DNA of 64,000 nt from the IMG/VR virus record IMGVR_UViG_3300035208_002115. One strand, written 5' to 3'. Source of the stretch: a virus. Lineage: Duplodnaviria > Caudoviricetes. A program made the position numbers and the translations under genes. The notes below the pieces were generated by a model. That model was not told where the DNA came from and made no database searches. It was given only the letters and a program-made list of their open reading frames with translations. How positions within the stretch are numbered: position 1 is the stretch's first letter; the number at the start of each line of letters is the position of its first letter. Shown here one piece after another: positions 1-64,000 of this stretch.

Positions 1-548
1 TTGGTTCGGATAATAGGTTCACCTATTAGTTTTATCCGTATAAACATTAAATCATAATCTTCCTTTGTTGTGCCTTTTTCGATTGCATCTTTAATATTTT
101 TTATTAGGAGATTAACTTTATTCACACCTTCATTTTTTTCTTTTTCGGATAACTGATGTGCTTTATTCTCCAATAATTCATAACGAATGGTGTGGATATT
201 TGCCATGAATGTTTTTGTTGGAGATGGAACAATGTCACCTCCTTCGGTTAAAACCCGAACACAATCATCAGCCATGTCCATTATGATGTTTTGATTAGCT
301 GTAATTATTCGGATTTCCTCATCAATTTTTCTCGTTTTAACGATTGCCATTATAAATCCAGTTATCTGACTTAATGATATTTCTCTTTCTGGAAAAAGAT
401 ATGTTGTTGGAGAATATGTGAGCATTTCACCCAATTTATCATAACTGTGATAGGGGGCAACTAAGCACTTTATTATTTTTCCCTCATACAACATTTTAGA
501 TGTTGCTTCCTGTTCAGGAGTTAAGTCGAATAAATTTTTTTGTATCAT
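1..548 (-). CDS. Hypothetical protein, partial (runs off the window start)
   Basis: Open frame from ATG at 548 (MIQKNLFDLTPEQEATSKMLYEG...) to the window edge; translated by eye. Confidence 0.6.
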   Translation of the reverse strand, partial: MIQKNLFDLTPEQEATSKMLYEGKIIKCLVAPYHSYDKLGEMLTYSPTTYLFPEREISLSQITGFIMAIVKTRKIDEEIRIITANQNIIMDMADDCVRVLTEGGDIVPSPTKTFMANIHTIRYELLENKAHQLSEKEKNEGVNKVNLLIKNIKDAIEKGTTKEDYDLMFIRIKLIGEPIIRT

Positions 549-557
549 GATGTATTT

Positions 558-1016
558 TTAAAATATTTTTTTGATAAAATATATAATAACAGTCATTAAA
601 ATAATTATTATAAACATGGAGACTATTAGAATTATAAATGATATCAATCTATTTACAAAATTATTTATCAAAGTTTTAAACTCATTATCCTTCCCTTTTT
701 TGAATAAATTGATATTAAATAAATTTCCAACAAAAAGTCTTGATAAAAAAGTTGGTTCAGGTATTTCTATTGGTTTATTTTCAATTACACACTTTTGCCT
801 ATCCACAGATGATAAAACCATTTTATACCATAATATTACTATTGATAATTGAATAATAATATAAAGGGTTAAGAATTCAATTTGAAAAAAAATGAAAAAT
901 AATATCCAGAGAAGAATTGAGAACCCTAAATTAAAATATAAAAGGCTCTTACGGAATTTTTTTTCCATTTCAATTAATTGTTCTGGAGTCTTAGGATTTT
1001 TTGATTTCATTTCCAA
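558..1016 (-). CDS. Hypothetical membrane protein
   Basis: 152 aa with three hydrophobic stretches. Confidence 0.55.
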   Translation of the reverse strand: MEMKSKNPKTPEQLIEMEKKFRKSLLYFNLGFSILLWILFFIFFQIEFLTLYIIIQLSIVILWYKMVLSSVDRQKCVIENKPIEIPEPTFLSRLFVGNLFNINLFKKGKDNEFKTLINNFVNRLISFIILIVSMFIIIILMTVIIYFIKKIF

Positions 1017-1043
1017 TTTTTTTCAAAGTTAATGAAATAAAAA

Positions 1044-1406
1044 TTATTTATGTCTTTTTCTATGACAATTTGAACATAATAATATACATTTATCTAATTC
1101 TGGTTTTAATACTTCAAATGATTTTCCACCACGTTGACCAAATGCCATTTCTTTTTTTATTGGGTCAGTATGATGAAAATCATATACGCAAATATCATCG
1201 ATTAAACCACAATCAACACACTTTCCACCTAAATATTCAACTGCTTTCGCTTTTATTTCTTTTGAACGATTTGTTGAATATTCAATTCTACAATTTTTAC
1301 AATAACTATCTAAATAATACCAAACCTGACCATTTAATCCTCGTTGTGTACCTCTATAAAATTCAGTATCTTCTTTTTCTTGTATACATTTTTTACATAT
1401 TTTCAT
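1044..1406 (-). CDS. HNH endonuclease-like zinc-binding protein
   Basis: CxxC pairs, YDFHHTDP and KCILLCSNCHRKRH motifs. Confidence 0.75.
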   Translation of the reverse strand: MKICKKCIQEKEDTEFYRGTQRGLNGQVWYYLDSYCKNCRIEYSTNRSKEIKAKAVEYLGGKCVDCGLIDDICVYDFHHTDPIKKEMAFGQRGGKSFEVLKPELDKCILLCSNCHRKRHK

Positions 1407-1482
1407 GTAAAAGTATACGATAATTTAATATAAAAATTACTTAATTTACAGGACTATTCAAAAATTTAAATAGTATCATAAA

Positions 1483-1740
1483 TCATAAATTAAAATGTTC
1501 CCGAATTATTTTATTTGTCGAAATCATTTCCAGAAGAAATTTTTCCAGATTAACTGGTTTTTCTTCCCATTATTCGTCTTCATCATCATACCCCCAAGGT
1601 GTTATTGTGTGTTCTTTTAATGGTTCGTATTTTAGTAATTCTTCATAATGAGATTTACACATTAAATGTTGCCTATAATGACCAACAGACACACCATCTT
1701 TTTCGATACGATATTCAATGACATTAGCTGATGTACTCAT
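1483..1740 (-). pseudogene. Small hypothetical gene with a probable premature TAA at 1570-1572
   Basis: MSTSANVIEY...WGYDDEDE*WEEKPVNLEKFLLEMISTNKIIREHFNL*; the frame stays open for 28 codons after the stop. Confidence 0.4.
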
Positions 1741-1741
1741 T

Positions 1742-1993
1742 TTAATATCCTTTTTCTTTATAATATTGTTCTCTTGATATACCTCTCTTTTCAATTTTAT
1801 CGAGGTCATTCAAACCCAACGGTGGACGACCACTATTATTTTTTGTGACACAATCTAAACAAATTTCATCTGATGTCCACTTCATTTCCATGCGACCATT
1901 TTTTTCTTCGGCATCATACCAGAGCCATATAAACTCACGACCACATTTAGGACAAAACTCCCCACTTCCAGATTTATGATGAATTTTTTTCAT
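1742..1993 (-). CDS. Small zinc-ribbon protein
   Basis: CPKCG...CLDC; 83 aa. Confidence 0.55.
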   Translation of the reverse strand: MKKIHHKSGSGEFCPKCGREFIWLWYDAEEKNGRMEMKWTSDEICLDCVTKNNSGRPPLGLNDLDKIEKRGISREQYYKEKGY

Positions 1994-1995
1994 TT

Positions 1996-2193
1996 TTAAT
2001 TATTTTTAATCATATGAGAACAAATTTCATATATCCACCCCCTTTTTGTCGATTTACTATAAGCAGCTCTACTATTAATTTCAAATTCCCTTCTGGATAT
2101 ATATTTTAATGATTCTTGATGACATCTTTCTTTTGTCCAATAATTGTTTGGTTTTCTATGTTTACTTATTTTTATATTTGATGTGTGATTCAT
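1996..2193 (-). CDS. Small protein resembling a homing-endonuclease-associated repeat module
   Basis: NNYWTKERCHQESLKY...CSHM pattern. Confidence 0.45.
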   Translation of the reverse strand: MNHTSNIKISKHRKPNNYWTKERCHQESLKYISRREFEINSRAAYSKSTKRGWIYEICSHMIKNN

Positions 2194-2242
2194 CCTTTAA
2201 TGTTTTTAACAACGCCTTGGTCAGAAATGGTGTATGTGGTGT

Positions 2243-2470
2243 TTAATATATGCTCAGTGTATTCCATTTAATATAACCATTGGTAAAATAATTAATACCT
2301 TCTTCGGTATCTGTATAATCACAGAGTTTACCACATTTGGTACAGTATTTTCCAACTATTGGAACATAATGGATAATACCTTGAACAAATCGTCCATGAA
2401 TGTCTGGTCGTTGGGTCATGTTATATTCACCAACTTTTGTTTCGGCTTGGCAACAGGTAGATTATATCAT
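2243..2470 (-). pseudogene. Small Cys-rich protein interrupted by TAA at codon 3
   Basis: MI*STCCQAETKVG...YCTKCGKLCD...; ATG at 2470 directly follows the upstream gene. Confidence 0.45.
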
Positions 2471-2474
2471 ATAT

Positions 2475-2969
2475 TTATTTTTTAAAGATTGCCCACCATC
2501 TGGTGGAATTTATATTATAACTAAATGATAATCCATATTCTTGTATTATTTTTTTGAAATCTTTTTCATCAACTTTCCATTGATTTCTCACAAATTTCTT
2601 TAATAAGTAATGTTGATTTTCACCAGTGAATGGGTCAGCTAAACGAATATGATTTCCGTTATGCCCAAGATAAACTGAAAAATGTGGTACATCCAAACTA
2701 TAAACAATAATCGGAAGCCACCCATCTGCTATGTATTCATTAAGTTTATCAAAATCACCGTTTTCACCAAACTGACATTGTAAACCTAAAATCTTAGCAC
2801 CATCTATTAAAGAATCATACGATGTACCTTCTTCTTGTTTAGAATCTAATATACAAACCATTTCTTCTTCACTTGGAACAGGCATGTTAAAATAATCCAA
2901 TACCATTTGAAGTGTGGCACAACCACAGGTGTAATTAGTTTTTTGTTTGTATATTTTTATGTTCAGCAT
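2475..2969 (-). CDS. Peptidase C39-like (papain-fold) cysteine protease
   Basis: Q-x5-C (QKTNYTCG), PHFSV and LADP give the Gln/Cys/His/Asp set. Confidence 0.8.
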   Translation of the reverse strand: MLNIKIYKQKTNYTCGCATLQMVLDYFNMPVPSEEEMVCILDSKQEEGTSYDSLIDGAKILGLQCQFGENGDFDKLNEYIADGWLPIIVYSLDVPHFSVYLGHNGNHIRLADPFTGENQHYLLKKFVRNQWKVDEKDFKKIIQEYGLSFSYNINSTRWWAIFKK

Positions 2970-2988
2970 AATTGAAATTTTTATATCT

Positions 2989-3252
2989 TCAATAACTATT
3001 TAAACGATTCCATTCTTCATTTGTTAACAATTGTTCTATTTTCTTTTTGAGAAATTCACGGGGTGTTGGCGCAGGTAACATATTAATGTTTATTTGCGGT
3101 GAGTTTTTCCATTTTTCTGGAACTATGATTTCACCAGTTTCAGCTTTATAAAAACTTTCCAGAATATATTCCAATAACTTTGAACGTTTTTGTAATATTT
3201 CAATTTCTGAAAAAAGGTTTGTTACTGTTTCTAATTCAGTTAAATTTATCAT
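2989..3252 (-). CDS. Hypothetical protein
   Basis: 87-aa ORF in a co-oriented run. Confidence 0.55.
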   Translation of the reverse strand: MINLTELETVTNLFSEIEILQKRSKLLEYILESFYKAETGEIIVPEKWKNSPQININMLPAPTPREFLKKKIEQLLTNEEWNRLNSY

Positions 3253-3323
3253 AATTACACATTTTTAGTTGTGTAAAAATATCATAAAAATACTGAATAA
3301 AAAAATCGCAGCTATACAAAATA

Positions 3324-3364
3324 AAAAATGCACGATTGCGTTGTTTTTGCAATCGTGCATTTTT
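3324..3364. terminator. Intrinsic terminator, probably bidirectional
   Basis: Perfect 16-bp inverted repeat AAAAATGCACGATTGC-N9-GCAATCGTGCATTTTT just downstream of ORF 3382-4065. Confidence 0.8.
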
Positions 3365-3381
3365 AATGCAATTATAATTTT

Positions 3382-4065
3382 TTAATGACCCCAAGATGAA
3401 TAAACACCAGCATCACCACTTGTATATGGATAAAGTGGATATCGACCACCAATATGTGGTTTTTCAGAATAAGTTGTAACAACCAAAGGTTTATATATTT
3501 CTTCACCTGCGAATTTATCTTTTAATGGTCTTACATTAACACTATCATGACCACTCGTGTTAGGAACAGATTCACCTGCAATCGGTTTAACCCAAACAGA
3601 TTTGTCACCAACTTTAGTTACTTGATAAAAATCAACGTTAGTTTGGTCGTAACCCCAACTACTGTAAAGTAAATCACCAACTTTATATGGATTTACCATA
3701 TCTTTACGTTTCTGTTGTTTAAGAGATTTTTCATCTTCTTTTCTTTTAATCCAAGAGTGTTCATTTGTTATGAAATCAGTTAGAACTTGTAACATTCTTT
3801 CTGGTTTAGAATACCTATAATTTTGTTTAATTTTATAACCTGAGTATTTACCTTTTGGTGTCAATTTTAGAATACCCATAGTAAGTTTTTCCATATTAAT
3901 AGCAATAAGATAATCCATAAACCTAAAATCGTAAGTCCCTTCATCTATTAATTTTTTGGCTTCTTCTACATCATTTACAACAGGTATTTCATCTTTATTT
4001 TTATAAATATCCATTATACTTTCTGTAAGTAATATGTGGTCTGTAAATGTTTGTATATGTTTCAT
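3382..4065 (-). CDS. Hypothetical protein with N-terminal capsid-targeting-like motif
   Basis: MKHIQTFTDHILLTES start; C-terminal VGDLLYSSWGYDQTNVDFYQV domain. Confidence 0.65.
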   Translation of the reverse strand: MKHIQTFTDHILLTESIMDIYKNKDEIPVVNDVEEAKKLIDEGTYDFRFMDYLIAINMEKLTMGILKLTPKGKYSGYKIKQNYRYSKPERMLQVLTDFITNEHSWIKRKEDEKSLKQQKRKDMVNPYKVGDLLYSSWGYDQTNVDFYQVTKVGDKSVWVKPIAGESVPNTSGHDSVNVRPLKDKFAGEEIYKPLVVTTYSEKPHIGGRYPLYPYTSGDAGVYSSWGH

Positions 4066-4073
4066 GATATAAA

Positions 4074-4664
4074 TTATTTTAATTTAGTTAATAAATCATC
4101 TAATTCAGCATCGGATAATTTATATAAATTTTTATGAAGTATTGCTAATTTCTCACGTTTTTTAGTTTTATCATTTGTGGGGGTTTGTGTTTCTATCGAT
4201 GGTTCATCTTCTAAAACTGAAGCAGCTTTAAAACCTCTCGATGTTCTTGGGTCTTTTAATAAAGTTCCAAGTGTTATTTTTTCATCTGAAAAAGTCGGTT
4301 TCCAGTCATTTCTACTAAATGGTTGACTCATCCTTCCTCTACCACTACTGAATTTTTTTAGAGTTTCTTGGATGTTTTTGGTATCTGGTTTATTAATAGT
4401 TCCAACATTATCTTCGAAAAGAAGTGTATCTCTTGTACCTGCTCCTATTCCAGTTTTAACATGAACATCAATAACTTTTAAAAGTAAATTACCAGTATTA
4501 TTCATATAAAGAAATGCATATTTATAAACATTATCATATTCCCAATGCCAATTAGATTCATTAGTCGCTATTAAATTATAACCTTCTGGTTTATATTTCT
4601 GAGCATACTCAGATTCGAATGTAGTTGCTTCAGTTATTAATATAAATGGTTTTATATGTTTCAT
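4074..4664 (-). CDS. Hypothetical protein with N-terminal capsid-targeting-like motif
   Basis: MKHIKPFILITEA; TAATATATA motif upstream at 4686-4694. Confidence 0.65.
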   Translation of the reverse strand: MKHIKPFILITEATTFESEYAQKYKPEGYNLIATNESNWHWEYDNVYKYAFLYMNNTGNLLLKVIDVHVKTGIGAGTRDTLLFEDNVGTINKPDTKNIQETLKKFSSGRGRMSQPFSRNDWKPTFSDEKITLGTLLKDPRTSRGFKAASVLEDEPSIETQTPTNDKTKKREKLAILHKNLYKLSDAELDDLLTKLK

Positions 4665-4706
4665 ATTGTCGATAATATTTTTTTGTATATATTAAAAATA
4701 AAATTA

Positions 4707-5141
4707 TTATTTTTTATCATAAGTATTTAATATTTCTACATCATCGAAGTTAGGAACATATATCTCATATTCATATGGATTCATAACTCTTGTTCTAATA
4801 GTTTGTTCAATATCTATCACATTTTCATTTGGTATTAATCCCTCACATATATTATTACCGAAACCTTCAGCTACTCTAATATCAGTTGTCCATGATGTAC
4901 CTTCATAATTATCATCTGGGTTTATTGTATCAATACCCCTGTAAACTTTTAACGGGTATTTAATATTTTTTACATAATCAATAACTTTTTGAATTTTTTG
5001 CAATGCTTGTTCTTCATCATAGAAATCCATACCATCCATAGCATAAAAATCATCAATATAATAATCAGGTTGATATATTAATTCGTTTGTATCATTTAAC
5101 CATTCATTTAGAGTGGTTTTTATGTATGTTTTATTTTTCAT
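4707..5141 (-). CDS. ADP-ribosyltransferase-fold protein (R-S-E type), putative
   Basis: VYRG...SWTT...VAEGF...EYE motif order. Confidence 0.55.
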   Translation of the reverse strand: MKNKTYIKTTLNEWLNDTNELIYQPDYYIDDFYAMDGMDFYDEEQALQKIQKVIDYVKNIKYPLKVYRGIDTINPDDNYEGTSWTTDIRVAEGFGNNICEGLIPNENVIDIEQTIRTRVMNPYEYEIYVPNFDDVEILNTYDKK

Positions 5142-5622
5142 TTAAAAAATAAAAGTAGTTTTGTAACTGGTCTTCATATTGAAAATATAATATATCTTTT
5201 GGTGTATAATTCACCATTTCACGACCTTTGATGATTACGCCATCATATCCGAGTTTCATCATTTCAGCCTCAATGGATGTTTTAGCCTCAAAATCTCTTT
5301 TATCAGGGAAATCTTTTCCTTGTTCTTTGGAAAATTTAAAAACTAATGTATTATAAAACCAAATTTCCCAGTCATTTAAGGTATTGAACATTTTAGGTTT
5401 TTTAGGAGTTGCATTAACAACAAATTGTACAGCACCATATTGTTTTGCAAGAGCTTTATTTGCCAGTGAAGCTGTGTATAAACCTCTACCCAAAATAGCT
5501 GAACCACCATTTTCTTCTTTTCCAACTTCTCTTATTCCTCTTATGGTTACATTTTTTCTTTTCCACTTCAGATAATCAGCATGGGAAACATCTTCATTTA
5601 TAAAATCAATATATTTCAACAT
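5131..5622 (-). CDS. ADP-ribosyltransferase-fold protein, putative, with capsid-targeting-like N-terminus
   Basis: MLKYIDFINED; TIRG...GRGLYTA...AKQYG...GYDGVI...E pattern. Confidence 0.5.
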   Translation of the reverse strand: MLKYIDFINEDVSHADYLKWKRKNVTIRGIREVGKEENGGSAILGRGLYTASLANKALAKQYGAVQFVVNATPKKPKMFNTLNDWEIWFYNTLVFKFSKEQGKDFPDKRDFEAKTSIEAEMMKLGYDGVIIKGREMVNYTPKDILYFQYEDQLQNYFYFLNEK

Positions 5623-5770
5623 TATTTTTATTAATATTTTTTAGGTATATATTAAAAATAATAAAGATACTTATCATGTGTATATTATTTTTTATTATAC
5701 ATTTGTATATTAATAATTCCAGTTATGAAATTGTAGTAGTACTGGACAGTAATAATTTAATAAATAAAAA

Positions 5771-7927
5771 GTGATGATTGAGTTTAACAAACTAATTCAA
5801 GCCCAATTCAACAAGATGTGTGAAACGGGTAAGTTATTTCGTAGTTCGTTGACTGGTCAAGAAGTGTGGGATTTGTATATTAAAAGTTTTCCAAAAGAAC
5901 ACAATCCCATATTCAGAAGTCCAGACAGTTCTTCTCATAACTGTAATCACTGTAATAACTTTATTCGTAGATATGGTAATATCGTTACCATTGATGAAAA
6001 TCTCAATGTTGTTACGATGTTTGATGTTGATGCAGATGAAGAATACAGTGCAGTAGCTAAAGTGGTAGATTCTAAACTAAAATCGGCTACGGTTTCGGGT
6101 GTTTTCTTTGAAACTTTCAGCGAGCTAAATTCTTTACCTTATGAGAAATGTTCTAAAACAAATGAAATTTTCAGATTGGGTATTGACAAAAACGTAAAGC
6201 AATACACAAAAGAGGAAGCTGAATTGTATAAAAATTCAGATAATTCTTTCATAGTTAAACCTGAAGAAATTAGAACATTTAATCATTTACATCTTAATCT
6301 ACCAAGGGTATTTGTAGATATGGGTGATGATTCAGTTGAAAAAATAATGGCTAATTATCGAGATGCCAAAAATGTTTTTCAAAAGGCTATGCAAGTGATA
6401 CCGCTTGATACACTCAATCTGGTGAAAGACCTTATTAACCAAGGTTCACTGCTGGATGGACAAACTCATTTGTATAAATTACACCAAATCATACCATTAA
6501 AAGAACAATATGATAAATTATCCGATGATAAAAAGGATAATTGGTGTTGGATTAACAGTTATAAACTTCCATTTGCTAAGTTCAAAAATGAATTAATTGG
6601 TACTTTATGCACCGAGTTGGCAGAGGGGGAAGAATTAAACAAAGCATGTCAGTCTTGGAATAAAAGAGTTGACCCAGTTAATTATATGAAAACTGTTGCT
6701 CCGATTACCAAGAAACAAATTGAAGAAGCTAAAAAATTCGTTGAAGAAAATGGTTATGAAGAATCTTTTAATAGAAGATTTGCCACAATTGATGATATTA
6801 AAGCTTCGGAAATTAAACACATCAATGTTGGAGACGGTAAATTAAAAACAGTTTCTATATTCGATAATGTTAAATCGACTTCTACTCGTCACAAAAGAAG
6901 TGAATTTGATAATGTGGAAGAAGTAACTATTGAAAAGTTTATGTCGGAGGTTCTTCCTTCGTGTACTTCAGTTGAAGCGTATTTGTCTAACAAATATGAA
7001 GGTAATCTTGTTTCTTTAACAACAGCTAACAATAAAGAAAGCAAACCTATATTCAAATGGAATAACAATTACAGTTGGACATTCAATGGTAACTTGGCTG
7101 GTAAATCGATGATTAAAGATGCTGTTGAAGCTAAAGGTGGTAAGGTTGATGGTGTATTGCGTTTCTCTATTATGTGGGCAGAAAATGACCCAACAGATAA
7201 TTCCGATTTAGATGCTCATGCACAAGAACCAAATGGTACTCATATTTATTATTCGTCTGATTACAGAAAAGACAGAGGAAATCATAGAACTTCTATGTCT
7301 GGACAGTTGGATATTGATATAACTCAACCTAATAATTTTAGTAATAAAAATATTGTTGAGAATATCGCTTGGACTGATATCAAAAGAATGAAAGATGGTG
7401 TTTACAAATTGTGGATTAACCAATATGCCAGTAGGGGTTCTAAAGGATTCAAAGCTGAAATTGAATTCGGGGGCGAAATTTATTCTTATGAATATAATAA
7501 ACCCGTATCAGGCAATGTACAAGTAGCTGAAGTTACTTTTAATAATGGGGAATTTACCATTAAGCATTTACTACCTGAAATTGCATCATCTAAAGAACTT
7601 TATGGTTTACAAACAAATGAATTTCATAAAGTGAATTTAGTGTGTCTAAGTCCTAATCATTGGGGAGATAATAATGTAGGAAATAAACATTATTTATTCA
7701 TGCTTGATGATTGTAAATGTCCAGTAAATATTCGTAGTTTTCATAATGAAAACTTGATACCAGAATTAGCACAACATCGCAAAGTTCTCGAAGTACTGGG
7801 TAACACTACTATGATTGAACCTGCTAATAAACAATTATCTGGTTTTGGGTTCAATGCTACTGTTCGAGATGAACTTATTGTTAAATTACAAGGGTCATTC
7901 AAACGAGTAATTAAAATAAAATTTTAA
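5771..7927 (+). CDS. Large hypothetical protein with CxxC and a YfaP/DUF2135-like segment
   Basis: 718 aa; HNCNHC; DLDAHAQEPNGTHIYY...GQLDID; TACATTTG upstream. Confidence 0.6.
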   Translation: MMIEFNKLIQAQFNKMCETGKLFRSSLTGQEVWDLYIKSFPKEHNPIFRSPDSSSHNCNHCNNFIRRYGNIVTIDENLNVVTMFDVDADEEYSAVAKVVDSKLKSATVSGVFFETFSELNSLPYEKCSKTNEIFRLGIDKNVKQYTKEEAELYKNSDNSFIVKPEEIRTFNHLHLNLPRVFVDMGDDSVEKIMANYRDAKNVFQKAMQVIPLDTLNLVKDLINQGSLLDGQTHLYKLHQIIPLKEQYDKLSDDKKDNWCWINSYKLPFAKFKNELIGTLCTELAEGEELNKACQSWNKRVDPVNYMKTVAPITKKQIEEAKKFVEENGYEESFNRRFATIDDIKASEIKHINVGDGKLKTVSIFDNVKSTSTRHKRSEFDNVEEVTIEKFMSEVLPSCTSVEAYLSNKYEGNLVSLTTANNKESKPIFKWNNNYSWTFNGNLAGKSMIKDAVEAKGGKVDGVLRFSIMWAENDPTDNSDLDAHAQEPNGTHIYYSSDYRKDRGNHRTSMSGQLDIDITQPNNFSNKNIVENIAWTDIKRMKDGVYKLWINQYASRGSKGFKAEIEFGGEIYSYEYNKPVSGNVQVAEVTFNNGEFTIKHLLPEIASSKELYGLQTNEFHKVNLVCLSPNHWGDNNVGNKHYLFMLDDCKCPVNIRSFHNENLIPELAQHRKVLEVLGNTTMIEPANKQLSGFGFNATVRDELIVKLQGSFKRVIKIKF

Positions 7928-7954
7928 AATAATAACAAATTAAAAATTTCAATT

Positions 7955-8326
7955 ATGTATAAACAAGCAAGTCAATTACAGTTAAGAATTCCTACCAATG
8001 TAGGTTCATTATCTGTTGAACAACTTTGGGGATTAACTCAAACACAGTTGTCAAATGCGATTAAAGCAATCAAAAAAGTGTTAAAAAAGAGCGATGATGA
8101 TGAATTGTCGTTCCTTGAAGATACCAAGGTTGTTGATGTTGAAAATCAGCTTCGTTTCGATATTCTGAAAGATGTATATCTTACGAAGAAGAAAGAGGCC
8201 GAAGAACTTAGAAATGCTGCTGAAGATAAAGCACATAATCAAAAGATTCTTACTTTAATTGCAGAAAAAAGAGAAGGTAAACTTAGAGATATGTCTGAGG
8301 AAGAATTACAAGCACTTCTTCGATAA
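7955..8326 (+). CDS. Hypothetical coiled-coil protein, operonic with the 718-aa gene
   Basis: 123 aa, LSVEQLW motif, followed by a terminator. Confidence 0.65.
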   Translation: MYKQASQLQLRIPTNVGSLSVEQLWGLTQTQLSNAIKAIKKVLKKSDDDELSFLEDTKVVDVENQLRFDILKDVYLTKKKEAEELRNAAEDKAHNQKILTLIAEKREGKLRDMSEEELQALLR

Positions 8327-8349
8327 TTAATAAGTGATATTGTATAATA

Positions 8350-8378
8350 AAAAAAGTGGGGTTATTCCCCACTTTTTT
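8350..8378. terminator. Bidirectional intrinsic terminator between convergent genes
   Basis: AAAAAAGTGGGG-TTATT-CCCCACTTTTTT. Confidence 0.85.
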
Positions 8379-8655
8379 CGTTTATATCGTGAACTTTATT
8401 TAAATCTCTTTCGACTGATTTGACAGTTACTTTGAAATCGTTTAATTCTTTTAAACTTCTCATTTCATAAAGTTTCTCACTATTTTCTAATACCTTATAA
8501 AAATTTGTTGTTAATTCTTTTAAAACTTTTGTGAACTCTTTTTTGTTATAATTTTGGATTGAACTTGTTTTTTCTTTTGGAGTTTCTTTATTTTTTCTTT
8601 TCTGAAACTCATCTGTCATCTCTGTGTAATTTGCGTTTCCTGAAATATTATCCAT
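8362..8655 (-). CDS. Hypothetical protein
   Basis: 97-aa ORF. Confidence 0.55.
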   Translation of the reverse strand: MDNISGNANYTEMTDEFQKRKNKETPKEKTSSIQNYNKKEFTKVLKELTTNFYKVLENSEKLYEMRSLKELNDFKVTVKSVERDLNKVHDINEKSGE

Positions 8656-8674
8656 AGATATAAAATGTTTTAAT

Positions 8675-9007
8675 TTATATCTTATATGCTATTTTTTTCA
8701 AATAGTTTTGTGAAGTTTCAGAATTTATTTTATCTTTTATGTGTGGTAATAAATTATTATCAACCCAGAATCCACATACATTACCTTTTCGTTGACCGTT
8801 CATCCGACAACGAAGTTCCATAGATTTATATCTTTTCTCTATTTGGTCTGGGTTATTTTTATCAATTTCTGTTATACCTTCTACGCCTTCATCATCCAAT
8901 ATGCCCATATGGAGCGTATGAGTTCTTTCGAATTCTATACGTTCGTCTGATTTGTTTATTTCGTGAAGCTTCACGAATCTTTCGAGTTTCTTATCCATAA
9001 CGTTCAC
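8675..9007 (-). CDS. Hypothetical protein
   Basis: 110-aa ORF; the real start may be 8998. Confidence 0.55.
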   Translation of the reverse strand: MNVMDKKLERFVKLHEINKSDERIEFERTHTLHMGILDDEGVEGITEIDKNNPDQIEKRYKSMELRCRMNGQRKGNVCGFWVDNNLLPHIKDKINSETSQNYLKKIAYKI

Positions 9008-9332
9008 CTTCTGGTTTAGCCCACCAATCTTTATAATATTGAACTTGTTCTTCTAAATTAATAGGTTTATCATTAAATTTACGGTGAAAAGATTTTAATA
9101 TAATACCAGACATATCGTCTGCATGTGCTATACCTAATGAATTAAACCATTTGGCTACTTCACTTTTATACCACAATTTTAAATCGTTACGCAATCTCTG
9201 ACCAAGGGTGCGATGTAATCCAATCACATCATCTTCAGATAAAGTTTTAACCCATTCAAAATCTTCATCTGATAAATATGTTTTTATTTGTGCAAAACAC
9301 AAACTCAACATTTTTTCGTTATTATATTTCAT
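8991..9332 (-). CDS. DUF6794-like protein
   Basis: LHRTLGQRLRNDLKLW...HADDMSGIILKSFHR pattern, recalled from this family. Confidence 0.5.
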   Translation of the reverse strand: MKYNNEKMLSLCFAQIKTYLSDEDFEWVKTLSEDDVIGLHRTLGQRLRNDLKLWYKSEVAKWFNSLGIAHADDMSGIILKSFHRKFNDKPINLEEQVQYYKDWWAKPEGERYG

Positions 9333-9374
9333 TTTTTTAGATGTTTTTAATCTACAATAATCCTCATTTTTATA

Positions 9375-9648
9375 TGTTCACTCACCTAAGACTGTCAACG
9401 GCAGCATGAATATTCGATATGCCTACCTTCAATTTAGCGTGTTCACTCACCCTTTGCTATCAAAATGCAATGTATACCCATGATGTGTCTACCTTCAATT
9501 TAGCGTGTTCACTCACCAGTCTAAAGTTTTATACGAATAAAGGTCTCGATGTGTCTACCTTCAATTTAGCGTGTTCACTCACCAAAAGGATAAGTCGATC
9601 AGCATCCCTACCGATGTGTCTACCTTCAATTTAGCGTGTTCACTCACC
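9375..9648 (-). CRISPR. CRISPR-like array 1: four full 36-bp repeats, one degenerate terminal remnant and four spacers; leader end lies inside ORF 9579-9914
   Basis: + strand repeat GATGTGTCTACCTTCAATTTAGCGTGTTCACTCACC at 9482, 9548 and 9613 (exact) and 9416 (2 mismatches); remnant TGTTCACTCACC ends at 9386; unique spacers of 29, 30, 30 and 29 bp; degeneration toward the left implies minus-strand orientation. Confidence 0.85.
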
Positions 9649-9914
9649 ATACTACTAACTAATTTATTAATATTCAAATCATTAAGATGATATTTTTCTT
9701 CTAAAATTTGATGTATTTTAGAGAAAGAATAATATAAAATGTATTTTTTTAAATCATAATTAAAATAAACAATATTATTTTTCTTACCAATTAAATAATC
9801 AGAATCATTTTCAGAAACATACCATTCTGTATCCTTAATGATATTCCAAAGGAAGTATTTTGGACTTCTGGCTTCCTGAATCTTTTGTATTATATCTAAA
9901 GTATCTTCTTCCAT
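9579..9914 (-). CDS. Small protein whose C-terminus is encoded by repeat 1 and spacer 1 of array 1; paralog of 34398-34808
   Basis: Starts 3 nt after the DnaJ-domain gene; LDIIQKIQEARSPKYFLWNIIK matches LELAQKIIESRSPKYFVYNIIK. Confidence 0.75.
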   Translation of the reverse strand: MEEDTLDIIQKIQEARSPKYFLWNIIKDTEWYVSENDSDYLIGKKNNIVYFNYDLKKYILYYSFSKIHQILEEKYHLNDLNINKLVSSMVSEHAKLKVDTSVGMLIDLSFW

Positions 9915-9917
9915 TCT

Positions 9918-10493
9918 TTATGAGAGATATGCCATACATTTGTTTTTAGCCTCGGTTAGCTCAATGAATTTATCTCTGTTACCACCTTTGTCTGGGTGGT
10001 GAACCATTGATAATTTGCGGTATGCCCCTTTAACATCTTCTAATGTAGCATCAGTTTCTAACCCAAGAACTTGAAAACTGGATGATGGTTTTTGTTTTGA
10101 AAACAATGAATGTAAAAAGAATCCAAATATCCAAGAATCTTCTTCTTTTTCCATGCGTTCCCAATCTTCTTTTCTTTTTTTCCAATCTTCTTTTTCCTGT
10201 CGTTGTCGCTCCATTACTTCAGGAAACAATTCTTCCCGTAATTTAGCTATCACAGAAGCGAAAAAATATTTCCAGAGTTTTTCAGGTAATTGACCAGCCG
10301 TTTTTTTATCTATGCCATCCCATTTCATTCGAATAGCATTGACAGCGTTATTATAACCTTTAATATTACCTCGTGCATTACCCACTTCTAAAAGTGTAAT
10401 AAAATCCATTGTCAAGTCTGAAATGAATTCATTATGACTGAAGTTTACACCTTTATCAAGGTTATATTTTTTAATGTAATCGAGTGGTTTCAT
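9918..10493 (-). CDS. DnaJ (J-domain) protein
   Basis: C-terminal FQVLGL...AYRKLSMVHHPDKGG...F.ELTEA with the HPD motif. Confidence 0.85.
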   Translation of the reverse strand: MKPLDYIKKYNLDKGVNFSHNEFISDLTMDFITLLEVGNARGNIKGYNNAVNAIRMKWDGIDKKTAGQLPEKLWKYFFASVIAKLREELFPEVMERQRQEKEDWKKRKEDWERMEKEEDSWIFGFFLHSLFSKQKPSSSFQVLGLETDATLEDVKGAYRKLSMVHHPDKGGNRDKFIELTEAKNKCMAYLS

Positions 10494-10494
10494 A

Positions 10495-11346
10495 TTATTC
10501 GTCAGGTAATGTGTTATGTTTAATCATATTAAATATTGGAAAAACAAAAAATGTAAATATTCCACAGAAAACAGTAACTGCATATACTAATACTTCACCG
10601 AGTTTCTGAAAATCTGTTAATTTACCTATTTTATATGTTACAGGATGGGTTGTATCAAGCGATTCAATTTTATTTTTCTTGACATATATCCGAATCTTTA
10701 TTGACCATATTAATAAACAAATATAGATAGGAATCCAATAAATCATTAATATTATAATAGGCAAGTTCATATTATTCTTCGATTAAATCAAATTGCCCGA
10801 TGAAAACAACATATGTGTTTTGAAATAATATTTCAGGTTCACCTTCTCCCATAGAAACATCGACACCTTTATTAGATACTCTATTAAGATATTCTGTCAC
10901 TTCTTCATCAACAGGTATACCCCAAGCTCTTTCACCAATTTCATAATCTTCCCAAACTTTTATAATTTGGAATTGTACTGGTTTTTCGTATTTTTCATCA
11001 TGTTCCCAGTTGCTCATCCCAGTCCCACCGAACTTATTATGAAAGGAAAAGCTTTTAAAGTTATAAATTTGTCCTACTATCATATATTTGGTTTTTATTA
11101 ATCAAAAATACATTCGTGCATCACAAAAGTGATAACATCATTAAGAGTTTCCTTAGACCACCAAAATATTCTTGCACCGTTGGTTGGAAAATGTTCCTTT
11201 TGATAATTCAATTTCGCTTCTGCATCTTTTTTAGAAGATGCAAGCTGTATACCAGTTACTTTCATTTCGGTTGGCATATCCCAAAACGCTTGCTGTAATT
11301 CTTCTAAAGAATCATACTCATTTAAGTCTATATGTAATTTCTTCAT
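10495..11346 (-). other. Three small hypothetical CDSs (10495-10770 membrane, 10772-11083, 11098-11346)
   Basis: Tightly packed co-oriented ORFs. Confidence 0.55.
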
Positions 11347-11354
11347 AATTCGTT

Positions 11355-11609
11355 TTAAAAAATTTCATCAAGTTTAGCTTTGCGTTCTTCTCGCTTTAAT
11401 TCTTCTCTTGTTTTTTTATTATTATCAAAAGAATTCATACTATTAGTAATATCAAACATGATATTATAATCAATAGGATGAAATTTTTTACCACAATTAT
11501 CACAAAATAAATCTTCTGGAATATCAACTTGAAATAATCCATCATGTATTCTGACATTACAATTATTAAATATTTTTTCTTTCATAAAAAAATATAATTT
11601 AATTGACAA
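11355..11609 (-). CDS. Small CxxC protein with C-terminal RxxKLxxI tag
   Basis: CDNCG; ends ERKAKLDEIF; the real start is probably the internal MKEK. Confidence 0.55.
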   Translation of the reverse strand: MSIKLYFFMKEKIFNNCNVRIHDGLFQVDIPEDLFCDNCGKKFHPIDYNIMFDITNSMNSFDNNKKTREELKREERKAKLDEIF

Positions 11610-11648
11610 AAATAATCATTAAATCTAATAAAAAAAATTACAAAGTAT

Positions 11649-11676
11649 AAACTAAACCCGAAATATATAATATATA
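11649..11676 (+). promoter_or_regulatory. AAAC-N18-TATA bipartite promoter-like motif (1 of 7 copies seen)
   Basis: Same spacing at 11649, 28597, 48500, 48992, 50430, 53965 and 62048, each just upstream of a + strand gene. Confidence 0.55.
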
Positions 11677-11696
11677 AACAAAAAAATTAAACAAAA

Positions 11697-11990
11697 ATGT
11701 TAAAGACCTGTTTAAATTTGATATTAGAACATAAAAAGCTTACTGAATATCATTCCAAAATTCATACACTTGTATATCAGTTTGGTGACGAACAGCTCGC
11801 TTATATGTTGCAAAGGGGAGCAGTAATAGACCAGAATTCTTCTATTATGTTGAATTTTATACCAAATGTTGGATTTAGGTGTACAAATCTAAATAATTCA
11901 AGAATTGGTAAACTTCCAATATGTGGACAACTGGAAGAATTATTAAACACTAAATATCTGGAACTTGTAATTCCAAAAAAAGATGAATAA
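11697..11990 (+). CDS. Hypothetical protein
   Basis: 97-aa ORF. Confidence 0.55.
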   Translation: MLKTCLNLILEHKKLTEYHSKIHTLVYQFGDEQLAYMLQRGAVIDQNSSIMLNFIPNVGFRCTNLNNSRIGKLPICGQLEELLNTKYLELVIPKKDE

Positions 11991-12019
11991 TATTCATCTT
12001 TCAAAAATAAAATTATTTA

Positions 12020-12568
12020 ATGATTCTACCAATATACACCTATGGCGAACCAATACTTATACAACAACCAAGAACAATCGATTTAATAAATGAAAAAAAT
12101 TATATACAAGACTTAATAAGAAATATGTTTGAAACCCTTAATGCAGCCAAGGGTGTAGGACTGGCTGCTCATCAGGTTGGTGTTCCTATAAAATTATTTA
12201 TTGTTGATACTACTGATGGACTTGGTGAAGATATGTTTTTTGGGTTCAAAGAAGTATTTATAAATCCAATTATAATAGAAAGAAGTGATAGTAAAACCAC
12301 TGCAACTGAAGGTTGTTTAAGTTTCCCAAATTTGATGGATGATGTGTTTCGACCTGATAAAATATGTATTGATTATTTAAATGCTAACTTTGAACATAAA
12401 ATTGTCGATTATGAGGGAATTATAGCCAGAATTATACAACATGAATATGACCATATATTTGGAACATTGTTTATAAAACGTTTTGATGTCAAATCTTTAA
12501 AGAAAATAAATAAAACTTTAACTGACATTGAGAATAAAAGAATAAAGACAAATTATAAAATTATTTAA
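12020..12568 (+). CDS. def: Peptide deformylase
   Basis: GVGLAAHQ, EGCLS and QHEYDH signature motifs. Confidence 0.95.
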   Translation: MILPIYTYGEPILIQQPRTIDLINEKNYIQDLIRNMFETLNAAKGVGLAAHQVGVPIKLFIVDTTDGLGEDMFFGFKEVFINPIIIERSDSKTTATEGCLSFPNLMDDVFRPDKICIDYLNANFEHKIVDYEGIIARIIQHEYDHIFGTLFIKRFDVKSLKKINKTLTDIENKRIKTNYKII

Positions 12569-12578
12569 ATATCTTTTC

Positions 12579-13442
12579 ATGATTGTTAAAAAATATGCTA
12601 TTTATAAAATAGAACAATCTTCATTTGATTCGAATTCTCATATTAATGTGAATAGTTATAATTCTAATGAATTTAACATAAAATTAAATACTTTTCCAAC
12701 ACCTTTTAGTAAAATGGTATTAATAAGAAAATATGACTTATCAATAAAAAACCCAGAAGATAATGTTAAATCAGCATATTTTGACACTGAAATAGATGCT
12801 ATGGAAGCTGTTCGGTTGAATATGCATATGAATCCTATAAATATAAATACATTCGATTCCCATATAACAATTTTACCAGTTTTAGAGGAAGTCACTGAAT
12901 TACAGGAAATACGGAGATTAAAAATAAAAGGTATATTACAAGATGATTAAAAAGGATGATGTTTTCAGTGTGTGGTGGGATGAAAATAAAGAAAAAATAT
13001 ATGAATCCCATACGGATTTAGAAGCTGTTTCACATATTTCTTTTGTAGCTGGAGCTAAAGCTATGGAGATGTTTATGGAAAAACATTTTGACAATTCAAA
13101 TAATAAGAAGAACTTTGTGAAGAAACATTTTTGGGATTTATTATAAAAATAAAAATATTTTAACGGTAGAATAAGATGGTTAAAAAAGAAGATAACTTAA
13201 CCGAAGTCAAGAAAGTCGAATCAGATATATCTGATGTTAGACTATCGGATGGTGAAATTTCAAAACAAAAAGTTGAAAATGTTGGTGAGGAATTTATGAA
13301 ATGGGCTGAACAATATTGGGCATTAGAAAAGATAATTACAAATGGATTTGGAGATGGAAAAAATGGTGCTGAAAGTTGTCCATATTCATACATTAGAGAA
13401 ATATTTGTTAATAAGATAAATGAACTTTCTTGTGAAAGATAA
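12579..13442 (+). other. Three small hypothetical CDSs (12579-12950 with C-terminal tag, 12943-13146, 13176-13442)
   Basis: Co-oriented ORFs; the first ends IRRLKIKGILQDD. Confidence 0.55.
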
Positions 13443-13468
13443 ATTATAAAAAAAATAAAAAAAAATAT

Positions 13469-13948
13469 ATGAAAACAACAGAAACACACATATTCTTTTT
13501 AAAAGAATGGCTCAGTAATTTTAAATATTGTACCATCATGTCTGGTGGAAATAAATTTAGTAATACTGAACAACTATTCATGTATCATAAAGCTATATTT
13601 TTTGAAGATGAAGATATAGCCGAAAAGATATTAGTAACTCCTGTTCCATATGAAGCTAAAGCATTAGGAAGATTAGTAAAAGGTTATAATGATGAAGATT
13701 GGAATAAAGTTCGTTATGATGTCATGTATCAGTCCAATCTTCTTAAATATATACAAAACGAGGATTTAAAAGAAAAATTATTAGCTACTGGTAATAAGAT
13801 TTTGGTGGAAGTTAATCCACGAGATGCTATATGGGGTATATCTATGGATGAAAACGACCCAGATATATTGGATGAATCAAAATGGAAAGGTCAGAATCTA
13901 CTTGGTAAAGTTTTGATGGATGTCAGAGAAACATTAAAGAAAAAATAA
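13469..13948 (+). CDS. NADAR (YbiA-like) family protein
   Basis: LSNF, TEQLFMYHKA, AKALGRLV, LLATG..ILVEVNPRDAIWGI, GQNLLGKVLMDVR. Confidence 0.92.
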   Translation: MKTTETHIFFLKEWLSNFKYCTIMSGGNKFSNTEQLFMYHKAIFFEDEDIAEKILVTPVPYEAKALGRLVKGYNDEDWNKVRYDVMYQSNLLKYIQNEDLKEKLLATGNKILVEVNPRDAIWGISMDENDPDILDESKWKGQNLLGKVLMDVRETLKKK

Positions 13949-13962
13949 AAATATAATTCGGA

Positions 13963-14184
13963 TTATATTTTTTTGAAAACTGTCCAATCTTGTTCAGTAA
14001 AAATATCATCTAATACCGACCATATTCCTAATATATATTTTTTTTCGGCTTGTGATATTTTTATATAATTGATAATAGCATTTTTCATTTTTTCATGTGC
14101 CTCTATTTCTTCATTAGATGCTATTGGTATACCAATATTATTTTCATTTAATTCAAAATTATCATATTTCTTTAAGTGATTCAT
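13963..14184 (-). CDS. Small protein with capsid-targeting-like N-terminus
   Basis: MNHLKKYDNFELNEN; TAATATATA at 14204-14212. Confidence 0.55.
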   Translation of the reverse strand: MNHLKKYDNFELNENNIGIPIASNEEIEAHEKMKNAIINYIKISQAEKKYILGIWSVLDDIFTEQDWTVFKKI

Positions 14185-14216
14185 GTGGCATCGTTATTTT
14201 TATTATATATTAAATA

Positions 14217-14588
14217 TTAAAGTGTTTTTCTTAAAACTTTCTCTTTTATTTCTGGAATAGATAAGATAAAATTTATAATATTTGTGTTATCTTCGTTGAT
14301 GTTATCTCTAATAACAGAAATAAGTTTATCAGTTATTCCTTTATCTATAATTTTTTTGATACCTACTAAATCGTTTTTTATAAACAAGGACATAAATATT
14401 GATTCCATTAGATATGTTAATATCTTTTTATTCTCAATGAAATAATAAAGTATTTCCACATTTCTAACCCGATATATTATATTATTTAGAATATGAAATT
14501 GGTTATCCGTTAATCCCTTCTCCACATATAATTTTATATTATTTAAATCTTCAAGATACATTACATTTCTAAATAATTCATCTTTCAT
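14217..14588 (-). CDS. Helical-repeat (ankyrin-like) hypothetical protein
   Basis: Repeated NIKLYVEKG / EILYYFIEN / GIKKIIDKG units. Confidence 0.45.
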   Translation of the reverse strand: MKDELFRNVMYLEDLNNIKLYVEKGLTDNQFHILNNIIYRVRNVEILYYFIENKKILTYLMESIFMSLFIKNDLVGIKKIIDKGITDKLISVIRDNINEDNTNIINFILSIPEIKEKVLRKTL

Positions 14589-14603
14589 CTTTATATTTTT
14601 ATT

Positions 14604-17600
14604 TTAATAGGTAGTTCCACTATTATTTATATCGCTACTATATTCCTCAACAATCCATAGACTACCATCATCATCTATAATATAATATCCTTGGTTAGTT
14701 CCGATTCTTGGGTAATATTTATAACGGAAATTATTATTAATTAAATAATAATTTTTTGGTTCATCAAAGTTGAACAACTCTGTGTTTCTATATCCAACAC
14801 CATAATCGCCATAATATGCAGTTTCAATATAAATATACGGGTCTATATTTTTATCAATATTAAAATTAAAAGGTTCAAGGTCGGTTTTAAATACTTTAAA
14901 ATACTGAACTGGTACTAATTTACCATTACTATCTTTAGAAAATGTTTTAACTATTAATTCAAAATGGTCTGGAACAAATCCAGTGGTTGTATAAAAATGT
15001 ATTGAAAATAAATAGTTCGTGCTAAAGTTCAATGTTGTTATGTAATTGAAATTAATAACAATTCCAGTTTTTTCAGTCCTAAATTTTGTCACTTGATTAG
15101 AAGTATCATGGACTAAATAATTTGTAGCTGGTATTTTAGCAGAACCAGTAATATCTACAATATTAGTTGAAAGAGGTATGATGTTTTCCCTTAACCACAA
15201 TTTTAATTTTTGAAGTTTTATTTGAACTTCTTTCAATGAATATACATTTATATTGTAACCATCTTCATCAGTAATTTTATATGTTAAATTAAAAAGATTT
15301 GTTTTAACATAATTATTTCTATTTCCTTTATTACTTATAAAATCTACCTCATTCCATCCATCTATTGTAGTATCAAAAATATCGGGTATATGTATTCTCA
15401 TATATTTCTTATAAAATGGTGAACTTGAATTTACATTTTTATAATATTCATATACAGATAAATCATTATATCCAAAGAAATTAATAGCACCCATAAGAGA
15501 TTTGTATGCACCAATATAATTATAAATCTTAGGATACATAAGTAACATTTCTTTTCTCTTTTGATTTAATAAAGTATAATCTATTCCATCTTCTTCTATA
15601 TCCGATTCTTTGAATATCATTTCTTCTTCTTTATTAATTCGGATACCCAAATTTTTTAAATTTATATCGAATCTTTCATCTTCTACCTCAGTCTCACCAT
15701 ATATAGAAAACCGTGCTATCTCTTTTGGTTGAACCGAAATAGAAAAATTAAAAGTTTTGCCAGACGAATTGAAATAAACAAAATCACTTTCAGTATTTGT
15801 GATATCAACAATTAACTTATTTTTCAGAACACTCACAAGTGTGTATGTTTCATAATTTTCAAAAATTGATTGGTCATATGGATTTGTATCAGAAATTTTA
15901 ACTTGAATAGGTTGACCTACTTCAAACCCCTTATTAATAAACCCATCAAATAAATTAGATTTATATTCAATAGTACCATCCGTGTTAAAAACAAAATAAT
16001 TATCTGATATACCAGTTGTACCACTAAATATGATGGTTTCAATTAACTCAATCTTCATTATATTATAATTGACTCCTTCATTTGGAGTATTATATCCAAT
16101 AAATATTTCAAACGGCCTTGGTAAATAATTAAAATCGTCATCTGAATCTAACTGTGGTAATAGAAAATTTAGTTCAGAAAATATAGTTTGTTGATATTTT
16201 GGATTTGTTATATGTTCCAATTTTGTGTTAGGTTCTTTATTTAATCTAATAACATTTTGTTGTCTATAATCCCAAAGCGGTATTTGACCATCATATCGTA
16301 ATTTTTCAATATAATTTCCAGATGAATCTTTTGGTGGTTGTAATTGATTTCCTGAAATATCGTAGAAAAATATAGAATCATCAATTGGATGTTCATCAGT
16401 TGGTATCCAAGATAATTTAAAATAAATATCTTTATCATAAGACAACCTCGGTTTACGTATATATTCTCTTGAATCTATATCCAGAATAATATTATTTTCT
16501 TCAAAAAACACACCCTGATATGATAATTGTATGACTGTCGGTGACAACCCAATAATATTATATTCTTTATCATTTTCATTATATGAACTTCCTGAAACAC
16601 TTATCACCATACCAGTTGATAAACCAACTGTATATAAATCAGTAGTACCTGCCATATCCAATTGGTTACCAGTTAAAATTATTCCTTCGCTTCGAAATTC
16701 ATTTTCTGCTTGGTATAATATATCATAAGATGAATTTAAATTTACTTTCACCTTTAAATTTAGTATGGCAACATCAGGGTATAATGTCTCAATATATAAC
16801 TTATTATCAATAGTAGTACCAGTATGAATATCAACCCCTTTATTATATAATGCGGTGTAATATTTATTTACAAAATCTTTAATAGTTTCCTGTGTTTTGT
16901 TAGTAGTACCAGAATTATCTTGGAAATTGATAAAATATTCAACATCATTTAAAGTTAGACAGAAACCATAATCCAGTACATCATCATACAAGTCAAAAAG
17001 AATTTCTTCATTATATTTTTTTGATAATTTATTAGTTTCATATAAATATATTTTTTCATTGTATAATTTTTCTTCTGTAAAAATATAATGGATATCAGAA
17101 ATATCTAAAACTGAATAAGAATTCTGGTTGGATATTGTGCTTACAGTTGTTCCACTTTCTTCTAAATATAATTTTGTTGTAAAATACGGTGAATAAGAAA
17201 AATCATATAATCCTTCTATAAACAATTTATCATCCAATAAATATGAATTGATACCCAATTTATTTAAATCGTTGTTATAATTTTCGACAAATGCGTTTAT
17301 AGTTTCATGATATATTGTAAAACCCGATGCTGCTGGTAAAATGTTTTGTTTATAATTTAAAATATTTGTTGTTAAATAACAATTTCCATCAATGGTTTGG
17401 GTCTGAGCTATACCAGTGGCATCAAATGTATTATATTCATAAAATCTTAAACGTTTAACAATAGCCATATTCGTGATGTTTTCTTCGTGTACAAATTGTT
17501 CCAATTGTATATAAGTGTACCCATCTTCTATATAAGAATTTAAAACTTTAAAGTCTTTTCTTGTGTTTAAAGAACCTGCCCCAGCAAAATAAATAATATC

Positions 17601-18608
17601 ATTTGCAACTAATGGTACATTAAGTGTTGATGTTGACCTAACATAATATTCAGATTCATCTGATAAATTCTCATCATAATATTCATAAAATTCTAAGGCC
17701 ATTGCAGTTTTTACCGACACACGGTCATTTATACTACTAACTGTATATTGATAACCGTTCAATAATTGTCCACCGTTATAATCTTCAAATATGATGTTTT
17801 GTCCTATTTTAAAAGAATTACCGAATGGCTCACTAAATACAAATTTATTTCCAGTTACAGTGACAGAACCACTGTGTAATAATATTCTATCGGTTAATAA
17901 TGTTACTTCAAGATTTAAGGTACAATTTGTATTACCAGATAATTGATAATCATAAATATTTCTTTTTAAAATTTCACGGTCAGCAACTTCTACTACACCA
18001 GAATTTTTTTCTGAATTTACAATCGATAATTGTTTACCTACATATATTTTTGAAGCGAGATATGCACTATATCCTTGATTGTAATCTGGGTATTTTATTA
18101 CATCACAACTATAAATTTTTCCTGATATATAAGTAAATGATAAAAAAGTGTCGTTTGTTGTCGTTGTTTGAATTAAAATTTCATTTTTTCTCGTTTCCAA
18201 TACATTAAAATATAATGCATCATCGAAATCTGTGTAGTTTGCACCGCTTAATACAAAACGAACAATTGTTCCCTCTGGAAATAATTGATGAAAGCCTCTA
18301 CCCTTTATCCATTTAGTTCTAAAGACTGGAGAATTGTTTGATTTTTTAATACCTTCTATATCCAGTCCCTGTTTTGTTGAACCTTTTAATATAATTCCAC
18401 TATCATTATACAATTCGAATTTATTAAAATTAAAATATTCAGCAAATGATATGGGTTCTACATGTTCAAACAAATAGATACCAATGGTTTTATATAAATC
18501 GCTACTATTTGGGTCGAATAATATTTTACCTTCCCATTTATCATTTTCTTCGTTATATTGAAAGTTATATGGATAACCCTCTTTGTTGTAAAATCTGAGA
18601 TTCTTCAC
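14604..18608 (-). CDS. Large putative virion structural protein (baseplate or tail)
   Basis: 1334 aa, beta-rich and acidic with SG/SGTT motifs; TAATATATA at 18644-18652; no specific homolog recognised. Confidence 0.5.
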   Translation of the reverse strand: MKNLRFYNKEGYPYNFQYNEENDKWEGKILFDPNSSDLYKTIGIYLFEHVEPISFAEYFNFNKFELYNDSGIILKGSTKQGLDIEGIKKSNNSPVFRTKWIKGRGFHQLFPEGTIVRFVLSGANYTDFDDALYFNVLETRKNEILIQTTTTNDTFLSFTYISGKIYSCDVIKYPDYNQGYSAYLASKIYVGKQLSIVNSEKNSGVVEVADREILKRNIYDYQLSGNTNCTLNLEVTLLTDRILLHSGSVTVTGNKFVFSEPFGNSFKIGQNIIFEDYNGGQLLNGYQYTVSSINDRVSVKTAMALEFYEYYDENLSDESEYYVRSTSTLNVPLVANDIIYFAGAGSLNTRKDFKVLNSYIEDGYTYIQLEQFVHEENITNMAIVKRLRFYEYNTFDATGIAQTQTIDGNCYLTTNILNYKQNILPAASGFTIYHETINAFVENYNNDLNKLGINSYLLDDKLFIEGLYDFSYSPYFTTKLYLEESGTTVSTISNQNSYSVLDISDIHYIFTEEKLYNEKIYLYETNKLSKKYNEEILFDLYDDVLDYGFCLTLNDVEYFINFQDNSGTTNKTQETIKDFVNKYYTALYNKGVDIHTGTTIDNKLYIETLYPDVAILNLKVKVNLNSSYDILYQAENEFRSEGIILTGNQLDMAGTTDLYTVGLSTGMVISVSGSSYNENDKEYNIIGLSPTVIQLSYQGVFFEENNIILDIDSREYIRKPRLSYDKDIYFKLSWIPTDEHPIDDSIFFYDISGNQLQPPKDSSGNYIEKLRYDGQIPLWDYRQQNVIRLNKEPNTKLEHITNPKYQQTIFSELNFLLPQLDSDDDFNYLPRPFEIFIGYNTPNEGVNYNIMKIELIETIIFSGTTGISDNYFVFNTDGTIEYKSNLFDGFINKGFEVGQPIQVKISDTNPYDQSIFENYETYTLVSVLKNKLIVDITNTESDFVYFNSSGKTFNFSISVQPKEIARFSIYGETEVEDERFDINLKNLGIRINKEEEMIFKESDIEEDGIDYTLLNQKRKEMLLMYPKIYNYIGAYKSLMGAINFFGYNDLSVYEYYKNVNSSSPFYKKYMRIHIPDIFDTTIDGWNEVDFISNKGNRNNYVKTNLFNLTYKITDEDGYNINVYSLKEVQIKLQKLKLWLRENIIPLSTNIVDITGSAKIPATNYLVHDTSNQVTKFRTEKTGIVINFNYITTLNFSTNYLFSIHFYTTTGFVPDHFELIVKTFSKDSNGKLVPVQYFKVFKTDLEPFNFNIDKNIDPYIYIETAYYGDYGVGYRNTELFNFDEPKNYYLINNNFRYKYYPRIGTNQGYYIIDDDGSLWIVEEYSSDINNSGTTY

Positions 18609-18691
18609 TAAGTATGAAAGTATTATTTTTTTAGAATTTCTATTATATATTAAAAAATATACTTCTAAAAATAAATTATTACATTTGGGGT

Positions 18692-21158
18692 ATGAAAAAA
18701 AGCAATTTTATATTATTATATACAAATGATATATTTTTAGGTTATATTGGGGTAAAAGAAAATGAACTTTTTGTAACAGACAATATTGAACTGGCCTATA
18801 CTAAAAGTAATACTTTTTATTTACATGATATTATTAAATCTGATATAAATTTTGTATTAGCTTCTCATGACAAATCAATTAAAGATATAAAAGGTTATAA
18901 GACATTTTACAGTTGTGTGAAAAGATATGGAGTAGAAACATTAGATGTTAAATTACTTAATTATAAAGAACTTAGAAAGTTGAAACTGCAAAAAATATTT
19001 GAGGATGAATTCTGAAAGACAAAAAGAATATTATTTAGGAGTTTTTTATAAAGATATTTTTATAGCTTTTGTATCTCAACATAAGTACTATATAGATTTC
19101 GAAAAAGCTAAAGGTAATAGGGTATATAGATGGACAAATCGTTTAGATTACGCTCAAATTTATTGGTATTATGAAAGAGATGTTAATGATGATAATCAAT
19201 TTAATATAAGACAGTTAAAAGAATTCTATAATAAATCAATGGATGGTTATGCAGAATTATTAAGTCAGGATTATGATAGAAACAATGGCAGGTTGGTAGC
19301 ATTTTTAAGACCAAATTTTCATAATATTTGCCAAGACCAACTACATTTCAAGTATTTATCTAAACATGGTGTTAGACTTTTAAAACTTAAAGATTTTTAG
19401 TTGATGTATTATTTAACTATATATTATAAGGACGATTTTTTCGGTTTTGTTAATAGTAGAGATTTAGATGATATAAAAATATCTCAATGTCTGTCTGATG
19501 CACCAAAGTATGATATTGCCGAAGCCGAATTCGTTAAAGATTATATATGTACTGAATTTAAATATAACAGACCGATAGGAGAAGAATTGCAAGAAATTTG
19601 TGAAGATATATTTGAAGAATTCAACACAGAAGATTTTAATTTTAAAATAGAAAATCTACATGACGAAAGAAAAAATAAAATTTTAAGTATTTTAGAAGAA
19701 TAAATATGTATCACTTAACATTTTTTGATTATAGTAATAAGTTTATTTGTTATCTAAAAGATATAGATGGGGATTTTATAACATTTACTTATGATTTTAA
19801 AGAAGCTGGACATTCTATTCATAAAGAGAATTTTAACTATATCGTGTCTTTAATAGGAGTTCAATGTTTACATAGCACATTAGAATATAGTAAAAGTTTT
19901 ATTACTAAAAAAGATTTCAAAACAATTGAGTCTGGGAGTTTTAAAACGAAAATATTGACAATTGGTGAAATACGAAAACTAAAAATAAAAAAAATATTTG
20001 AGAACTAATGGGATATAAATGTGCTTTATATAGTTCTGATAGATTTGTTTGTTTTATAGCAAGCAATTGTGATTTAGTAAATAATAAAATTTATTTAACT
20101 CATGATTCGTTAGATGCATATTTTCTTTCAATTAATATATGGGAAAATGTCAATGATGACCATGATAAAATTATTAAAGAAAAAAATAAAGAATACTCAG
20201 CATATTTATTTGCTTTAAATTTTGTTCTTAAAAAAAATAATTATAAAATAAAAGAAGAATGTATCCGCAATTTAAATCCAGATTTTCGAGTAATTAAAGA
20301 TAAATTATATTACAAAAGTAAAAAATTAAGAAAATTAGAAATAAAATTATTGGATATTATTGATATTCGAATGCTTAAACTTCAGAGTATAATAGATGAC
20401 TGAAAAGAAACTATATTATATAATTATTACCTATGAAGGTAAATTTGTATGTTTTGTTGCTAAACATAGTACATCAAATGGTAATATAAATTTCACTTAT
20501 AATATTGATGAAGCCAGAGTAAAAAATACTGAGTGGGGTAGATGGTTTTATAGACAATTTATAAAAAAAATTATAAACACTCTCAGGGATTTCGATGAAA
20601 TAATCGAACACCCAAACACTATTATAATGAAAGGTAAAACATTTGAGGATGTTCAATATATAAAAGATAAAAACACATTAACAAATATTAAAGAATTTTT
20701 TAATAATTATAATATAAAAAAACTTAGAGTGGAGTATGATATTACAAAGTATGATTTACGTAAATGGAAAATAATGGAAATTTTAGATGAATAATAAGTT
20801 TGTCGTATCATATCGAAATAAAGAAACTAACAAATTATTAGGTTTCATGTCTGTGAAAGCTGTTGTTTATCCAACCTATTATGGTGAAAAGATATCTGTA
20901 TGTCATGTTACAAAAAATGAAAATTTTATAGATGTTTATGTAGATGAAAAAACAGCATATAATGAGGGTCATAGAAATATTGAATGTCTTTTTAAATATG
21001 TGAATGTCTTTTTAATAAGAAAATATATTCCAAATAATATAGAAAGATTGTGGGAATTAGACTACTATTCTTTATCAAAATTTTCTATTGAAGTTCATAT
21101 AGTACCTTATAAACAGGCCATTCGATTGTTAAAGATAGAAGAATTAGAAATAATTTGA
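18692..21158 (+). other. Tandem cluster of seven diverged small CDSs (18692-19015, 18999-19400, 19401-19703, 19706-20008, 20008-20403, 20396-20794, 20787-21158)
   Basis: Shared N-terminal Y.L..Y...F.(g/c)[FY][VIL] pattern and C-terminal RxxK[LI]xx[IL] (truncated in 18999-19400); TACATTTG upstream at about 18680. Confidence 0.7.
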
Positions 21159-21160
21159 TA

Positions 21161-22684
21161 TTATAATTTTGATAATCTACCTAATACGGTTTGTTTTTGG
21201 TCATTATAAGTATCTTGTTTTTTTATCTCAGCAGTGAAACTAACAACACTACCAACAACGACTTCTTCTCCATTAACTAAGAATTTATCTGGTATATCAC
21301 CAAATCTGGTAAATTGGTTGCCGTTCTCATCTTCTAATTTGAAAATAGATACCCAACCCCATTGACCATCATAACCAGAAACGTGTACAATTTTAAGATT
21401 ATCAAGTTTTATTTTTTCACCAATATTACCGACCCAATTAGATTCTTTTTTTGCTTCTTTAGTACGATTTTTAAATTCTTCATAGGATAATTTACCTTGT
21501 AACATAGAACACGCACCTATAATATAACTTATATATTTGAAACTAACGACACCATTTTTTATGAAATTTTGAATATTGAAAAGAAAATTGTTGGTTTTAT
21601 ATTCGGTCTCAACAAAATCAACTAATTTATTATAAAAATCATTATTTTCTTTTGAAACTACATCATTTACCATAGCTACTTCTTCAGCCCATGATTCATA
21701 TCCGTTTTTAGTTCTTGGTGGCTGTGAATTCACATATGATAATGTGCTTGATACTATACTACCAGTTGATGTAACCATGTTTTGTTCTGACCCAGCTTCC
21801 GATTTTTCTGCTCTATCTGCATTTATTTTCTCAGCTCCACTCTTAGATATATAACCATGTTTTTTAACATATCCTGAGAAATATTTGACACAATCTATAA
21901 TATCAACTTCGGTTTCAATATGTCTACCTCGACCACCATCATAACCACCTTCATATTCATCGAACATATCACTTGACATGCTGTTGAAATCATCCATGAA
22001 TATTTTTAAGTCTGATAAATAATTTAAAATATGTTCATATTTATATCCAAGATAATATTTGATACAAGAACCGCCAACTCGAATAGTCTTATCATCTTCT
22101 AAATTCTTAATATAAACAGTTTTGTTCCTTGTTCTTTCAGTGTTACAATGGTCACATGTACAGGAAGTATGTAGATTAGACGGTATCAACTCAAAAGGTA
22201 TTTGTTGATTAGGTGCAGCTTTTATTATACCATCAATATGGTCTATAACTCCCAAAATAACCCATTTGTCTTGTGGTTTTATCTCTGATACCAATTCAAT
22301 GGTTTTGGGAAAAACTTCTGTGGAAACCACTTGATAATTACTTTTCGGTGATTTCACCGTGTATTCGGTTTTAAAATCTGATGCTTTTTTATCATCATCA
22401 GTTAGTGTTTCTTTATAAAATTGAGTTTTATTATCTAAATTGTCGTCTAAATAAACCTTAGATAAAATATAATATTTTTTTGGTGGTAAATCTTTTACTA
22501 TTGGCATCGGCAAACCAATTTGTTTGGAATACCTTTTTATATTTTTTATTAATTTTTCAAAAGTGGATAATTTGTTTTGTGAAAGTTCGATATCAAACTT
22601 ATTTATATCATAAGAAAGTTTAACATCCGTCTTATTATCGGCTGGTTCTAAATTTTCTGTGACAAATGATTTATAATCTTTCAT
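21161..22684 (-). CDS. Phage protein with Zn-binding motif and C-terminal OB-fold-like domain
   Basis: MKDYKSFVTENLE; CDHC...R.R...VGGSC; C-terminal WVGNIGEK...FTAEIKK...QTVLGR. Confidence 0.55.
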   Translation of the reverse strand: MKDYKSFVTENLEPADNKTDVKLSYDINKFDIELSQNKLSTFEKLIKNIKRYSKQIGLPMPIVKDLPPKKYYILSKVYLDDNLDNKTQFYKETLTDDDKKASDFKTEYTVKSPKSNYQVVSTEVFPKTIELVSEIKPQDKWVILGVIDHIDGIIKAAPNQQIPFELIPSNLHTSCTCDHCNTERTRNKTVYIKNLEDDKTIRVGGSCIKYYLGYKYEHILNYLSDLKIFMDDFNSMSSDMFDEYEGGYDGGRGRHIETEVDIIDCVKYFSGYVKKHGYISKSGAEKINADRAEKSEAGSEQNMVTSTGSIVSSTLSYVNSQPPRTKNGYESWAEEVAMVNDVVSKENNDFYNKLVDFVETEYKTNNFLFNIQNFIKNGVVSFKYISYIIGACSMLQGKLSYEEFKNRTKEAKKESNWVGNIGEKIKLDNLKIVHVSGYDGQWGWVSIFKLEDENGNQFTRFGDIPDKFLVNGEEVVVGSVVSFTAEIKKQDTYNDQKQTVLGRLSKL

Positions 22685-22816
22685 ATTGTATAATTTATAC
22701 TACAAAATAACCAATATTTTATTAGATAAAAAAATCCTGATTATACATTATATATTATTTTTTAATAAAAAAGTATCATGGTTTTGGAAATATGCTATTT
22801 TTTTTGTAATTTTATT

Positions 22817-22854
22817 CAAAAATTTTCGTATTTGAATATAAACGAAAATTTTTG
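22817..22854. repeat. 13-bp perfect inverted repeat directly upstream of ORF 22857
   Basis: CAAAAATTTTCGT-N12-ACGAAAATTTTTG. Confidence 0.6.
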
Positions 22855-22856
22855 TT

Positions 22857-23138
22857 ATGGATATTGAACTTCAAAATAATCTTGTTTATAAACCCATTAA
22901 AACAAAGAAGGAATTACGAGAATATATTTTAAATTTAATTTTCGACAGTCAACTTGATAAAGTCGTTTATAAGGGAATTCCACAGGAGATTAATTATAAA
23001 ATGCTGAAAAAGATTCTTGTATCTAAAGAAGAAATTAAAACAACGAAAAGATATATTAATCCTGATATAGTAAGGAATGAATATTATGATATAATAAAAC
23101 GATGCGACATGCCGTATTGTGTTATAATGAAAAAATAA
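22857..23138 (+). CDS. Hypothetical protein
   Basis: 93-aa ORF. Confidence 0.55.
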   Translation: MDIELQNNLVYKPIKTKKELREYILNLIFDSQLDKVVYKGIPQEINYKMLKKILVSKEEIKTTKRYINPDIVRNEYYDIIKRCDMPYCVIMKK

Positions 23139-23148
23139 TTCACTATGA

Positions 23149-23847
23149 ATGAACAAAATTGGATTAGATATATCGTTATCATCAACTGCAATTTGTATAA
23201 AAAATGGTAATACTGTTAAATTATTTAATTATACTACTACCAAATCGAATAATATATGGGTAAAAACGATTGAAAAAGAAGTTTGTTTTAGATTTTTAAA
23301 TAAAAAAGAAGACGTTGAAAAATATTCCGAAAGAGAAATAAATAAATTAAAAGATTTCGAAGAATATTCGGATTTAATTTTAGATGATATATTGAATAAC
23401 ATTGACCCTCATCAAGACACCATTGTAAATATTGAAGGGTATTCTTTTAATAATAAAAATACAAATTCTTTGATAGATATAGTTGGTTTTTCAACTTTAA
23501 TAAGACAAAAAATTTTAATTAGAATACCCAAGGTACATATCGAAATAATATCTCCCAACACCGTCAAATTACAAACTTGTATTAATACTTATGGTTATAT
23601 ACCAGCACCAATAGGTAAGAAGGGTCAAACACTAAAAGACCCTATGATATCAATGAGTCCAAATGGTGTTAAAGGTGGGGATTTTGAAAAATCAGATATG
23701 TTAATTGCTATGCTTGATGCAAACATTCAAAGTCCCATATTATATTATGTAACTTTAAATAAGAGTATATTACTTGGTTCGAAGAAAATACCTAAACCGT
23801 TTGATGATTTAATAGATTCAATACATATTATGACTTTAGTTGTCTAA
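23149..23847 (+). CDS. RuvC-like Holliday junction resolvase (RNase H fold)
   Basis: IGLDISLSST, IEGYS and DDLIDS acidic motifs. Confidence 0.75.
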   Translation: MNKIGLDISLSSTAICIKNGNTVKLFNYTTTKSNNIWVKTIEKEVCFRFLNKKEDVEKYSEREINKLKDFEEYSDLILDDILNNIDPHQDTIVNIEGYSFNNKNTNSLIDIVGFSTLIRQKILIRIPKVHIEIISPNTVKLQTCINTYGYIPAPIGKKGQTLKDPMISMSPNGVKGGDFEKSDMLIAMLDANIQSPILYYVTLNKSILLGSKKIPKPFDDLIDSIHIMTLVV

Positions 23848-24766
23848 AACATATATGGTTTATATCCGAGTGTTTCTTCTATAAAAACTTTTGCATCAAC
23901 AAAATTAACTTCTTTGTAACCAAATTCTTTTACACAAGAACTACATTCTTGTGATATCATGTCTACTTTAGTTTTATGGTGACCGTACTTCCTACCACAA
24001 CTTGGACAAGCGATTTCTTTAATAGGAACACCATAAATTTTATCAATATTATCATACATAATTATGATTTTTATCAGTGATTAATATCATCGGTTAATGT
24101 ATTGCAAATATATTAAAATGTTTTATTTTTGAAACGGATAAATAATTTTATCGATATGAATTCGTTGAGATGTATTTTATTTAATGACCATAAAATTATT
24201 GAAAGAAAAATTATAGGGGATGATGGAAACACCAATTTTCTCTATTGTTGTTCAAGATGTGGTAAAGAAGAAAAGGATATTATATCAAATTATAATAATC
24301 TTCCAATAGAAGAAATATTAAAATTAATAAAAAAAACAATCTAAAATTTAATTACTTTAATTATTATTTCATTATTTTTGTGGTAATAAAAACGAAGATG
24401 ATGAAAAAAAATTCACTTCCCACTTTATTATTGTTTATTATATTAACATTAATATTGAGTTGCCGTTCTACACGGATTTCAAATCATAGAGAAATAGAAG
24501 TTGTTATTTTACCAGACACAACACCAAAAATAATTTGTGATACATTGGATGCTGGTCGTGTAAAATTGACTTCAATCTTTGGTGGATACTGGAATGATAC
24601 TATAACAACAACTTTTATAATGACTGAAAATTATACCTTATCTATTCGGGGTAGTTATAATGTACCTGATAGTGTACAATCTTATATTTTTATTTTTGAT
24701 AACGACAGAAGAACTGCATGTTTTACATGGGATGGGAATACAACATTACATAAAATATTAAAATAA
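23844..24766. other. Small CDSs: 23844-24059 (-, CxxC), 24129-24344 (+), 24380-24766 (+, lipoprotein-like)
   Basis: CPSCG...CSSC; hydrophobic signal followed by ILSC, a lipobox-like motif. Confidence 0.5.
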
Positions 24767-24774
24767 ATAATCAT

Positions 24775-26697
24775 ATGACAAGAGAAGAACAAAAACAGTG
24801 GATTATAGACAGAGATAGAGAATATCGTAGTGGTAATACAACAGTGTCCGACCCAGAATACGATGAAGTGTATTACGATTTTGTCAAAAAATATCCAGAT
24901 GATGAGGATATAACACTTGATGGTGTTATAGAGCAACCATTAGAAGATGCCGAATTACTTCCGATTAAAATGTATTCTTTGGAAAAGGAACATAGTATAG
25001 ATGAAATTAAAACGTGGTGTAGAAATAAAGGTATACCAGAAGATACTATATTCACTGCCACTGGAAAGTATGATGGTTTATCTCTTTGTACAAGAGAACT
25101 TATTATAAAATGCTGGACAAGGGGTAAAGGAATCTACGGGGAAATTAAAGATGAACATTTTTTAATAATTAAAACAGGTAAAACCGCTGCCGAATTCATA
25201 ACGGATAATGATGTCACATACGGTGAATGTATAATTACTAAAAAGGATTGGAAAGAGAATTTTGAAGGAAAACTAAATCCGAGAGATGGTAAGCCATTTA
25301 AAGCAGCCAGAAATACAATTGCTGGTCAAATAAACACAAAGAAATCAATAAACCAAGAACTTCTTAAATATGGAACTTATGTTCGTTATGGAATAGAGAG
25401 TATCGAAGGTTCTCATATGAACAAATCTGACCAATTGGATTTAGTAAACCAGATGAATGAAATACCAGTTCATTATGAATTGATGAATATGGATGACTTC
25501 ACGCTTGAAAATTTCAATAATCTGTACAATAAAATAAGCGAGACATTTGAAATAGATGGGTTGGTTATTGAAATCGATGATTATAATCTACGGGAAGAAC
25601 TGGGTAGAGAAAGAAATAATAACCCTGCATATGCTCGTGCATTGAAACTACCAGAATGGTCTACGAAAGTTAAAGTGCCATGTTTATCATTAAGACTTGG
25701 TGTTTCTAAACAAGGTAAAATTAAACCAGTTGCCCAGATTGAACCCACAATAATAACTAATGTTGAGGTTTCAAATTTCACTTGTTACAATATGAACTAT
25801 GTGTTTGAAAATAATATTGCTGCTGGTTCATTTGTCGAAATAACCCGTTCGGGTGATGTAATACCTAAACATCTGAAAACGTTCACTCATAACCAAAGTG
25901 AGATTGATAAATTAAGAGAACAACTTAAAAAGTGTCCATGTTGTGGTTCAGATACTTACTGGGACGACACCCACACTGAACTTATGTGTAATAATTTAAA
26001 ATGTCCAGAACGTTTGCTTAATAAACAAATTTCTTTTTTCACCAATATAAAGATTGATAATTTCGGAGAAAAAGAAATTGAAAAGTTATTCAATGCTGGA
26101 TATGATACTCCGAAAAAATTACTGGAAATCACATATGATGAGTTGTATAAATTCGATGGTTGGGCTGATAAATCTATAACAAAATTATTAAGTCAATTTG
26201 ATAAATTACACCGTGAGGGTTTACCTTTAGCGAAAATAATTCATGCACTCGATTTATTTGAAGGTAAACTTGGTGAGAAAGATTCCCAGAGAATATTTGA
26301 TAATTTTAAAGGTGATTTTGATGACCCAAATATTATTGAACAATTATGTGAAATAGAAGGTATTGGCGAAATAAAAGCTAAAGCTTTTTATGTTGGTCTC
26401 AAAGAATATAATCTTTATCATCAGGACTTACCCATTAAAGTATCTTACGCTGAATCACCTAAAATGGAATTGAAAAGTAATAAATATGAAGGTTTCAATA
26501 TCTGTATGACGGGGTTCAGAGATGCAGAACTCGCTAAAATGATTAAAGAAAATGGTGGTGTGTATACTGATGGTGTATCCAAAAAAACCACACATCTTTT
26601 AGTTAAAGATAAAAATAGTGGGTCAGGAAAATTGGAAAAGGCTACAAACATGGGTATTCCAATTTTATACAAAGAAGAATTTTTAGAAAATTATTAA
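24775..26697 (+). CDS. ligA: NAD-dependent DNA ligase
   Basis: KYDG adenylation motif, EIDGLVIE, RSGDVIP, CPCC zinc finger, HhH repeats and C-terminal BRCT (TGFR...GVSKKTTHL). Confidence 0.95.
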   Translation: MTREEQKQWIIDRDREYRSGNTTVSDPEYDEVYYDFVKKYPDDEDITLDGVIEQPLEDAELLPIKMYSLEKEHSIDEIKTWCRNKGIPEDTIFTATGKYDGLSLCTRELIIKCWTRGKGIYGEIKDEHFLIIKTGKTAAEFITDNDVTYGECIITKKDWKENFEGKLNPRDGKPFKAARNTIAGQINTKKSINQELLKYGTYVRYGIESIEGSHMNKSDQLDLVNQMNEIPVHYELMNMDDFTLENFNNLYNKISETFEIDGLVIEIDDYNLREELGRERNNNPAYARALKLPEWSTKVKVPCLSLRLGVSKQGKIKPVAQIEPTIITNVEVSNFTCYNMNYVFENNIAAGSFVEITRSGDVIPKHLKTFTHNQSEIDKLREQLKKCPCCGSDTYWDDTHTELMCNNLKCPERLLNKQISFFTNIKIDNFGEKEIEKLFNAGYDTPKKLLEITYDELYKFDGWADKSITKLLSQFDKLHREGLPLAKIIHALDLFEGKLGEKDSQRIFDNFKGDFDDPNIIEQLCEIEGIGEIKAKAFYVGLKEYNLYHQDLPIKVSYAESPKMELKSNKYEGFNICMTGFRDAELAKMIKENGGVYTDGVSKKTTHLLVKDKNSGSGKLEKATNMGIPILYKEEFLENY

Positions 26698-26707
26698 CAT
26701 AATCAAA

Positions 26708-27320
26708 ATGAAAATAATTATATCACAACAATCAACCGAATTAGCTACACAATATCTTAAAGAAGAAATAGGAAAAATAGTAAGTGTTAATAAAGAAAAA
26801 ATATCTTGTGTTGAATCAAGCGCACTACTTTGTTCATTTTTACTTGATGAATTAGTAAGTTTTAAAAAACCTTCTAATGGTAATACTTATAAAACTGGAG
26901 TTATATACAATTTGGGTGTATATGTCAATTTGTTACAAAGATGGGATGATTATTTTATTTATCTTAAAAATGGTGACGACTTAATTGAAACGGTTGAAGT
27001 GATAAACGCTGAAATATTAATTTAATCTCAAAATAAAAACAATTGTTATGAAAAATTCGAATTACAAAATCGTGGAATTATCCGAAAACAAAAAGAAAAA
27101 ACCTTTTAAATTTTACATCCCATTATACAATGGTGAATTCCAGACTGAGAAGTTTGATGATGCTACACCTTTTAAAGATGAATTACCAGAAGGTTTTAAA
27201 CCAATTTTAACAAAAAAAGAATGTTTTTCTAAGAAGAAAGCAAAAAAAGCAATCAGACTACACAATAAATTATTGAAAAGAGAATCTTGTGATACAGTAA
27301 CAAAGGTTATTAGTTATTAA
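26708..27320 (+). other. Two hypothetical CDSs (26708-27025, 27048-27320)
   Basis: Co-oriented ORFs. Confidence 0.55.
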
Positions 27321-27336
27321 TAAATTTTTAGTATAT

Positions 27337-27375
27337 AATTATGTTTGGGACACTAAAAGTTACCCAAACATAATT
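27337..27375. terminator. 13-bp stem-loop, possible terminator or operator
   Basis: AATTATGTTTGGG-N13-CCCAAACATAATT; the left arm contains TATGTTTG (TAnnTTTG). Confidence 0.55.
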
Positions 27376-27408
27376 TATTATACTTTAGATTAACATAAAA
27401 AATATTTA

Positions 27409-27714
27409 ATGTGTTATTCTGGTAAGTGTATATGGGAAACTTATGAGGGAGATTGTGGGTATCCACTATCTAATTACAGATTTTTAAAAATATTTCCCAA
27501 GACACTTTGTTATACTGGTGAAGATGGTGAAGGTTCATATTATGTTAATAAAGTTAAGATAGCAGTTGATTGTTGGAAACAAATTTGTCGTCTTAAAATA
27601 ACCCAGATAACAGAACAAGAAATTATAATCAAACAAGCTGAAAGAAAATTAAAACTACTAAATATATTCTCAGATGAGCAAAATGACAATCGAACTTCAA
27701 GAAGAAATAAATAA
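27409..27714 (+). CDS. Small Cys-rich protein with C-terminal tag
   Basis: MCYSGKCIWE...GDC; ERKLKLLNIF. Confidence 0.55.
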   Translation: MCYSGKCIWETYEGDCGYPLSNYRFLKIFPKTLCYTGEDGEGSYYVNKVKIAVDCWKQICRLKITQITEQEIIIKQAERKLKLLNIFSDEQNDNRTSRRNK

Positions 27715-28582
27715 AATATTTAAAAAAAATTTCGGTTACACTCCACTTAATGAAAGACTCAAAGACATTCAGAGAGAATTTTTTGAGTTAATGAAATGGA
27801 CTGATGTTAAAAATTTAAAAGAAGAAGCTGGGGATTTGATATGTTCCTTAATAGAATTACATACTGAGAATGGATGGGATTTACAAGAGAATATAGAAAG
27901 TACTCTTTTGAAGATTGAGTCCCGAATGTTACAATACAAAACCCTTGGTCGTAAAACTAAGGTTGCTATATATGGTGGTGCTTTTGACCCAATAACAATA
28001 GGTCACATTCAGGTGGCACAATTTCTTTTAAATACTTCTGGTGAATTCGATGAGGTTTGGATAATGCCAGCATACAAACATATGTATGGTAAAAGGATGG
28101 AAGATGCCGAAGATAGATTAGAAATGTGCCGATTGGCAGCCAAGGTTGATAATAGAATAAGAATTTTTGATTATGAAATAAAAAATCAACTGGCTGGTGA
28201 AACATATTATTTTGTTAAAAAATTAAAAGAGGAAAAAGAACTAACAGAACAATTTCATTTTAGTATAGTGATTGGTTTGGATAATTCTAATACCTTCGAG
28301 AATTGGGTCAATTATGAATTGTTGGAAAGATTAATTCGTTTTGTTGTTGTACCAAGACGTGGTTATGTTAGCAGTAGTCCGAAAGCTTGGTATTTTAAAG
28401 AACCTCACATATATTTAAGCGGTGAGAACCCAGTTATGGAAGTTTCTTCTTCTGAAGTAAGAGAGCTATTGGTTAAATATTACAAAGATATTCATCCAGA
28501 TGATGAGAAAAAACTATTAACAAAAATATCACTCGATGTATTTAGATATATTGTAAAAAAACAATTATATACAGAATTATAA
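27674..28582 (+). CDS. nadD: MazG-like domain fused to nicotinate/nicotinamide mononucleotide adenylyltransferase
   Basis: N-terminal REFFEL...KEEAGDL (MazG-like); GGAFDPITIGH, IGLDN and VSSSEVR (NadD). Confidence 0.85.
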   Translation: MSKMTIELQEEINKIFKKNFGYTPLNERLKDIQREFFELMKWTDVKNLKEEAGDLICSLIELHTENGWDLQENIESTLLKIESRMLQYKTLGRKTKVAIYGGAFDPITIGHIQVAQFLLNTSGEFDEVWIMPAYKHMYGKRMEDAEDRLEMCRLAAKVDNRIRIFDYEIKNQLAGETYYFVKKLKEEKELTEQFHFSIVIGLDNSNTFENWVNYELLERLIRFVVVPRRGYVSSSPKAWYFKEPHIYLSGENPVMEVSSSEVRELLVKYYKDIHPDDEKKLLTKISLDVFRYIVKKQLYTEL

Positions 28583-28656
28583 GTATAAATTTTTTCAAAC
28601 ATTTAAACGGATTTTAACTATAATAATTTTATTCTAAAAATTAAAAACGGAAACAA

Positions 28657-29013
28657 ATGGAAGATTTAAAAGAACAAACGGAACAATTGACTGGAGCGTT
28701 TTTTGCTTCATTAAAACGCAATAACAAACAAATACGGGATGACCGGGCGCTTGCTATTGTGGAAGATACTCAAATGATTTACAAGCGTAAAATTGAGGAT
28801 TTGGAAACGGAGTTGAAAAGGATGAGAAGGGAACTCGAAAACATGCTTGACCTTTCTCCAACAAATGCACAATCACTTATTATAGCAAGTGATTTTAAGA
28901 GTATCGAATTTGTTGATAAAGACCTTGAATTGGGTTTAAAGATTCGCAATACCGAAATTATGTTGGAAATTTCAAAAAAAAGGTATGAATTTTTATTTGG
29001 AGGGAATGAATAA
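28657..29013 (+). CDS. Hypothetical coiled-coil protein, first gene of the vWA/PurA-like operon
   Basis: 118 aa; stop overlaps the vWA start (TAATG). Confidence 0.65.
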   Translation: MEDLKEQTEQLTGAFFASLKRNNKQIRDDRALAIVEDTQMIYKRKIEDLETELKRMRRELENMLDLSPTNAQSLIIASDFKSIEFVDKDLELGLKIRNTEIMLEISKKRYEFLFGGNE

Positions 29014-29912
29014 TGGGTGGTGGTAATTATTCCTTACATTCTCGTTCAGTAAGGGCTGCTGATTTAGGCTATAAGACTAAATCAACTCATGAGATTTTCA
29101 AACAGCGTTCCATTAATAATGCAATGAATCCATTTGGAGTCGCTATTAGAGAATCGAGAGATTCTAACGAACACCCAAATTCAGTATCAATTATACTGGG
29201 TTTAGATGTTACAGGTTCTATGGGGTCTGTCCCACATTTTCTTGTAAAAGAAGGATTACCCAATATAATGGAAAAAATTATCGCTGGTGGTATAGCTGAC
29301 CCACAGGTACTTTTTCTTGCCATTGGAGACCACGAAGAAGATAATTCACCCTTACAGGTGGCTCAATTTGAATCAAGTGATGAATTACTTGATAAATGGT
29401 TAACTGATGTATATCTTGAAGGTGGTGGTGGTGGTAACGAAGGTGAAAGTTATTTACTTGCATGGTATTTTGCTGCATATCATACTTCAATTGATTGTTT
29501 TGAAAAGAGAAACAACAAAGGATTTATATTCACTATCGGTGACGAACCAACTTTAAAGAATTTACCCAAAAATGCTGTTAAAGACATGATGGGTGAAGGA
29601 CAATATAGTGATTACACATCTGATTCTCTTTTAGAAAAAGCTTGTGAAAAATATCATGTTTATCACTTACATATAAAACAAACAAATGCAGGTGGCCGAC
29701 AAGAGACTATTAATGGTTGGAAACAACTTATGGGTGATAAACTCATTATTGTTGAAAATAAGAATGATGTAGCAAATATTATTGCTGAAACTATTTTGAA
29801 AGTTCAAAAAAGTGAAAAACCTAAAGTTAAAGAACAGGATTATACACCAAGTTCATCTGATTCAATCATTGTTTCTGACACAACTGAGTTTAGTCCAAGT
29901 GATATGTTATAA
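29013..29912 (+). CDS. vWA-domain protein
   Basis: LDVTGSM MIDAS-like motif, GGGGNEGESY, FTIGDE. Confidence 0.85.
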   Translation: MGGGNYSLHSRSVRAADLGYKTKSTHEIFKQRSINNAMNPFGVAIRESRDSNEHPNSVSIILGLDVTGSMGSVPHFLVKEGLPNIMEKIIAGGIADPQVLFLAIGDHEEDNSPLQVAQFESSDELLDKWLTDVYLEGGGGGNEGESYLLAWYFAAYHTSIDCFEKRNNKGFIFTIGDEPTLKNLPKNAVKDMMGEGQYSDYTSDSLLEKACEKYHVYHLHIKQTNAGGRQETINGWKQLMGDKLIIVENKNDVANIIAETILKVQKSEKPKVKEQDYTPSSSDSIIVSDTTEFSPSDML

Positions 29913-29924
29913 AACAATTATTTA

Positions 29925-32333
29925 ATGAATAAAGCTGTTTTGGGCATTGGGTATGGGGATGAAGGTAAGGGTATAACAACCGATTACCTCTGTCCCCTTT
30001 CTTTTAATCCAATGGTAGTGAGATTTTCAGGTGGTCAGCAAGCTGGTCATTGTCAAGTAGGTGATACACTTATTACCACAATTAATGGTTTATTTTATAT
30101 TAAAGATTTAGTAGGTGAAAAAACAAATGTTAATTCGTCTTTTGATGTCATTAATATGAATTTAGAATCTGAAAAAACATCCTTATTGTATAAAGAAAAA
30201 AATAAAAAGGTTAATAAAATACTTCTTTCCAATGGTGTCGAATTTGGGTGTACTTCTTCACATAAATATTTCGTATGGAATTCTATTAATATGTCATGTG
30301 AGTGGGTTGAAAGTGTGTATTTGAATAAAAATATACATCAATTTATTTTCCCAAAAAAATATGATAATTATATAGGTAATGATTTATTTGATTTATCTAA
30401 TATTGATAATACAACAGATTTTATTCATAATAAAGTTAAAATTAACATTAAAAAAATAGATATATATGATATATCGGAGTTAATGGGTCTTGTTAATGGT
30501 GATGGTATGTTTACTAAAAAGGGTTTACAAATTATTTTTAATAAAAAACAAAAAGATGTATTAGAAACAGTTGTTAATTCCTTAAAAAACATGGGGATAA
30601 ATTATACAATTAAACCACATAAATGCAAATCTTGTTTAATATTATATATATGGTCTACTGATTTTTTGAATATTCTTTTAAAATTGGGTTGCTTTTTTAA
30701 AAAAGGTGTAGAAAAAAGAACACCCACTTTTGTGTTAAATGGTACAAAAAAAATAATTAAATCATATTTAAGAGGTCTTTTTGATACCGATGGGTGTGTT
30801 AGTTTTCACAAAAAAAAACAAAATATATATGGAAGAATAAAATTTAGTAACACATCTGAAATTTTAATTCGAGAAATGCAACAAATGTTATATTTAATTG
30901 GAATACATTCCCATGTATCAATATATAAAAATAAAAAAAAGAAACGATTAACTGTATTTAATATAGAAATATCTTCTATTGAAGATATTATAAAATTTTC
31001 AGAAAGAATAGGATTTATTTCTAAATATAATAATAATAAATTAGATAAATTAATAGAATTAAAACAAAATAAAAACCCAAACCTTAATGGTGTTGTATTA
31101 AAAGTAAATTCAAATTTCAAAAAAAACTTCCTTAAAATATTAAATAAAAAGGGAAGAAATAATAACAATATTAGAACAAATTTCATTCTAAATAATAAAT
31201 CAAAAATACAAGAAGAATATAATTATCTGATAGAACTTTTAGAAACATATAATTTAATAAATATTAAAGAAATAGTATTAAATGACAGAATTGAAAATGT
31301 CTACGATATAACAATGCCAAACACACATAGTTATATTTCAAATGGTACTATATCCCACAACACCGTTATTTTAAATGATATCAGACACGTATTTTCAAAT
31401 TTTGGTTCTGGTACATTACGTGAAATCCCAAGTTATTGGGCGAAATACTGCACCGTTGACCCAGTTGGTCTAATAAATGAATTAGATATTTTAATTGAAA
31501 AAGGTGTTCAGCCTTTATTATACATTGATGAAAGGTGTCCTATAACAACACCATTTGATATATTTTATAATCATGAATCCGAAAAAACCAATAATCATGG
31601 TAGCGTTGGGGTTGGTGTTGGTGCTACAATAAATAGAGAAGAAAAATTTTATTCTTTACAATTTGGTGATTTATTTTATGAACCAGTGATGAGAATAAAA
31701 TTAAATGAAATAAAAAAATTCTATAATTTAAATTTTGAAATTAATTTAGATAGATTTTTTCAAAGTATAGAAAGAATCATATCTTCTAAAAATATAAAAC
31801 CTGTGTATGATTTTCCATTTAGTGAAAATTATATTTTTGAAGGTTCTCAGGGATTATTATTAGACCCAAATATTGGGTTTTTCCCTCATGTCACAAGAAG
31901 TTATGTTAGTACTAAAAATATAATAGATGCTGGATTTAAACCTGAATTATATTTAGTTACAAGAGCTTATCAAACCAGACATGGTAATGGGGCTATGATT
32001 GGTGAAAACATTCCACATAATATTTTAGTGAACCCAAATGAAACTAATGTGATGCACCCACACCAAGGTGAATTTAGACGGGCATTACTTAATTTAGATT
32101 TATTAACATATAGTGTTAATAAAGACCCGTATATTCGTTTTTGTTTGAACAAAACTCTTGTAATAACATGTCTTGACCATATTGTAAATGATTATAGATT
32201 TACTTATAAGAATGAAATAATAACATCCTCAAATGAAAATAGTTTCATTCAAAAAGTAAGCAAAATATTAGATATAAAGAATGTTTTAATTAGTAAATCA
32301 GATGAATCGAAAAATATAATAAAATGGAACTAA
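29925..32333 (+). CDS. purA: Adenylosuccinate synthetase-like protein containing an intein
   Basis: GDEGKG, RFSGGQQAGH|TV, FGSG, HGSVGVG, FEGSQG.LLD, FPHVTRS, TRHGNG. Confidence 0.85.
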   Translation: MNKAVLGIGYGDEGKGITTDYLCPLSFNPMVVRFSGGQQAGHCQVGDTLITTINGLFYIKDLVGEKTNVNSSFDVINMNLESEKTSLLYKEKNKKVNKILLSNGVEFGCTSSHKYFVWNSINMSCEWVESVYLNKNIHQFIFPKKYDNYIGNDLFDLSNIDNTTDFIHNKVKINIKKIDIYDISELMGLVNGDGMFTKKGLQIIFNKKQKDVLETVVNSLKNMGINYTIKPHKCKSCLILYIWSTDFLNILLKLGCFFKKGVEKRTPTFVLNGTKKIIKSYLRGLFDTDGCVSFHKKKQNIYGRIKFSNTSEILIREMQQMLYLIGIHSHVSIYKNKKKKRLTVFNIEISSIEDIIKFSERIGFISKYNNNKLDKLIELKQNKNPNLNGVVLKVNSNFKKNFLKILNKKGRNNNNIRTNFILNNKSKIQEEYNYLIELLETYNLINIKEIVLNDRIENVYDITMPNTHSYISNGTISHNTVILNDIRHVFSNFGSGTLREIPSYWAKYCTVDPVGLINELDILIEKGVQPLLYIDERCPITTPFDIFYNHESEKTNNHGSVGVGVGATINREEKFYSLQFGDLFYEPVMRIKLNEIKKFYNLNFEINLDRFFQSIERIISSKNIKPVYDFPFSENYIFEGSQGLLLDPNIGFFPHVTRSYVSTKNIIDAGFKPELYLVTRAYQTRHGNGAMIGENIPHNILVNPNETNVMHPHQGEFRRALLNLDLLTYSVNKDPYIRFCLNKTLVITCLDHIVNDYRFTYKNEIITSSNENSFIQKVSKILDIKNVLISKSDESKNIIKWN
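30051..31361 (+). mobile_element. Intein with LAGLIDADG homing endonuclease (437 aa)
   Basis: Starts CQVGDTLI, block B TSSH, LMGLVNGDG and YLRGLFDTDG, block F VYDITM, ends ISHN followed by Thr; removal restores QAGH-TV. Confidence 0.93.
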
Positions 32334-32542
32334 ATTGTATTTATAAAATTATCGCCTCAGAAGATGGTGATTGGCACATAGCCTCTAAATTAGTAGATGG
32401 TAATATAACTGTATTACGTGAAGGACATGACCAAGAACGGTGTTATAAAGCTATATTAGATGATTTGGGTGTTGATGTTAAAACTTCATATGTAAATATG
32501 GGAGATGGTGATTATGAGGTAACAAAAGCTGATTTTGAATAA
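32324..32542 (+). CDS. Hypothetical protein
   Basis: 72-aa ORF. Confidence 0.55.
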   Translation: MELNCIYKIIASEDGDWHIASKLVDGNITVLREGHDQERCYKAILDDLGVDVKTSYVNMGDGDYEVTKADFE

Positions 32543-32581
32543 TGGAAGACTATATTTATAATCAAAAAATAAAAATAAAAA

Positions 32582-33061
32582 ATGTATATAGGTGTTGATT
32601 TTGATGGTACATGTGTAACCCACGAATACCCAAATGTGGGAAAAGATATTGGAGCAGTACCAATTTTAAAAAAATTAGTTGAAGCTGGACACAAATTAAT
32701 ATTGTTTACTATGCGTAGTGATGTTGATAATGTTCCAATTGCTGATAATGAAATAAAATTAGTTGATAATTTTTTGACAGATACTGTGAATATGTTTAAT
32801 GAAAGAAAATTAGTTGGTAATTTTTTGACAGATGCTGTGAATTGGTTTAAAGAAAATAATATTGAGTTGTGTGGTATTAATGAAAATCCAACACAAAAAT
32901 ATTGGACAACAAGCCCAAAAGCATATGCACAATTGTATATTGATGATGCAGCACTTGGGTGTCCTCTCACATATGATGTCAATTTATCTGATAGATATTT
33001 TGTTGATTGGAAAGAAATTGAAAAAAATCTTAAAATACGTGGATTAATAAATATGATGTAA
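32582..33061 (+). CDS. HAD-superfamily hydrolase-like protein with an internal 17-aa duplication
   Basis: VDFDGT, FTMR, K...YIDD; 51-nt tandem duplication at 32747-32848. Confidence 0.8.
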   Translation: MYIGVDFDGTCVTHEYPNVGKDIGAVPILKKLVEAGHKLILFTMRSDVDNVPIADNEIKLVDNFLTDTVNMFNERKLVGNFLTDAVNWFKENNIELCGINENPTQKYWTTSPKAYAQLYIDDAALGCPLTYDVNLSDRYFVDWKEIEKNLKIRGLINMM

Positions 33062-33073
33062 ATTGAACATAAT

Positions 33074-34395
33074 ATGTTTGAAAGATTTATAAAAAGAATG
33101 AGTAAAGATGTTTTTAAAATTGAAGAAATTATTTACTTCAATAGACCATATAAAATTAAAGGGTTTGACTCTATTAAAGAGGCTGATAACTGGCTAAGTG
33201 ATTATAATAAACCGATGAATCTGGTTCTAATGGGTAAAGTATCAGAAATAACTGAGGAAGAAGCTGAAGATTATATGGTATGTAGTGATGCTGGTTATAT
33301 TTACAGTTTACAAAGTCCTTATTATGGTAAAGCATCAAGGGCTTTGAAAGATGCTATTAGAAAAAAATATTGTGTTGTTTATATATGATAATATTATGGG
33401 ATACTTCATTACCGAGAGACGAAATGAATCTGGTGAGACTGTAAATGCAGATTGTTTTTTAACCGATTCTATGGACAAAGTTAAAGAATGGATAAGTAAT
33501 AATAAAGATTTTGATACTCGTGATATTTTTTGGTACTGGACTATATTAAAAATAACAACAGATGATGAACTTGGAGCAGAACTATTTACATATTTTGATT
33601 GGGATGGTAATGAACAGGATAAAAAACCAAGTAAATTAGATATTGGAAAAGATATTTTTAGTTGTTTTTCAGAAGAAAAATTCATCTTTAATGTCTGTAT
33701 GAGTTACCGTCACGATTTTGGATTACTATCATATGATGAACAAGAACTGCTTAAATTCGAATGTAAAGAATGGATGAGGGCTATAAAAAATAATTATAAA
33801 TTATGAATACAACAAATAAAACTAATAAAACCTCAAAGAGAGGTTCAATTATTGAAATATATTTGGAAATATTTATGAGAAACCAAATGTATACTATAAA
33901 TGATAATTTAAAAGAAGATATTCAATGTTTATTGGATAAAAAATTATCATTTAAAACAACCGTTTCTGAAATAAATAATGAAAACGGGTTTTTAAGTGGT
34001 GATGTAATATTTAAAAGTGAATACGGGGATAACAGAGCTATAAATTTTACTGTTAAATCTGGTGAAATTGAATATGCATGAAATTAGAAACTCTTGTAAC
34101 AAGATATAAAAACCTTGGTTATATCCCAAAAGGTTTAGAACGAGATTTAGAGATAGCATCTATTATTAAATGGATATATGAGACCCATGATATCTATATC
34201 GATGTTTTCTTTTGCGATATTAAATTTAAAGGGTACGAAAATAACTATAATAAATTCTGTGGATATAAAATCTGGAACACCAAAGAGGAATTTAGTAATA
34301 AACACACTGGTGATAAGTATTTTAAAAATCCATTTGATGCTAAATATGATGTAGTTAGAGAAATATATAGAGCTTTAAAATTTCAAAAATATTAA
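33074..34395 (+). other. Four hypothetical CDSs (33074-33388, 33351-33806, 33803-34081, 34078-34395)
   Basis: Tightly packed co-oriented ORFs. Confidence 0.55.
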
Positions 34396-34397
34396 TA

Positions 34398-34808
34398 ATG
34401 GATAATTTAGAACTTGCACAAAAAATAATTGAGAGTAGAAGTCCTAAGTATTTCGTTTACAATATTATAAAAAAGTCTGATGTTATACCGTCTCCCAGAA
34501 GTAAGAGTAAGTTTAATTATTATATCTTTGATGATGAAATCATGCTTAAAATGGGACGGTTAAAAGATGAACATAACCCAGAATTATTTTGGGTTGAAAT
34601 TCAAAAAACATTATTTATTGATTTAGAGGTTAAATTTAAATTAACTATTGAACAAAGTAAAGATATAATACGTACTGTTGTTAGTGATTATTTTAATATA
34701 ACAAGGGATGAGATTCAATTTTCAGAACATACATTTATTGATAATATCTCGACAACATTAATGAAAAAATATGTCGCTGAAAAATATAAATCGATGAAAA
34801 ATGGCTAA
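34398..34808 (+). CDS. Paralog of the array-1-fused protein, without its own array
   Basis: QKIIESRSPKYFVYNIIK and LEVKFKL...IIRTVVSDYFNI align with ORF 9579-9914. Confidence 0.65.
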   Translation: MDNLELAQKIIESRSPKYFVYNIIKKSDVIPSPRSKSKFNYYIFDDEIMLKMGRLKDEHNPELFWVEIQKTLFIDLEVKFKLTIEQSKDIIRTVVSDYFNITRDEIQFSEHTFIDNISTTLMKKYVAEKYKSMKNG

Positions 34809-35799
34809 AGTTTTTATAATTGGAAATAGCACATTTGGGTATAAAGAATTGTTCGACTTAAATAAATCATTAGACGAATCGGGTAAATATTATTTTGATT
34901 ATCTCATACCATTTATAAAAAAATATAAAAAAGAAAATGATTGCCTGATTCATCTTGGTAATGTGTTCAATAGAAATGAAAATATTAATGTAAAAACTAT
35001 TAATCAGGCCGTTTCAGTATTCGAGAGATTATCAGAATTATTACCAGTTTTCATATTACTATCTAAACATGATACATATGGCACATTAAATGTCCTCACT
35101 GTACTTAAAAATATAAAGAATGTTTATATCGTAGACAAATCAGCTACTTTATATGATAATAAAATACAATTATATGGTTATCATAAAGATATAATTGAAG
35201 AAATTAAAAATAAAAATATTTTTTTAAATCATTTTAATAAGATTTTAGAGCCTGTTGAGAACCTTGAACATTATTCTGAAAGTGAATTTTTATTTGTAAA
35301 TAATGAAATATATGGCCTTAATTTAAATATAGACTTTAAAATAATTTATTCTGGCGTTAAAGATGAAACTAAAGGCAATAATAAATGTATCGAATCCCCA
35401 TACCCATTAAATTTTAATTCCAAAAATAATGGTATTTGGGTGTTAGATGTGGAGTCTGGACAAGAAAAATTCATTCCAAATGGAATTAATTCTAAATTTG
35501 AGATAAAAAATATCACTTCTATTGGTGATTTGAAAATACTAACCGAAGAATATCTTAATAATAATTTTGTAGATTTAAATATAAATTTCGAACTTTCGGA
35601 AAATTTAGAATTTCAAATGAAATTATCACAGTTGAACGTGAAGTCGATTCATTATACTAAACAAGACATCATTGAAGAACAATTTGAAGAAGAAAAAACT
35701 TACGATATATTTGATTTAGATGCTATTATAACTGATAATATTAATTCAGACACAGTGAAAAATGAATTTGATAATGTCAAACGCATTTATAGTAAATAA
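34801..35799 (+). CDS. SbcD/Mre11 (T4 gp47)-like metallophosphoesterase with degenerate metal ligands
   Basis: IIGNSTFG in place of DxH, HLGNVFNR in place of GDxFD, LSKHD in place of GNHD; IESPY, IPN..SKF. Confidence 0.65.
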   Translation: MAKVFIIGNSTFGYKELFDLNKSLDESGKYYFDYLIPFIKKYKKENDCLIHLGNVFNRNENINVKTINQAVSVFERLSELLPVFILLSKHDTYGTLNVLTVLKNIKNVYIVDKSATLYDNKIQLYGYHKDIIEEIKNKNIFLNHFNKILEPVENLEHYSESEFLFVNNEIYGLNLNIDFKIIYSGVKDETKGNNKCIESPYPLNFNSKNNGIWVLDVESGQEKFIPNGINSKFEIKNITSIGDLKILTEEYLNNNFVDLNINFELSENLEFQMKLSQLNVKSIHYTKQDIIEEQFEEEKTYDIFDLDAIITDNINSDTVKNEFDNVKRIYSK

Positions 35800-35810
35800 T
35801 GGACGGAATT

Positions 35811-36109
35811 GTTGGGTATATCTTTCAAATTGTGACTTGGTACACTGAGAAGATAGTTGAGAAGCTTGATTATTCCGTTGGGTATACCTTTCAAATTATG
35901 ACTTGGTACACTATTTATTCGCACTTGAATTATCCTGAGTTAGTTGGGTATACCTTTCAAATTATGACTTGGTACACTAAACCAACTCTTTGGCTTTTGG
36001 TCTTTCCTGTTGGGTATACCTTTCAAATTATGACTTGGTACACTAAATCTGGATTCGTTGTTTTTGTTTACCTGTTGGGTATACCTTTCAAATTATGACT
36101 TGGTACACT
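35811..36109 (-). CRISPR. CRISPR array 2: five 36-bp repeats and four spacers (30, 30, 30, 29 bp)
   Basis: + strand repeat GTTGGGTATACCTTTCAAATTATGACTTGGTACACT at 35877, 35943, 36009 and 36074; copy at 35811 has 2 mismatches (trailer); adjacent to a Cas12f-like gene. Confidence 0.95.
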
Positions 36110-36119
36110 ATACCATAAT

Positions 36120-36315
36120 TTAAATCACTCAATTTAAGGTATTTAGTGAGTGTATTAGTGGAAAAAAAGTATGTAATTTTTAAAATTTTACTTTCAAAAA
36201 TCCAATTTTTGCTTTCCTGACCTCACTATCTGGTTTTAATCCCTGCGCTCACCATACATTTTAGTGAGTGTATATAGCAGTTCATTTACTGGACTTACGT
36301 CCAACCCAATAAACC
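36120..36315 (-). ncRNA. Candidate tracrRNA / leader region
   Basis: Minus-strand UGGAC-GUAA-GUCCA GNRA hairpin (36290-36303), CUCACUA/UGGUGAG hairpin, UUGGGU complementary to the repeat 3' ACCCAA, and AUACCUUAAAUU complementary to repeat AAUUUGAAAGGUAU with a 2-nt bulge; boundaries approximate. Confidence 0.55.
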
Positions 36316-36326
36316 TCAATATTATT

Positions 36327-37589
36327 TCAAAGAACTTCTTCTAAAACCTTTTCGGTTTTATTTAAGTAATATTTTCCTTTGCTTGCATCATCTAAATAAT
36401 CAACAGATGTAGCTATATTCATTGCAGCATTATAATCGCTATCAATTACTTTATTAAAATCATCACATTTCGAACTTAAACACTTAAATTCAGCACCATT
36501 TCTTTCACCAATAGAACCACAACAAGAGCATATCTGACTTGTATGATAAGGGTCAATATATTTGATAATAATACCACGTTTAATTGCTTTCTGTTCGATT
36601 AAATTCATCAAAGTCATAACACCCCAATATCTTCCAAGATAAGAATTTTGTTCTTTCATAGAATTCTTATCAAGACGTTCCATGTTTATCTGTTGAACTT
36701 TTAATTTTGCAGCAGATTCAATTACTTCTTTTGATAATTTATCCAGTACATTATCAGTAAATGATGTTTCAGAATCTTTTACTTTATTATAAACCTGCAT
36801 TTTTCTTGTTCTACCATGACCTGATTTAGCTAATACAGAAGATTCCTGTACCCTTTTATTTTTCATAGCAATACCATACTTCTGTTGAACTAATTTCTCA
36901 CTATGAATAGACTTCTGATAACTTGGTATGTCATTTATTCTTAAAGAAATAAATCTTCTCACACCCATATCAATACCCATCACTCTATTATCTATGCCAA
37001 CATAACCTTGGATGTCTTGTTCATAGGATAGAATTAACATCAGTTCTTTTCTATTGGTATATTTAATAAGAAAAGTTGAGTTAAGATTGTATTTTTTATT
37101 TTCTAAATCCAAAAATCTATTTAACATAGTTTTAAGATGTCCTGTTTTTTTGTCGAATATTATTTTAAATTTGATATTTGTTCTACTGTTAATAAGAATA
37201 AAAAAATCACCATTTTCTTTTATTAATTTTGGATTAGAATTTTTCAAAAATTGAAAACGTGTAGCACCATATTTCTTATACAGTCTTGGACTTCTTTTAC
37301 CTGATAATAAACCAGCTTTAACATCACTTTTATAATTGTTTTCTGCTTGATATACCCAATCTCTCAGATAAGTAGTAATAACTTTAGGAAATTCCTGAGT
37401 AGTTAAATTATATACTTGTGATTTGGGTGGTGTAACAGGTGACATTATTACTGGATATTGATGTAACATCCGTGATATATCATAAGCCCGATTCAGAATC
37501 TTATAAGATACATTAAAAATATCAAATATCCAGTTCTTGGATATTACATCCACTGGTATTATTTTTATTTTCATTGATGATGTTACCAT
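36327..37589 (-). CDS. cas12f: Cas12f (type V-F, Cas14/TnpB-derived) RNA-guided nuclease, about 420 aa
   Basis: RuvC-I VMGIDMG, GHGRTRK, RuvC-II INMERL, DPYHTSQICSCCG...FKC...C zinc finger, RuvC-III DSDYNAAMNIA; likely start MVTSS at 37589; next to array 2. Confidence 0.85.
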   Translation of the reverse strand: MVTSSMKIKIIPVDVISKNWIFDIFNVSYKILNRAYDISRMLHQYPVIMSPVTPPKSQVYNLTTQEFPKVITTYLRDWVYQAENNYKSDVKAGLLSGKRSPRLYKKYGATRFQFLKNSNPKLIKENGDFFILINSRTNIKFKIIFDKKTGHLKTMLNRFLDLENKKYNLNSTFLIKYTNRKELMLILSYEQDIQGYVGIDNRVMGIDMGVRRFISLRINDIPSYQKSIHSEKLVQQKYGIAMKNKRVQESSVLAKSGHGRTRKMQVYNKVKDSETSFTDNVLDKLSKEVIESAAKLKVQQINMERLDKNSMKEQNSYLGRYWGVMTLMNLIEQKAIKRGIIIKYIDPYHTSQICSCCGSIGERNGAEFKCLSSKCDDFNKVIDSDYNAAMNIATSVDYLDDASKGKYYLNKTEKVLEEVL

Positions 37590-37862
37590 AATTAATTTTT
37601 TGTAAAGTAAAACATATTTTCTGAATAAAAAAATATTATTATAAAAAATACTAAGATTTAATAACAATATCCGTATACAATGTCTATATCGGAATAGAAG
37701 GAAATACCCCCTTTATAACATTAGTCACCTCATCAAAGAATTTATTATTTTAAAGATGTGTAATATTAGATAATTATGTATATTTTTGCAAATGATGAAA
37801 ATGACAGAAGTGTTTTACGAAAAAACTGAGACAAACTAAAATAAAAACCTTTTTGGAAAATA

Positions 37863-38581
37863 ATGGTAATACAAAAACTAAATAAGGTAATATTGGACTC
37901 TAAAACTGTCATTATTAGAGAAAATATGGCTATTTTTATAAAAAATGAAATAGATAATAAATATATTAAAATAGTTAACGGGTTTTTATATATGCTTTAT
38001 AAAGTAAATGGTAAGCATTTATTAAATCGGAAAATTTTTATTAGAATTTCAGATAATATATTTGAGACTTGTTTAGAAGCTGATTTTGTTAATAAATTTG
38101 ATATAACATTCGAAAATTTTCATATAATAAATAATTGCTTATATTTAGTTGAGAATACATCCGATAAATTAAAAATAAATAAATTAATTCGAAAAGAAAA
38201 AATAAAAGAAATATTGGAAGTATGAGTATAATTACACATAAAATACAAGCTAAACCACAGGAAAACGGATTGTATGGTATGCCACTTACAATATTATCAT
38301 ATAAAATTACATATCCTAACTGGGAACAGGAATTTTTAATATCGGCATCAATAATGACTTTAACAGAAATTCACCCAGATAATAAATATGGTATTGAAGT
38401 GTGGTCTAAAAACATTATTCTAATTTACAATTACTCTGAAAAAAAAAGAAGTTCAATACTTTTAGATTATGCATATTTTAATGAAGGTGTATTTTATTAT
38501 GCTAATAAACAAAATCAAAGCGAAGTAATAGAATTAACTCAAATAAAACGTATACATAAAATTGAATCTATTTTAGAATAG
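37863..38581 (+). other. Two small CDSs with C-terminal tag (37863-38225, 38222-38581)
   Basis: End IRKEKIKEILEV and KRIHKIESILE; TATTTTTG upstream. Confidence 0.6.
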
Positions 38582-38593
38582 AATATTTTATTT

Positions 38594-38602
38594 TAATATA
38601 TA
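38594..38602 (+). promoter_or_regulatory. TAATATATA late-promoter-like motif (representative copy)
   Basis: Also at 4686, 5646, 14204, 18644, 22749, 39934 and 42686 (minus) and 42715 (plus), each shortly upstream of a start codon. Confidence 0.6.
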
Positions 38603-38621
38603 GTAAAAAATAATATTTTGA

Positions 38622-39518
38622 ATGTTATTACAAGATTCAGTTCGACCATATTATGTAAATGATATTAAATACGATGAATTTTACACCTTAAAGAACGTCC
38701 TTAATGAAGATGTTATACAAGGTGTAAATGTTGATAAATTCATTCCAGATTTTCCTGTAAATACTCCAATTAAATTTGACCGTGATAAAATGATTAAGGC
38801 AATCGAATACGGTATGTTAATCAGAATCCTTTATTCGGGTGACCAAGACAAATGGAAAGGTGGGCGAGAAAGAATCATTGCACCGCTTGTAATGGGTATA
38901 AATAAAAACACTGGTAATTTACTTATCAGGGCTTTTCATATGGATGGTTATTCAATAAAAGAAAGAAAAAATACTAAAAAAGTTTGGCGTTTATTTAAGG
39001 CATCTAATATAAAAAGTATGACTTTCATAGGTGATTTCTTCCGTCTTCCACCCAAAGGTTACAAGATGAACGATAGGGTTATGACAGAAACAACCATAGC
39101 CAGAGCTGACTTTAATAAGATTAGGAAAAATCAATATAAATTAATACAGGCCGATAAGATTCAGAAGGCTGAAGAACAAGAAATAACAGGTAAATCAAAT
39201 GCTTTGGCAACGGCTATTGATGTTAAGAATACAGACACTATTCTGAATATGAAAAATATGTGGGAAAATACACTATTGGATAAGAAACAGGCCAAGAGTT
39301 TAAAGATTACATTTTTGAAAAGTGTGTTTGGAAATGAGTATATCGCTGTCGCTGGTGCTTTAGGTACACCCGGTAGAACAGTAAAGCTTTTCGAAGATAA
39401 AAAATTATTGGGTTCGTATAAAACTATATTCTCATCTTTTGCTTCCGAATTGACTTATAAAAAGAATATCAAAGGTCAGGTTGAGTTTCAACTTTATAAT
39501 TTCATTAGTAAAAAATAA
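38622..39518 (+). CDS. WYL-like domain protein
   Basis: ILY.G...RERIIAPLVMG...LLIRAFH...WRLFKASNIKS fits the WYL pattern. Confidence 0.55.
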   Translation: MLLQDSVRPYYVNDIKYDEFYTLKNVLNEDVIQGVNVDKFIPDFPVNTPIKFDRDKMIKAIEYGMLIRILYSGDQDKWKGGRERIIAPLVMGINKNTGNLLIRAFHMDGYSIKERKNTKKVWRLFKASNIKSMTFIGDFFRLPPKGYKMNDRVMTETTIARADFNKIRKNQYKLIQADKIQKAEEQEITGKSNALATAIDVKNTDTILNMKNMWENTLLDKKQAKSLKITFLKSVFGNEYIAVAGALGTPGRTVKLFEDKKLLGSYKTIFSSFASELTYKKNIKGQVEFQLYNFISKK

Positions 39519-39914
39519 TTACAATTTAATAAGTTTAAATAGTGATTTTATATCGTCTATTTTTCCTGAGATTGAAAAAGAACCAAATTTTTCTAATGTT
39601 TCTTCCCACGTTGTATTATCATCAACCTCATAACCGCCCCAATCGGGATGAAATTCTATTTCTTTTATTTTTTTAAGAGTCTTTAAATCTATAATACATA
39701 GAATGGGTTCTGGTTTAATACCTTTAGCCTCATCATTAGCAGCAGTTTCATAAGCATAATTTTTGGCTTCTATTTGTTCGTTAGACAAATAAAGTAAAGA
39801 AATATTATCATACGTTTGTTTCCACGATGGCATACTTGTACCATGATATAAAATATCATATTCTTTATTTTCTTTTAAAAAATCTTTAATTGTGATATGT
39901 ATAAACATTTTCAA
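39519..39914 (-). CDS. ADP-ribosyltransferase-fold protein (H-Y type), putative
   Basis: LYHGTS...LYLS...AKNYA; N-terminal IKDFLKEN. Confidence 0.5.
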   Translation of the reverse strand: MKMFIHITIKDFLKENKEYDILYHGTSMPSWKQTYDNISLLYLSNEQIEAKNYAYETAANDEAKGIKPEPILCIIDLKTLKKIKEIEFHPDWGGYEVDDNTTWEETLEKFGSFSISGKIDDIKSLFKLIKL

Positions 39915-39992
39915 GATTAGAAAATTTTATTTTTATATATTATTTTTATGTTTAATTTATTTCACTTATATTTGAAATATTTTTAAATAATT

Positions 39993-41576
39993 ATGCTAAA
40001 TTTATTATTTTCAGCTACAATATTAAGAGAGTTTCTTATTGGTTTATCATTCAAACCACTTGAAGAACGTATTAATATGATATTAGATTTAATAGGATAT
40101 TCAAATTTATATTCTTTTGAATTTATGGACATTTGTATTAATACAGGAGTAAATGATGATTTAATTGAACATATTTATTTGAAATCATATAAAGATGAAG
40201 AAATTTTAAAGAAAAATATTAGTTATATAAATACCGAACGGTACATCTTGCGAGAAGTTACTAATTCAACTAATTATCGTTTAGATGATGTTAAAAATGA
40301 TATTAATGATAACTTATGGGATTTGTATGATACCGCAGTGAAATGTGATAAACCGTTTTTAGTTGAATTAATCATATATGATAAACGTTTTAATATCGAT
40401 GATTGGTCATATCATATGCAACTTTTTGACTATTTAAAAGAACTTAAAAACCCAAGTGGTGTAATTAATGTGATGTTTTTAAATGAAAGGATATCTAAAT
40501 ACGCCAAATCACTTTATATTGAAGAACTTTTTAAAGAAAATAAATTCCCATTATTAAAATATATTATTGATGATAAACAATTGTTTAATAAAGAAAACGT
40601 AACCATCAATAAAAAAAACATCACTAAATACGCTATGAGAGCAGTGTTTTATGACAATGATGTTGCTTTATCTTATTTAATTGAAAATAAACAATTGTTT
40701 AAATTTATTAATATTGATAAGTTAGCTTTCTACACTGTTATCAATAATGATAGTTTTAAGTGTTTTAAATATTTGGTTGAAAACAACTACATTGATTTAC
40801 CGAATAAATATGAAGAAATTTCTACTTCGTGCGTGAAGGCGAAATCTTATGATTTATTGACAACACTAATATCATTTGATTGTATATCTGGTAAAAATAT
40901 ATTTAATCATTTAAAACCTATTATAAACAGAGAAAACATAAATGATATTATAGAAGTTTATGTTAATTCGGGTAAAGTTGATATTTATCAGGATGATTAT
41001 CATTTGTTTGAAAGATTAGCAGGTTCTATAAATAAAGAATCATTAAAATTGATTCTACAAAAAACTGTTTTAAAATTTGAGAGTGATGATGTAAGAAAAG
41101 TTATTAGAAAAACCATATTTCGTTCTGACCCAATTGATATGGAGTTAATTAGAGATTATATTACAAATACTGGTTTTGATGATGAAAATTATGTAGCTTC
41201 TGAGGCTATAATAGCTTTTTCCGAAAATTATTTCAATATTTTGTTAAAAAAATATCCAAAATATAAACTTCCAGATGATATTTATTATATGCAAATATTG
41301 ACTGATAGTAGTGGTGTATTAATAGAATATTGTTTAAATAAATCATTATTTAAAATTAAAAAATGGTCACACTATTTGATAAGTAAATTGTTAGATAAAA
41401 AAAGTCCTGATACAGCACTAATGGTTATAAACCATAAGAAAACAGTAATAAGAGATGAAACAATAACAGCTATTTATAAATTTTTTGATGCGAATAGTCG
41501 CATTTATCCCGAAGAATTTTTTAAGAAATTTAAAATGGCGATAAGAATGAAAAAGCTTGCTGATATAATATCTTAG
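39993..41576 (+). CDS. Helical-repeat (ankyrin-like) protein with C-terminal tag
   Basis: Repeated LLKYII / LSYLIE / CFKYLVE units; ends IRMKKLADIIS; TATATTTG upstream. Confidence 0.55.
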   Translation: MLNLLFSATILREFLIGLSFKPLEERINMILDLIGYSNLYSFEFMDICINTGVNDDLIEHIYLKSYKDEEILKKNISYINTERYILREVTNSTNYRLDDVKNDINDNLWDLYDTAVKCDKPFLVELIIYDKRFNIDDWSYHMQLFDYLKELKNPSGVINVMFLNERISKYAKSLYIEELFKENKFPLLKYIIDDKQLFNKENVTINKKNITKYAMRAVFYDNDVALSYLIENKQLFKFINIDKLAFYTVINNDSFKCFKYLVENNYIDLPNKYEEISTSCVKAKSYDLLTTLISFDCISGKNIFNHLKPIINRENINDIIEVYVNSGKVDIYQDDYHLFERLAGSINKESLKLILQKTVLKFESDDVRKVIRKTIFRSDPIDMELIRDYITNTGFDDENYVASEAIIAFSENYFNILLKKYPKYKLPDDIYYMQILTDSSGVLIEYCLNKSLFKIKKWSHYLISKLLDKKSPDTALMVINHKKTVIRDETITAIYKFFDANSRIYPEEFFKKFKMAIRMKKLADIIS

Positions 41577-41902
41577 ATACTCTGGGTATCTATATCATCA
41601 GTTTCATCAGCTATTTCAAAACCTTTATTATCCATTTGGAAAAACGCTGGGTCACTACCCTGATTTTTAACTGCGAGGACTGCTTCTTCTCCCATTAATA
41701 CATCTTGTGATTTGGTTGTTATTTTCCCAAAGCATTCATCTTCGGTTATCATATATTCTATTTGAGACAACGATAAATTATCTTCATCAAATGGTTCTTC
41801 GGATAAAATAACCACTTCTATTACCGTTTTATAAACGGTTTTTTGTTTTTTATCAGTTGTTTCTTCATTTAAAAAAGAATTAAATTTCTTAATATCGCTC
41901 AT
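41573..41902 (-). CDS. Acidic protein with capsid-targeting-like N-terminus
   Basis: MSDIKKFNSFLNEE. Confidence 0.6.
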   Translation of the reverse strand: MSDIKKFNSFLNEETTDKKQKTVYKTVIEVVILSEEPFDEDNLSLSQIEYMITEDECFGKITTKSQDVLMGEEAVLAVKNQGSDPAFFQMDNKGFEIADETDDIDTQSI

Positions 41903-41915
41903 ATTTTATATATAT

Positions 41916-42680
41916 TTAAATTGCATCTACTGGGTCAAACCAGTATTTGAAAAAATAAAAATTATTTTTTTCAATTGTATATTTTTCATCTTTGTACATT
42001 AAAACTAAATATGGATTACCATCGTTATCAATATCATATCCCAACAATCTAATTGTTGCACCCTCTTTTAATAATATATTTTCTCCCATATTACTTCTAA
42101 TATTAAGGTCGTTCTTTAAATTTTTATAGAAACCCTTATCTGGTATAAACCAGTTGTAAATTATTTTATAGATATAATTATTTAATTTTAGATAATATTC
42201 TCTATCGATATGCCTATACCTTATATCAGTGAATAAATCTGATGTTATTTTTGGTGGTTTATTCAAACCATTAAAATCTTTATATTTAGCGAAATATTCT
42301 TCACCTTGGAATTCGAAAGATAAATAGACATCTATAATATTTTTTTCATTCACAAAGATTCTAAGTATTTTAAAGTTAGTATATTCATCTATTTCTTCAA
42401 TAAACATATCGATGTTCATAGATTTAGCTATAATACCACCCATACTATTTAAAATTCTGGATATATCGTTAGCCATTTGAGAGGTTCGTGAATAATTATC
42501 TCGGTATGGTGATGAATCATCTGAATAAATTGAAATCTGTGGGTCGGATGCAAACCCATAACCCGGCCCCATTCCGTGAGGTTCAATACCAAATTGATAT
42601 TGATTGAATTCTGAATCCTCATTAAGGAAATCATAATTTTCTTTTAGATATGAATATGTGTTGTAACTTATTACTTTCAT
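41916..42680 (-). CDS. Hypothetical late-type protein
   Basis: Likely start MKVISYNTYSYLKEN at 42680, directly after TAATATATA. Confidence 0.6.
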   Translation of the reverse strand: MKVISYNTYSYLKENYDFLNEDSEFNQYQFGIEPHGMGPGYGFASDPQISIYSDDSSPYRDNYSRTSQMANDISRILNSMGGIIAKSMNIDMFIEEIDEYTNFKILRIFVNEKNIIDVYLSFEFQGEEYFAKYKDFNGLNKPPKITSDLFTDIRYRHIDREYYLKLNNYIYKIIYNWFIPDKGFYKNLKNDLNIRSNMGENILLKEGATIRLLGYDIDNDGNPYLVLMYKDEKYTIEKNNFYFFKYWFDPVDAI

Positions 42681-42748
42681 GATATTATATATTAAAAATA
42701 TCACCCGTATTTTTTAATATATAAGAAAATAAATAATAACATTTTAAA

Positions 42749-43585
42749 ATGGCTAAAAAGATAGTTAAAGAGGAAGAAATAAAAGTCCCGTCAAAGAAAC
42801 TCGTAGTAAAGGAAGAAATGGTTGTTTCTCTGGATGAAAATAAAAATATTATTAAAAAACCTATTCAGGTTATAGTTGAAGAAAAAACTATTGATGAAGA
42901 AGTTGAACAAAAAATAGTTTCTAATTTATCTAAACCTGAAAAGACTGCAAGTATTGATTTTGATATTGATAATAGTATTAATGATTCTTTTATGGAAATT
43001 GAGGCTGAAGAAATGAAAGATGATGATGATATTTTTACAGAACCTGTTGTAAAAGAAAATAAAAATATTATTAATGAAGTAATAATCGATAAACCTAAAG
43101 TAGTAGAGGTAATAAAACCCACTGAGGTTGAAATAAAACCCACTGAGGTTGAAATAAAACCCACTGAGGTTGAAATAAAACCCATTGAGGTTGTAAATAA
43201 AATTAAAGAAGAAGTTAAAGTAGTTAATAATGAAAATAAAAATATAAAATCAGAAGAAAAAGAAAAAAAAGTATCAAGTGACACTAAAATAATTAAAGAT
43301 ACAGCTTCTGAACCACTTAAAAAAACAGAAGTTTTTCATTATAATGCACCTGATAAGGTCAGATTAATTCAAGATAAACCATCTGTACCACTTCAGGCCG
43401 AAGGATTATCTGGGAAAAAATTATATGAAAGTTATTTAGATAGAAAATTTGTTATGATTTACAATGGTGAGTTGCTTTATGATAGTGAAAAATCGAGTTA
43501 TTTACCAATATTTCATAATAACTATTTTGAATTATATTCAATAAAATATTCTTATCGAGGATTGAGAATAAAAATTAAAGAATAA
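42749..43585 (+). CDS. Low-complexity E/K/V-rich protein
   Basis: 278 aa; IKPTEVE repeats. Confidence 0.65.
   Translation: MAKKIVKEEEIKVPSKKLVVKEEMVVSLDENKNIIKKPIQVIVEEKTIDEEVEQKIVSNLSKPEKTASIDFDIDNSINDSFMEIEAEEMKDDDDIFTEPVVKENKNIINEVIIDKPKVVEVIKPTEVEIKPTEVEIKPTEVEIKPIEVVNKIKEEVKVVNNENKNIKSEEKEKKVSSDTKIIKDTASEPLKKTEVFHYNAPDKVRLIQDKPSVPLQAEGLSGKKLYESYLDRKFVMIYNGELLYDSEKSSYLPIFHNNYFELYSIKYSYRGLRIKIKE
43111..43193 (+). repeat. In-frame 21-nt tandem repeat, four copies (IKPTEVE)
   Basis: AATAAAACCCACTGAGGTTGA three times plus one variant. Confidence 0.9.
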
Positions 43586-43588
43586 ACA

Positions 43589-45676
43589 ATGAAATTAAAA
43601 AATTTAACAAGTTATAAAGATTTTTTACAAATAAAAGAAGCTAAAGAGTTTACCAATGATACAACTTGGAGTGAAAGTTTATTAGGAAAAGCAGTTGGTA
43701 GTTTACTAAAATTATTTAGTAATGGATTATCTAATGCAGTATTTTTACACTCAATAAGAAATATTAAAGGTGTTGTATTAGATGGTGTTGAAGAATATTT
43801 ATCTGGAAGTACAACTGGAACGATGAGTGGTACAACAGTGAACCCAATTGGTGCGACATCACCCGATGAAAATAACAGTGGAGAATTACAAACCCCTGAT
43901 GGTACACCATCTGGTATCACAAGTGATACAACTGAATCGAATTTACAATTTAAGTTTGGGGATGAAAATCTCGAATTGAAAAAAATGGAAGTTACTAATG
44001 ATGATGGTACAAAAAGTTATATAGATGTTGATAAAAGAGGTCAAGAAGTGCTGACACAACTGAAAGATTCTAAAGATATTAAAAGTATTGTAAATAATGA
44101 GTTTTTTAAAGATTCTATCAACAACTTGGCTATCAGTGAAATATCAAGAAAAATAAATGAATCAATAAAAACATATCAAAAAAATGCTGATGAATTTAAG
44201 AAAATAGAAGCTACAAATCCAAAAGAGAAGAAAGCACTGAATGATTTAGAATTGAAAAATAATAAACTTAAATCGTTGAAGTTGCAAATTACATATGATA
44301 AAGCTGATTTAATGATATTGAAATTTAAATTTGTAAAATTAAGGGAAGCAGTGAAAAAATTAGGTGGTTATATTTCACCCGTTGGAGAATTATTTATCAA
44401 TGGTCAACGTGTTGATTTTGAAACTTTACAACCAATAATAAAACCCGAACCAACAAAAGTAGTTGGGTCTGAAGATAAAAAGAGTGTTGGTGCTGAATTT
44501 AATGATGTGAAAAATGGTAAAATAATAAAGAAAAAAAATATAGTTCCCAAAAATAGTGGAAATACAGTTGAATCATTTTTTTATTTAGAAGATGATATGA
44601 TTAATGAAGCACTATTAGGTGGTTTTACCAGATATAACAAGAAAATTGAAGAACTCACATTACAACAAAAAAATAAAATTGATAAAGAAGCAGCTACGAA
44701 GAAAATAAATTTGAGTAAATTATATTCTTATCATTTATTATCTGAAAGGCAGTATATAAAAGGAGATGGTACTCGTGATGCTAAATTAGAGAATATTTGG
44801 AAACAAGATGTGTATAAAGCTTTATCAAGATTTAATGATTTAGTTAATGTAGAAAGGGTGAACCCATTCTCGCCATCTTTTGCTTTAAATAAAGAACAGA
44901 AAGATAATATTTCCACAGAATCAAAAGATAAAATTGATGCCACAAACACCGCACTTGGTACTGGTAATAGTGTTGCTGAAAGAGTTAAAAGAATTGGTTT
45001 ATCAGAAACACAAGTACCAGCCGAACATTTGAAAGGACGTGGTATAAATGACCTGTATATGTTAAATTTTAAATGGTCAACAAGAAGTAAAACAGTAGCT
45101 GAAAACGAAGCTATGGTTGCGGTCAAATATATGAATATTGGTGGGTTTGATGCCTTATTCTTAATTGATACATATAGTAAAGAATTTATGGATAAATATG
45201 ATATATCTAAAAATAAAATTAAAAATACGAAAGATATAAATTTAATTTCTTTTTTAGTAGGAACAACATTTAATATGGAATCTGGTGGTACACAGAGTAT
45301 AAAAGCTGCAAGTGATTATACACCATGTTTTATTTTTAAAAATAAATTAAAATTTCCAATCACTACGTTGTTTGTAACAAATGAGGTTCATGTTTTTAAT
45401 ATTTTAAAAGTGAATGATAAAGATGAGGTTTTTATACCAACTTTAACGACTAAACATCAAGAAGCTACAACATCAGATGCTATAAAAAAGGCTGTTATGA
45501 ATGATAATTTGTATAAAAAGAAATTAAATATAATAGCGGTTGATATATATCCAGTATTTGGTATACCAAAAGAATCAAGTGGTGAATATGTAACTAAAAA
45601 TAAAATTGACATTAATATTATTAATAATTATGCTAATGAAATAAAAGCATATTTTCAAAAATTAAATTTAGCATAA
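43589..45676 (+). CDS. Large putative virion-associated protein
   Basis: MKLKNLTSYKDFLQIKEA; internal MINEA; 695 aa. Confidence 0.55.
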   Translation: MKLKNLTSYKDFLQIKEAKEFTNDTTWSESLLGKAVGSLLKLFSNGLSNAVFLHSIRNIKGVVLDGVEEYLSGSTTGTMSGTTVNPIGATSPDENNSGELQTPDGTPSGITSDTTESNLQFKFGDENLELKKMEVTNDDGTKSYIDVDKRGQEVLTQLKDSKDIKSIVNNEFFKDSINNLAISEISRKINESIKTYQKNADEFKKIEATNPKEKKALNDLELKNNKLKSLKLQITYDKADLMILKFKFVKLREAVKKLGGYISPVGELFINGQRVDFETLQPIIKPEPTKVVGSEDKKSVGAEFNDVKNGKIIKKKNIVPKNSGNTVESFFYLEDDMINEALLGGFTRYNKKIEELTLQQKNKIDKEAATKKINLSKLYSYHLLSERQYIKGDGTRDAKLENIWKQDVYKALSRFNDLVNVERVNPFSPSFALNKEQKDNISTESKDKIDATNTALGTGNSVAERVKRIGLSETQVPAEHLKGRGINDLYMLNFKWSTRSKTVAENEAMVAVKYMNIGGFDALFLIDTYSKEFMDKYDISKNKIKNTKDINLISFLVGTTFNMESGGTQSIKAASDYTPCFIFKNKLKFPITTLFVTNEVHVFNILKVNDKDEVFIPTLTTKHQEATTSDAIKKAVMNDNLYKKKLNIIAVDIYPVFGIPKESSGEYVTKNKIDINIINNYANEIKAYFQKLNLA

Positions 45677-46002
45677 TGATAAAAAATTTTAAAAATTTTA
45701 TAAATGAAGATATAGCTGATAAGGTTAAGGATGATTTAGCGCAAGTCATTGACATTGATAAAGAAAAAAAAGATGTCGAAAACATACAGTTAAAAATAGA
45801 AGATGCTAAGAAACAGATTGAAACTAAAAAAACTGAGATGCAATCTGAGGTAGACAAAATGGAAAAACTGGAAATCGAGGATTATAGTGAAGAAAATCAA
45901 AAACTTATGAAAGATAAAATAGAAAAATTTAAAACAGACATTACGAGTCTCGAACAGACTATCAACTTATTTGATATTGAATTGAAAAAATTAAAAGCAT
46001 AA
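45676..46002 (+). CDS. Coiled-coil protein with capsid-targeting-like N-terminus
   Basis: MIKNFKNFINED. Confidence 0.6.
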   Translation: MIKNFKNFINEDIADKVKDDLAQVIDIDKEKKDVENIQLKIEDAKKQIETKKTEMQSEVDKMEKLEIEDYSEENQKLMKDKIEKFKTDITSLEQTINLFDIELKKLKA

Positions 46003-46010
46003 TTTACATT

Positions 46011-48491
46011 ATGTCTAAACTTGACGAAAAGTATATATTAAATTTACAAAATTTGAGTGATGCCTTAGAATCTTTAGTAGATATACTAAAAGAACAACAT
46101 AAAGCAGGTGGTCAAGCTGGTGGTACAGACACGGTTAATACTATGTTGGGTAATATGGACACTGAAAAGTTTAATAAAATAGTTGATGATTTAAACGATG
46201 TAAAGGCGACAAGCATTCGAATTGAAAATAATACTGATAAAATATTAAAAGAAGTAAAAGATGCCAGAAGTGCTAAAGAATCTGGTATGTTTGGTGAAAT
46301 AGAAGACCCAAAGAACAAATCTAAAATCGTTGATGGTATAAAAGTGGTTGCATTAATAGCTGGTGGTGTGTTGGCTATTGGTTTAGCATTTAAAATAATA
46401 GGTAATGTAGATTTTCTTTCTGTTATAGGTTTAAGTGTTGCAATGTTAATAATGGCTAAAACATATTCAGAAATGTCTAATATGAAAGGTATGAATTGGA
46501 AGAATGTTTTGATTATAAATCTAATGTTGGTTACTATGTCGATAGCCTTGTTAGCATCCAGTGTAATACTTAACCAAATGCCAGATTTATCACCCAAGCA
46601 ATTAATAACAGCTATTGCATTAGGAATAACTATGGGTATTGTGTCATGGGGGTTATTAAAAGGAATCGGTTCATTTGACCCTAAAAATATGTGGATGATT
46701 GCAATAATACCAGTATTAATACCAGCCGTTGCAGGTGGTATATTACTTGCTGCATTAATCTTTACTAAGTTACCTGCATTAAGTTTTAGCCAACTTCTTA
46801 CTGCTATTTTTGTTGGTGTTGCATTAATACCAATTTCATTTGCATTCTCACTGATGGCTAAAGGATTAAAAGGTGCTGATTGGAAATCGGTATTATTTAC
46901 ATCATTAGCAGTACCTGTAATGGCTTCTACAATAGTTGGTGCAAGTTATTTATTTCAAAAAATGCAAGATGTAACATTTAATCAAATGCTTTCTGGTGTA
47001 TTTGTTGGAATTGCTTTAATACCAATCGCATTTGCATTCGCACTTGTGGCTAAAGGATTAAAAGGTGCTGATTGGAAAACTATGTTATTTACATCACTGG
47101 CTATACCAGTGATAGCTGGGGCTTTAGTAGCAGCAAGTGTAATACTTCAAGGTTTACAACCCGTTGAAGACCCAGTGGGTATGATATTAACAAGTATAGC
47201 AATTGGTGTATCAGTACTGGCTTTAGTTCCAGCATTTTTCTTAATATCTAAAATGAAAATGGATATGAAATCCATGTTAATGGGTGCATTGACAATAATT
47301 GTTGTATCTGGTGTTATTATGATATCAAGTCAGATTTTAGCGTTAGGAAAATATGATAATTATCCTTCGGTTGATTGGGCTGCTGGTGTTGGATTGTCTA
47401 TGTTATCGTTTGTTCCAGCAGTTGTTATTCTTGGATTAATTGCAACATCGGGTGTTGGATTAGTTGCAATAGGACTTGGGTTATTATCTGTGATTGGTGT
47501 AGCTGCTGCTATGCTTGCTGTAAGTTATATTTTAGGAATGGGGAAATGGGACAACTTCCCATCGGTTGACTGGGCTAAAGGTGTTGGATTATCGATGTTA
47601 GCTTTTATAGTACCTATGATTGCGCTTGGTACGTTAATAATGGCGACATTTGGTATAGGTGGTTTATTGCTATTAGCAGGTGCTGGAGCTATAATGGGTA
47701 TTGTAAGTTTGATGGTAGATATATCAAATGTGTTCTCATCAAATTCATTTGACAGTTATCCATCAGTTGATTGGGTTAAAGGTGTGACTGGAGCATTAAA
47801 TTCGTTCGGGTCTTTTATAACTAATATGCCTGTTGGTATTTTTGATATGTTAAAAGTTTTATTGTTGGGTAGAGCTATTGTTAATATAGCAAAATTATTT
47901 AATAAAAATGCGAATTTGTTTAATGAACCAAATGTTGCTTGGGTTGATAACATTAAAAATATTTTGGATGTTTTCCAATTGTTACCAGATAAAGATAAAG
48001 CTGATGGATTAAATGCAATTACTAATAGTCTTAATAGAATGGCTATGTTAGGTGCTGCAAATATAATACCTATATTGTTATTGGCTGGGACTATAAGAAG
48101 ATTAAATAGTGCTTTAGATGAATTAAATGAAAAAAATGTTGATAAATTAACACAACTTTCAAAAGGAGTTATGATATTATCTATTATAGACGATTCCAAG
48201 TTGGCCGATGTAATCGAAACGTTAAATGATAAAAAAAGGGAACTATCTACTGTATTTGATGAAAAGGGGTCGTCTTTCATTCAAGATATATTAAATGCTA
48301 AAAATGCTGGTGTATCGACATCACCTATTGGTGGTAGTAACACTGTTAATGCTCAAAAATCCACCGAACCTGAAGAAGATAGAAGTGTTATAATACTACA
48401 AGAAATAAGTGATAAAATAGATACTCTTATAACTAAAATGGAAAAGGTAGAAAAAGCATCTAATGTTGGAACATCTTTAGGTATTGATTAA
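46011..48491 (+). CDS. Tape-measure-like protein with repeated hydrophobic helices
   Basis: 826 aa, A/G/L/I-rich repeats of about 65 aa (AKGLKGADWK twice, PSVDW three times). Confidence 0.55.
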   Translation: MSKLDEKYILNLQNLSDALESLVDILKEQHKAGGQAGGTDTVNTMLGNMDTEKFNKIVDDLNDVKATSIRIENNTDKILKEVKDARSAKESGMFGEIEDPKNKSKIVDGIKVVALIAGGVLAIGLAFKIIGNVDFLSVIGLSVAMLIMAKTYSEMSNMKGMNWKNVLIINLMLVTMSIALLASSVILNQMPDLSPKQLITAIALGITMGIVSWGLLKGIGSFDPKNMWMIAIIPVLIPAVAGGILLAALIFTKLPALSFSQLLTAIFVGVALIPISFAFSLMAKGLKGADWKSVLFTSLAVPVMASTIVGASYLFQKMQDVTFNQMLSGVFVGIALIPIAFAFALVAKGLKGADWKTMLFTSLAIPVIAGALVAASVILQGLQPVEDPVGMILTSIAIGVSVLALVPAFFLISKMKMDMKSMLMGALTIIVVSGVIMISSQILALGKYDNYPSVDWAAGVGLSMLSFVPAVVILGLIATSGVGLVAIGLGLLSVIGVAAAMLAVSYILGMGKWDNFPSVDWAKGVGLSMLAFIVPMIALGTLIMATFGIGGLLLLAGAGAIMGIVSLMVDISNVFSSNSFDSYPSVDWVKGVTGALNSFGSFITNMPVGIFDMLKVLLLGRAIVNIAKLFNKNANLFNEPNVAWVDNIKNILDVFQLLPDKDKADGLNAITNSLNRMAMLGAANIIPILLLAGTIRRLNSALDELNEKNVDKLTQLSKGVMILSIIDDSKLADVIETLNDKKRELSTVFDEKGSSFIQDILNAKNAGVSTSPIGGSNTVNAQKSTEPEEDRSVIILQEISDKIDTLITKMEKVEKASNVGTSLGID

Positions 48492-48516
48492 AAATTTTTA
48501 AACAATCTATCATTTT

Positions 48517-48993
48517 TTGTATATAAATATAAAAACATGTTTTGATATGAACAATTTAGTATATGCCAAAGTAAAGAAGGGTATTAAAGCATCTAAAAAA
48601 CGAGAATTATACCGTCAATACAAAAAAATTCTAAAATCTAATGGAGATGTTTTATTGAATAAACATAATATTAGGATTGATTGGATTCATAGAATGTGGA
48701 AGGTTTATAATGTACCAGTTGATGAACAAGGAAATATTTATCATTATGGTAGTAAATACTTAAACGAATTAGTTAAAAAAGACTTATCCAGTATTGATAA
48801 AACTTTCATGTCAATGGGGTTATTAGAATTATCAGCACTTATTGAAACGGTAGTTATTGATGATTATAATGTGAAAGTAGTTATTAGTTTCAAACATTTT
48901 GATTTATTAAAAAGAATAAAGAGAAGAATATTATTTTTTTCTATCCTTACATTCGTAGTAACTTTTTTTTCAATTTTATTTATGATTTTATAA
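48517..48993 (+). CDS. Hypothetical protein with C-terminal transmembrane helix
   Basis: The real start is probably MNNLV at about 48547. Confidence 0.55.
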   Translation: MYINIKTCFDMNNLVYAKVKKGIKASKKRELYRQYKKILKSNGDVLLNKHNIRIDWIHRMWKVYNVPVDEQGNIYHYGSKYLNELVKKDLSSIDKTFMSMGLLELSALIETVVIDDYNVKVVISFKHFDLLKRIKRRILFFSILTFVVTFFSILFMIL

Positions 48994-49036
48994 ACTTTTC
49001 AGTTTAATGCTTATATAATCATAAAAAACATTTTAT

Positions 49037-49450
49037 ATGGATACTGGAAAATTTAAAGAATTAGACAAAGAGATTATAGATTTCATCGAAGGCGTTGAAT
49101 CTAATCTCAATTTACCAATTGAAATTAAATATCAATACCTCAGTTGTTCTAAACAAAAAGAACTAATTAAAATTATTAAAATCGCTGACCAATTTTCTTT
49201 TTTATTAAAAGCTGAAATATTGGTAATTGTTAATATGGAATATTTTGATGCTTTAACAGACGATATTAAAATTATTCTAATTGAAAGAGAACTTGATAAG
49301 ATAACAGTTAATCATAATACTGGAGCTATTAAATTCTCTAAACCATCTATACAGGTTTCTACTGGACTTGTTAACAAACATGGTTATGAAAATGTGGAAA
49401 GAGCATTAGAGTCTCAACGTGCTTTACAAACAAATAAGGAAGAACAATAA
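49037..49450 (+). CDS. Hypothetical protein, possibly a degenerate phage metallopeptidase fold
   Basis: ILIERELDKI where HELxH would be expected. Confidence 0.4.
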   Translation: MDTGKFKELDKEIIDFIEGVESNLNLPIEIKYQYLSCSKQKELIKIIKIADQFSFLLKAEILVIVNMEYFDALTDDIKIILIERELDKITVNHNTGAIKFSKPSIQVSTGLVNKHGYENVERALESQRALQTNKEEQ

Positions 49451-49533
49451 TTGTGTGTTCATAATAATGGTTATTTAAATAGTTAAAATAGTAAACAATT
49501 AAATTTGTTACACTTAAAAATAAAAATATAAAA

Positions 49534-50340
49534 ATGAGTGAATTTAAAGAAAAAATAGAACAATTAGAACAATTTAATTTTGCATCCGAGGAATCATTTG
49601 ATATCGATAAAAATTTTGATTTCATCAATGGCTTGGAGTTTGAAAGAACACAGTTGAAAAATTTAGAGGCTGAAACATTTGTTAAAGCCAACGGTGAAAT
49701 ATATCTTGATAAGGTGATTCTCGATAATTTCTTTGCTAAAAAAGAAAATCTTATTAGTTTAATCAGACGATATTCGGCTGATAAAGAAGTATTGAAAGCT
49801 TTAACTGATGAGGTTGGCGGTGGAAAAGATAAACTTTATAAAATAGCAAATTTCCTTTATAATTCTTTCTCACTTCATTTAAATGAGATGAAGTATAAAA
49901 TCACTTTCACTTATGATGAATATGATTTTATTTACAAAACGTTGAATCGTAAAATAAAATATACTTCAGATGAAGTATTTCAATATTTGAGATTATTTGA
50001 AGAAGGTCTTAGTCAATATGATGTTGTTTACAAAGCTACTAAAAAGGGTGAAGACATCGTAGCAGAACTTACAATTGCTAATATAATTCTGTTGTATCAT
50101 TTGATAAATAAATATCAAGTGGTGGGGGTTAATAATGAATTCCGAATTTTTTCAACGGTTTTAAACAAAATTGGAGAAGCTAATCAGGTTTATAATTCAA
50201 TTGTTATAATAAGAGATAGACTTAATGAACAGTTTCAAATGTGGACTACATCTATAACCCCAATAGAAACTAAAGGTGAGACAATTCCAGTTGAAAATAA
50301 GTCAACTCTTAAAATTGTTCCAGCGACTCCTGAAGATTAA
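49534..50340 (+). CDS. Hypothetical protein
   Basis: 268-aa ORF. Confidence 0.65.
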   Translation: MSEFKEKIEQLEQFNFASEESFDIDKNFDFINGLEFERTQLKNLEAETFVKANGEIYLDKVILDNFFAKKENLISLIRRYSADKEVLKALTDEVGGGKDKLYKIANFLYNSFSLHLNEMKYKITFTYDEYDFIYKTLNRKIKYTSDEVFQYLRLFEEGLSQYDVVYKATKKGEDIVAELTIANIILLYHLINKYQVVGVNNEFRIFSTVLNKIGEANQVYNSIVIIRDRLNEQFQMWTTSITPIETKGETIPVENKSTLKIVPATPED

Positions 50341-50396
50341 AATTCACATGCACACAAATATGATGGGTAATTACGCACTTAATGACCATCTTTTTT

Positions 50397-50424
50397 CCTC
50401 ACTTTATTTAAAGTGAGGTTTTTT
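50397..50424 (+). terminator. Intrinsic terminator
   Basis: CCTCACTTT-ATTT-AAAGTGAGG-TTTTTT. Confidence 0.8.
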
Positions 50425-50473
50425 ATTTAAAACAAAACGGTACATTTGTAATATATAATATTATATTTTTAAT

Positions 50474-51007
50474 ATGATGTCTGATAAGTCAATAAATAAT
50501 AAAAGTAAATTTCTCGCATATATCCTAAGACATAAGCCAGAAAAAGCTAATTTGAAATTAGATAAAGATGGTTGGGTACTGGTTAGTGACCTTATAAATA
50601 ATACAGATTTATCAATGTCAGAATTAGAAGAAATAGTTAAAACGGATGATAAAAAAAGATATTCGTTTAATGATGATAAGACTAAAATAAAAGCTAATCA
50701 AGGACATAGTACTAATGTTGTTATTAAATTCACAAAAAAAGTACCACCAGTTGTATTATATCATGGTACTTCATCCAGATTCTGGAAATCTATTCAAAAA
50801 AAAGGATTGGATAAAATGAATCGTCAATATGTTCATCTTTCAAAAGATATTGAAACTGCGTATAAAGTTGGTATTCGTCACGGTGAACCAATAGTTTTAA
50901 AAATAGATTGTTTATCGATGGTTAAAGATGGATATAATTTTTTCATTTCTGATAATGGTGTATGGTTAACAGATAATGTTCCACCAAAATACATCACAAA
51001 AAAATAA
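50474..51007 (+). CDS. kptA: RNA 2'-phosphotransferase (Tpt1/KptA)
   Basis: LAYILRHKP, DKKRY, KANQGHS, LYHGT, RQYVHLS, NGVWLT..VPP. Confidence 0.93.
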   Translation: MMSDKSINNKSKFLAYILRHKPEKANLKLDKDGWVLVSDLINNTDLSMSELEEIVKTDDKKRYSFNDDKTKIKANQGHSTNVVIKFTKKVPPVVLYHGTSSRFWKSIQKKGLDKMNRQYVHLSKDIETAYKVGIRHGEPIVLKIDCLSMVKDGYNFFISDNGVWLTDNVPPKYITKK

Positions 51008-51016
51008 AAATATAAA

Positions 51017-52120
51017 ATGGATACAAACTTATTATTAAATTACCTTAAAACTGATTCACCATCTACATATGAAGTAGAAGCACAAAAATTATGGGTGGCT
51101 GAAGCATCCAAATACGCTGATAATATTATAACAGATAATTATGGTAATGTAGCAGCTCTTATATGTGGTAAATGCACTGGTGACGATATTGGAAACCCTA
51201 TTCATAAGAAAGTAGTAATAGATGCTCATTGTGATGAAATAGGTTGGATTGTAAAATCTATAAATGATGATGGTTATATTAGTGTTGTTAGAAATGGCGG
51301 TACAGACAATGATATAACTATTGGTCAAAAAATAAAAATATTAACTAACCAAAGATATGATGATGGTGGTATAAAAAAAGTACAAGGATTCTTTGGTTGG
51401 ATTCCAATTCATTTGAAGAAAAAAGAAAATCCAGACAGACCAACTGAAGATAATATTTTTATTGATTTAGGTGTTATTTGCAAAAAAGACGTTGAGGAAT
51501 TGGGTGTTGAAGTTGGTAATTTTGTGGTAGTTGATAGAGAGCCAGAAATTTTGCATGACAAATATATAGTTGGCAAATCAATAGATGATAAAATTGGTGG
51601 ATTTATACTTTTGAGTATATTAAAAGAAATACGCACTCAAAATATAAAATTACCATATGATTTATATGTTGTTAATTCTGTTCAGGAAGAAATAGGACTT
51701 CGAGGTGCAGCTATGATAACAGAAACAATTAAACCAGATATAGCTATCTGTTTTGATGTCTCTTTTGACACTACAACACCACTTATTGATAAATCTAAAT
51801 ATGGTACATATAAAATCGGAGATGGTTTAATATTTAATCAGGGGTCAGATGTTCATCATGGTCTATTAGAACTTATGAAAAGTGTTGCTAAAAAGAATGA
51901 AATAAAACATCAAATTGAAATTCATAGAGCTGGTGGCACAAACACATATAGTTACTATTTATCGAACGGTGGTGTAGTTGCTGGTACAGTTGCTTTTCCA
52001 TTAAGATATATGCACACACCAAATGAACTTGTTGCTATGGATGATGTTGAATTGGCAATAAAGTATTATATTATATTATTACAAGAAATAAAGGAAAACC
52101 ATGATTTTAAATTATTCTAA
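51017..52120 (+). CDS. M42 family metallo-aminopeptidase
   Basis: AHCDEIG, DDK, QEEIGLRGA, FDV, GGT, RYMHT. Confidence 0.9.
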   Translation: MDTNLLLNYLKTDSPSTYEVEAQKLWVAEASKYADNIITDNYGNVAALICGKCTGDDIGNPIHKKVVIDAHCDEIGWIVKSINDDGYISVVRNGGTDNDITIGQKIKILTNQRYDDGGIKKVQGFFGWIPIHLKKKENPDRPTEDNIFIDLGVICKKDVEELGVEVGNFVVVDREPEILHDKYIVGKSIDDKIGGFILLSILKEIRTQNIKLPYDLYVVNSVQEEIGLRGAAMITETIKPDIAICFDVSFDTTTPLIDKSKYGTYKIGDGLIFNQGSDVHHGLLELMKSVAKKNEIKHQIEIHRAGGTNTYSYYLSNGGVVAGTVAFPLRYMHTPNELVAMDDVELAIKYYIILLQEIKENHDFKLF

Positions 52121-53382
52121 TTTAAAAATTGGTGATAAATTTAAATGTGTAAAATCCGTAGATAATATTTTTGATTACCCACTATTTATAAAAGAAAATA
52201 TTTATGAGATTTTATATTTCGATGAACAAACAGATTCAATTGTATTAAATCACATTCTTTATGCTTGTGAATATGCTGAATTTAATAAAAAATTTATTGA
52301 AGATAATTTTGATATAATTTAATTTTTTTTTATTTTATGACATTGGAAAGATATATTAACGAGAAAATCAAATCATTAACCGACACTATTAGTAAAACAA
52401 CAGATGTGAAAAGTCTAAAAGAATTGACCAAAGCTCGTGATAATTTACTTAGATTGAAAAATTTTTAATTATAAATCATGAATGGTAGAAAATTATTCAG
52501 GAAATATGCACAAAGTACAGGTAAAATAGCCAAGGAATTTGTTGAAATTAAACCTGAAATGTATGATTATGATACATTAATCACAAAAGATGGTAATGGT
52601 AATATCGAATCGACTTTTATCAATTATAAAGATATGGTACATTGGATTATTAAAACATTACCATAAAAAACAAATAGTAATATGGAAGAAATATATGGTA
52701 CAGTGACAGTAGGTGCTGGCACAAGCCAACAAAAAGAAATAGGTATTGTTGATTTTGTCCAAGCATCTTTTAAAGATAATAGACTTATCACCGTCTCAAC
52801 ACTTGAAAATGATGAAGGATATTTATTAACTATCGAAAATCCTAATTCATCAGGGAGAAATCCCACTCAAAGTATGTGGTTATCTAAAGAAAGTTTTATG
52901 GGATTGGTGACAACATCATTTATATTCTGGAATTGTAAAAACGAAAACTTGGAATCATTATTACAAAATTCTGTCATAGATAAAGATGTTGATTATAGAA
53001 TATCTGGTAATTTACACAACTTTGATGAAAAAAAAATATAGAATAAATGGGCAAAAGAGTGGAACAATGGAAAAGTATAAATAAACTGGAATTCGAAATT
53101 AGGGGTTTAAAATGTGATTACTGTGATTATCGAGATGATAGTGTAAAATTCACAGAATATCTTAGTAGCATCGGAAAGAAATGTCCAAAATGTGGTAATA
53201 ATTTATTGACTAAAAAGGAATATGACGATTGTGTAAAAATTTATATTAAAATGGCACAACTCGAAAAGGTATTGGGTATATTTAAATGGTTCAACCCATT
53301 AAATTATTTCCGTTTTATTTTTGGTATTAAATGTAAAACATATACCTTCACTAAAGATTATCCAAATAGAAATATAGAATGA
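52101..53382 (+). other. Small hypothetical CDSs (52101-52322, 52478-52666, 52682-53041, 53047-53382 zinc ribbon)
   Basis: Co-oriented ORFs; CDYC...CPKCG in the last. Confidence 0.55.
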
Positions 53383-53669
53383 TAAATTATAAATTAGAAC
53401 GTTTACAAAAAGGCGAAACAGTTATCACCAGTGAGAAGGGGAATTCTATGTTGCCTTTAATTAAATCAGGCCAAGACCATAAACTTGCTCCAGCGACATT
53501 AGATGATGTCGAAATTGGGGACATTGTTTATTGTAAAGTTCGGGGTAAATTTTATACACATTTAGTGAAAGCTAAAGACGATGTAAAAGGATGTTTAATC
53601 GGAAATAATCGTGGTCATATTAATGGATGGACTAAACAGATATACGGTAAAGTAATTGAAGTAATTTAA
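53379..53669 (+). CDS. S24/S26 peptidase-like small protein
   Basis: GNSMLPLIKSG...IGDIV. Confidence 0.6.
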   Translation: MINYKLERLQKGETVITSEKGNSMLPLIKSGQDHKLAPATLDDVEIGDIVYCKVRGKFYTHLVKAKDDVKGCLIGNNRGHINGWTKQIYGKVIEVI

Positions 53670-53717
53670 ATATTCCATTAGTTATATACGGAAACAAAAA
53701 ATAATCCAATTGGGTTT

Positions 53718-53963
53718 ATGTTAGATTTAATAACCGAGTCTTATTTTGAAGACGAATTTCTAAAAGCAGATGGAATGGATGATGCTATAATAGGTGTCGA
53801 TGAAACTTCGATGCGACTTATCTATTCAGTAAAAAAATGTTTAAAATTATTAATGAAACAGGGAATGAAATATGAAGAAGCATTAGAATATTTTGATTTC
53901 AATGTTTCTGGAGCATATGTTGGTGAAAAAACACCGATATGGTGTCAAGATAATTTCATATAA
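53718..53963 (+). CDS. Small acidic phage protein
   Basis: ADGMDDAIIG...EEALEYFDFNVSGAYVGEKTP. Confidence 0.65.
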   Translation: MLDLITESYFEDEFLKADGMDDAIIGVDETSMRLIYSVKKCLKLLMKQGMKYEEALEYFDFNVSGAYVGEKTPIWCQDNFI

Positions 53964-54005
53964 TAAACAATTGTTTATTTTTTTACTATAATAATAAAAA
54001 AATTC

Positions 54006-54185
54006 ATGAAAAGATTAGTAAGAAAACCAATAAATGGTGGAGCTGGCGTTTGTACTGGACTGGCTGATTATTTTGATATGGATGTGACAATCGTTCGTTT
54101 GATTTTTGTGTGTGGTGTGTTATTCACATACGCTGGATTTGGTTTGTTATATTTAATATTATGGGCAGTTGTTCCAGTGGAATAA
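54006..54185 (+). CDS. pspC: PspC-domain membrane protein (59 aa, absent from the ORF track)
   Basis: MKRLVR...AGVCTGLADYFDMDVTIVRLIFV...LYLILWAVVP. Confidence 0.85.
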   Translation: MKRLVRKPINGGAGVCTGLADYFDMDVTIVRLIFVCGVLFTYAGFGLLYLILWAVVPVE

Positions 54186-54218
54186 TATTGAATATTATTA
54201 AAAAATAAAAATATTTAA

Positions 54219-55169
54219 ATGAGTGAATACTTTGATTATGATGATATCAATCTGATACCTAAGATGTGTATTGTTAATTCACGTTCAGAATGTAACACAA
54301 AGGTCAAATTGGGCGGTTTTACATTTAATATACCAGTTGTTCCAGCAAATATGGAATCGGTTATAAACGAAGATTTATGCATAAAATTGGCATCCAGTGG
54401 ATATTTCTATATTATGCATCGGTTTGGAGTGGATAATGTAGAATTTGTGAAGTATATGAAAAGCTTGGGGTTATACACTTCCATATCAATTGGAGTTAAT
54501 GGTGATTCATATCCAACATTAGAAAAGTTATTAAAGAATAATCTAATACCAGATTTCATAACTGTTGATATAGCACATGGACATGCCATTAAAATGAAAG
54601 AAATGTTGAAATTTTTAAAGAATAATTTCAAAAACACTTTTGTGATTGCTGGAAATGTATCGACTGCTGAAGGTGTCATGGACTTAGAAAAATGGGGTGC
54701 TGATGCTGTTAAAGTTGGAATTTCACCCGGGTCGGCCTGTACCACATCACCAACAACAGGTTTTGGTTCTCGTGGTTCGCAAGCCTATACTGTGAATTTA
54801 TGTTCTATGAATAGTACAGTACCTATAATTGCTGATGGTGGTATAAAAGTCCCAGCCGATATTGCAAAATCTGTTGTATTAGGTGCAACTATGTGTATGG
54901 TCGGTGGTATGTTATCTTCACATTCCGACAGTCCCGGTCGGACGGTTGAACAAAACGGAATTCGTTATAAAGAATTTTACGGGTCGGCCTCGGCTAAACA
55001 GAGTAATAAGAGAAATAGAATAGAGGGTACTGTTAAATTAAATTCGTTAAAGGATACCACTTTAATTGAATATTTAGAATATCTGGAAGAATGTTTACAA
55101 AGTTCTATTTCTTATGGTGGTGGTAATAGATTAGAAGATTTAAGATTAGTTGATTGGTATAAAAAATAA
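54219..55169 (+). CDS. guaC: GMP reductase
   Basis: [62 protein letters not shown]; no CBS domains. Confidence 0.88.
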
Positions 55170-55180
55170 AATATAAATTT

Positions 55181-55626
55181 ATGAAAATTAAAGACGTAAA
55201 TAAATTCGGATTCGGGAAAAAAACAAATAATGAATATAAAATTGTTGAACGTAAATTTCAAGATAATAATACATTATTTTTTATTAAAGAAATAAAAGGA
55301 ATTGATTCTTCAAATTTGGAGTTACAGTTTGAAGAAATTCGTGAAGAATCATTTAACACACTGGAAGAAGCAAAACAATTTGTTGAAGAATTGAAAGAAG
55401 TTGATAAACAGGTAACAGTTTTGGAAGAAAAAATACATGATTGCTGATGGAATATATTGGAATTCATAAAATAAGTGGTTTGAAAATATACAAACACGAG
55501 GGTAAACATTATTTATTTGAAGAAAAATCCGATGCATATATACATATGCAAGAATTATCCGAAGAACAGAAAAATATGATTAGAGCTTTACATAGTGATA
55601 AAGCTACAATATTGTTTCAGAGGTAG
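55181..55626 (+). other. Two small hypothetical CDSs (55181-55447, 55441-55626)
   Basis: Co-oriented ORFs. Confidence 0.5.
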
Positions 55627-55650
55627 AAAAATACTTATATATTTAGAAAG

Positions 55651-55676
55651 ACCAACTTTAGCGAGTTGGTTTTTTT
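55651..55676 (+). terminator. Intrinsic terminator
   Basis: ACCAACTT-TAGC-GAGTTGGT-TTTTTT. Confidence 0.75.
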
Positions 55677-55708
55677 ATATATAACAGAATATAAAAAATT
55701 CTAATTAC

Positions 55709-58036
55709 ATGATAAATATTTTAATAGTGGATGATATTAATTCCAATCGAAAAGATTTAAAAGAACGTCTGAGGAATCTAAATTTTGAAGTTAATTTTTT
55801 TGAGTCGGTAAATGATAAATCAACATTTGATATTTTGAGTAGTAATATTATAGATATTATATTATTAGACATCGTTTTAAATAATGAATCTGGAATTGAC
55901 ATATGTAAGAAAATAAGAGGTGATAAAAGAACAGAAAATATTATAGTCATCATGATTACTGCTTACGGTGAAATCACAGATTTAAAAGAACAAGTATTAG
56001 AAGCTGGTGCAGATTCATATATCACAAGACCATTTGACACATTTGAATTAGTGTCCAGAATAAATATAGCGATTCGTTTAAAGAAGGCCGAAGATTCTTT
56101 ACGTACTGAAAAGAAAATGTTAGAATATGGTTTATCGTTGAGTGAGAAGAAATATAAAGATTTATTTTCAACAATGACCAGTGCATTTTCATTAAATGAA
56201 GTGATATATAATGAACAAGGAGAAATTTATGATTATAGGTTTATTGAAGTAAATAACGCCTTTGAAAAAGCTACTGGTTTAAAAGCTACTGATATAATTG
56301 GAAAGTTAGCATCTGAAATATATCCAGTATTTTATAAAAGTTGGTTAAACTTATATTTTGATGTCATTAAAGAAAAGAAGACCAAAAGTGTTGTTGAATA
56401 TATTCAGAATGCTAATAGATGGGTTGAAATTTTTATCTATGCACAATCTAAAAAATTCTTTATATCCGTTTTTAATGATGTCACCGAGATAGTAGAAAAT
56501 AATAAAAAAATAAATAAAATACATAAGGAATTAGACCAAATATTAAATGCATCTTCTCCACTTTGCGTTGTGAACAAAGAATGTAAATTAATTTTAGTTA
56601 ATGATTCTTTTTGTTCTATGTTCAAAGTCGATAGGGATGTAGTTTTGGGTAATTTTTGTCAAAATGTGTTAAACCCAAACACTTGTAAAATATGTCCAAT
56701 TAAGAGAATAATGGGAGGCACAAAAAAATCAATTTTTGAAATTAACACTAAAGTTGGTAAAAGTAAATTATTGCGTTGTTTAGTAACAGCTAAACCTTAT
56801 GAAAATGACCAAAATAAAATAATAGGAATGGTGTCAACCTTTACAGATATAACACGGTTAAAAAAAATTGAAAAAAAACTTATAAAAGCTAAAGACCAAG
56901 CTGAAGAATCTGACAGATTAAAATCTGCTTTTTTAGCTAATATGTCCCACGAAATAAGAACACCTATGAACTCAATCATTGGGTTCTCAGATTTATTAAA
57001 TGAAGATTATATTGAAAAAAGTATTAAAGAAAATTATTTAAATATAATTCAAAACGCTGGGAATGATTTATTAAAACTAATAGATGATATTATAGATATT
57101 GCTAAAATTGAAGCTGGTCAAATACAATTAAAAGCTGAAAATTTTTCATTGAAGAAAATGGTATCAGAATTATATATTTTATATAAAAGAAATCCTAATT
57201 TAATGGCAAACAATGTTACATTGAGTCTTATAGAATATGATTTTAATTGTGATAATATTTTTGCAGACGAATTACGATTGAAACAGATAATAATTAATCT
57301 ATTAAATAACGCTATTAAATTTACTCACGAGGGTGAGATAACTTTCGGTTATTATTTAGATGGTGCTTTTATTCAATTTTTTGTAAAAGATTCTGGTATA
57401 GGGTTAACAAAAGAGCAAATAAAGATTGTATGGGAAAGATTTCGTCAAGCCGATAACTCAACTACTAAAAAATATGGTGGTGCAGGTCTTGGGTTGTCCA
57501 TATCAGATGGTATAGTTAAGTTATTTGGTGGTAAAATATGGGCTGAATCAGAATTATGTAAAGGAACGACCTTTTATTTCACCATTCCATATATACAATC
57601 TAATAAAAACTTAATTAATTTGGAAGAACTTCCCACAAAAGTAACTTATAACTGGGAGAAAAAAACTATATTAATAGCAGAAGATGTCGATTTAAATTAT
57701 CAATTAATAGAAAAACTTCTTGATGATACTAATGTGGACATAATAAGAGCTAAAAATGGAATCGAAGCAATTAAATTATATAAACAACATAAAAATATTA
57801 TAGATGTTATATTAATGGATATACAAATGCCAGATATGAATGGGTATGATGCTACTAAAAAAATTAAAAAAATAAACAAAGATGTTCCAATAATTGCTCA
57901 AACAGCTTATGTTATGAACGATGAAATTAAAAAATGTTATGAAGTGGGATGTTCAGATATTATAAAAAAACCCATTATTAAAAGAAATATGGTTGAAACT
58001 ATTAATAAATTTATTAATATTAGAAAAAATAATTAG
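55709..58036 (+). CDS. Hybrid sensor histidine kinase (REC-PAS-PAS-HisKA-HATPase-REC)
   Basis: ILIVDD...LLD, MSHEIRTPMN, NLLNNAIKFT, DSGIG, GAGLGLSI, IAED...LMDIQMP. Confidence 0.95.
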   Translation: MINILIVDDINSNRKDLKERLRNLNFEVNFFESVNDKSTFDILSSNIIDIILLDIVLNNESGIDICKKIRGDKRTENIIVIMITAYGEITDLKEQVLEAGADSYITRPFDTFELVSRINIAIRLKKAEDSLRTEKKMLEYGLSLSEKKYKDLFSTMTSAFSLNEVIYNEQGEIYDYRFIEVNNAFEKATGLKATDIIGKLASEIYPVFYKSWLNLYFDVIKEKKTKSVVEYIQNANRWVEIFIYAQSKKFFISVFNDVTEIVENNKKINKIHKELDQILNASSPLCVVNKECKLILVNDSFCSMFKVDRDVVLGNFCQNVLNPNTCKICPIKRIMGGTKKSIFEINTKVGKSKLLRCLVTAKPYENDQNKIIGMVSTFTDITRLKKIEKKLIKAKDQAEESDRLKSAFLANMSHEIRTPMNSIIGFSDLLNEDYIEKSIKENYLNIIQNAGNDLLKLIDDIIDIAKIEAGQIQLKAENFSLKKMVSELYILYKRNPNLMANNVTLSLIEYDFNCDNIFADELRLKQIIINLLNNAIKFTHEGEITFGYYLDGAFIQFFVKDSGIGLTKEQIKIVWERFRQADNSTTKKYGGAGLGLSISDGIVKLFGGKIWAESELCKGTTFYFTIPYIQSNKNLINLEELPTKVTYNWEKKTILIAEDVDLNYQLIEKLLDDTNVDIIRAKNGIEAIKLYKQHKNIIDVILMDIQMPDMNGYDATKKIKKINKDVPIIAQTAYVMNDEIKKCYEVGCSDIIKKPIIKRNMVETINKFINIRKNN

Positions 58037-58092
58037 TCGATGAAAATTTCAATTGTGATAATTTATATATACTGTAAAATAAAAATATAAAT

Positions 58093-59250
58093 ATGGCACT
58101 ACTAAGAAGGTCAACTCTAAAACAATTCAGGAATTTCAGAAAAGAGGTAAAACGTCAGGGTGGTGATATTGGCGATAAAATAAGCAAAACTGAAAATAGT
58201 TTTCCAAATATGGTGTATAACAGAAACCCATTCGACAGTGATGTTAAAGTTGATACATACGAAGATGATTATTCTATCGGGAATAATACAAAATTAAATT
58301 CAAAAGAAATGAAACATGTAAGAACATTTGAATCTCATGATATATATTCAACTATCATAAAAATGTTGGATAATAAACAAATTTCAGAAACTGAAGCTCA
58401 TCAAATAGTTGACTCTCAGAAAATAACCGATGTTTTTAAAAAAGATATCAAAAAAGCTATAACTAAACATTGTCGAAAAACTAAAATAGAAAGTTTAGAT
58501 GAAAGCCTTAGTGAAACAAGAAAAAAAGCTGAACAAGCAGGTGCTAAAGAATATATTGAAAAAACTGGCGAAATTCTTCAATATAAAAACGGACAGTATT
58601 TAATAGAATTAGATGAATTTGTAAAATTACATGATGGTAAAATTCAATATAAACCGATTGAAAGTTATAAAGGACATCAGATTAAATTAGATAAAAATGG
58701 TTCTTATTTATATAGCATTTTTAAAGGTGCAACCAATCTGGAAGATAGAATAAGTTCTATTAAGAAATGTAAAGAAATAATTGATGGTTTTAAAGGTGTA
58801 AATGAAAAAGCTAATTACAATTTCCCTTATGGTATAGACCAAATACCACAATTTTATTTGAAACAGTGGTTAGAAAAATATTCTTTATGGTGTGAAGCAA
58901 ATAAACAAACCCCAAAATATTCAAATTTTGACGAAGTGGTTGGTGATGAGGATGCTATTTCTACAATATTTTATCATGCTGAATTATACGCCCAAGATAA
59001 TAGTGAAATGTTAGATGGTTCTGAATTTGTAGATACTTCTTATTTAAAAGAATCTTCTGATACATCAGCTAATTATAGCTATGATATACTTAGAATGGGT
59101 AAAGATATTACTGTTGGTGATATTCATGGTAAGATATGGAAAATTGAAGGTGCTGATGTTTACATTGAAACCAAAAATGAGGATGGTAAAATAATTGTTA
59201 AAATTCCTATATCCAAGGTAGCCAAAGCTTATAAAATAAAAAAAGATTAA
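58093..59250 (+). CDS. Multi-segment putative virion protein
   Basis: Internal MKHVRTFES plus LSE, VNE and LKE motifs. Confidence 0.55.
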   Translation: MALLRRSTLKQFRNFRKEVKRQGGDIGDKISKTENSFPNMVYNRNPFDSDVKVDTYEDDYSIGNNTKLNSKEMKHVRTFESHDIYSTIIKMLDNKQISETEAHQIVDSQKITDVFKKDIKKAITKHCRKTKIESLDESLSETRKKAEQAGAKEYIEKTGEILQYKNGQYLIELDEFVKLHDGKIQYKPIESYKGHQIKLDKNGSYLYSIFKGATNLEDRISSIKKCKEIIDGFKGVNEKANYNFPYGIDQIPQFYLKQWLEKYSLWCEANKQTPKYSNFDEVVGDEDAISTIFYHAELYAQDNSEMLDGSEFVDTSYLKESSDTSANYSYDILRMGKDITVGDIHGKIWKIEGADVYIETKNEDGKIIVKIPISKVAKAYKIKKD

Positions 59251-60786
59251 ATGTTATCTTTTAAATCTTTTGTTAGAAATAACCTTTTTGAATCTATTGA
59301 TGATAATCAGAACTGGGTATTAAATGTAATATCTGATAAATCTATTGTCAGAACTAAAACCACCAGAGAGAAACTGGAGGGATATTTAGGTAAATTATAC
59401 AATTTCACAGAAGATAATCAAATCATTGATAAAAAAGAATTAACAAAAATACAAAATGATTTAGATAAAATCTATTCATCATATTATTACTCGTTTTCAA
59501 ATAAAGAAACACAGCGTTCAAAATTAGAAGACTTCGCTAAGAAAAGAGGATATTCTTCTTTATATAAAGCAGCATATGAAGAATCAGGTGACCCAGTTTT
59601 AAAGGTTTTAGCGAATTTAAATACATATTCGTTGTCTAATGTGAAATATAATTTAAAAAGAATCGATACAATTAATGATAAATTAACAAAAGATGAAGAA
59701 AAATTTATTACTGATTATTATCCAAATTTATATAAATGGGCATCTTTATATGATAAAATAGAAGAAATACGCACAATATTAAACCCATCAAAAGAACAGA
59801 GGGAAGCTAAAAAGCTACAAGAAATTAAAGGTGTTGTTGACCCAAGAATTAAAAATTCTATTGATGAAATAGCTGAAAATTTCCGACAAGTTATCGAAGA
59901 ACAACAAAATGTTTATTATTTAAAATGTGTTAAAGATTTACAAAAATATTTTGTTGATGGACATTTTGAAAGAAATTTAGTTTCAAAAGACGACCAAATA
60001 TATGTTGCTGAATTAATTTATCGTTTATCATTTATGTTAAATAAATCTTCATCTCAATACACATTTATTGATGATTATGAAGAAAAAATATTAAAACAAT
60101 CATACGATGATAGTGTTGAAACAATTACAAAATTTCAAATTAAAATGTATGATAAACTTGGCGGTTTCATGCAAGAAATTGGTAAAAATTTCACAACCAG
60201 CGTTCAGGGTAAAACATATAAAAATAATGATATTTATTTTGATATAGAGGGTGGTGGTAATTTTGCAATAAGAAATCAGATTGTTTATAAAGTAAGTAAT
60301 CGTGGAACAAATTTTTATACATACCCCACAAATTTCATGTTTGCAAACTTACCAAATGGAGAAAGAGTTAAAGACCCAAGTGAATATACAGTTAAAAAAG
60401 CCTTTAATGATTATTATAATAAAACTAATGAAAGTGTTAAATACATAGATACAATAAATGAATTTATGACAATGTTGGATTTATTTCTTAAATCCAAGGA
60501 AAACAGGAAATGGCTTGTAACTGATGATGTCAAAATATATGTTCGTAAATCTAAAAGGTATCAAAATAAACAAATGTATGATTGTTTAGATTTGGCTTCT
60601 GTTGAAGTCGGTGACACTGGTAAAGGACTATTTACTGAACTTTTCGAAACTATATTAGATAAATACAAAAATAAAAATATTTTTGTTGAATCAATATTAG
60701 AAAAAAGATTTTACAATTTTATAAAAAAATATGGGTTTGAACCATATGGCAATTCTCCAGATAGTTTAATTAAGATTGTTGAATAA
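59251..60786 (+). CDS. Putative virion-packaged protein with C-terminal GNAT-like domain
   Basis: MLSFKSFVRNNLFES; LDLASVEV...GKGLFTEL...KKYGF. Confidence 0.5.
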   Translation: MLSFKSFVRNNLFESIDDNQNWVLNVISDKSIVRTKTTREKLEGYLGKLYNFTEDNQIIDKKELTKIQNDLDKIYSSYYYSFSNKETQRSKLEDFAKKRGYSSLYKAAYEESGDPVLKVLANLNTYSLSNVKYNLKRIDTINDKLTKDEEKFITDYYPNLYKWASLYDKIEEIRTILNPSKEQREAKKLQEIKGVVDPRIKNSIDEIAENFRQVIEEQQNVYYLKCVKDLQKYFVDGHFERNLVSKDDQIYVAELIYRLSFMLNKSSSQYTFIDDYEEKILKQSYDDSVETITKFQIKMYDKLGGFMQEIGKNFTTSVQGKTYKNNDIYFDIEGGGNFAIRNQIVYKVSNRGTNFYTYPTNFMFANLPNGERVKDPSEYTVKKAFNDYYNKTNESVKYIDTINEFMTMLDLFLKSKENRKWLVTDDVKIYVRKSKRYQNKQMYDCLDLASVEVGDTGKGLFTELFETILDKYKNKNIFVESILEKRFYNFIKKYGFEPYGNSPDSLIKIVE

Positions 60787-62047
60787 ATATATTATCTAAA
60801 CTTTTTAAAATGTTTTCATTATATTTTATCCTGATTAATTTAACATTATTATTTAAACAAAAATTATTTTTTATATTATCATGTCTTTTAATAATTTTTA
60901 AATTTTTTTCACCACCAAAGTATTCTATTGGTTTAAAGTGTTGTAAACCATCATATTCAATACACATATTATACTTTGGTAAATAAAAATCAAATCTCAA
61001 TTTATTTTCATTTTTACAATTATCGAAACAGTATTGTTGTGTGAATTTGATGTTATTTTTTTCAAGGTAAAGTCTTATTTTCTGTTCACCTTTTGATGAT
61101 TTACACGCAGGACAACCAACACCTCTAAGATGGGCGCAAGCTATTTGCTCGAAAAAACCATGTTTCGGACAAATTATTCTTATTTTTTTTCTACTATGTT
61201 CATAATTAACTAAACTGTAATCGTAAACTTTACCATGTTTATTTTCAGATATTTTAATAAATTTTTCTGTATCGTATGTTCTTAATTCGTGATAACATTT
61301 TTGACATCCCTTCCCATTAATATGTGAACCAGCATTTTGTTCGAATTCACCATGTATTGGACATATTATTTTTATTTTTTCTTTACAATTATTATATTGA
61401 GTTAATGAATAATCATATTTATTATTATGAATTTCTTTCACTTTTATAATATATTCTTCATTAGTGTAATTATATTTACCAGAACATTTTGAACAACCAA
61501 TACCAAGTAAATGAGATGTTGGTTCTTGTTCGAATTCACCATGTACAGGACATATAATAATAATTTTTTTATGTGCTGTAATATAATTAACTTTTGAATA
61601 ATCATATTTATTATTATGTATTATTTTTGCTTTCTCTATAAAATCTTTAATTGTATACAAAATATTATTTGCACATTTTGGACATCCAGTTTTATTATTT
61701 AAATGATTATCTGGTCTCGCTTCAAATTCCCCATGTTCAGGACAAATTATTTTTACTTTAGTTTTATTATTTACGTATTGAGTTAATGAATAATCATATT
61801 TATTGTTATGAACCATATTTGCTTTTGTAATAAATTCATCTTTAGTAGAATTTTTAACACCAGCACACTTTGGACACCCCTGTCCTCTTAAATGATTTGC
61901 AGGTTCTTGTTCAAATTCACCGTGTTTATCACAAATAATAACAACTTTTGTTCTGGAATTGATATAATTAATTAAAGAATAATCATACCTCATATTATGT
62001 TTACTGTTCGCCTTTTCAATAAAACGTATTTTTTTAATATCTATCAT
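60770..62047 (-). CDS. Homing-endonuclease-like protein with five Zn-ribbon repeats and a C-terminal PD-(D/E)xK (Vsr-like) nuclease
   Basis: H..KYDYS..Y...KI.IICP.HG.FEQ...H..G.GC.KC five times; FDFYLP...CIEYDGLQHF. Confidence 0.8.
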   Translation of the reverse strand: MIDIKKIRFIEKANSKHNMRYDYSLINYINSRTKVVIICDKHGEFEQEPANHLRGQGCPKCAGVKNSTKDEFITKANMVHNNKYDYSLTQYVNNKTKVKIICPEHGEFEARPDNHLNNKTGCPKCANNILYTIKDFIEKAKIIHNNKYDYSKVNYITAHKKIIIICPVHGEFEQEPTSHLLGIGCSKCSGKYNYTNEEYIIKVKEIHNNKYDYSLTQYNNCKEKIKIICPIHGEFEQNAGSHINGKGCQKCYHELRTYDTEKFIKISENKHGKVYDYSLVNYEHSRKKIRIICPKHGFFEQIACAHLRGVGCPACKSSKGEQKIRLYLEKNNIKFTQQYCFDNCKNENKLRFDFYLPKYNMCIEYDGLQHFKPIEYFGGEKNLKIIKRHDNIKNNFCLNNNVKLIRIKYNENILKSLDNIFIQQS

Positions 62048-62140
62048 AAACTTTTTCTTTTTATATGTATATATAAAATAAAGTGGGTCAAAAAAGTTAA
62101 AAGATTGTGACTATAACACTGAAAAACTAATAATTTAAAC

Positions 62141-63622
62141 ATGCTTGTAGATTTCGAATATCGTTCTAATTCTCTAATAATATCATTTATTAACGATAAG
62201 GGTAATATTAAATTAAAATACATCCCTTGGAAAGACCCTAAGAAATTCGTTACCTGTTCCCACCAAGATAAAAATAAACATGAACAGTATATCACTTGGG
62301 ATGGCCGTAGTGTTAAAGAAATAGACACTAATTATCCAAATCGTTATTCTATCTATGAATATTTAGATAGCTTACCAGAAGATGAAAAGAAAACTATATT
62401 TGAATACCAAGAACCGAATATTTTCTTTGTTGATATTGAGAATGAAATTTTAGAAAAACGTCCAGCACCACATTTAGCTGAAGGTGCAATACAAACAATA
62501 TCTATTGTATTTAATAATCAAGTTCTGGTTATGGGTCTTCAGGATTTATCACAAACAGACCAAGACGGTATTAAAACCGATATCGAAAATTATTTTTCTA
62601 AATATAATCTTAAAATAGAATTCAAATATAAAAGATATACTTCTGAAAAACACATGATTTTCGATTTCTTTAAAATGACACAACAGATGTCGGTGATAAC
62701 TGGGTGGAATTTTGTTAATTATGACTGGGTATATTTAGTTAAAAGGGCGAGAAAATTATACATAAAACCCGAAATATCATCTTTTACTGGAAATTTAAGG
62801 TCTTCATATGAAGATGATAATTATGCAGAATTACCAGCTCATAGAATTATTGTAGATTACATGGAATTGTATGAAAAATGGGATACTGCTGTTAAAGTTA
62901 AAGAATCAAGTGCATTAGATTTTGTGGCCGAGAAGTTACTTAAAATGAAAAAAGTTAATTATGAAGGTAACTTAAAAATACTTTATCGTGATGACTTTAA
63001 AAAATTCGTTTTCTATAATGCGGTTGACTCCTTGTTGGTTCAAAAGATTCATGAAAAGATGAAATATATTGATGTGTTATATGGTATTTCAACGTTATCA
63101 AAAATTAAAGCGTTGGATGCCTTTTCAACATTAGCTGTTACCGAAGGTATTTTACGTTCAAAATTACGAGATAAAAAAAATATTATCTTATGTAAATTAA
63201 ATGACCCAGATGGATATATAGACCCAAATATAATTGAAACCACTTCTAAGATGGTGAAAGGTGGATGGGTAAAAAGCCCATTTAGAGGCATGAAAACGTG
63301 GACTTGTTGTTATGACTTCGCTTCACTTTACCCAACAACTATGCGCCAATTTAACATATCGGCTGATTCATATAAAGGCCAAATTGACAAAAGTGGTCAA
63401 TATTCATTATTTAATGGTCTTAAAATACCAATAGAAGATAATGATATTATAACTTTAAATGGTGCTGTATTCAAAAATGAAATTGGTGTTGTTAATGAAG
63501 TTATGGGTGATATTTATACTGAAAGAAAGAAACATAAAAAGCTTATGATGAAAGCTAATGAAGAAATGAATAAATTAAAACATGAATTAGAACAGCTTGA
63601 ACATGAAGTAAGTAATTTATAA
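62141..63622 (+). CDS. Family B DNA polymerase, N-terminal subunit only (split gene)
   Basis: ExoI DIENE, ExoII GWNFVNYD, ExoIII YNAVD, KGGWV, DFASLYP; ends in the fingers helix before KxxxNSxYG and DTD. Confidence 0.85.
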   Translation: MLVDFEYRSNSLIISFINDKGNIKLKYIPWKDPKKFVTCSHQDKNKHEQYITWDGRSVKEIDTNYPNRYSIYEYLDSLPEDEKKTIFEYQEPNIFFVDIENEILEKRPAPHLAEGAIQTISIVFNNQVLVMGLQDLSQTDQDGIKTDIENYFSKYNLKIEFKYKRYTSEKHMIFDFFKMTQQMSVITGWNFVNYDWVYLVKRARKLYIKPEISSFTGNLRSSYEDDNYAELPAHRIIVDYMELYEKWDTAVKVKESSALDFVAEKLLKMKKVNYEGNLKILYRDDFKKFVFYNAVDSLLVQKIHEKMKYIDVLYGISTLSKIKALDAFSTLAVTEGILRSKLRDKKNIILCKLNDPDGYIDPNIIETTSKMVKGGWVKSPFRGMKTWTCCYDFASLYPTTMRQFNISADSYKGQIDKSGQYSLFNGLKIPIEDNDIITLNGAVFKNEIGVVNEVMGDIYTERKKHKKLMMKANEEMNKLKHELEQLEHEVSNL

Positions 63623-63628
63623 TTAATT

Positions 63629-63907
63629 ATGTTTTTTAAAAATAAAAGAATAAAAAAGAATAAAATTCTTTCGACACCATTGATAAGTGTTATATCAAAT
63701 CTAAGTGTTATGAATCAGTCATTGAATAGTGGGAATACAAACACACCAATACGAACATCACAATCATATACACCCTCTTATATATCTGGTTCAACTATGA
63801 CTATTGAAGGTAATTGGGAAATGGAACGTGAAAGGAAAAGAATTGAAAGAAAAGGTAAGATAGAAGAATTATTCCCAGAATTAATATCTTTGTTAGATAA
63901 TGACTAA
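63629..63907 (+). CDS. Small protein with C-terminal tag
   Basis: ERKGKIEELF. Confidence 0.55.
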   Translation: MFFKNKRIKKNKILSTPLISVISNLSVMNQSLNSGNTNTPIRTSQSYTPSYISGSTMTIEGNWEMERERKRIERKGKIEELFPELISLLDND

Positions 63908-64000
63908 AAAAATAAAGAACTTGAAATTAACATCCAAGGTGGTTTCAGTTAAAACAAGATGTATTAATGCTACAATAACACCTGAAATTATAACTGATTT

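Follow-up and report, generated by a model that had tools for sequence, protein, structure and literature searches.

Phage genome G000 (675,678 bp) carries a small protein gene whose 3' end is formed by the first repeat and the first spacer of a CRISPR-like array, the spacer being part of the open reading frame. Gene-fused arrays of this kind are real and widespread in the protein family concerned, and the rewriting of the protein tail by newly inserted spacers is well supported. We slightly favour the reading that the end of the gene is a spacer-capture site, at which an integrase writes new tails, and that it is kept for the variation that it supplies. The analysis was centred on a window, which is the whole stretch of 64,000 nucleotides examined and corresponds to positions 477,370-541,369 of G000. 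Coordinates without a prefix refer to this window.

Organization of the locus

G000 was detected in landfill and groundwater sequencing runs. It carries three arrays of the 36+30 type (repeat plus spacer), one adjacent to an IscB gene, one adjacent to a TnpB/Cas12f-like gene and one fused to the ORF at 9579-9914 on the minus strand. The features considered are as follows.

9579-9914, minus strand: gene of a 111-aa protein that belongs to a Bacteroidota-phage family; repeat 1 and spacer 1 form the 3' end of the gene
9649-9914, minus strand: gene body, codons 1-89, in the place of the array leader (from the polarity in the allele series)
9613-9648, minus strand: repeat 1, 36 nt, running from the third base of codon 89 through codons 90-100 to the second base of codon 101
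9584-9612, minus strand: spacer 1, 29 nt, the present variable tail and presumably the newest
9548-9583, minus strand: repeat 2, which gives the last codon and the TGA stop (9579-9581)
9518-9547, minus strand: spacer 2, 30 nt, presumably an earlier tail
9482-9517, minus strand: repeat 3
9452-9481, minus strand: spacer 3, 30 nt, presumably an earlier tail
9416-9451, minus strand: repeat 4, with 2 changes relative to the other three full repeats
9387-9415, minus strand: spacer 4, 29 nt, the oldest
9351-9386, minus strand: decayed terminal (fifth) repeat
7150-7180, plus strand: 31/31 match to spacer 5 of a gene-fused array of sister phage G001, within a 718-aa ORF (5771-7927)
34398-34808, plus strand: distant array-less paralogue without the conserved 3' repeat end (27-residue pairwise match; family profile)

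As described in the initial annotation, the ORF passes through repeat 1 and spacer 1 and stops in the next repeat, at a TGA in positions 3-5 of repeat 2; the stop falls there because spacer 1 is 29 nt long. The three alternative tails that had been derived from the older spacers were also correct. Repeats 1-3 are identical, while the fifth repeat matches in its first 13 nt only. When read in frame, this fifth repeat gives a worn version of the 12-residue motif followed by a stop, a pattern shared by the homologous arrays, and it is probably the original end of the gene.

A separate non-coding leader is absent, and the gene body, which is under purifying selection, stands in its place. The gene-repeat junction ends in GTAT, which is also the leader end of the TnpB array and is close to the GCTAT of the IscB array. 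The neighbouring genes encode a DnaJ-domain protein and a DUF6794 protein, and other loci of the family have different neighbours. A promoter scan gave results no better than chance, and nothing was matched in the Rfam search.

The IscB gene (NF040563, over the cut-off) is located at L010:4710-6299 and its array at L010:6400-6874, together G000 C1:128709-130873. With seven full repeats and a worn eighth in the adjacent 36+30 array, this is a CRISPR-associated IscB in a megaphage. The TnpB/Cas12f-like gene (446 aa, minus strand) and the five-repeat 36+30 array about 215 bp downstream of it are found at 35805-37667; the repeat of this array folds into a strong hairpin, and the array's leader end is similar to the junction between gene and repeat in the 111-aa protein gene. 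An ORF at 35799-36098 on the plus strand runs from the end of the upstream gene across the TnpB array in frame (99 codons), probably by chance. Elsewhere in the window, an adenylosuccinate-synthetase-like gene at 29925-32333 contains an apparent intein with a homing-endonuclease domain, as judged by eye from the translation, and imperfect repeats of about 190 nt at 61100-62020 and 46780-47606 are probably repeated protein domains.

The repeat as coding sequence

The repeat is a real coding sequence under constraint. Pooled pairwise dN/dS was 0.31 in the repeat and 0.32 in the gene body (22 close genes, with non-independent pairs), and together with the predicted fold these values bear out the earlier proposal that the repeat is genuinely coding. 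The AlphaFold2 model is an alpha/beta domain of high confidence (pLDDT 91), and the repeat-coded residues close its last helix and open its last strand. In this model, residues 100-104 form a strand that crosses from the repeat into the spacer, with the first three residues of spacer 1 lying within this last strand. The spacer residues are therefore predicted to complete the last strand of the protein. The best match in a PDB fold search had a Z of 4.3 and an rmsd of 4.4 over 71 aligned residues, and none stood out; structural matches at TM 0.70-0.75 were unnamed phage clusters. These results do not by themselves make the fold a new one.

The end of the repeat provides the first two bases of a four-fold degenerate codon, and the first spacer base is always at the wobble position, so that it never alters the twelfth residue. 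All 23 repeat variants end in C and the last five bases are near-constant, while the inner part of the repeat is highly variable across the family.

Recurrence of gene-fused arrays in the protein family

No family was found for the 111-aa protein in Pfam or NCBIfam, and the PHROG matches were marginal and single. Fragments included, the protein had 8 matches in sister phage G001 and 14 in sister phage G002. A second repeat was present behind the same codon in 24 of the 27 full-length close homologues (55-70% identity). Each of these arrays copies its own gene's version of the 12 codons, and paralogues share no spacers.

The profile search for the family returned 361 representatives. Among distant homologues, a second repeat, in frame or frame-shifted, was identified in at least 32 of 64 proteins and in at least 50 of 83, the latter set having been recruited with a query picked from array-type members. 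Where the second repeat is in frame, the C-terminal 12-residue motif returns after exactly 10 residues, even though the motif itself is very divergent, and the DNA of six loci (L061-L063 and L067-L069) verified the 36+30 units. The family is tied to Bacteroidota by members that were found within prophage-like regions of Chryseobacterium genomes. The site is held at the exact codon and frame across 20-30% identity, in lytic megaphages as well as in these prophage-like regions. Arrays thus recur at the same codon with different tails in close and distant homologues alike, and the suggestion of a one-off array that had arisen de novo inside a gene can be dropped, the layout being family-wide.

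The number of units differs between members. Many loci hold one spacer or none, others stay open as protein along the whole array, and the arrays retain old spacers, up to 9 each. Protein P0019 consists of five domains linked by eight in-frame inserts. A 760-aa protein with five family domains, encoded at L061:5001-7283, has in-frame repeat-spacer joins with no stop in any of them. At L013:2847-3850, about 900 bp with two ORFs splits a gene-fused array between a truncated and a full repeat, and the second spacer of the same array resembles part of the IscB-array repeat. In a bacterial genome, a gene at L069:1041-2324 with a hit to a Tc-toxin-type domain (PF18276) lies about 8 kb from the family gene.

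Array-less relatives also exist. The initial annotation had aligned the paralogue at 34398-34808 with the 111-aa protein from the N-terminus through the repeat-coded part. Pairwise comparison recovered just the 27 N-terminal residues (E 2e-9), and the alignment through the repeat-coded part was recovered by the family profile (positions 5-99, E 1e-7). A closer array-less paralogue, with 46% identity, is located at G000 C1:236831-237106. A search for homologues in GenBank phages found none, and neither did a search of species genomes that used a single query. The exact window repeat was absent from the viral contigs scanned, and a degenerate two-repeat pattern had no match in species genomes or viral contigs.

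Polar growth of the arrays

The direction of growth was read from allele series in distant homologues, not from the locus in the window. In the empty alleles P0217 and P0238, a single motif precedes a tail of five residues, whereas P0197 and P0185 are filled alleles, in which the motif is followed by a 30-nt insert, the motif again and a similar short tail. Overall, the tails of the empty alleles are just 2-5 residues long. P0267 and P0268 hold one spacer, and the same spacer is found in second place in P0264, P0265 and P0266, behind three different ones. P0147, P0272 and P0273 combine a near-identical core with three unrelated tails. This demonstrates that, in distant homologues, a 36-bp target is duplicated and new spacers are inserted on the gene side. 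Because new spacers are inserted next to the gene, the latest one forms the protein's tail, and the central claim of the initial annotation, that spacer acquisition would rewrite the C-terminus, is upheld by this gene-side entry. Target duplication with leader-side insertion is the known reaction of Cas1-Cas2.

At the window locus, the same spacer 1 was present in contigs of 2018 and 2022 runs, one of which may be the source sample. No alternative first spacer was seen there in two DNA runs, represented by contigs, which drop rare variants. One low-depth contig joins 9387 to 9637, with only 24 letters on one side. Traces of recombination were observed in homologous arrays as a duplicated spacer in L028 and a collapsed unit in L021.

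Length and source of the spacers

A total of 88 distinct spacers was collected, mostly of 28-32 nt with a mode of 30. Phage DNA is the source of some of them. Thirteen of the 77 close-homologue spacers match DNA of their own or a sister phage (G000 and the fetched loci) with 0-6 mismatches and peptide-level support. The search space was almost all phage DNA, and host-derived spacers lie outside its view. The four window spacers themselves had no targets in G000, the fetched loci, G001, G002 or GenBank phages, and exact scans of viral contigs with window spacers 1 and 3 were empty.

Both strands are used, as 8 of the 13 matched spacers are sense and 5 antisense; 4 keep the frame of the source gene and 4 are in other sense frames. 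The 28-32 nt lengths and the use of both strands are as expected for DNA capture by Cas1-Cas2. On the 3' side, the protospacers are weakly A-rich, with A at +4 in 10 of 13, and they showed no clear PAM. Spacer 5 of locus L022 matches its own genome perfectly about 3 kb from its own array, and these 31 bases also occur at 7150-7180 of the window. Peptide mimicry, in which the native source frame would be kept, was considered and rejected: the proportion of 4/8 at first became 4/13, and a codon model gave only a slight excess.

Selection on the reading frame of the tail

If the spacers are translated, stop codons should be rare in the frame that continues from the repeat. This frame was compared with the five other frames of the identical spacers over the first four codons, using the 77 unique close-homologue spacers, which had been located by the conserved core and not by the tails. 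Of the 77 spacers, 2 had an early stop in the read frame, compared with 16-19 in each of the five others (binomial p 1.2e-6). The repeat in front of one spacer lacks 1 nt, and the boundary of this spacer was adjusted manually, in agreement with its protospacer; the uncorrected count is 3. By group, early stops in the read frame numbered 0/30 in G001, 1/26 in G002 and 1/21 in the others.

The depletion reaches about four to six codons, in agreement with the length of the predicted strand, and is gone at codons 6-9 (16 stops against 14-18 in the other frames). The older spacers alone showed an early stop in 2 of 55 (p 0.001). Since they now lie outside the translated part, the most economical explanation is that each of them was filtered on its way through the first position. 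The frame comparison is indirect but strong evidence, drawn from the sequences, and indicates that the reading frame of the tail is under selection as protein and that translation reaches the spacer. No position-specific residue preference in the tails was significant after correction, and the tail composition is random. An excess of stops at codon 7 (11/88) was not confirmed. Selection against stops means that the tail is needed; it does not by itself make the variation useful, since completing the fold would suffice.

Comparison with known systems

Directed variation of the C-terminal region of a phage protein is known from diversity-generating retroelements (DGRs) of the Bordetella phage BPP-1 type. 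Unlike DGRs, the present loci receive whole 30-bp foreign pieces with target duplication, and they show no template repeat or adenine-specific mutation pattern. No reverse transcriptase gene was found among the called neighbours of the loci, and the variable parts are unrelated 30-mers. In shufflons and the orphan cassettes of polymorphic toxins, a constant N-terminal part is followed by alternative C-termini that are stored downstream behind a repeat. The gene-fused arrays differ from these in that the pieces are newly captured 10-codon segments and not evolved domains, the repeats are direct and no invertase is adjacent.

The loci resemble a CRISPR array in that a direct repeat of constant size alternates with unique spacers that hardly differ in length, in that growth, as seen in distant homologues, is polar and duplicates the first repeat, and in that spacers of close homologues derive from other DNA. 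A non-coding AT-rich leader is missing, and a gene under purifying selection stands in its place. No Cas13b, Cas9 or tracrRNA gene of II-C or VI-B systems lies beside the window array, and cas1 and cas2 are absent from G000, G001 and G002. As the phages do not have these genes, we infer that the inserting enzyme is quite likely a host Cas1-Cas2.

In Flavobacterium columnare, the II-C Cas1 fills VI-B arrays in trans, and the II-C and VI-B repeats share a GTTGT motif at the leader-distal end, while II-C repeats are about 11 bp longer in most Bacteroidota (PMC8092290). The gene-fused arrays share with these F. columnare arrays the 36-bp repeat, the spacers of about 30 bp, polar growth and the lack of local cas1/cas2, and their gene-distal repeat end resembles, on the other strand, the GTTGT motif (PMC8092290). 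They differ in that a protein gene takes the place of the leader, translation apparently extends over repeat 1 and the newest spacer, and the repeat varies under a constraint of coding.

Huge phages are described as carrying orphan or compact cas-less arrays with spacers that match other phages, in the accessible portions of PMC7162821 and PMC12607003, and the former includes phage arrays that use host Cas proteins. The landfill megaphage paper (PMC12607003), likewise in its accessible portion, assigns its largest phages to the Mahaphage clade and predicts Bacteroidetes as their hosts. The arrays of these portions are, like ours, short, cas-less and in genomes of Mahaphage size; they are handled there as non-coding sources of guides, with no mention of conserved-gene fusion or translated spacers. 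A literature search that covered few subscription papers found no description of translated or gene-fused CRISPR arrays, and protein variation through translated spacers is apparently undescribed.

Alternative explanations

That an ORF merely runs by chance into an ordinary orphan array has next to no probability. The pairwise paralogue alignment does stop short of the repeat, as such a chance event would have it, but the family-wide recurrence, the coding constraint, the frame-specific stop depletion and the predicted fold refute it. Cassette switching, in which stored tails would be moved by repeat-repeat recombination or written by a non-Cas enzyme, is very unlikely. Early stops are also rare in older spacers, a direct-repeat deletion would expose these spacers, and recombination does occur, as indicated by L028 and L021 and possibly by the contig that joins 9387 to 9637. 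However, passage through the first position already accounts for the state of the older spacers, the allele series gain new and unrelated 30-mers on the gene side, and neither a recombinase nor a reverse transcriptase was consistently adjacent in the loci read.

The arrays may instead mainly make guide RNAs aimed at rival phages, with a tail merely long enough to fold. The small protein would then bind or process its own repeat RNA, or the guides would be loaded onto the phage IscB or TnpB or onto host Cas9 or Cas13. We consider this improbable, though less so than the other alternatives. The matches of 13 of 77 spacers to related megaphages, the A at +4 and the retention of old spacers are in its favour, as are the IscB and TnpB/Cas12f-like genes of G000, both of which adjoin a 36+30 array whose repeat ends similarly, and the precedent of phage arrays served by host Cas proteins (PMC7162821, accessible portion). 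Yet the matches show no strand bias and no clear PAM, and the persisting perfect self-match of L022 spacer 5 is hard to square with a DNA-cutting guide. Shuffled versions of the gene-fused repeats fold just as well as the repeats themselves, whereas the TnpB-array repeat has a z of -3.6; the gene-fused repeats also change paralogue by paralogue under coding and not pairing constraint. Moreover, many loci hold one spacer or none, and some arrays, such as that of P0019, are wholly read as protein. It is more doubtful still that the arrays are a by-product or a decoy, in which the gene end mimics the host integrase target by accident or as a sink for Cas1-Cas2, with fold-sparing inserts tolerated and the peptide sequence irrelevant. 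This would explain a stop depletion confined to about four to six codons as well as the capture model does, and it would account for the random tail composition, the self-derived spacers and the up to 14 family matches per genome. On the other hand, a decoy need not be coding, and an accident that truncates about one fifth of the products should be easily lost, whereas the exact codon and frame are kept at 20-30% identity from lytic megaphages to Chryseobacterium prophage-like regions, and every spacer starts at the wobble base of a four-fold degenerate codon. The capture, guide-RNA and by-product or decoy readings are mutually compatible.

Proposed mechanism and significance

In the capture model, the last 12 codons would double as the folded end of the protein and as the 36-bp target of a CRISPR-type integrase, most likely a host type II-C-like Cas1-Cas2 acting in trans. 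In each event, the 36 bp would be duplicated and a piece of about 30 bp, taken from DNA present in the infected cell, would be set immediately behind the gene. Translation of the newest insert would give the tail and finish the last beta-strand, while older inserts would be shifted back as a record of former tails, and phages with a tail-truncating insert would be purged. The layout would be maintained for its supply of variable surface peptides of 6-10 residues, which probably serve a binding contest with host defence proteins or rival phages, the kind of partner being a guess. Counting against this model, the inner repeat varies more than a usual Cas1-Cas2 target, the II-C repeats of most Bacteroidota are longer (PMC8092290), empty alleles manage with tails of 2-5 residues and array-less paralogues exist. 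We lean somewhat towards the variation of the tail being adaptive.

CRISPR adaptation is known for nucleic-acid memory; at these loci it appears to write protein, and selection on the peptide leaves a measurable mark. If true, this is a class of directed protein variation apart from DGRs and shufflons. It would explain many orphan arrays in giant phage genomes and would show how little sequence the Bacteroidota integrase requires, which bears on how 36-bp VI-B arrays are filled where II-C repeats are longer, a question left open in PMC8092290. The Chryseobacterium homologues in cultured strains make the capture model directly testable, and the system may lend itself to in-vivo peptide libraries or to recorders with a protein readout. 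On balance, we find it slightly more plausible than otherwise that this widespread family of Bacteroidota-phage proteins uses host CRISPR integration as a protein diversifier, with tails selected for what they bind, which, if true, would be a new route to rapid protein variation in phages.

Follow-up and report, generated by a model that had tools for sequence, protein, structure and literature searches.

The two CRISPR arrays in the window (the whole stretch of 64,000 nucleotides that was analysed) lie 26 kb apart in a phage genome of 675,678 bp. On balance, we favour an explanation in which the two arrays share a loading step that acts in trans and have separate interference, with array 1 outside the use of Cas12f. 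The sequence-only reading had offered two possibilities, namely that the arrays share an integrase or that they share one Cas12f and tracrRNA. The integrase half is now the better supported. The other half is weak, because only array 2 fits the tracrRNA of Cas12f, and it is possible but unlikely that both arrays feed one Cas12f and tracrRNA.

Arrays, repeats and the gene-fused cassette

The coordinates of the features are collected in Table 1. Both arrays are real, with 36-nt repeats and spacers of 29–30 nt, as had been proposed. The intact repeats of array 1 start at 9416, 9482, 9548 and 9613, and the decayed fifth one (9351–9386) has 12 nt left; its spacers are of 29, 30, 30 and 29 nt. The repeats of array 2 start at 35811, 35877, 35943, 36009 and 36074, with two mismatches in the first of these, and its spacers are of 30, 30, 30 and 29 nt. 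Each array has its decayed copy towards the lower coordinates, so the two point the same way, again as proposed.

Table 1 Features in the window, with positions counted from its first letter
Feature	Position	Strand	Description
Array 1 (R1 type)	9351–9648	−	Four intact 36-nt repeats and a decayed terminal copy; four spacers
Small conserved gene fused to array 1	9579–9914	−	111 aa; family core is residues 1–88
Gene with an N-terminus like that of the small cassette gene	34398–34808	+	27 aa, 59% identical; no array
Array 2 (R2 type)	35811–36109	−	Five 36-nt repeats, four spacers; decayed repeat at 35811
tracrRNA region	36111–36326	−	Separates the cas12f stop codon from array 2; putative boundaries
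Long anti-repeat (LR/AR partner)	36111–36144	−	3' end of the tracr region; includes 36126–36141
Candidate short anti-repeat (SR/AR partner)	36304–36309	−	tracr positions 18–23; could pair with the final bases of the array-2 repeat; predicted from sequence
cas12f	36327–37592	−	421 aa from ATG; open frame extends to 37667

The half of the repeat said to be common to the two arrays is indeed common, 10 of the last 13 nt being identical. Global alignment of the two repeats gives z = 4.1, none of 3000 shuffles being as good, and most of the likeness lies in the half next to the guide when read on the minus strand. A third array is found outside the window (G000 130402–130873), beside a protein with RRXRR and HNH domains (IscB). 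Pairwise comparison of the repeats of array 1, array 2 and the IscB array gives z values of 4.1, 4.8 and 5.1, with 4.8 for array 1 against the IscB array. The array-1 repeat resembles both of the others, so that its likeness to the repeat of Cas12f is no greater than that to the repeat of IscB. Repeat length, end motifs, a middle motif, spacer length and growth end are common to all three. All are genuine CRISPR arrays, and their repeats fall into a single superfamily. The sequence ATAC does follow both arrays on the plus strand, but its value as evidence for a shared junction is weak: in array 1 it is dictated by Ser/Gly-Met codons of the fused gene, and it is absent at the Cas12f arrays of sister phages.

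Array 1 adjoins the small gene at its growth end (9648). Residues 89–101 of this gene are encoded by the first repeat and the later residues by the first spacer, and its stop codon falls inside the second repeat. The gene has no Pfam, PHROG or PDB-fold match. Gene and array together form a "small gene + array" cassette, which is present 6–10 times in sister phages; copies of the gene, 58–69% identical, precede every R1-type array in four other phage records. The spacers of array 1 are also present in contigs from two studies, and none of the four was matched to a target. The array-1 repeat alone is unstructured, as in tracr-dependent repeats.

Pairing of the two repeats with the tracr region

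Array 2 adjoins cas12f and is co-oriented with it, 217 nt past the stop codon, an arrangement shared by two orthologous loci. The Cas12f protein, at 421 aa, is within the size range of such effectors (about 400–550 aa), and the RuvC D, E and D residues and the zinc ribbon can be read in its translation by motif inspection. It matches Pfam Cas12f1-like_TNB (6.5e-15) and also OrfB_IS605, and in the PDB it is closest in sequence to Cas12f chains (down to 2.6e-34). The ortholog in the sister phage G001 is 93% identical, and the nearest relatives beyond this clade are only 33–39% identical. The phage genome contains one other ORF with a TNB domain (370 aa), with no array beside it. The tracr region, of which the phage genome has one copy, matches no Rfam family. 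Apart from about its last 45 nt, it shares 95% identity with the corresponding region of G001.

The array-2 repeat alone folds into a hairpin (−9.1 kcal/mol, z −3.6). The end of the tracr region pairs with it at −15.9 kcal/mol (p 0.006), and the corresponding pair in G001, between the tracr end and its own array-2-type repeat, has −19.9 kcal/mol (p 0.009); non-cognate combinations of tracr and repeat are weaker than cognate ones. A short duplex can be drawn as well. In three Cas12f orthologs (93% and 39% identical), the tails of the cognate repeats pair at 6/6 positions at tracr position 18 or 20, with compensatory changes, although this site rests on three sequences and one 6-bp match is expected by chance. 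Both anti-repeat sites co-vary with the cognate repeat across the three. Array 2 would be transcribed together with cas12f and the tracrRNA, its repeat forming the long and short repeat:anti-repeat duplexes that Cas12f guide RNAs need. As far as sequence can tell, array 2 is the cognate array of Cas12f, and array 2, the tracr region and cas12f fit type V-F, with an effector, an adjacent co-oriented array and both predicted duplexes.

The array-1 repeat behaves differently. As noted earlier, its positions 13–28 pair with the minus-strand segment 36126–36141 at 14 of 16 positions, including one G-U. At that segment none of 500 shuffles reaches 14/16; somewhere within the 216-nt tracr region, 46 of 500 do. 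In the energy comparison with shuffles that had been suggested as a check, this pairing did no better than shuffles in this phage, with −12.7 kcal/mol (p 0.10) on the 52-nt anti-repeat end and p = 0.28 on the whole tracr. In the short duplex, tails of the array-1 type pair at 4/6 positions in this phage and 5/6 in G001, with an internal mismatch, and the array-1 tail has no pairing run of at least six anywhere in the tracr. In AsCas12f1 both the long and the short duplex are required, and scrambling either one kills activity (PMC11246509). With a partial long duplex and a broken short one, the array-1 repeat is thus expected to be at best a poor source of guides for Cas12f. The pairing noticed earlier is best read as an inherited part of the long anti-repeat duplex. 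Array 1 would be the 3' part of a dispersed cassette whose repeat retains only this ancestral part, and its RNAs presumably fail to load on Cas12f.

It has to be considered whether array 1 could nevertheless supply this same Cas12f in trans with further guides for DNA cleavage, using the tracrRNA next to array 2. The 14/16 pairing falls on the true anti-repeat site, the direction of transcription of array 1 is the one required for repeat-then-spacer guides, and no second type V nuclease in the phage genome is both intact and CRISPR-linked. G001 has six cassettes; there, the cassette repeat pairs with the tracr end at −17.3 kcal/mol (p 0.015), nearly as strongly as does the array-2-type repeat of G001 (−19.9), and a decayed version of the small gene is found immediately upstream of cas12f. 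Over its last 13 nt, the array-1 repeat agrees at 11 positions with the cognate repeat of the third Cas12f ortholog, and tails of the array-1 type are therefore within the range used by the Cas12f clade. Against this, besides the pairing energies and the broken guide-proximal duplex described above, the tracr differences between this phage and G001 follow the array-2 repeat and not the cassette repeat. Nor does the cassette always accompany this Cas12f and its tracr, in a comparison based on only two complete genomes: G004, complete with direct terminal repeats, has 9–10 cassettes, no ortholog of this Cas12f and no copy of its tracr. The cassette arrays of G004 are short and their repeats more decayed, which would favour a link to Cas12f; the type V tracr of G004 itself does not fit them (p 0.4–0.5). 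The spacer targets also argue against shared use. TTA at −3 to −1 is found at 0/11 cassette protospacers, while arrays adjacent to effectors have 5' ATTA at 2/2, a reference of n = 2 of which one is for the G001 ortholog (27/30 match) and the other for a different effector in G004; the T-rich 5' PAM expected of type V-F can be judged here from these two alone. Finally, several cassette spacers are perfect matches to their own phage. A shared Cas12f is therefore doubtful.

Proposed loading of the arrays and possible readers of array 1

Cas1 was not found in any of five related phage records, nor Cas2 and Cas4 in the genome from which the window comes. In G001, a cassette spacer and a spacer of the Cas12f array target sites 93 bp apart in one and the same tail-fibre gene of a rival; the chance of this is about 0.015 for a 19.6-kb target. 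The suggestion that both arrays are substrates of the same integrase is supported by these two observations and by the common repeat features. Shared adaptation of both arrays by a host integrase is likely. One integrase, most probably the host's, would load all three arrays in trans, reading the 36-nt repeat, its GTTG-type far end and middle motif, the 29–30-nt spacers and the same growth end. A scan of 185,579 species genomes for a cassette-type repeat gave no match, and no host Cas1-Cas2 or host array with such repeats was found, which counts against our explanation. The flank motifs of cassette and effector-adjacent arrays, which differ in side and sequence on few protospacers, fit badly with a single acquisition motif and likewise count against it.

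Another possibility, to which we give little weight, is that array 1 has no effector: a borrowed integrase would repeatedly insert spacers at the repeat-like 3' end of a multi-copy phage gene, where they are neutral or near-neutral passengers. The small gene reads in frame through the first repeat, which is conserved as part of it, and a paralog without an array has similar residues there. No cas gene was found beside any cassette, and no anti-repeat within it. Seven of the 11 cassette spacers with a match target the carrier genome itself, mostly through the newest spacer, and array 1 is identical in a 2018 and a 2022 sample. All of this would suit passengers. On the other hand, repeats are uniform within each array, and no spacer is common to this phage and G001 in their syntenic arrays, which implies turnover. 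The majority of cassette spacers have no match in the carrier genome, even in the complete G004, and some match rival phages, including the tail-fibre gene that the Cas12f array also targets. The cassette is moreover retained in at least five phage records.

We also regard it as improbable that in this giant-phage clade a single spacer library, written by the host, is distributed among many gene-fused arrays and read by whichever miniature nuclease is carried (Cas12f, IscB, Cas9 or another type V). Here, Cas12f would have to use array-1 RNAs promiscuously, through the partly conserved anti-repeat pairing and despite the imperfect short duplex.

It is very hard to credit that array 1 feeds IscB (Cas9 in sister phages) through plus-strand, spacer-then-repeat guides pairing with an omega or tracr RNA: its repeat is unstructured and as similar to the IscB repeat as to that of Cas12f, and G004 carries a Cas9 whose array belongs to this superfamily too, but the omega-RNA anti-repeat, at −18.3 kcal/mol (p 0.024) with the repeat of its own array, reaches only −11.4 kcal/mol (p 0.12), at a different site, with the plus-strand array-1 repeat, there is no motif on the side expected for a Cas9/IscB-type target-adjacent motif, array 1 sits within a minus-strand operon, the 59%-complete G001 record gave no IscB ortholog beyond an IscB-like match of 32% identity, and in G004 there is no more of IscB than a stub.

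Under the explanation that we favour, shared loading with separate interference, the cassette does not contain an effector for array 1; a host enzyme may serve as one, or there may be none. If the arrays of unrelated miniature nucleases are filled by one borrowed integrase, then the adaptation step, and not the effector, would set the repeat architecture, and phages could exchange effectors and still retain their spacer libraries. It would also predict a rule that the loading of Cas12f guides depends on the 6-bp guide-proximal duplex, which is missing in array 1. It is worth adding that similarity of repeats is by itself a poor guide to shared effectors, array 1 being equally similar to the IscB array.

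Relation to known systems

The Cas12f locus resembles the type V-F systems of huge phages (Al-Shayeb et al., 2020; PMC7162821) in that a small RuvC nuclease, its triad intact, precedes a structured tracr region and then a compact array, and in the absence of cas1, cas2 and cas4. The guide architecture of type V-F, with a long and a short repeat:anti-repeat duplex (PMC11246509), can be drawn for array 2. Unlike those systems, the phage has two more arrays of the same superfamily, at the IscB gene and in the gene-fused cassette; the tracrRNA is here predicted from sequence.

Array 1 is short, viral and without an adjacent cas gene, as are virus-borne orphan and mini arrays (Faure 2019 and Medvedeva 2019, reviewed in PMC8616872; Al-Shayeb 2020), and its sister arrays likewise have spacers against related viruses. 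It differs from them in being fused in frame to a conserved small gene, which stands in for a leader. The cassette is also multi-copy, many of its spacers match the carrier genome, and the species genomes scanned contain no matching repeat.

The third array is similar to that of CRISPR-associated IscB (DelIscB, PMC12660989), since it comes after an RRXRR+HNH protein and continues into a scaffold RNA able to pair with the repeat. Being outside the window, it is relevant here only through the shared repeat superfamily.

The closest parallel for loading in trans is provided by the II-C and VI-B arrays of Flavobacterium columnare, which share repeat features and are read in opposite senses (PMC8092290). 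As there, arrays without adaptation genes have 36-nt repeats, a shared motif at the leader-distal end and the same growth polarity, and their protospacer neighbourhoods overlap. Here the flanks of the two array types differ, on few data. The arrays are here on a phage, and the putative integrase would be that of the host. The opposite senses of reading also recur, the IscB array being read towards its growth end and the Cas12f array away from it.

Two related arrays in a large phage genome

The record to which the window belongs (G000, 675,678 bp) is a virus genome with a CheckV completeness of 98%, of which the window occupies bases 477370-541369; the window itself has 27% G+C and a gene content typical of phage. 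The sequence-only reading described its two CRISPR arrays as related, with 36-nt repeats that share one half and spacers of 29–30 nt. This description holds: the similarity of the repeats is well above chance (z 4.1, with 0/3000 shuffles as good), and is centred on the half that adjoins the guide when the repeat is read on the minus strand. The decayed repeat marks the low-coordinate end of each array, from which it follows that both grow at the high-coordinate end. Both are also followed by ATAC, as had been noted, but this junction carries little weight, because codons of the fused gene dictate it in array 1, and it is absent at the sister Cas12f arrays. The order is cas12f, structured gap, array 2, all in the same sense.

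Features of the arrays and their neighbours (window coordinates unless stated)
Feature	Position	Strand	Description
Small cassette gene	9579-9914	-	111 aa; runs in frame into array 1
Array 1	9351-9648	-	intact 36-nt repeats from 9416, 9482, 9548 and 9613; decayed copy 9351-9386; spacers 29, 30, 30, 29 nt
Array 2	35811-36109	-	five repeats; spacers 30, 30, 30, 29 nt
Predicted tracrRNA	36111-36326	-	structured gap of 216 nt between cas12f and array 2
cas12f	36327-37592	-	421 aa; Pfam TNB domain; hits to Cas12f chains in PDB, best 2.6e-34; RuvC residues D, E, D all intact
Third array	G000 130402-130873 (outside window)		same repeat kind; seven intact repeats and a decayed eighth copy

The carrier genome has no match to any spacer of either array, and no protospacers for the window's eight spacers were found in G000, four sister phage records or 50,697 phage records. 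The spacers of array 1 are identical in contigs from two sequencing runs, one of landfill (2018) and one of groundwater (2022), with no turnover seen between them. Promoter and terminator scans gave no signal above shuffles, and no second copy of the tracrRNA was found in G000.

Elsewhere in the window, searches of Pfam families and PDB sequences gave no match for a 1334-aa ORF (14604-18608, minus strand), and an adenylosuccinate-synthetase-like gene (29925-32333) is split by a LAGLIDADG-containing intein. A PurZ-like role for this gene in base modification is conceivable.

Pairing of the tracrRNA with the two repeats

The sequence-only reading suggested that the two arrays may share one Cas12f and tracrRNA, and noted that the segment 36126-36141(-) can pair with the array-1 repeat. 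The pairing is real: it covers 14 of 16 positions (repeat positions 13–28), with one G-U. No shuffle reached this score against the segment, and 9% did so against the whole tracrRNA region. When duplex energies were calculated for the whole 216-nt tracrRNA, none of the repeats beat shuffles (p 0.28 for array 1). These energies are noisy because of long interior loops, and therefore the 52-nt anti-repeat end was used instead, with 1000 shuffles. The energy then beat shuffles for array 2 (-15.9 kcal/mol, p 0.006) but not for array 1 (-12.7 kcal/mol, p 0.10). In the sister phage G001, whose Cas12f is 93% and tracrRNA region 95% identical to those of the window's phage, the corresponding values are -19.9 kcal/mol (p 0.009) for its own Cas12f repeat and -17.3 kcal/mol (p 0.015) for its own cassette repeat, that is, a repeat of the array-1 type.

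The tracrRNA differences between the two phages cluster in the last 45 nt, and the 5' half of the adjacent G001 repeat differs as well. When Cas12f repeats are swapped between phages the non-cognate crosses are weaker than the cognate pairs, while the cassette repeat of either phage pairs equally well with the G001 tracrRNA. The tracrRNA thus tracks the Cas12f repeat and not the cassette repeat. It is worth adding that the Cas12f repeat (35811-36109) folds alone as a strong hairpin (-9.1 kcal/mol, z -3.6), in which the 5' arm mimics the anti-repeat; the repeat of the 93% ortholog (L003, the G001 locus, 5490-5856) has a quite different 5' half.

The same layout recurs on a 233-kb contig, where a third Cas12f ortholog, 39% identical, is accompanied by a tracrRNA of 151 nt and ten repeats. 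In all three systems the tails of the cognate repeats pair 6/6 with tracrRNA positions 18–23 (or 20–25), with compensatory changes. By itself a match of 6 bp would be expected by chance, and the case for this short duplex rests on its occurrence at the same position in diverged orthologs. At this site the cassette repeat tails pair 4/6 in the window's phage and 5/6 in G001, with an internal mismatch, and no run of six pairs with these tracrRNAs was found anywhere in them. What is new here is a concrete pairing rule, so far a predicted one, that tells cognate from non-cognate arrays. Two samples differ in the array of the third ortholog, with ten repeats in one (L101 11415-12044) and seven in the other (L103 11415-11846); the difference is at the old end.

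The published Cas12f guide has a long repeat:anti-repeat stem and a short stem of 5–7 bp in a pseudoknot, and scrambling either stem abolishes the activity of AsCas12f1 (PMC11246509). The long and short duplexes predicted for array-2-type repeats fit this architecture.

The gene–array cassette and its spacers

The small gene extends into array 1, such that the first repeat encodes residues 89–101 and the stop codon lies inside the second. It stands before every array of the array-1 repeat type in four other phage records, in copies 58–69% identical to that of the window. There are six such cassettes in G001 (421 kb, 59% complete) and 9–10 in G004, a complete genome of 640 kb that has terminal repeats; two phage fragments have one each. 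The start codon of the gene marks the limit of homology between cassettes. Pfam, PHROG and PDB-fold searches (fold cut-off E <= 0.001) gave no match for the protein, whose structure model has a pLDDT of 70.6; no anti-repeat was found within the gene in 18 cassettes (z about 0). Immediately upstream of cas12f in G001 (L003 3594-3878) is a decayed cassette gene interrupted by an in-frame stop, a hint that the Cas12f unit may have inserted into or next to a cassette.

The complete G004 genome has neither an ortholog of the window's Cas12f nor a copy of its tracrRNA, and since it nevertheless carries its cassettes, these appear to be independent of that Cas12f, although the G004 cassette arrays are short and more decayed, which counts against this. 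G004 has other effectors: a Cas9 (284821-288937, TIGR01865, 293 bits) adjoining an 11-repeat array, a type V enzyme of 502 aa with its own array, and an IscB stub. There is also a four-repeat array (177773-177993), the repeat of which may have a Cas12a-like end. The type V tracrRNA pairs with its own array at -20.7 kcal/mol, and found no support as a partner of the G004 cassette repeats (p 0.4–0.5). Genome-wide, TNB-domain (TnpB/Cas12f-like) matches number nine in G001, nine in G004 and two in G000. At G004 184951-186978, a spacer of the array beside the 502-aa enzyme has a 30/30 match, flanked by ATTA, in the gene for that very enzyme, which may reflect auto-targeting or auto-regulation.

A search of 89 spacers from five phage records against those same records gave matches for eleven cassette spacers. 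Seven of these hit the carrier genome (four without mismatch, two with a single mismatch, and one at 27/30 with three), and in six of the seven the spacer is the newest of its array, next to the small gene. Self-matching cassette spacers occur in G001 (for example 256664, 184111 and 338395), G003 and G004 (103343 and 168731). Several cassette spacers have targets in sister phages, the window's phage among them. None of the eleven protospacers has TTA immediately 5' in the Cas12f guide sense, whereas both protospacers found for effector-adjacent arrays (n=2) have an ATTA flank. The leader-distal flank of the cassette protospacers shows an A-rich motif at +2 to +5 (A in 8/11 at both +2 and +4); it is suggestive only, and fits no known arrangement. 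Seven protospacers are in the same sense as the gene and four antisense, with no clear signature of RNA targeting (n=11). A cassette spacer and a Cas12f-array spacer of G001 match the same tail-fibre gene of the phage fragment G002 (Peptidase_S74 domain), 93 bp apart, which points to common loading of the two kinds of array.

Repeat family and the origin of the spacers

The third array lies directly downstream of a gene for a 529-aa protein with RRXRR and HNH domains, identifying it as IscB. The RNA encoded downstream is predicted to pair with the repeat of this array (-18.3 kcal/mol, p 0.024). The unit of IscB, array and scaffold RNA spans G000 128709-131200 (L004, a locus of G000, 4710-7200) and adjoins a cluster of 11 tRNA genes. 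The three G000 repeats are similar in all pairs (z 4.1 to 5.1), and the array-1 repeat is therefore as near to that of IscB as to that of Cas12f. A single repeat superfamily spanning Cas12f, IscB and cassette arrays within one phage is new here. Exact scans of viral contigs for the array-1 and IscB repeats found none outside this phage clade, and a degenerate cassette pattern matched in sister phages only, with nothing in 185,579 species genomes. No cas1, cas2 or cas4 was found in G000, nor any cas1 in four related records.

The likelier half of the sequence-only proposal is that both arrays are substrates of the same integrase. Their shared features are of the kind recognised by an integrase, an enzyme that the phages themselves lack; we therefore hypothesise that the arrays are filled by the same integrase, which is probably supplied by the host. 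It is unlikely that one Cas12f and tracrRNA serve both arrays: array 1 has inherited only part of the pairing and breaks the short duplex, cassettes persist where this effector is absent, and their protospacers have another flank motif. The IscB scaffold found no support as a partner of array 1. Array 1 could be read by a host enzyme, weakly and promiscuously by Cas12f, or by nothing.

Earlier descriptions of huge phages include variants of type V-F with compact arrays, a lack of adaptation genes, and spacers that target rival phages (PMC7162821, PMC8616872). The closest precedent is Flavobacterium columnare, in which a VI-B array without Cas1 is filled by the II-C machinery; there the leader-distal repeat end is common to the two arrays, one of which is read towards the growth end and the other away from it (PMC8092290). 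This opposite-sense geometry also holds for the IscB and Cas12f arrays described here.

Follow-up and report, generated by a model that had tools for sequence, protein, structure and literature searches.

A mobile type V-F1/V-U3 Cas12f cassette with its own tracrRNA in the genome of a probably Bacteroidota-infecting megaphage

The 64,000-nucleotide stretch of DNA analysed here (the window) carries a real and probably functional type V-F1/V-U3 Cas12f system, for which DNA cleavage is predicted from the sequence. It belongs to an IMG/VR record of 675,678 bp with a GC content of 27% and 40 tRNAs (tRNA calling and base composition). The locus is best explained as a mobile V-F1 interference cassette with a host-filled array, used in conflict between genetic elements, and this explanation as a whole is considered likely. 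The class of system, and very probably also this genome, have already been published. Type V-F/V-U systems that lack adaptation genes have been known from huge phages since 2020 (Al-Shayeb 2020, PMC7162821). A landfill megaphage of 678,337 bp, SO_2017_megaphage_1, is listed as CRISPR-encoding (‘II-B, unknown, 10 spacers’) in a study that places the largest genomes among the Mahaphages, predicts Bacteroidota infection, and reports no viral targets for their arrays (George 2025, PMC12607003); the identical Cas12f protein is also present on a 678,337-bp contig. Neither PMC7162821 nor PMC12607003, in the available portions of the text, describes the locus, the tracrRNA, the mobility of the cassette, or the repeat family. 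The known picture of type V systems in huge phages is unchanged by this locus; what is added beyond an earlier, sequence-only reading of the same DNA is the tracrRNA, the mobility of the cassette, and two further arrays in the genome. The features of the locus are as follows, in window coordinates and in the direction of transcription.

35803..37857, no strand assigned: whole inserted segment, between a 332-aa gene (34801-35799) and a 120-aa gene (37863-38225)
37590..37644, minus: upstream 55 bp common to the ortholog cassette (blastn); probable promoter and RBS, and outer limit of the shared module
36327..37589, minus: cas12f gene, 420 aa, V-U3/V-F1 (Cn/As/Rh/Os/Al3Cas12f) type (PADLOC, PDB match, AlphaFold/Foldseek)
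36969-36971, 36678-36680, and 36435-36437, minus: codons of the RuvC triad D207, E304, and D385, invariant in homologs
C354/C357/C370/C375 of the same protein, minus: zinc finger of Cas12f, invariant in homologs
36325..36335, minus: putative boxA-like antitermination motif, overlapping the last two cas12f codons and the stop
36259..36324, minus: 5' extension of the non-coding RNA, with two extra hairpins and a duplicate of the CACTCAC motif (fold)
36133..36258, minus: tracrRNA core, with a weak 4-bp stem 1 and a stem 2 of GTGAGG/CACTCAC around an AT-rich hairpin (covariance model)
36121..36143, minus: anti-repeat, pairing over ~19 bp with the repeat with one 2-nt bulge, and ending ~11 nt before the first repeat
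35811..36109, minus: CRISPR array of five 36-nt repeats and four spacers (29, 30, 30, and 30 nt from the leader side)
35811-35846, minus: terminal degenerate repeat, gene-distal, with 2 mismatches

Two related megaphages, with a median protein identity of ~80% to this phage, provide the comparison: G001, a landfill phage of 421,673 bp that carries an ortholog of the cassette, and G002, a complete phage of 640 kb. The genome holds several other genes of note. For example, ARAGORN calls a tRNA with the anticodon TTA (an ochre suppressor) at genome 37754-37827 (minus), and the coding density gives no sign of recoding. A phage-encoded hybrid PAS histidine kinase with response-regulator domains lies at 55709-58036 (plus) of the window, and an adenylosuccinate-synthetase-like ORF of 802 aa at 29925-32333 (plus) appears, as read from the sequence, to be interrupted by a LAGLIDADG intein.

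The nuclease, earlier described as a RuvC protein of ~420 aa, is indeed 420 aa long from its ATG. A TTG start further upstream would give 446 aa; the ATG is favoured because homology with the ortholog stops ~55 bp above it. The RuvC motifs GIDMG (D207), NMERL (E304), and DSDYNAA (D385), the GHGRxxK motif, and the zinc finger are all present as first noticed, and none of the three catalytic residues and four cysteines varies across 12 homologs. Of the PADLOC profiles, Cas12u3 scores highest (216 bits), followed by Cas12f (204 bits), and the nearest solved sequences are CnCas12f1 (PDB 8HR5, E 2.7e-34) followed by RhCas12f and Al3Cas12f. In a Foldseek search with the AlphaFold model (pLDDT 84.7), the top matches are AsCas12f and CnCas12f at a TM of ~0.6, and As, Cn, Sp, and OsCas12f all rank ahead of TnpB. 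The protein thus combines a WED/REC lobe, a RuvC domain, and a zinc finger within the 400-550 aa of the family with a best profile and a fold that are those of Cas12f, and is assigned by its sequence to type V-F1/V-U3 with an intact active site. The hallmarks of dCas12f-sigmaE, namely a C-terminal truncation, an inactive RuvC, and an adjacent rpoE, are not found here.

It is also a divergent miniature nuclease, as had been proposed: the nearest non-sibling shares 41% identity and the characterised enzymes less than 30%. Among 1.84 billion representatives there is one relative at 41%, and the others lie mostly near 30%. In a tree of 79 sequences, built without curated references for Cas12f or IS TnpB, this protein, its ortholog, P0002, and P0009 form a clade (support 0.99) in which every member is linked to an array and a tracrRNA. 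This clade falls inside a larger group, whose printed node support is low (0.35), that includes all the array-linked homologs and dCas12f and holds no TnpB-like protein; the phage's own TnpB falls elsewhere. The latter is an ordinary solo TnpB of 359 aa at genome 25297-26376, with 30% identity over the RuvC region and with neither an array nor a tnpA beside it. The profile search and phylogeny that the sequence-only reading had proposed as checks therefore bear out its choice of Cas12f over an IS-associated TnpB, and the phage origin likewise holds.

The gap of 217 bp between gene and array (36110-36326), already read as structured, folds better than its shuffles (z -3.5, 1/200). In homolog loci, a conserved core lies directly 3' of the gene and consists of a 6-bp stem, a GTGAGG/CACTCAC stem around a variable hairpin, and a segment complementary to the repeat. 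A covariance model of 18 other loci has 96% of its paired cells intact and two-sided changes in 10 of 15 pairs. Built without this locus, the model finds it at 24.6 bits (E 9e-5 in the window) as the sole match in the 676-kb genome, compared with 40.7 bits for the P0002 locus; stem 1 is degenerate here, with 4 bp against the 6 bp of the homolog loci. The duplex of anti-repeat and repeat has an energy of -12.7 kcal/mol (shuffle p 0.01). Across 25 loci, which are not phylogenetically independent and include one (L122) whose mis-picked anti-repeat lowers the signal, cognate pairs average -10.2 kcal/mol against -5.0 for non-cognate pairs, and none of 20,000 permutations was as good. By these sequence measures, a tracrRNA with cognate anti-repeat pairing is present. 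Since the anti-repeat covaries on the minus strand, the crRNA would be read as repeat then spacer on that strand, and the orientation of the five-repeat array along the gene, as first proposed, is confirmed. The use of the array on the plus strand, in the manner of II-C systems via a -10 box encoded in the repeat, was rejected on the same covariation.

The 5' extension (68 nt) shows no difference from the ortholog and a weak partial match to the model (E 0.5), and the duplicated motif in the gap may be a relic of tandem cassettes of tracrRNA plus array. In gut phages, single Cas12f genes were seen surrounded by two or three such cassettes whose repeats differ. An Rfam search of the locus gave nothing meaningful. 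The boxA-like motif matches the boxA of a Legionella CRISPR leader at 10 of 11 positions (PMC7862264), and a similar motif lies near the cas12f stop in 10 of 13 homolog loci. The genome has 10 copies against 2.5 expected; five are ≤1.5 kb upstream of a tRNA, and one of these five opens the array of an IscB locus. This enrichment before tRNA clusters and at the IscB array suggests that the locus may be read as a single antiterminated transcript.

The repeats of the array start at 35811, 35877, 35943, 36009, and 36074, and four of the five are identical. An ORF of 99 aa drawn over the array (35799-36098) was discarded as a by-product of the 66-bp period. The absence of cas1, cas2, and cas4, first noted for the 64 kb, extends to the whole 675,678-bp record, where a profile search with working controls found none of these genes and no Y1 tnpA; Cas9 and Cas13b were likewise not found in the record by tblastn. 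The repeat is identical at 29 of 36 positions to that of a Flavobacterium Cas13b locus, which is oriented alike relative to the gene, at 27-28 of 36 to the arrays of dCas12f-sigmaE in Sphingobacteriaceae, and at 25 of 36 to a II-C repeat of Persicobacter at a cas9-cas1-cas2 locus. A search of GTDB with a pattern derived from this repeat, by which the identities are biased upward, returned nine loci, all in Bacteroidota, with two beside Cas13b and several beside dCas12f-sigmaE. In Sphingobacterium, several dCas12f-sigmaE loci were also seen with full tracrRNA-like scaffolds (42-50 bits) by mini arrays whose repeats are 27/36 identical.

These similarities bear on how the array is filled. In Flavobacterium columnare, a VI-B array without cas1 is filled in trans by the Cas1-Cas2 of a II-C system (PMC8092290). 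As in arrays filled by II-C Cas1-Cas2, the 36-nt repeat here ends in a leader-distal GTTG motif and the spacers are ~30 nt long; an IHF-type leader motif is absent from this array. All four members of the immediate clade have the 36/30 format, and more distant Cas12f loci have other repeat formats with the same scaffold, which pairs across the clade with arrays of 36/30, 28-29/32-33, 30/35-37, and 32-34/33-35. The format is thus inherited within the clade, an integrase is still required, and the phage is without one. The reliance on host adaptation that had been put forward gains indirect support from the 36/30 layout and from a repeat of the VI-B/II-C type found in Bacteroidota, and a host Cas1-Cas2 of type II-C, acting in trans, probably fills the array. 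The variety of array formats on one scaffold suggests that phages adjust their repeats to suit the host integrase at their disposal.

The cassette is minimal, as it had been called; the genome is not, for it also carries a CRISPR-IscB locus and an array fused to a gene. The first, at genome 128709-130872, comprises an IscB of 529 aa (RRXRR, HNH), the boxA-like motif, a 36/30 array, and an omegaRNA-like region; the leader of its array has an exact IHF consensus at +24, and its spacers gave no targets in the own genome and related phage records. The second lies within the window.

9351..9648, minus: second array, of 36-nt repeats; the first repeat lies in frame in the 3' end of the gene 9579-9914

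In this unit (9351-9914, minus), a 111-aa gene has a conserved end, V-S-E-H-x-K-L-K-V-D-T, that is encoded by the first repeat. Gene-fused cassettes of this kind occur in 7 copies in G001 and 11 in G002, and their spacers match, for the most part, the genome that carries them or related megaphages, among them positions 7150 and 45570 of the window. Six of eight targets have a 3' NNRAA motif (nominal p 1e-5 for a motif picked post hoc), and a 5' TTR was not found at them. The array 9351-9648 is taken to be a separate system, probably served by the same host integrase. Several other arrangements were observed in passing. Approximately 870 bp with three small ORFs interrupt the repeat of one gene-fused array (L185 1782-2850 / L189 620-1690), and the gene of a large serine recombinase terminates directly behind the final repeat of the interrupted array, a possible integration into a CRISPR repeat. 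In G002, a Cas9-like gene and a 36/30 array of 11 repeats lie side by side at 285607-288900, with no cas1/cas2, and a short array at 177773 has a repeat of Cas12a-like type.

The gene-fused array raises an alternative in which the nuclease is fed, via its single tracrRNA, by several arrays: its own, the one at 9351-9648, and perhaps the VI-B or dCas12f-sigmaE arrays of the host. The genome, searched with the tracrRNA model and effector profiles, shows no tracrRNA or effector belonging to the second array, whose repeat pairs with the Cas12f anti-repeat at -12.2 kcal/mol against -12.7 for the cognate one; 14 of 16 positions pair in register (-11.6 kcal/mol over 20 nt, shuffle p 0.005). The anti-repeat likewise pairs with repeats of Bacteroidota hosts, at -10 to -15 kcal/mol, and that of the ortholog pairs at -17.3 with the gene-fused repeats of its own genome. 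Such pairing is, however, partly expected from the shared repeat family. Moreover, the complete G002 maintains 11 gene-fused cassettes with neither a Cas12f of this type nor the tracrRNA, and spacers from gene-fused arrays find perfect matches in the genome that carries them, as three do in G001, where Cas12f is intact; a 3' NNRAA mostly accompanies the targets, a 5' TTR does not. Supply by several arrays is hence judged unlikely, and a Cas12f that serves as shared nuclease for its own array, the gene-fused array, and possibly the Cas13b or dCas12f-sigmaE crRNAs of the host is rather improbable. If true, the phage would turn RNA-targeting or regulatory guides of its host into DNA-cutting guides against competitors. 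As a second guide source for Cas12f, the array 9351-9648 is possible but doubtful, and it is not counted in the cassette.

The targets of the system were sought with its spacers, as had been suggested, and no target was obtained. The four spacers had none in IMG/VR by exact 21-22-mers, the newest spacer none in JGI metagenomes by exact 21-24-mers, and one spacer none in 185,579 GTDB genomes, Bacteroidota included, by exact 21-24-mers; exact words of this kind miss mismatched targets. A blastn search of the array against GenBank phages and PLSDB returned only a match to a II-C repeat, and a search of the own genome and five related phage records at up to 6-7 mismatches returned none. The evidence for a target comes from the ortholog, whose spacer 3 matches a tail-fibre-like gene on a 19.6-kb landfill viral contig at 27 of 30 positions, with a 5' flank ending in TTA. 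In 153 trials with shuffled spacers on a single 676-kb genome, no match had ≤4 mismatches. A TTR is present at 6% of positions, and the reading of the PAM comes from one target; this single match (n=1) fits inter-phage conflict and a T-rich PAM, and the weapon is probably aimed at rival phages.

Use against the host chromosome or host transcription, by cutting or repression, is the other direction that the sequence-only reading had allowed besides competing elements. There is a precedent, as such use has been described for some Cas14 proteins of huge phages (PMC7162821); the spacers, at 30-40% GC, slightly exceed the phage genome (27%), and the dCas12f-sigmaE regulators belong to the closest scaffold family. 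Against this, the RuvC domain and zinc finger are full length, no sigma factor is nearby, the one spacer searched had no match in GTDB, and the only target of the ortholog is viral. The part of the claim that concerns competing elements thus keeps the support of one spacer; host targeting is unsupported, and we consider it improbable.

The mobility of the cassette is evident from the related phages. The genes that flank the insertion abut in G002 and are 80 bp apart in G001, and the cassette is absent from this site in both. In G001 it is instead found at another site, with 94% nucleotide identity over 36076-37644 (blastn) and 393 of 420 residues identical; just upstream of cas12f there, a truncated gene-fused cassette that retains half a repeat was observed. 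Since the cassette is absent or differently placed in related phages, the module is mobile between them. It is present in a single copy, no transposase lies in the insertion, and the genome has no Y1_Tnp, with serine recombinases sought by one query; the cassette most likely moves between phages without a transposase, by recombination, as judged from these sequences. A 9-bp direct repeat at the edges of the insert (35794-35802 and 37858-37866) was tried as a target-site duplication and not accepted, for the empty site of G001 shares the left 11 bp beyond it; it may be a mere stop-start overlap of phage genes, because TAATG overlaps are common here.

The two orthologs amount to a natural experiment, in which cassettes 94% identical stand at different sites with the core kept, the repeat and anti-repeat changed together, and all spacers replaced. 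The ortholog repeat is identical at only 23 of 36 positions (about 11-13 of 36 bases changed) and no spacer is held in common, from which the array appears to be live on an evolutionary scale. The ortholog anti-repeat pairs at -19.9 kcal/mol with its own repeat against -10.4 with the repeat of this phage; the reverse test is non-discriminating, at -12.7 with the own repeat and -13.6 with that of the ortholog. It could still be argued that the cassette is decaying or passive, with an intact protein and no interference owing to, for example, a broken stem 1 or spacers without a usable PAM. Stem 1 is degenerate and the duplicated motif is able to mispair, no targets were found for the short array, and dN/dS between the orthologs is 0.47 (47 changes, indicating weak constraint only, with the triad and cysteines unchanged). 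The RNA speaks otherwise: the tracrRNA core and 5' extension have 0 of 126 nt changed, compared with 7 of 57 in the stem-2 insert, 4 of 25 in the anti-repeat, and 11 of 36 in the repeat, and the compensated anti-repeat, the four identical repeats, and the complete turnover of spacers make a decaying cassette very improbable. That the protein is the TnpB of an IS200/IS605- or IS607-type transposon beside an unrelated array is scarcely credible: it passes the broad guided_TnpB cut-off of NCBIfam (117 vs 100), bears the PHROG label ‘transposase’, and sits in an inserted segment edged by the 9-bp repeat, but it scores far below the IS200 (42 vs 425) and IS607 (28 vs 350) TnpB cut-offs, is single-copy without a Y1 transposase, stands apart in the tree, has a tracrRNA and array instead of a single omegaRNA ending at the transposon right end, and shares with homologs at 26-41% identity the order of gene, tracrRNA, and array with a covarying anti-repeat.

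The locus is therefore read as a horizontally exchanged, self-contained V-F1 (V-U3) interference module of a Bacteroidota-infecting megaphage, for which the family, active site, tracrRNA, cognate pairing, lack of adaptation genes, mobility, and spacer turnover are established at the level of sequence. In the proposed mechanism, cas12f, tracrRNA, and array would be expressed as one minus-strand transcript sustained by the boxA-like element. The anti-repeat is computed to pair with the repeat, and host RNases would trim the duplex. Cas12f, which would probably form an asymmetric homodimer as known for the family, would take up the dual guide, recognise a probably T-rich 5' PAM, and cut the dsDNA of co-infecting phages or other mobile elements, the last two steps drawing on family knowledge and one ortholog spacer. 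New spacers would be inserted into the VI-B/II-C-type 36-nt repeat by a host II-C Cas1-Cas2 in trans. Such an integrase sets its own PAM motif regardless of the PAM of Cas12f, and therefore many spacers may be unusable. In practical terms, the locus offers a divergent Cas12f of 420 aa whose tracrRNA and crRNA are defined, so that a PAM assay could be set up directly.

Among known systems, the Cas12f1 enzymes of type V-F1/V-U3 are the closest (CnCas12f1 8HR5, RhCas12f 9NZP, Al3Cas12f 9NZO/9NZR, AsCas12f1 8J1J/7WJU, and OsCas12f 9NZQ; PMC13186708). The likeness covers the size, the fold of WED, REC, RuvC, and zinc finger (TM ~0.6), the D-E-D triad, the tracrRNA between gene and array, and the repeat-first crRNA. 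However, identity in structural alignments is only 20-24%, the REC is short and without the extra helices of Al3Cas12f and CnCas12f, and the system here is phage-borne, with a weak stem 1, a 5' extension of 68 nt, and a VI-B/II-C-type 36/30 array. The V-F/V-U systems of huge phages resemble it in their conserved catalytic residues, their short arrays without Cas1, Cas2, or Cas4, and their proposed use against competing phages (PMC7162821; PMC12607003). The dCas12f-sigmaE systems of Bacteroidota share the scaffold family (45-50 bits in Sphingobacterium loci), the larger clade, and repeats identical at 27-28 of 36 positions (Hoffmann 2026, PMC13472631; PMC10691335). Their protein, in contrast, is 364 aa long, C-terminally truncated, nuclease-dead, and tied to rpoE, whereas the one described here has its full length and an intact site and lacks a sigma factor. 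Likewise, the VI-B system of F. columnare (PMC8092290) has a 36-nt repeat with a leader-distal GTTG end, ~30-nt spacers, no adaptation genes, and transcription from the leader into the array; it differs in that the effector here is a DNA nuclease with a tracrRNA and a predicted 5' PAM, whose array would presumably be filled in trans in the same way.
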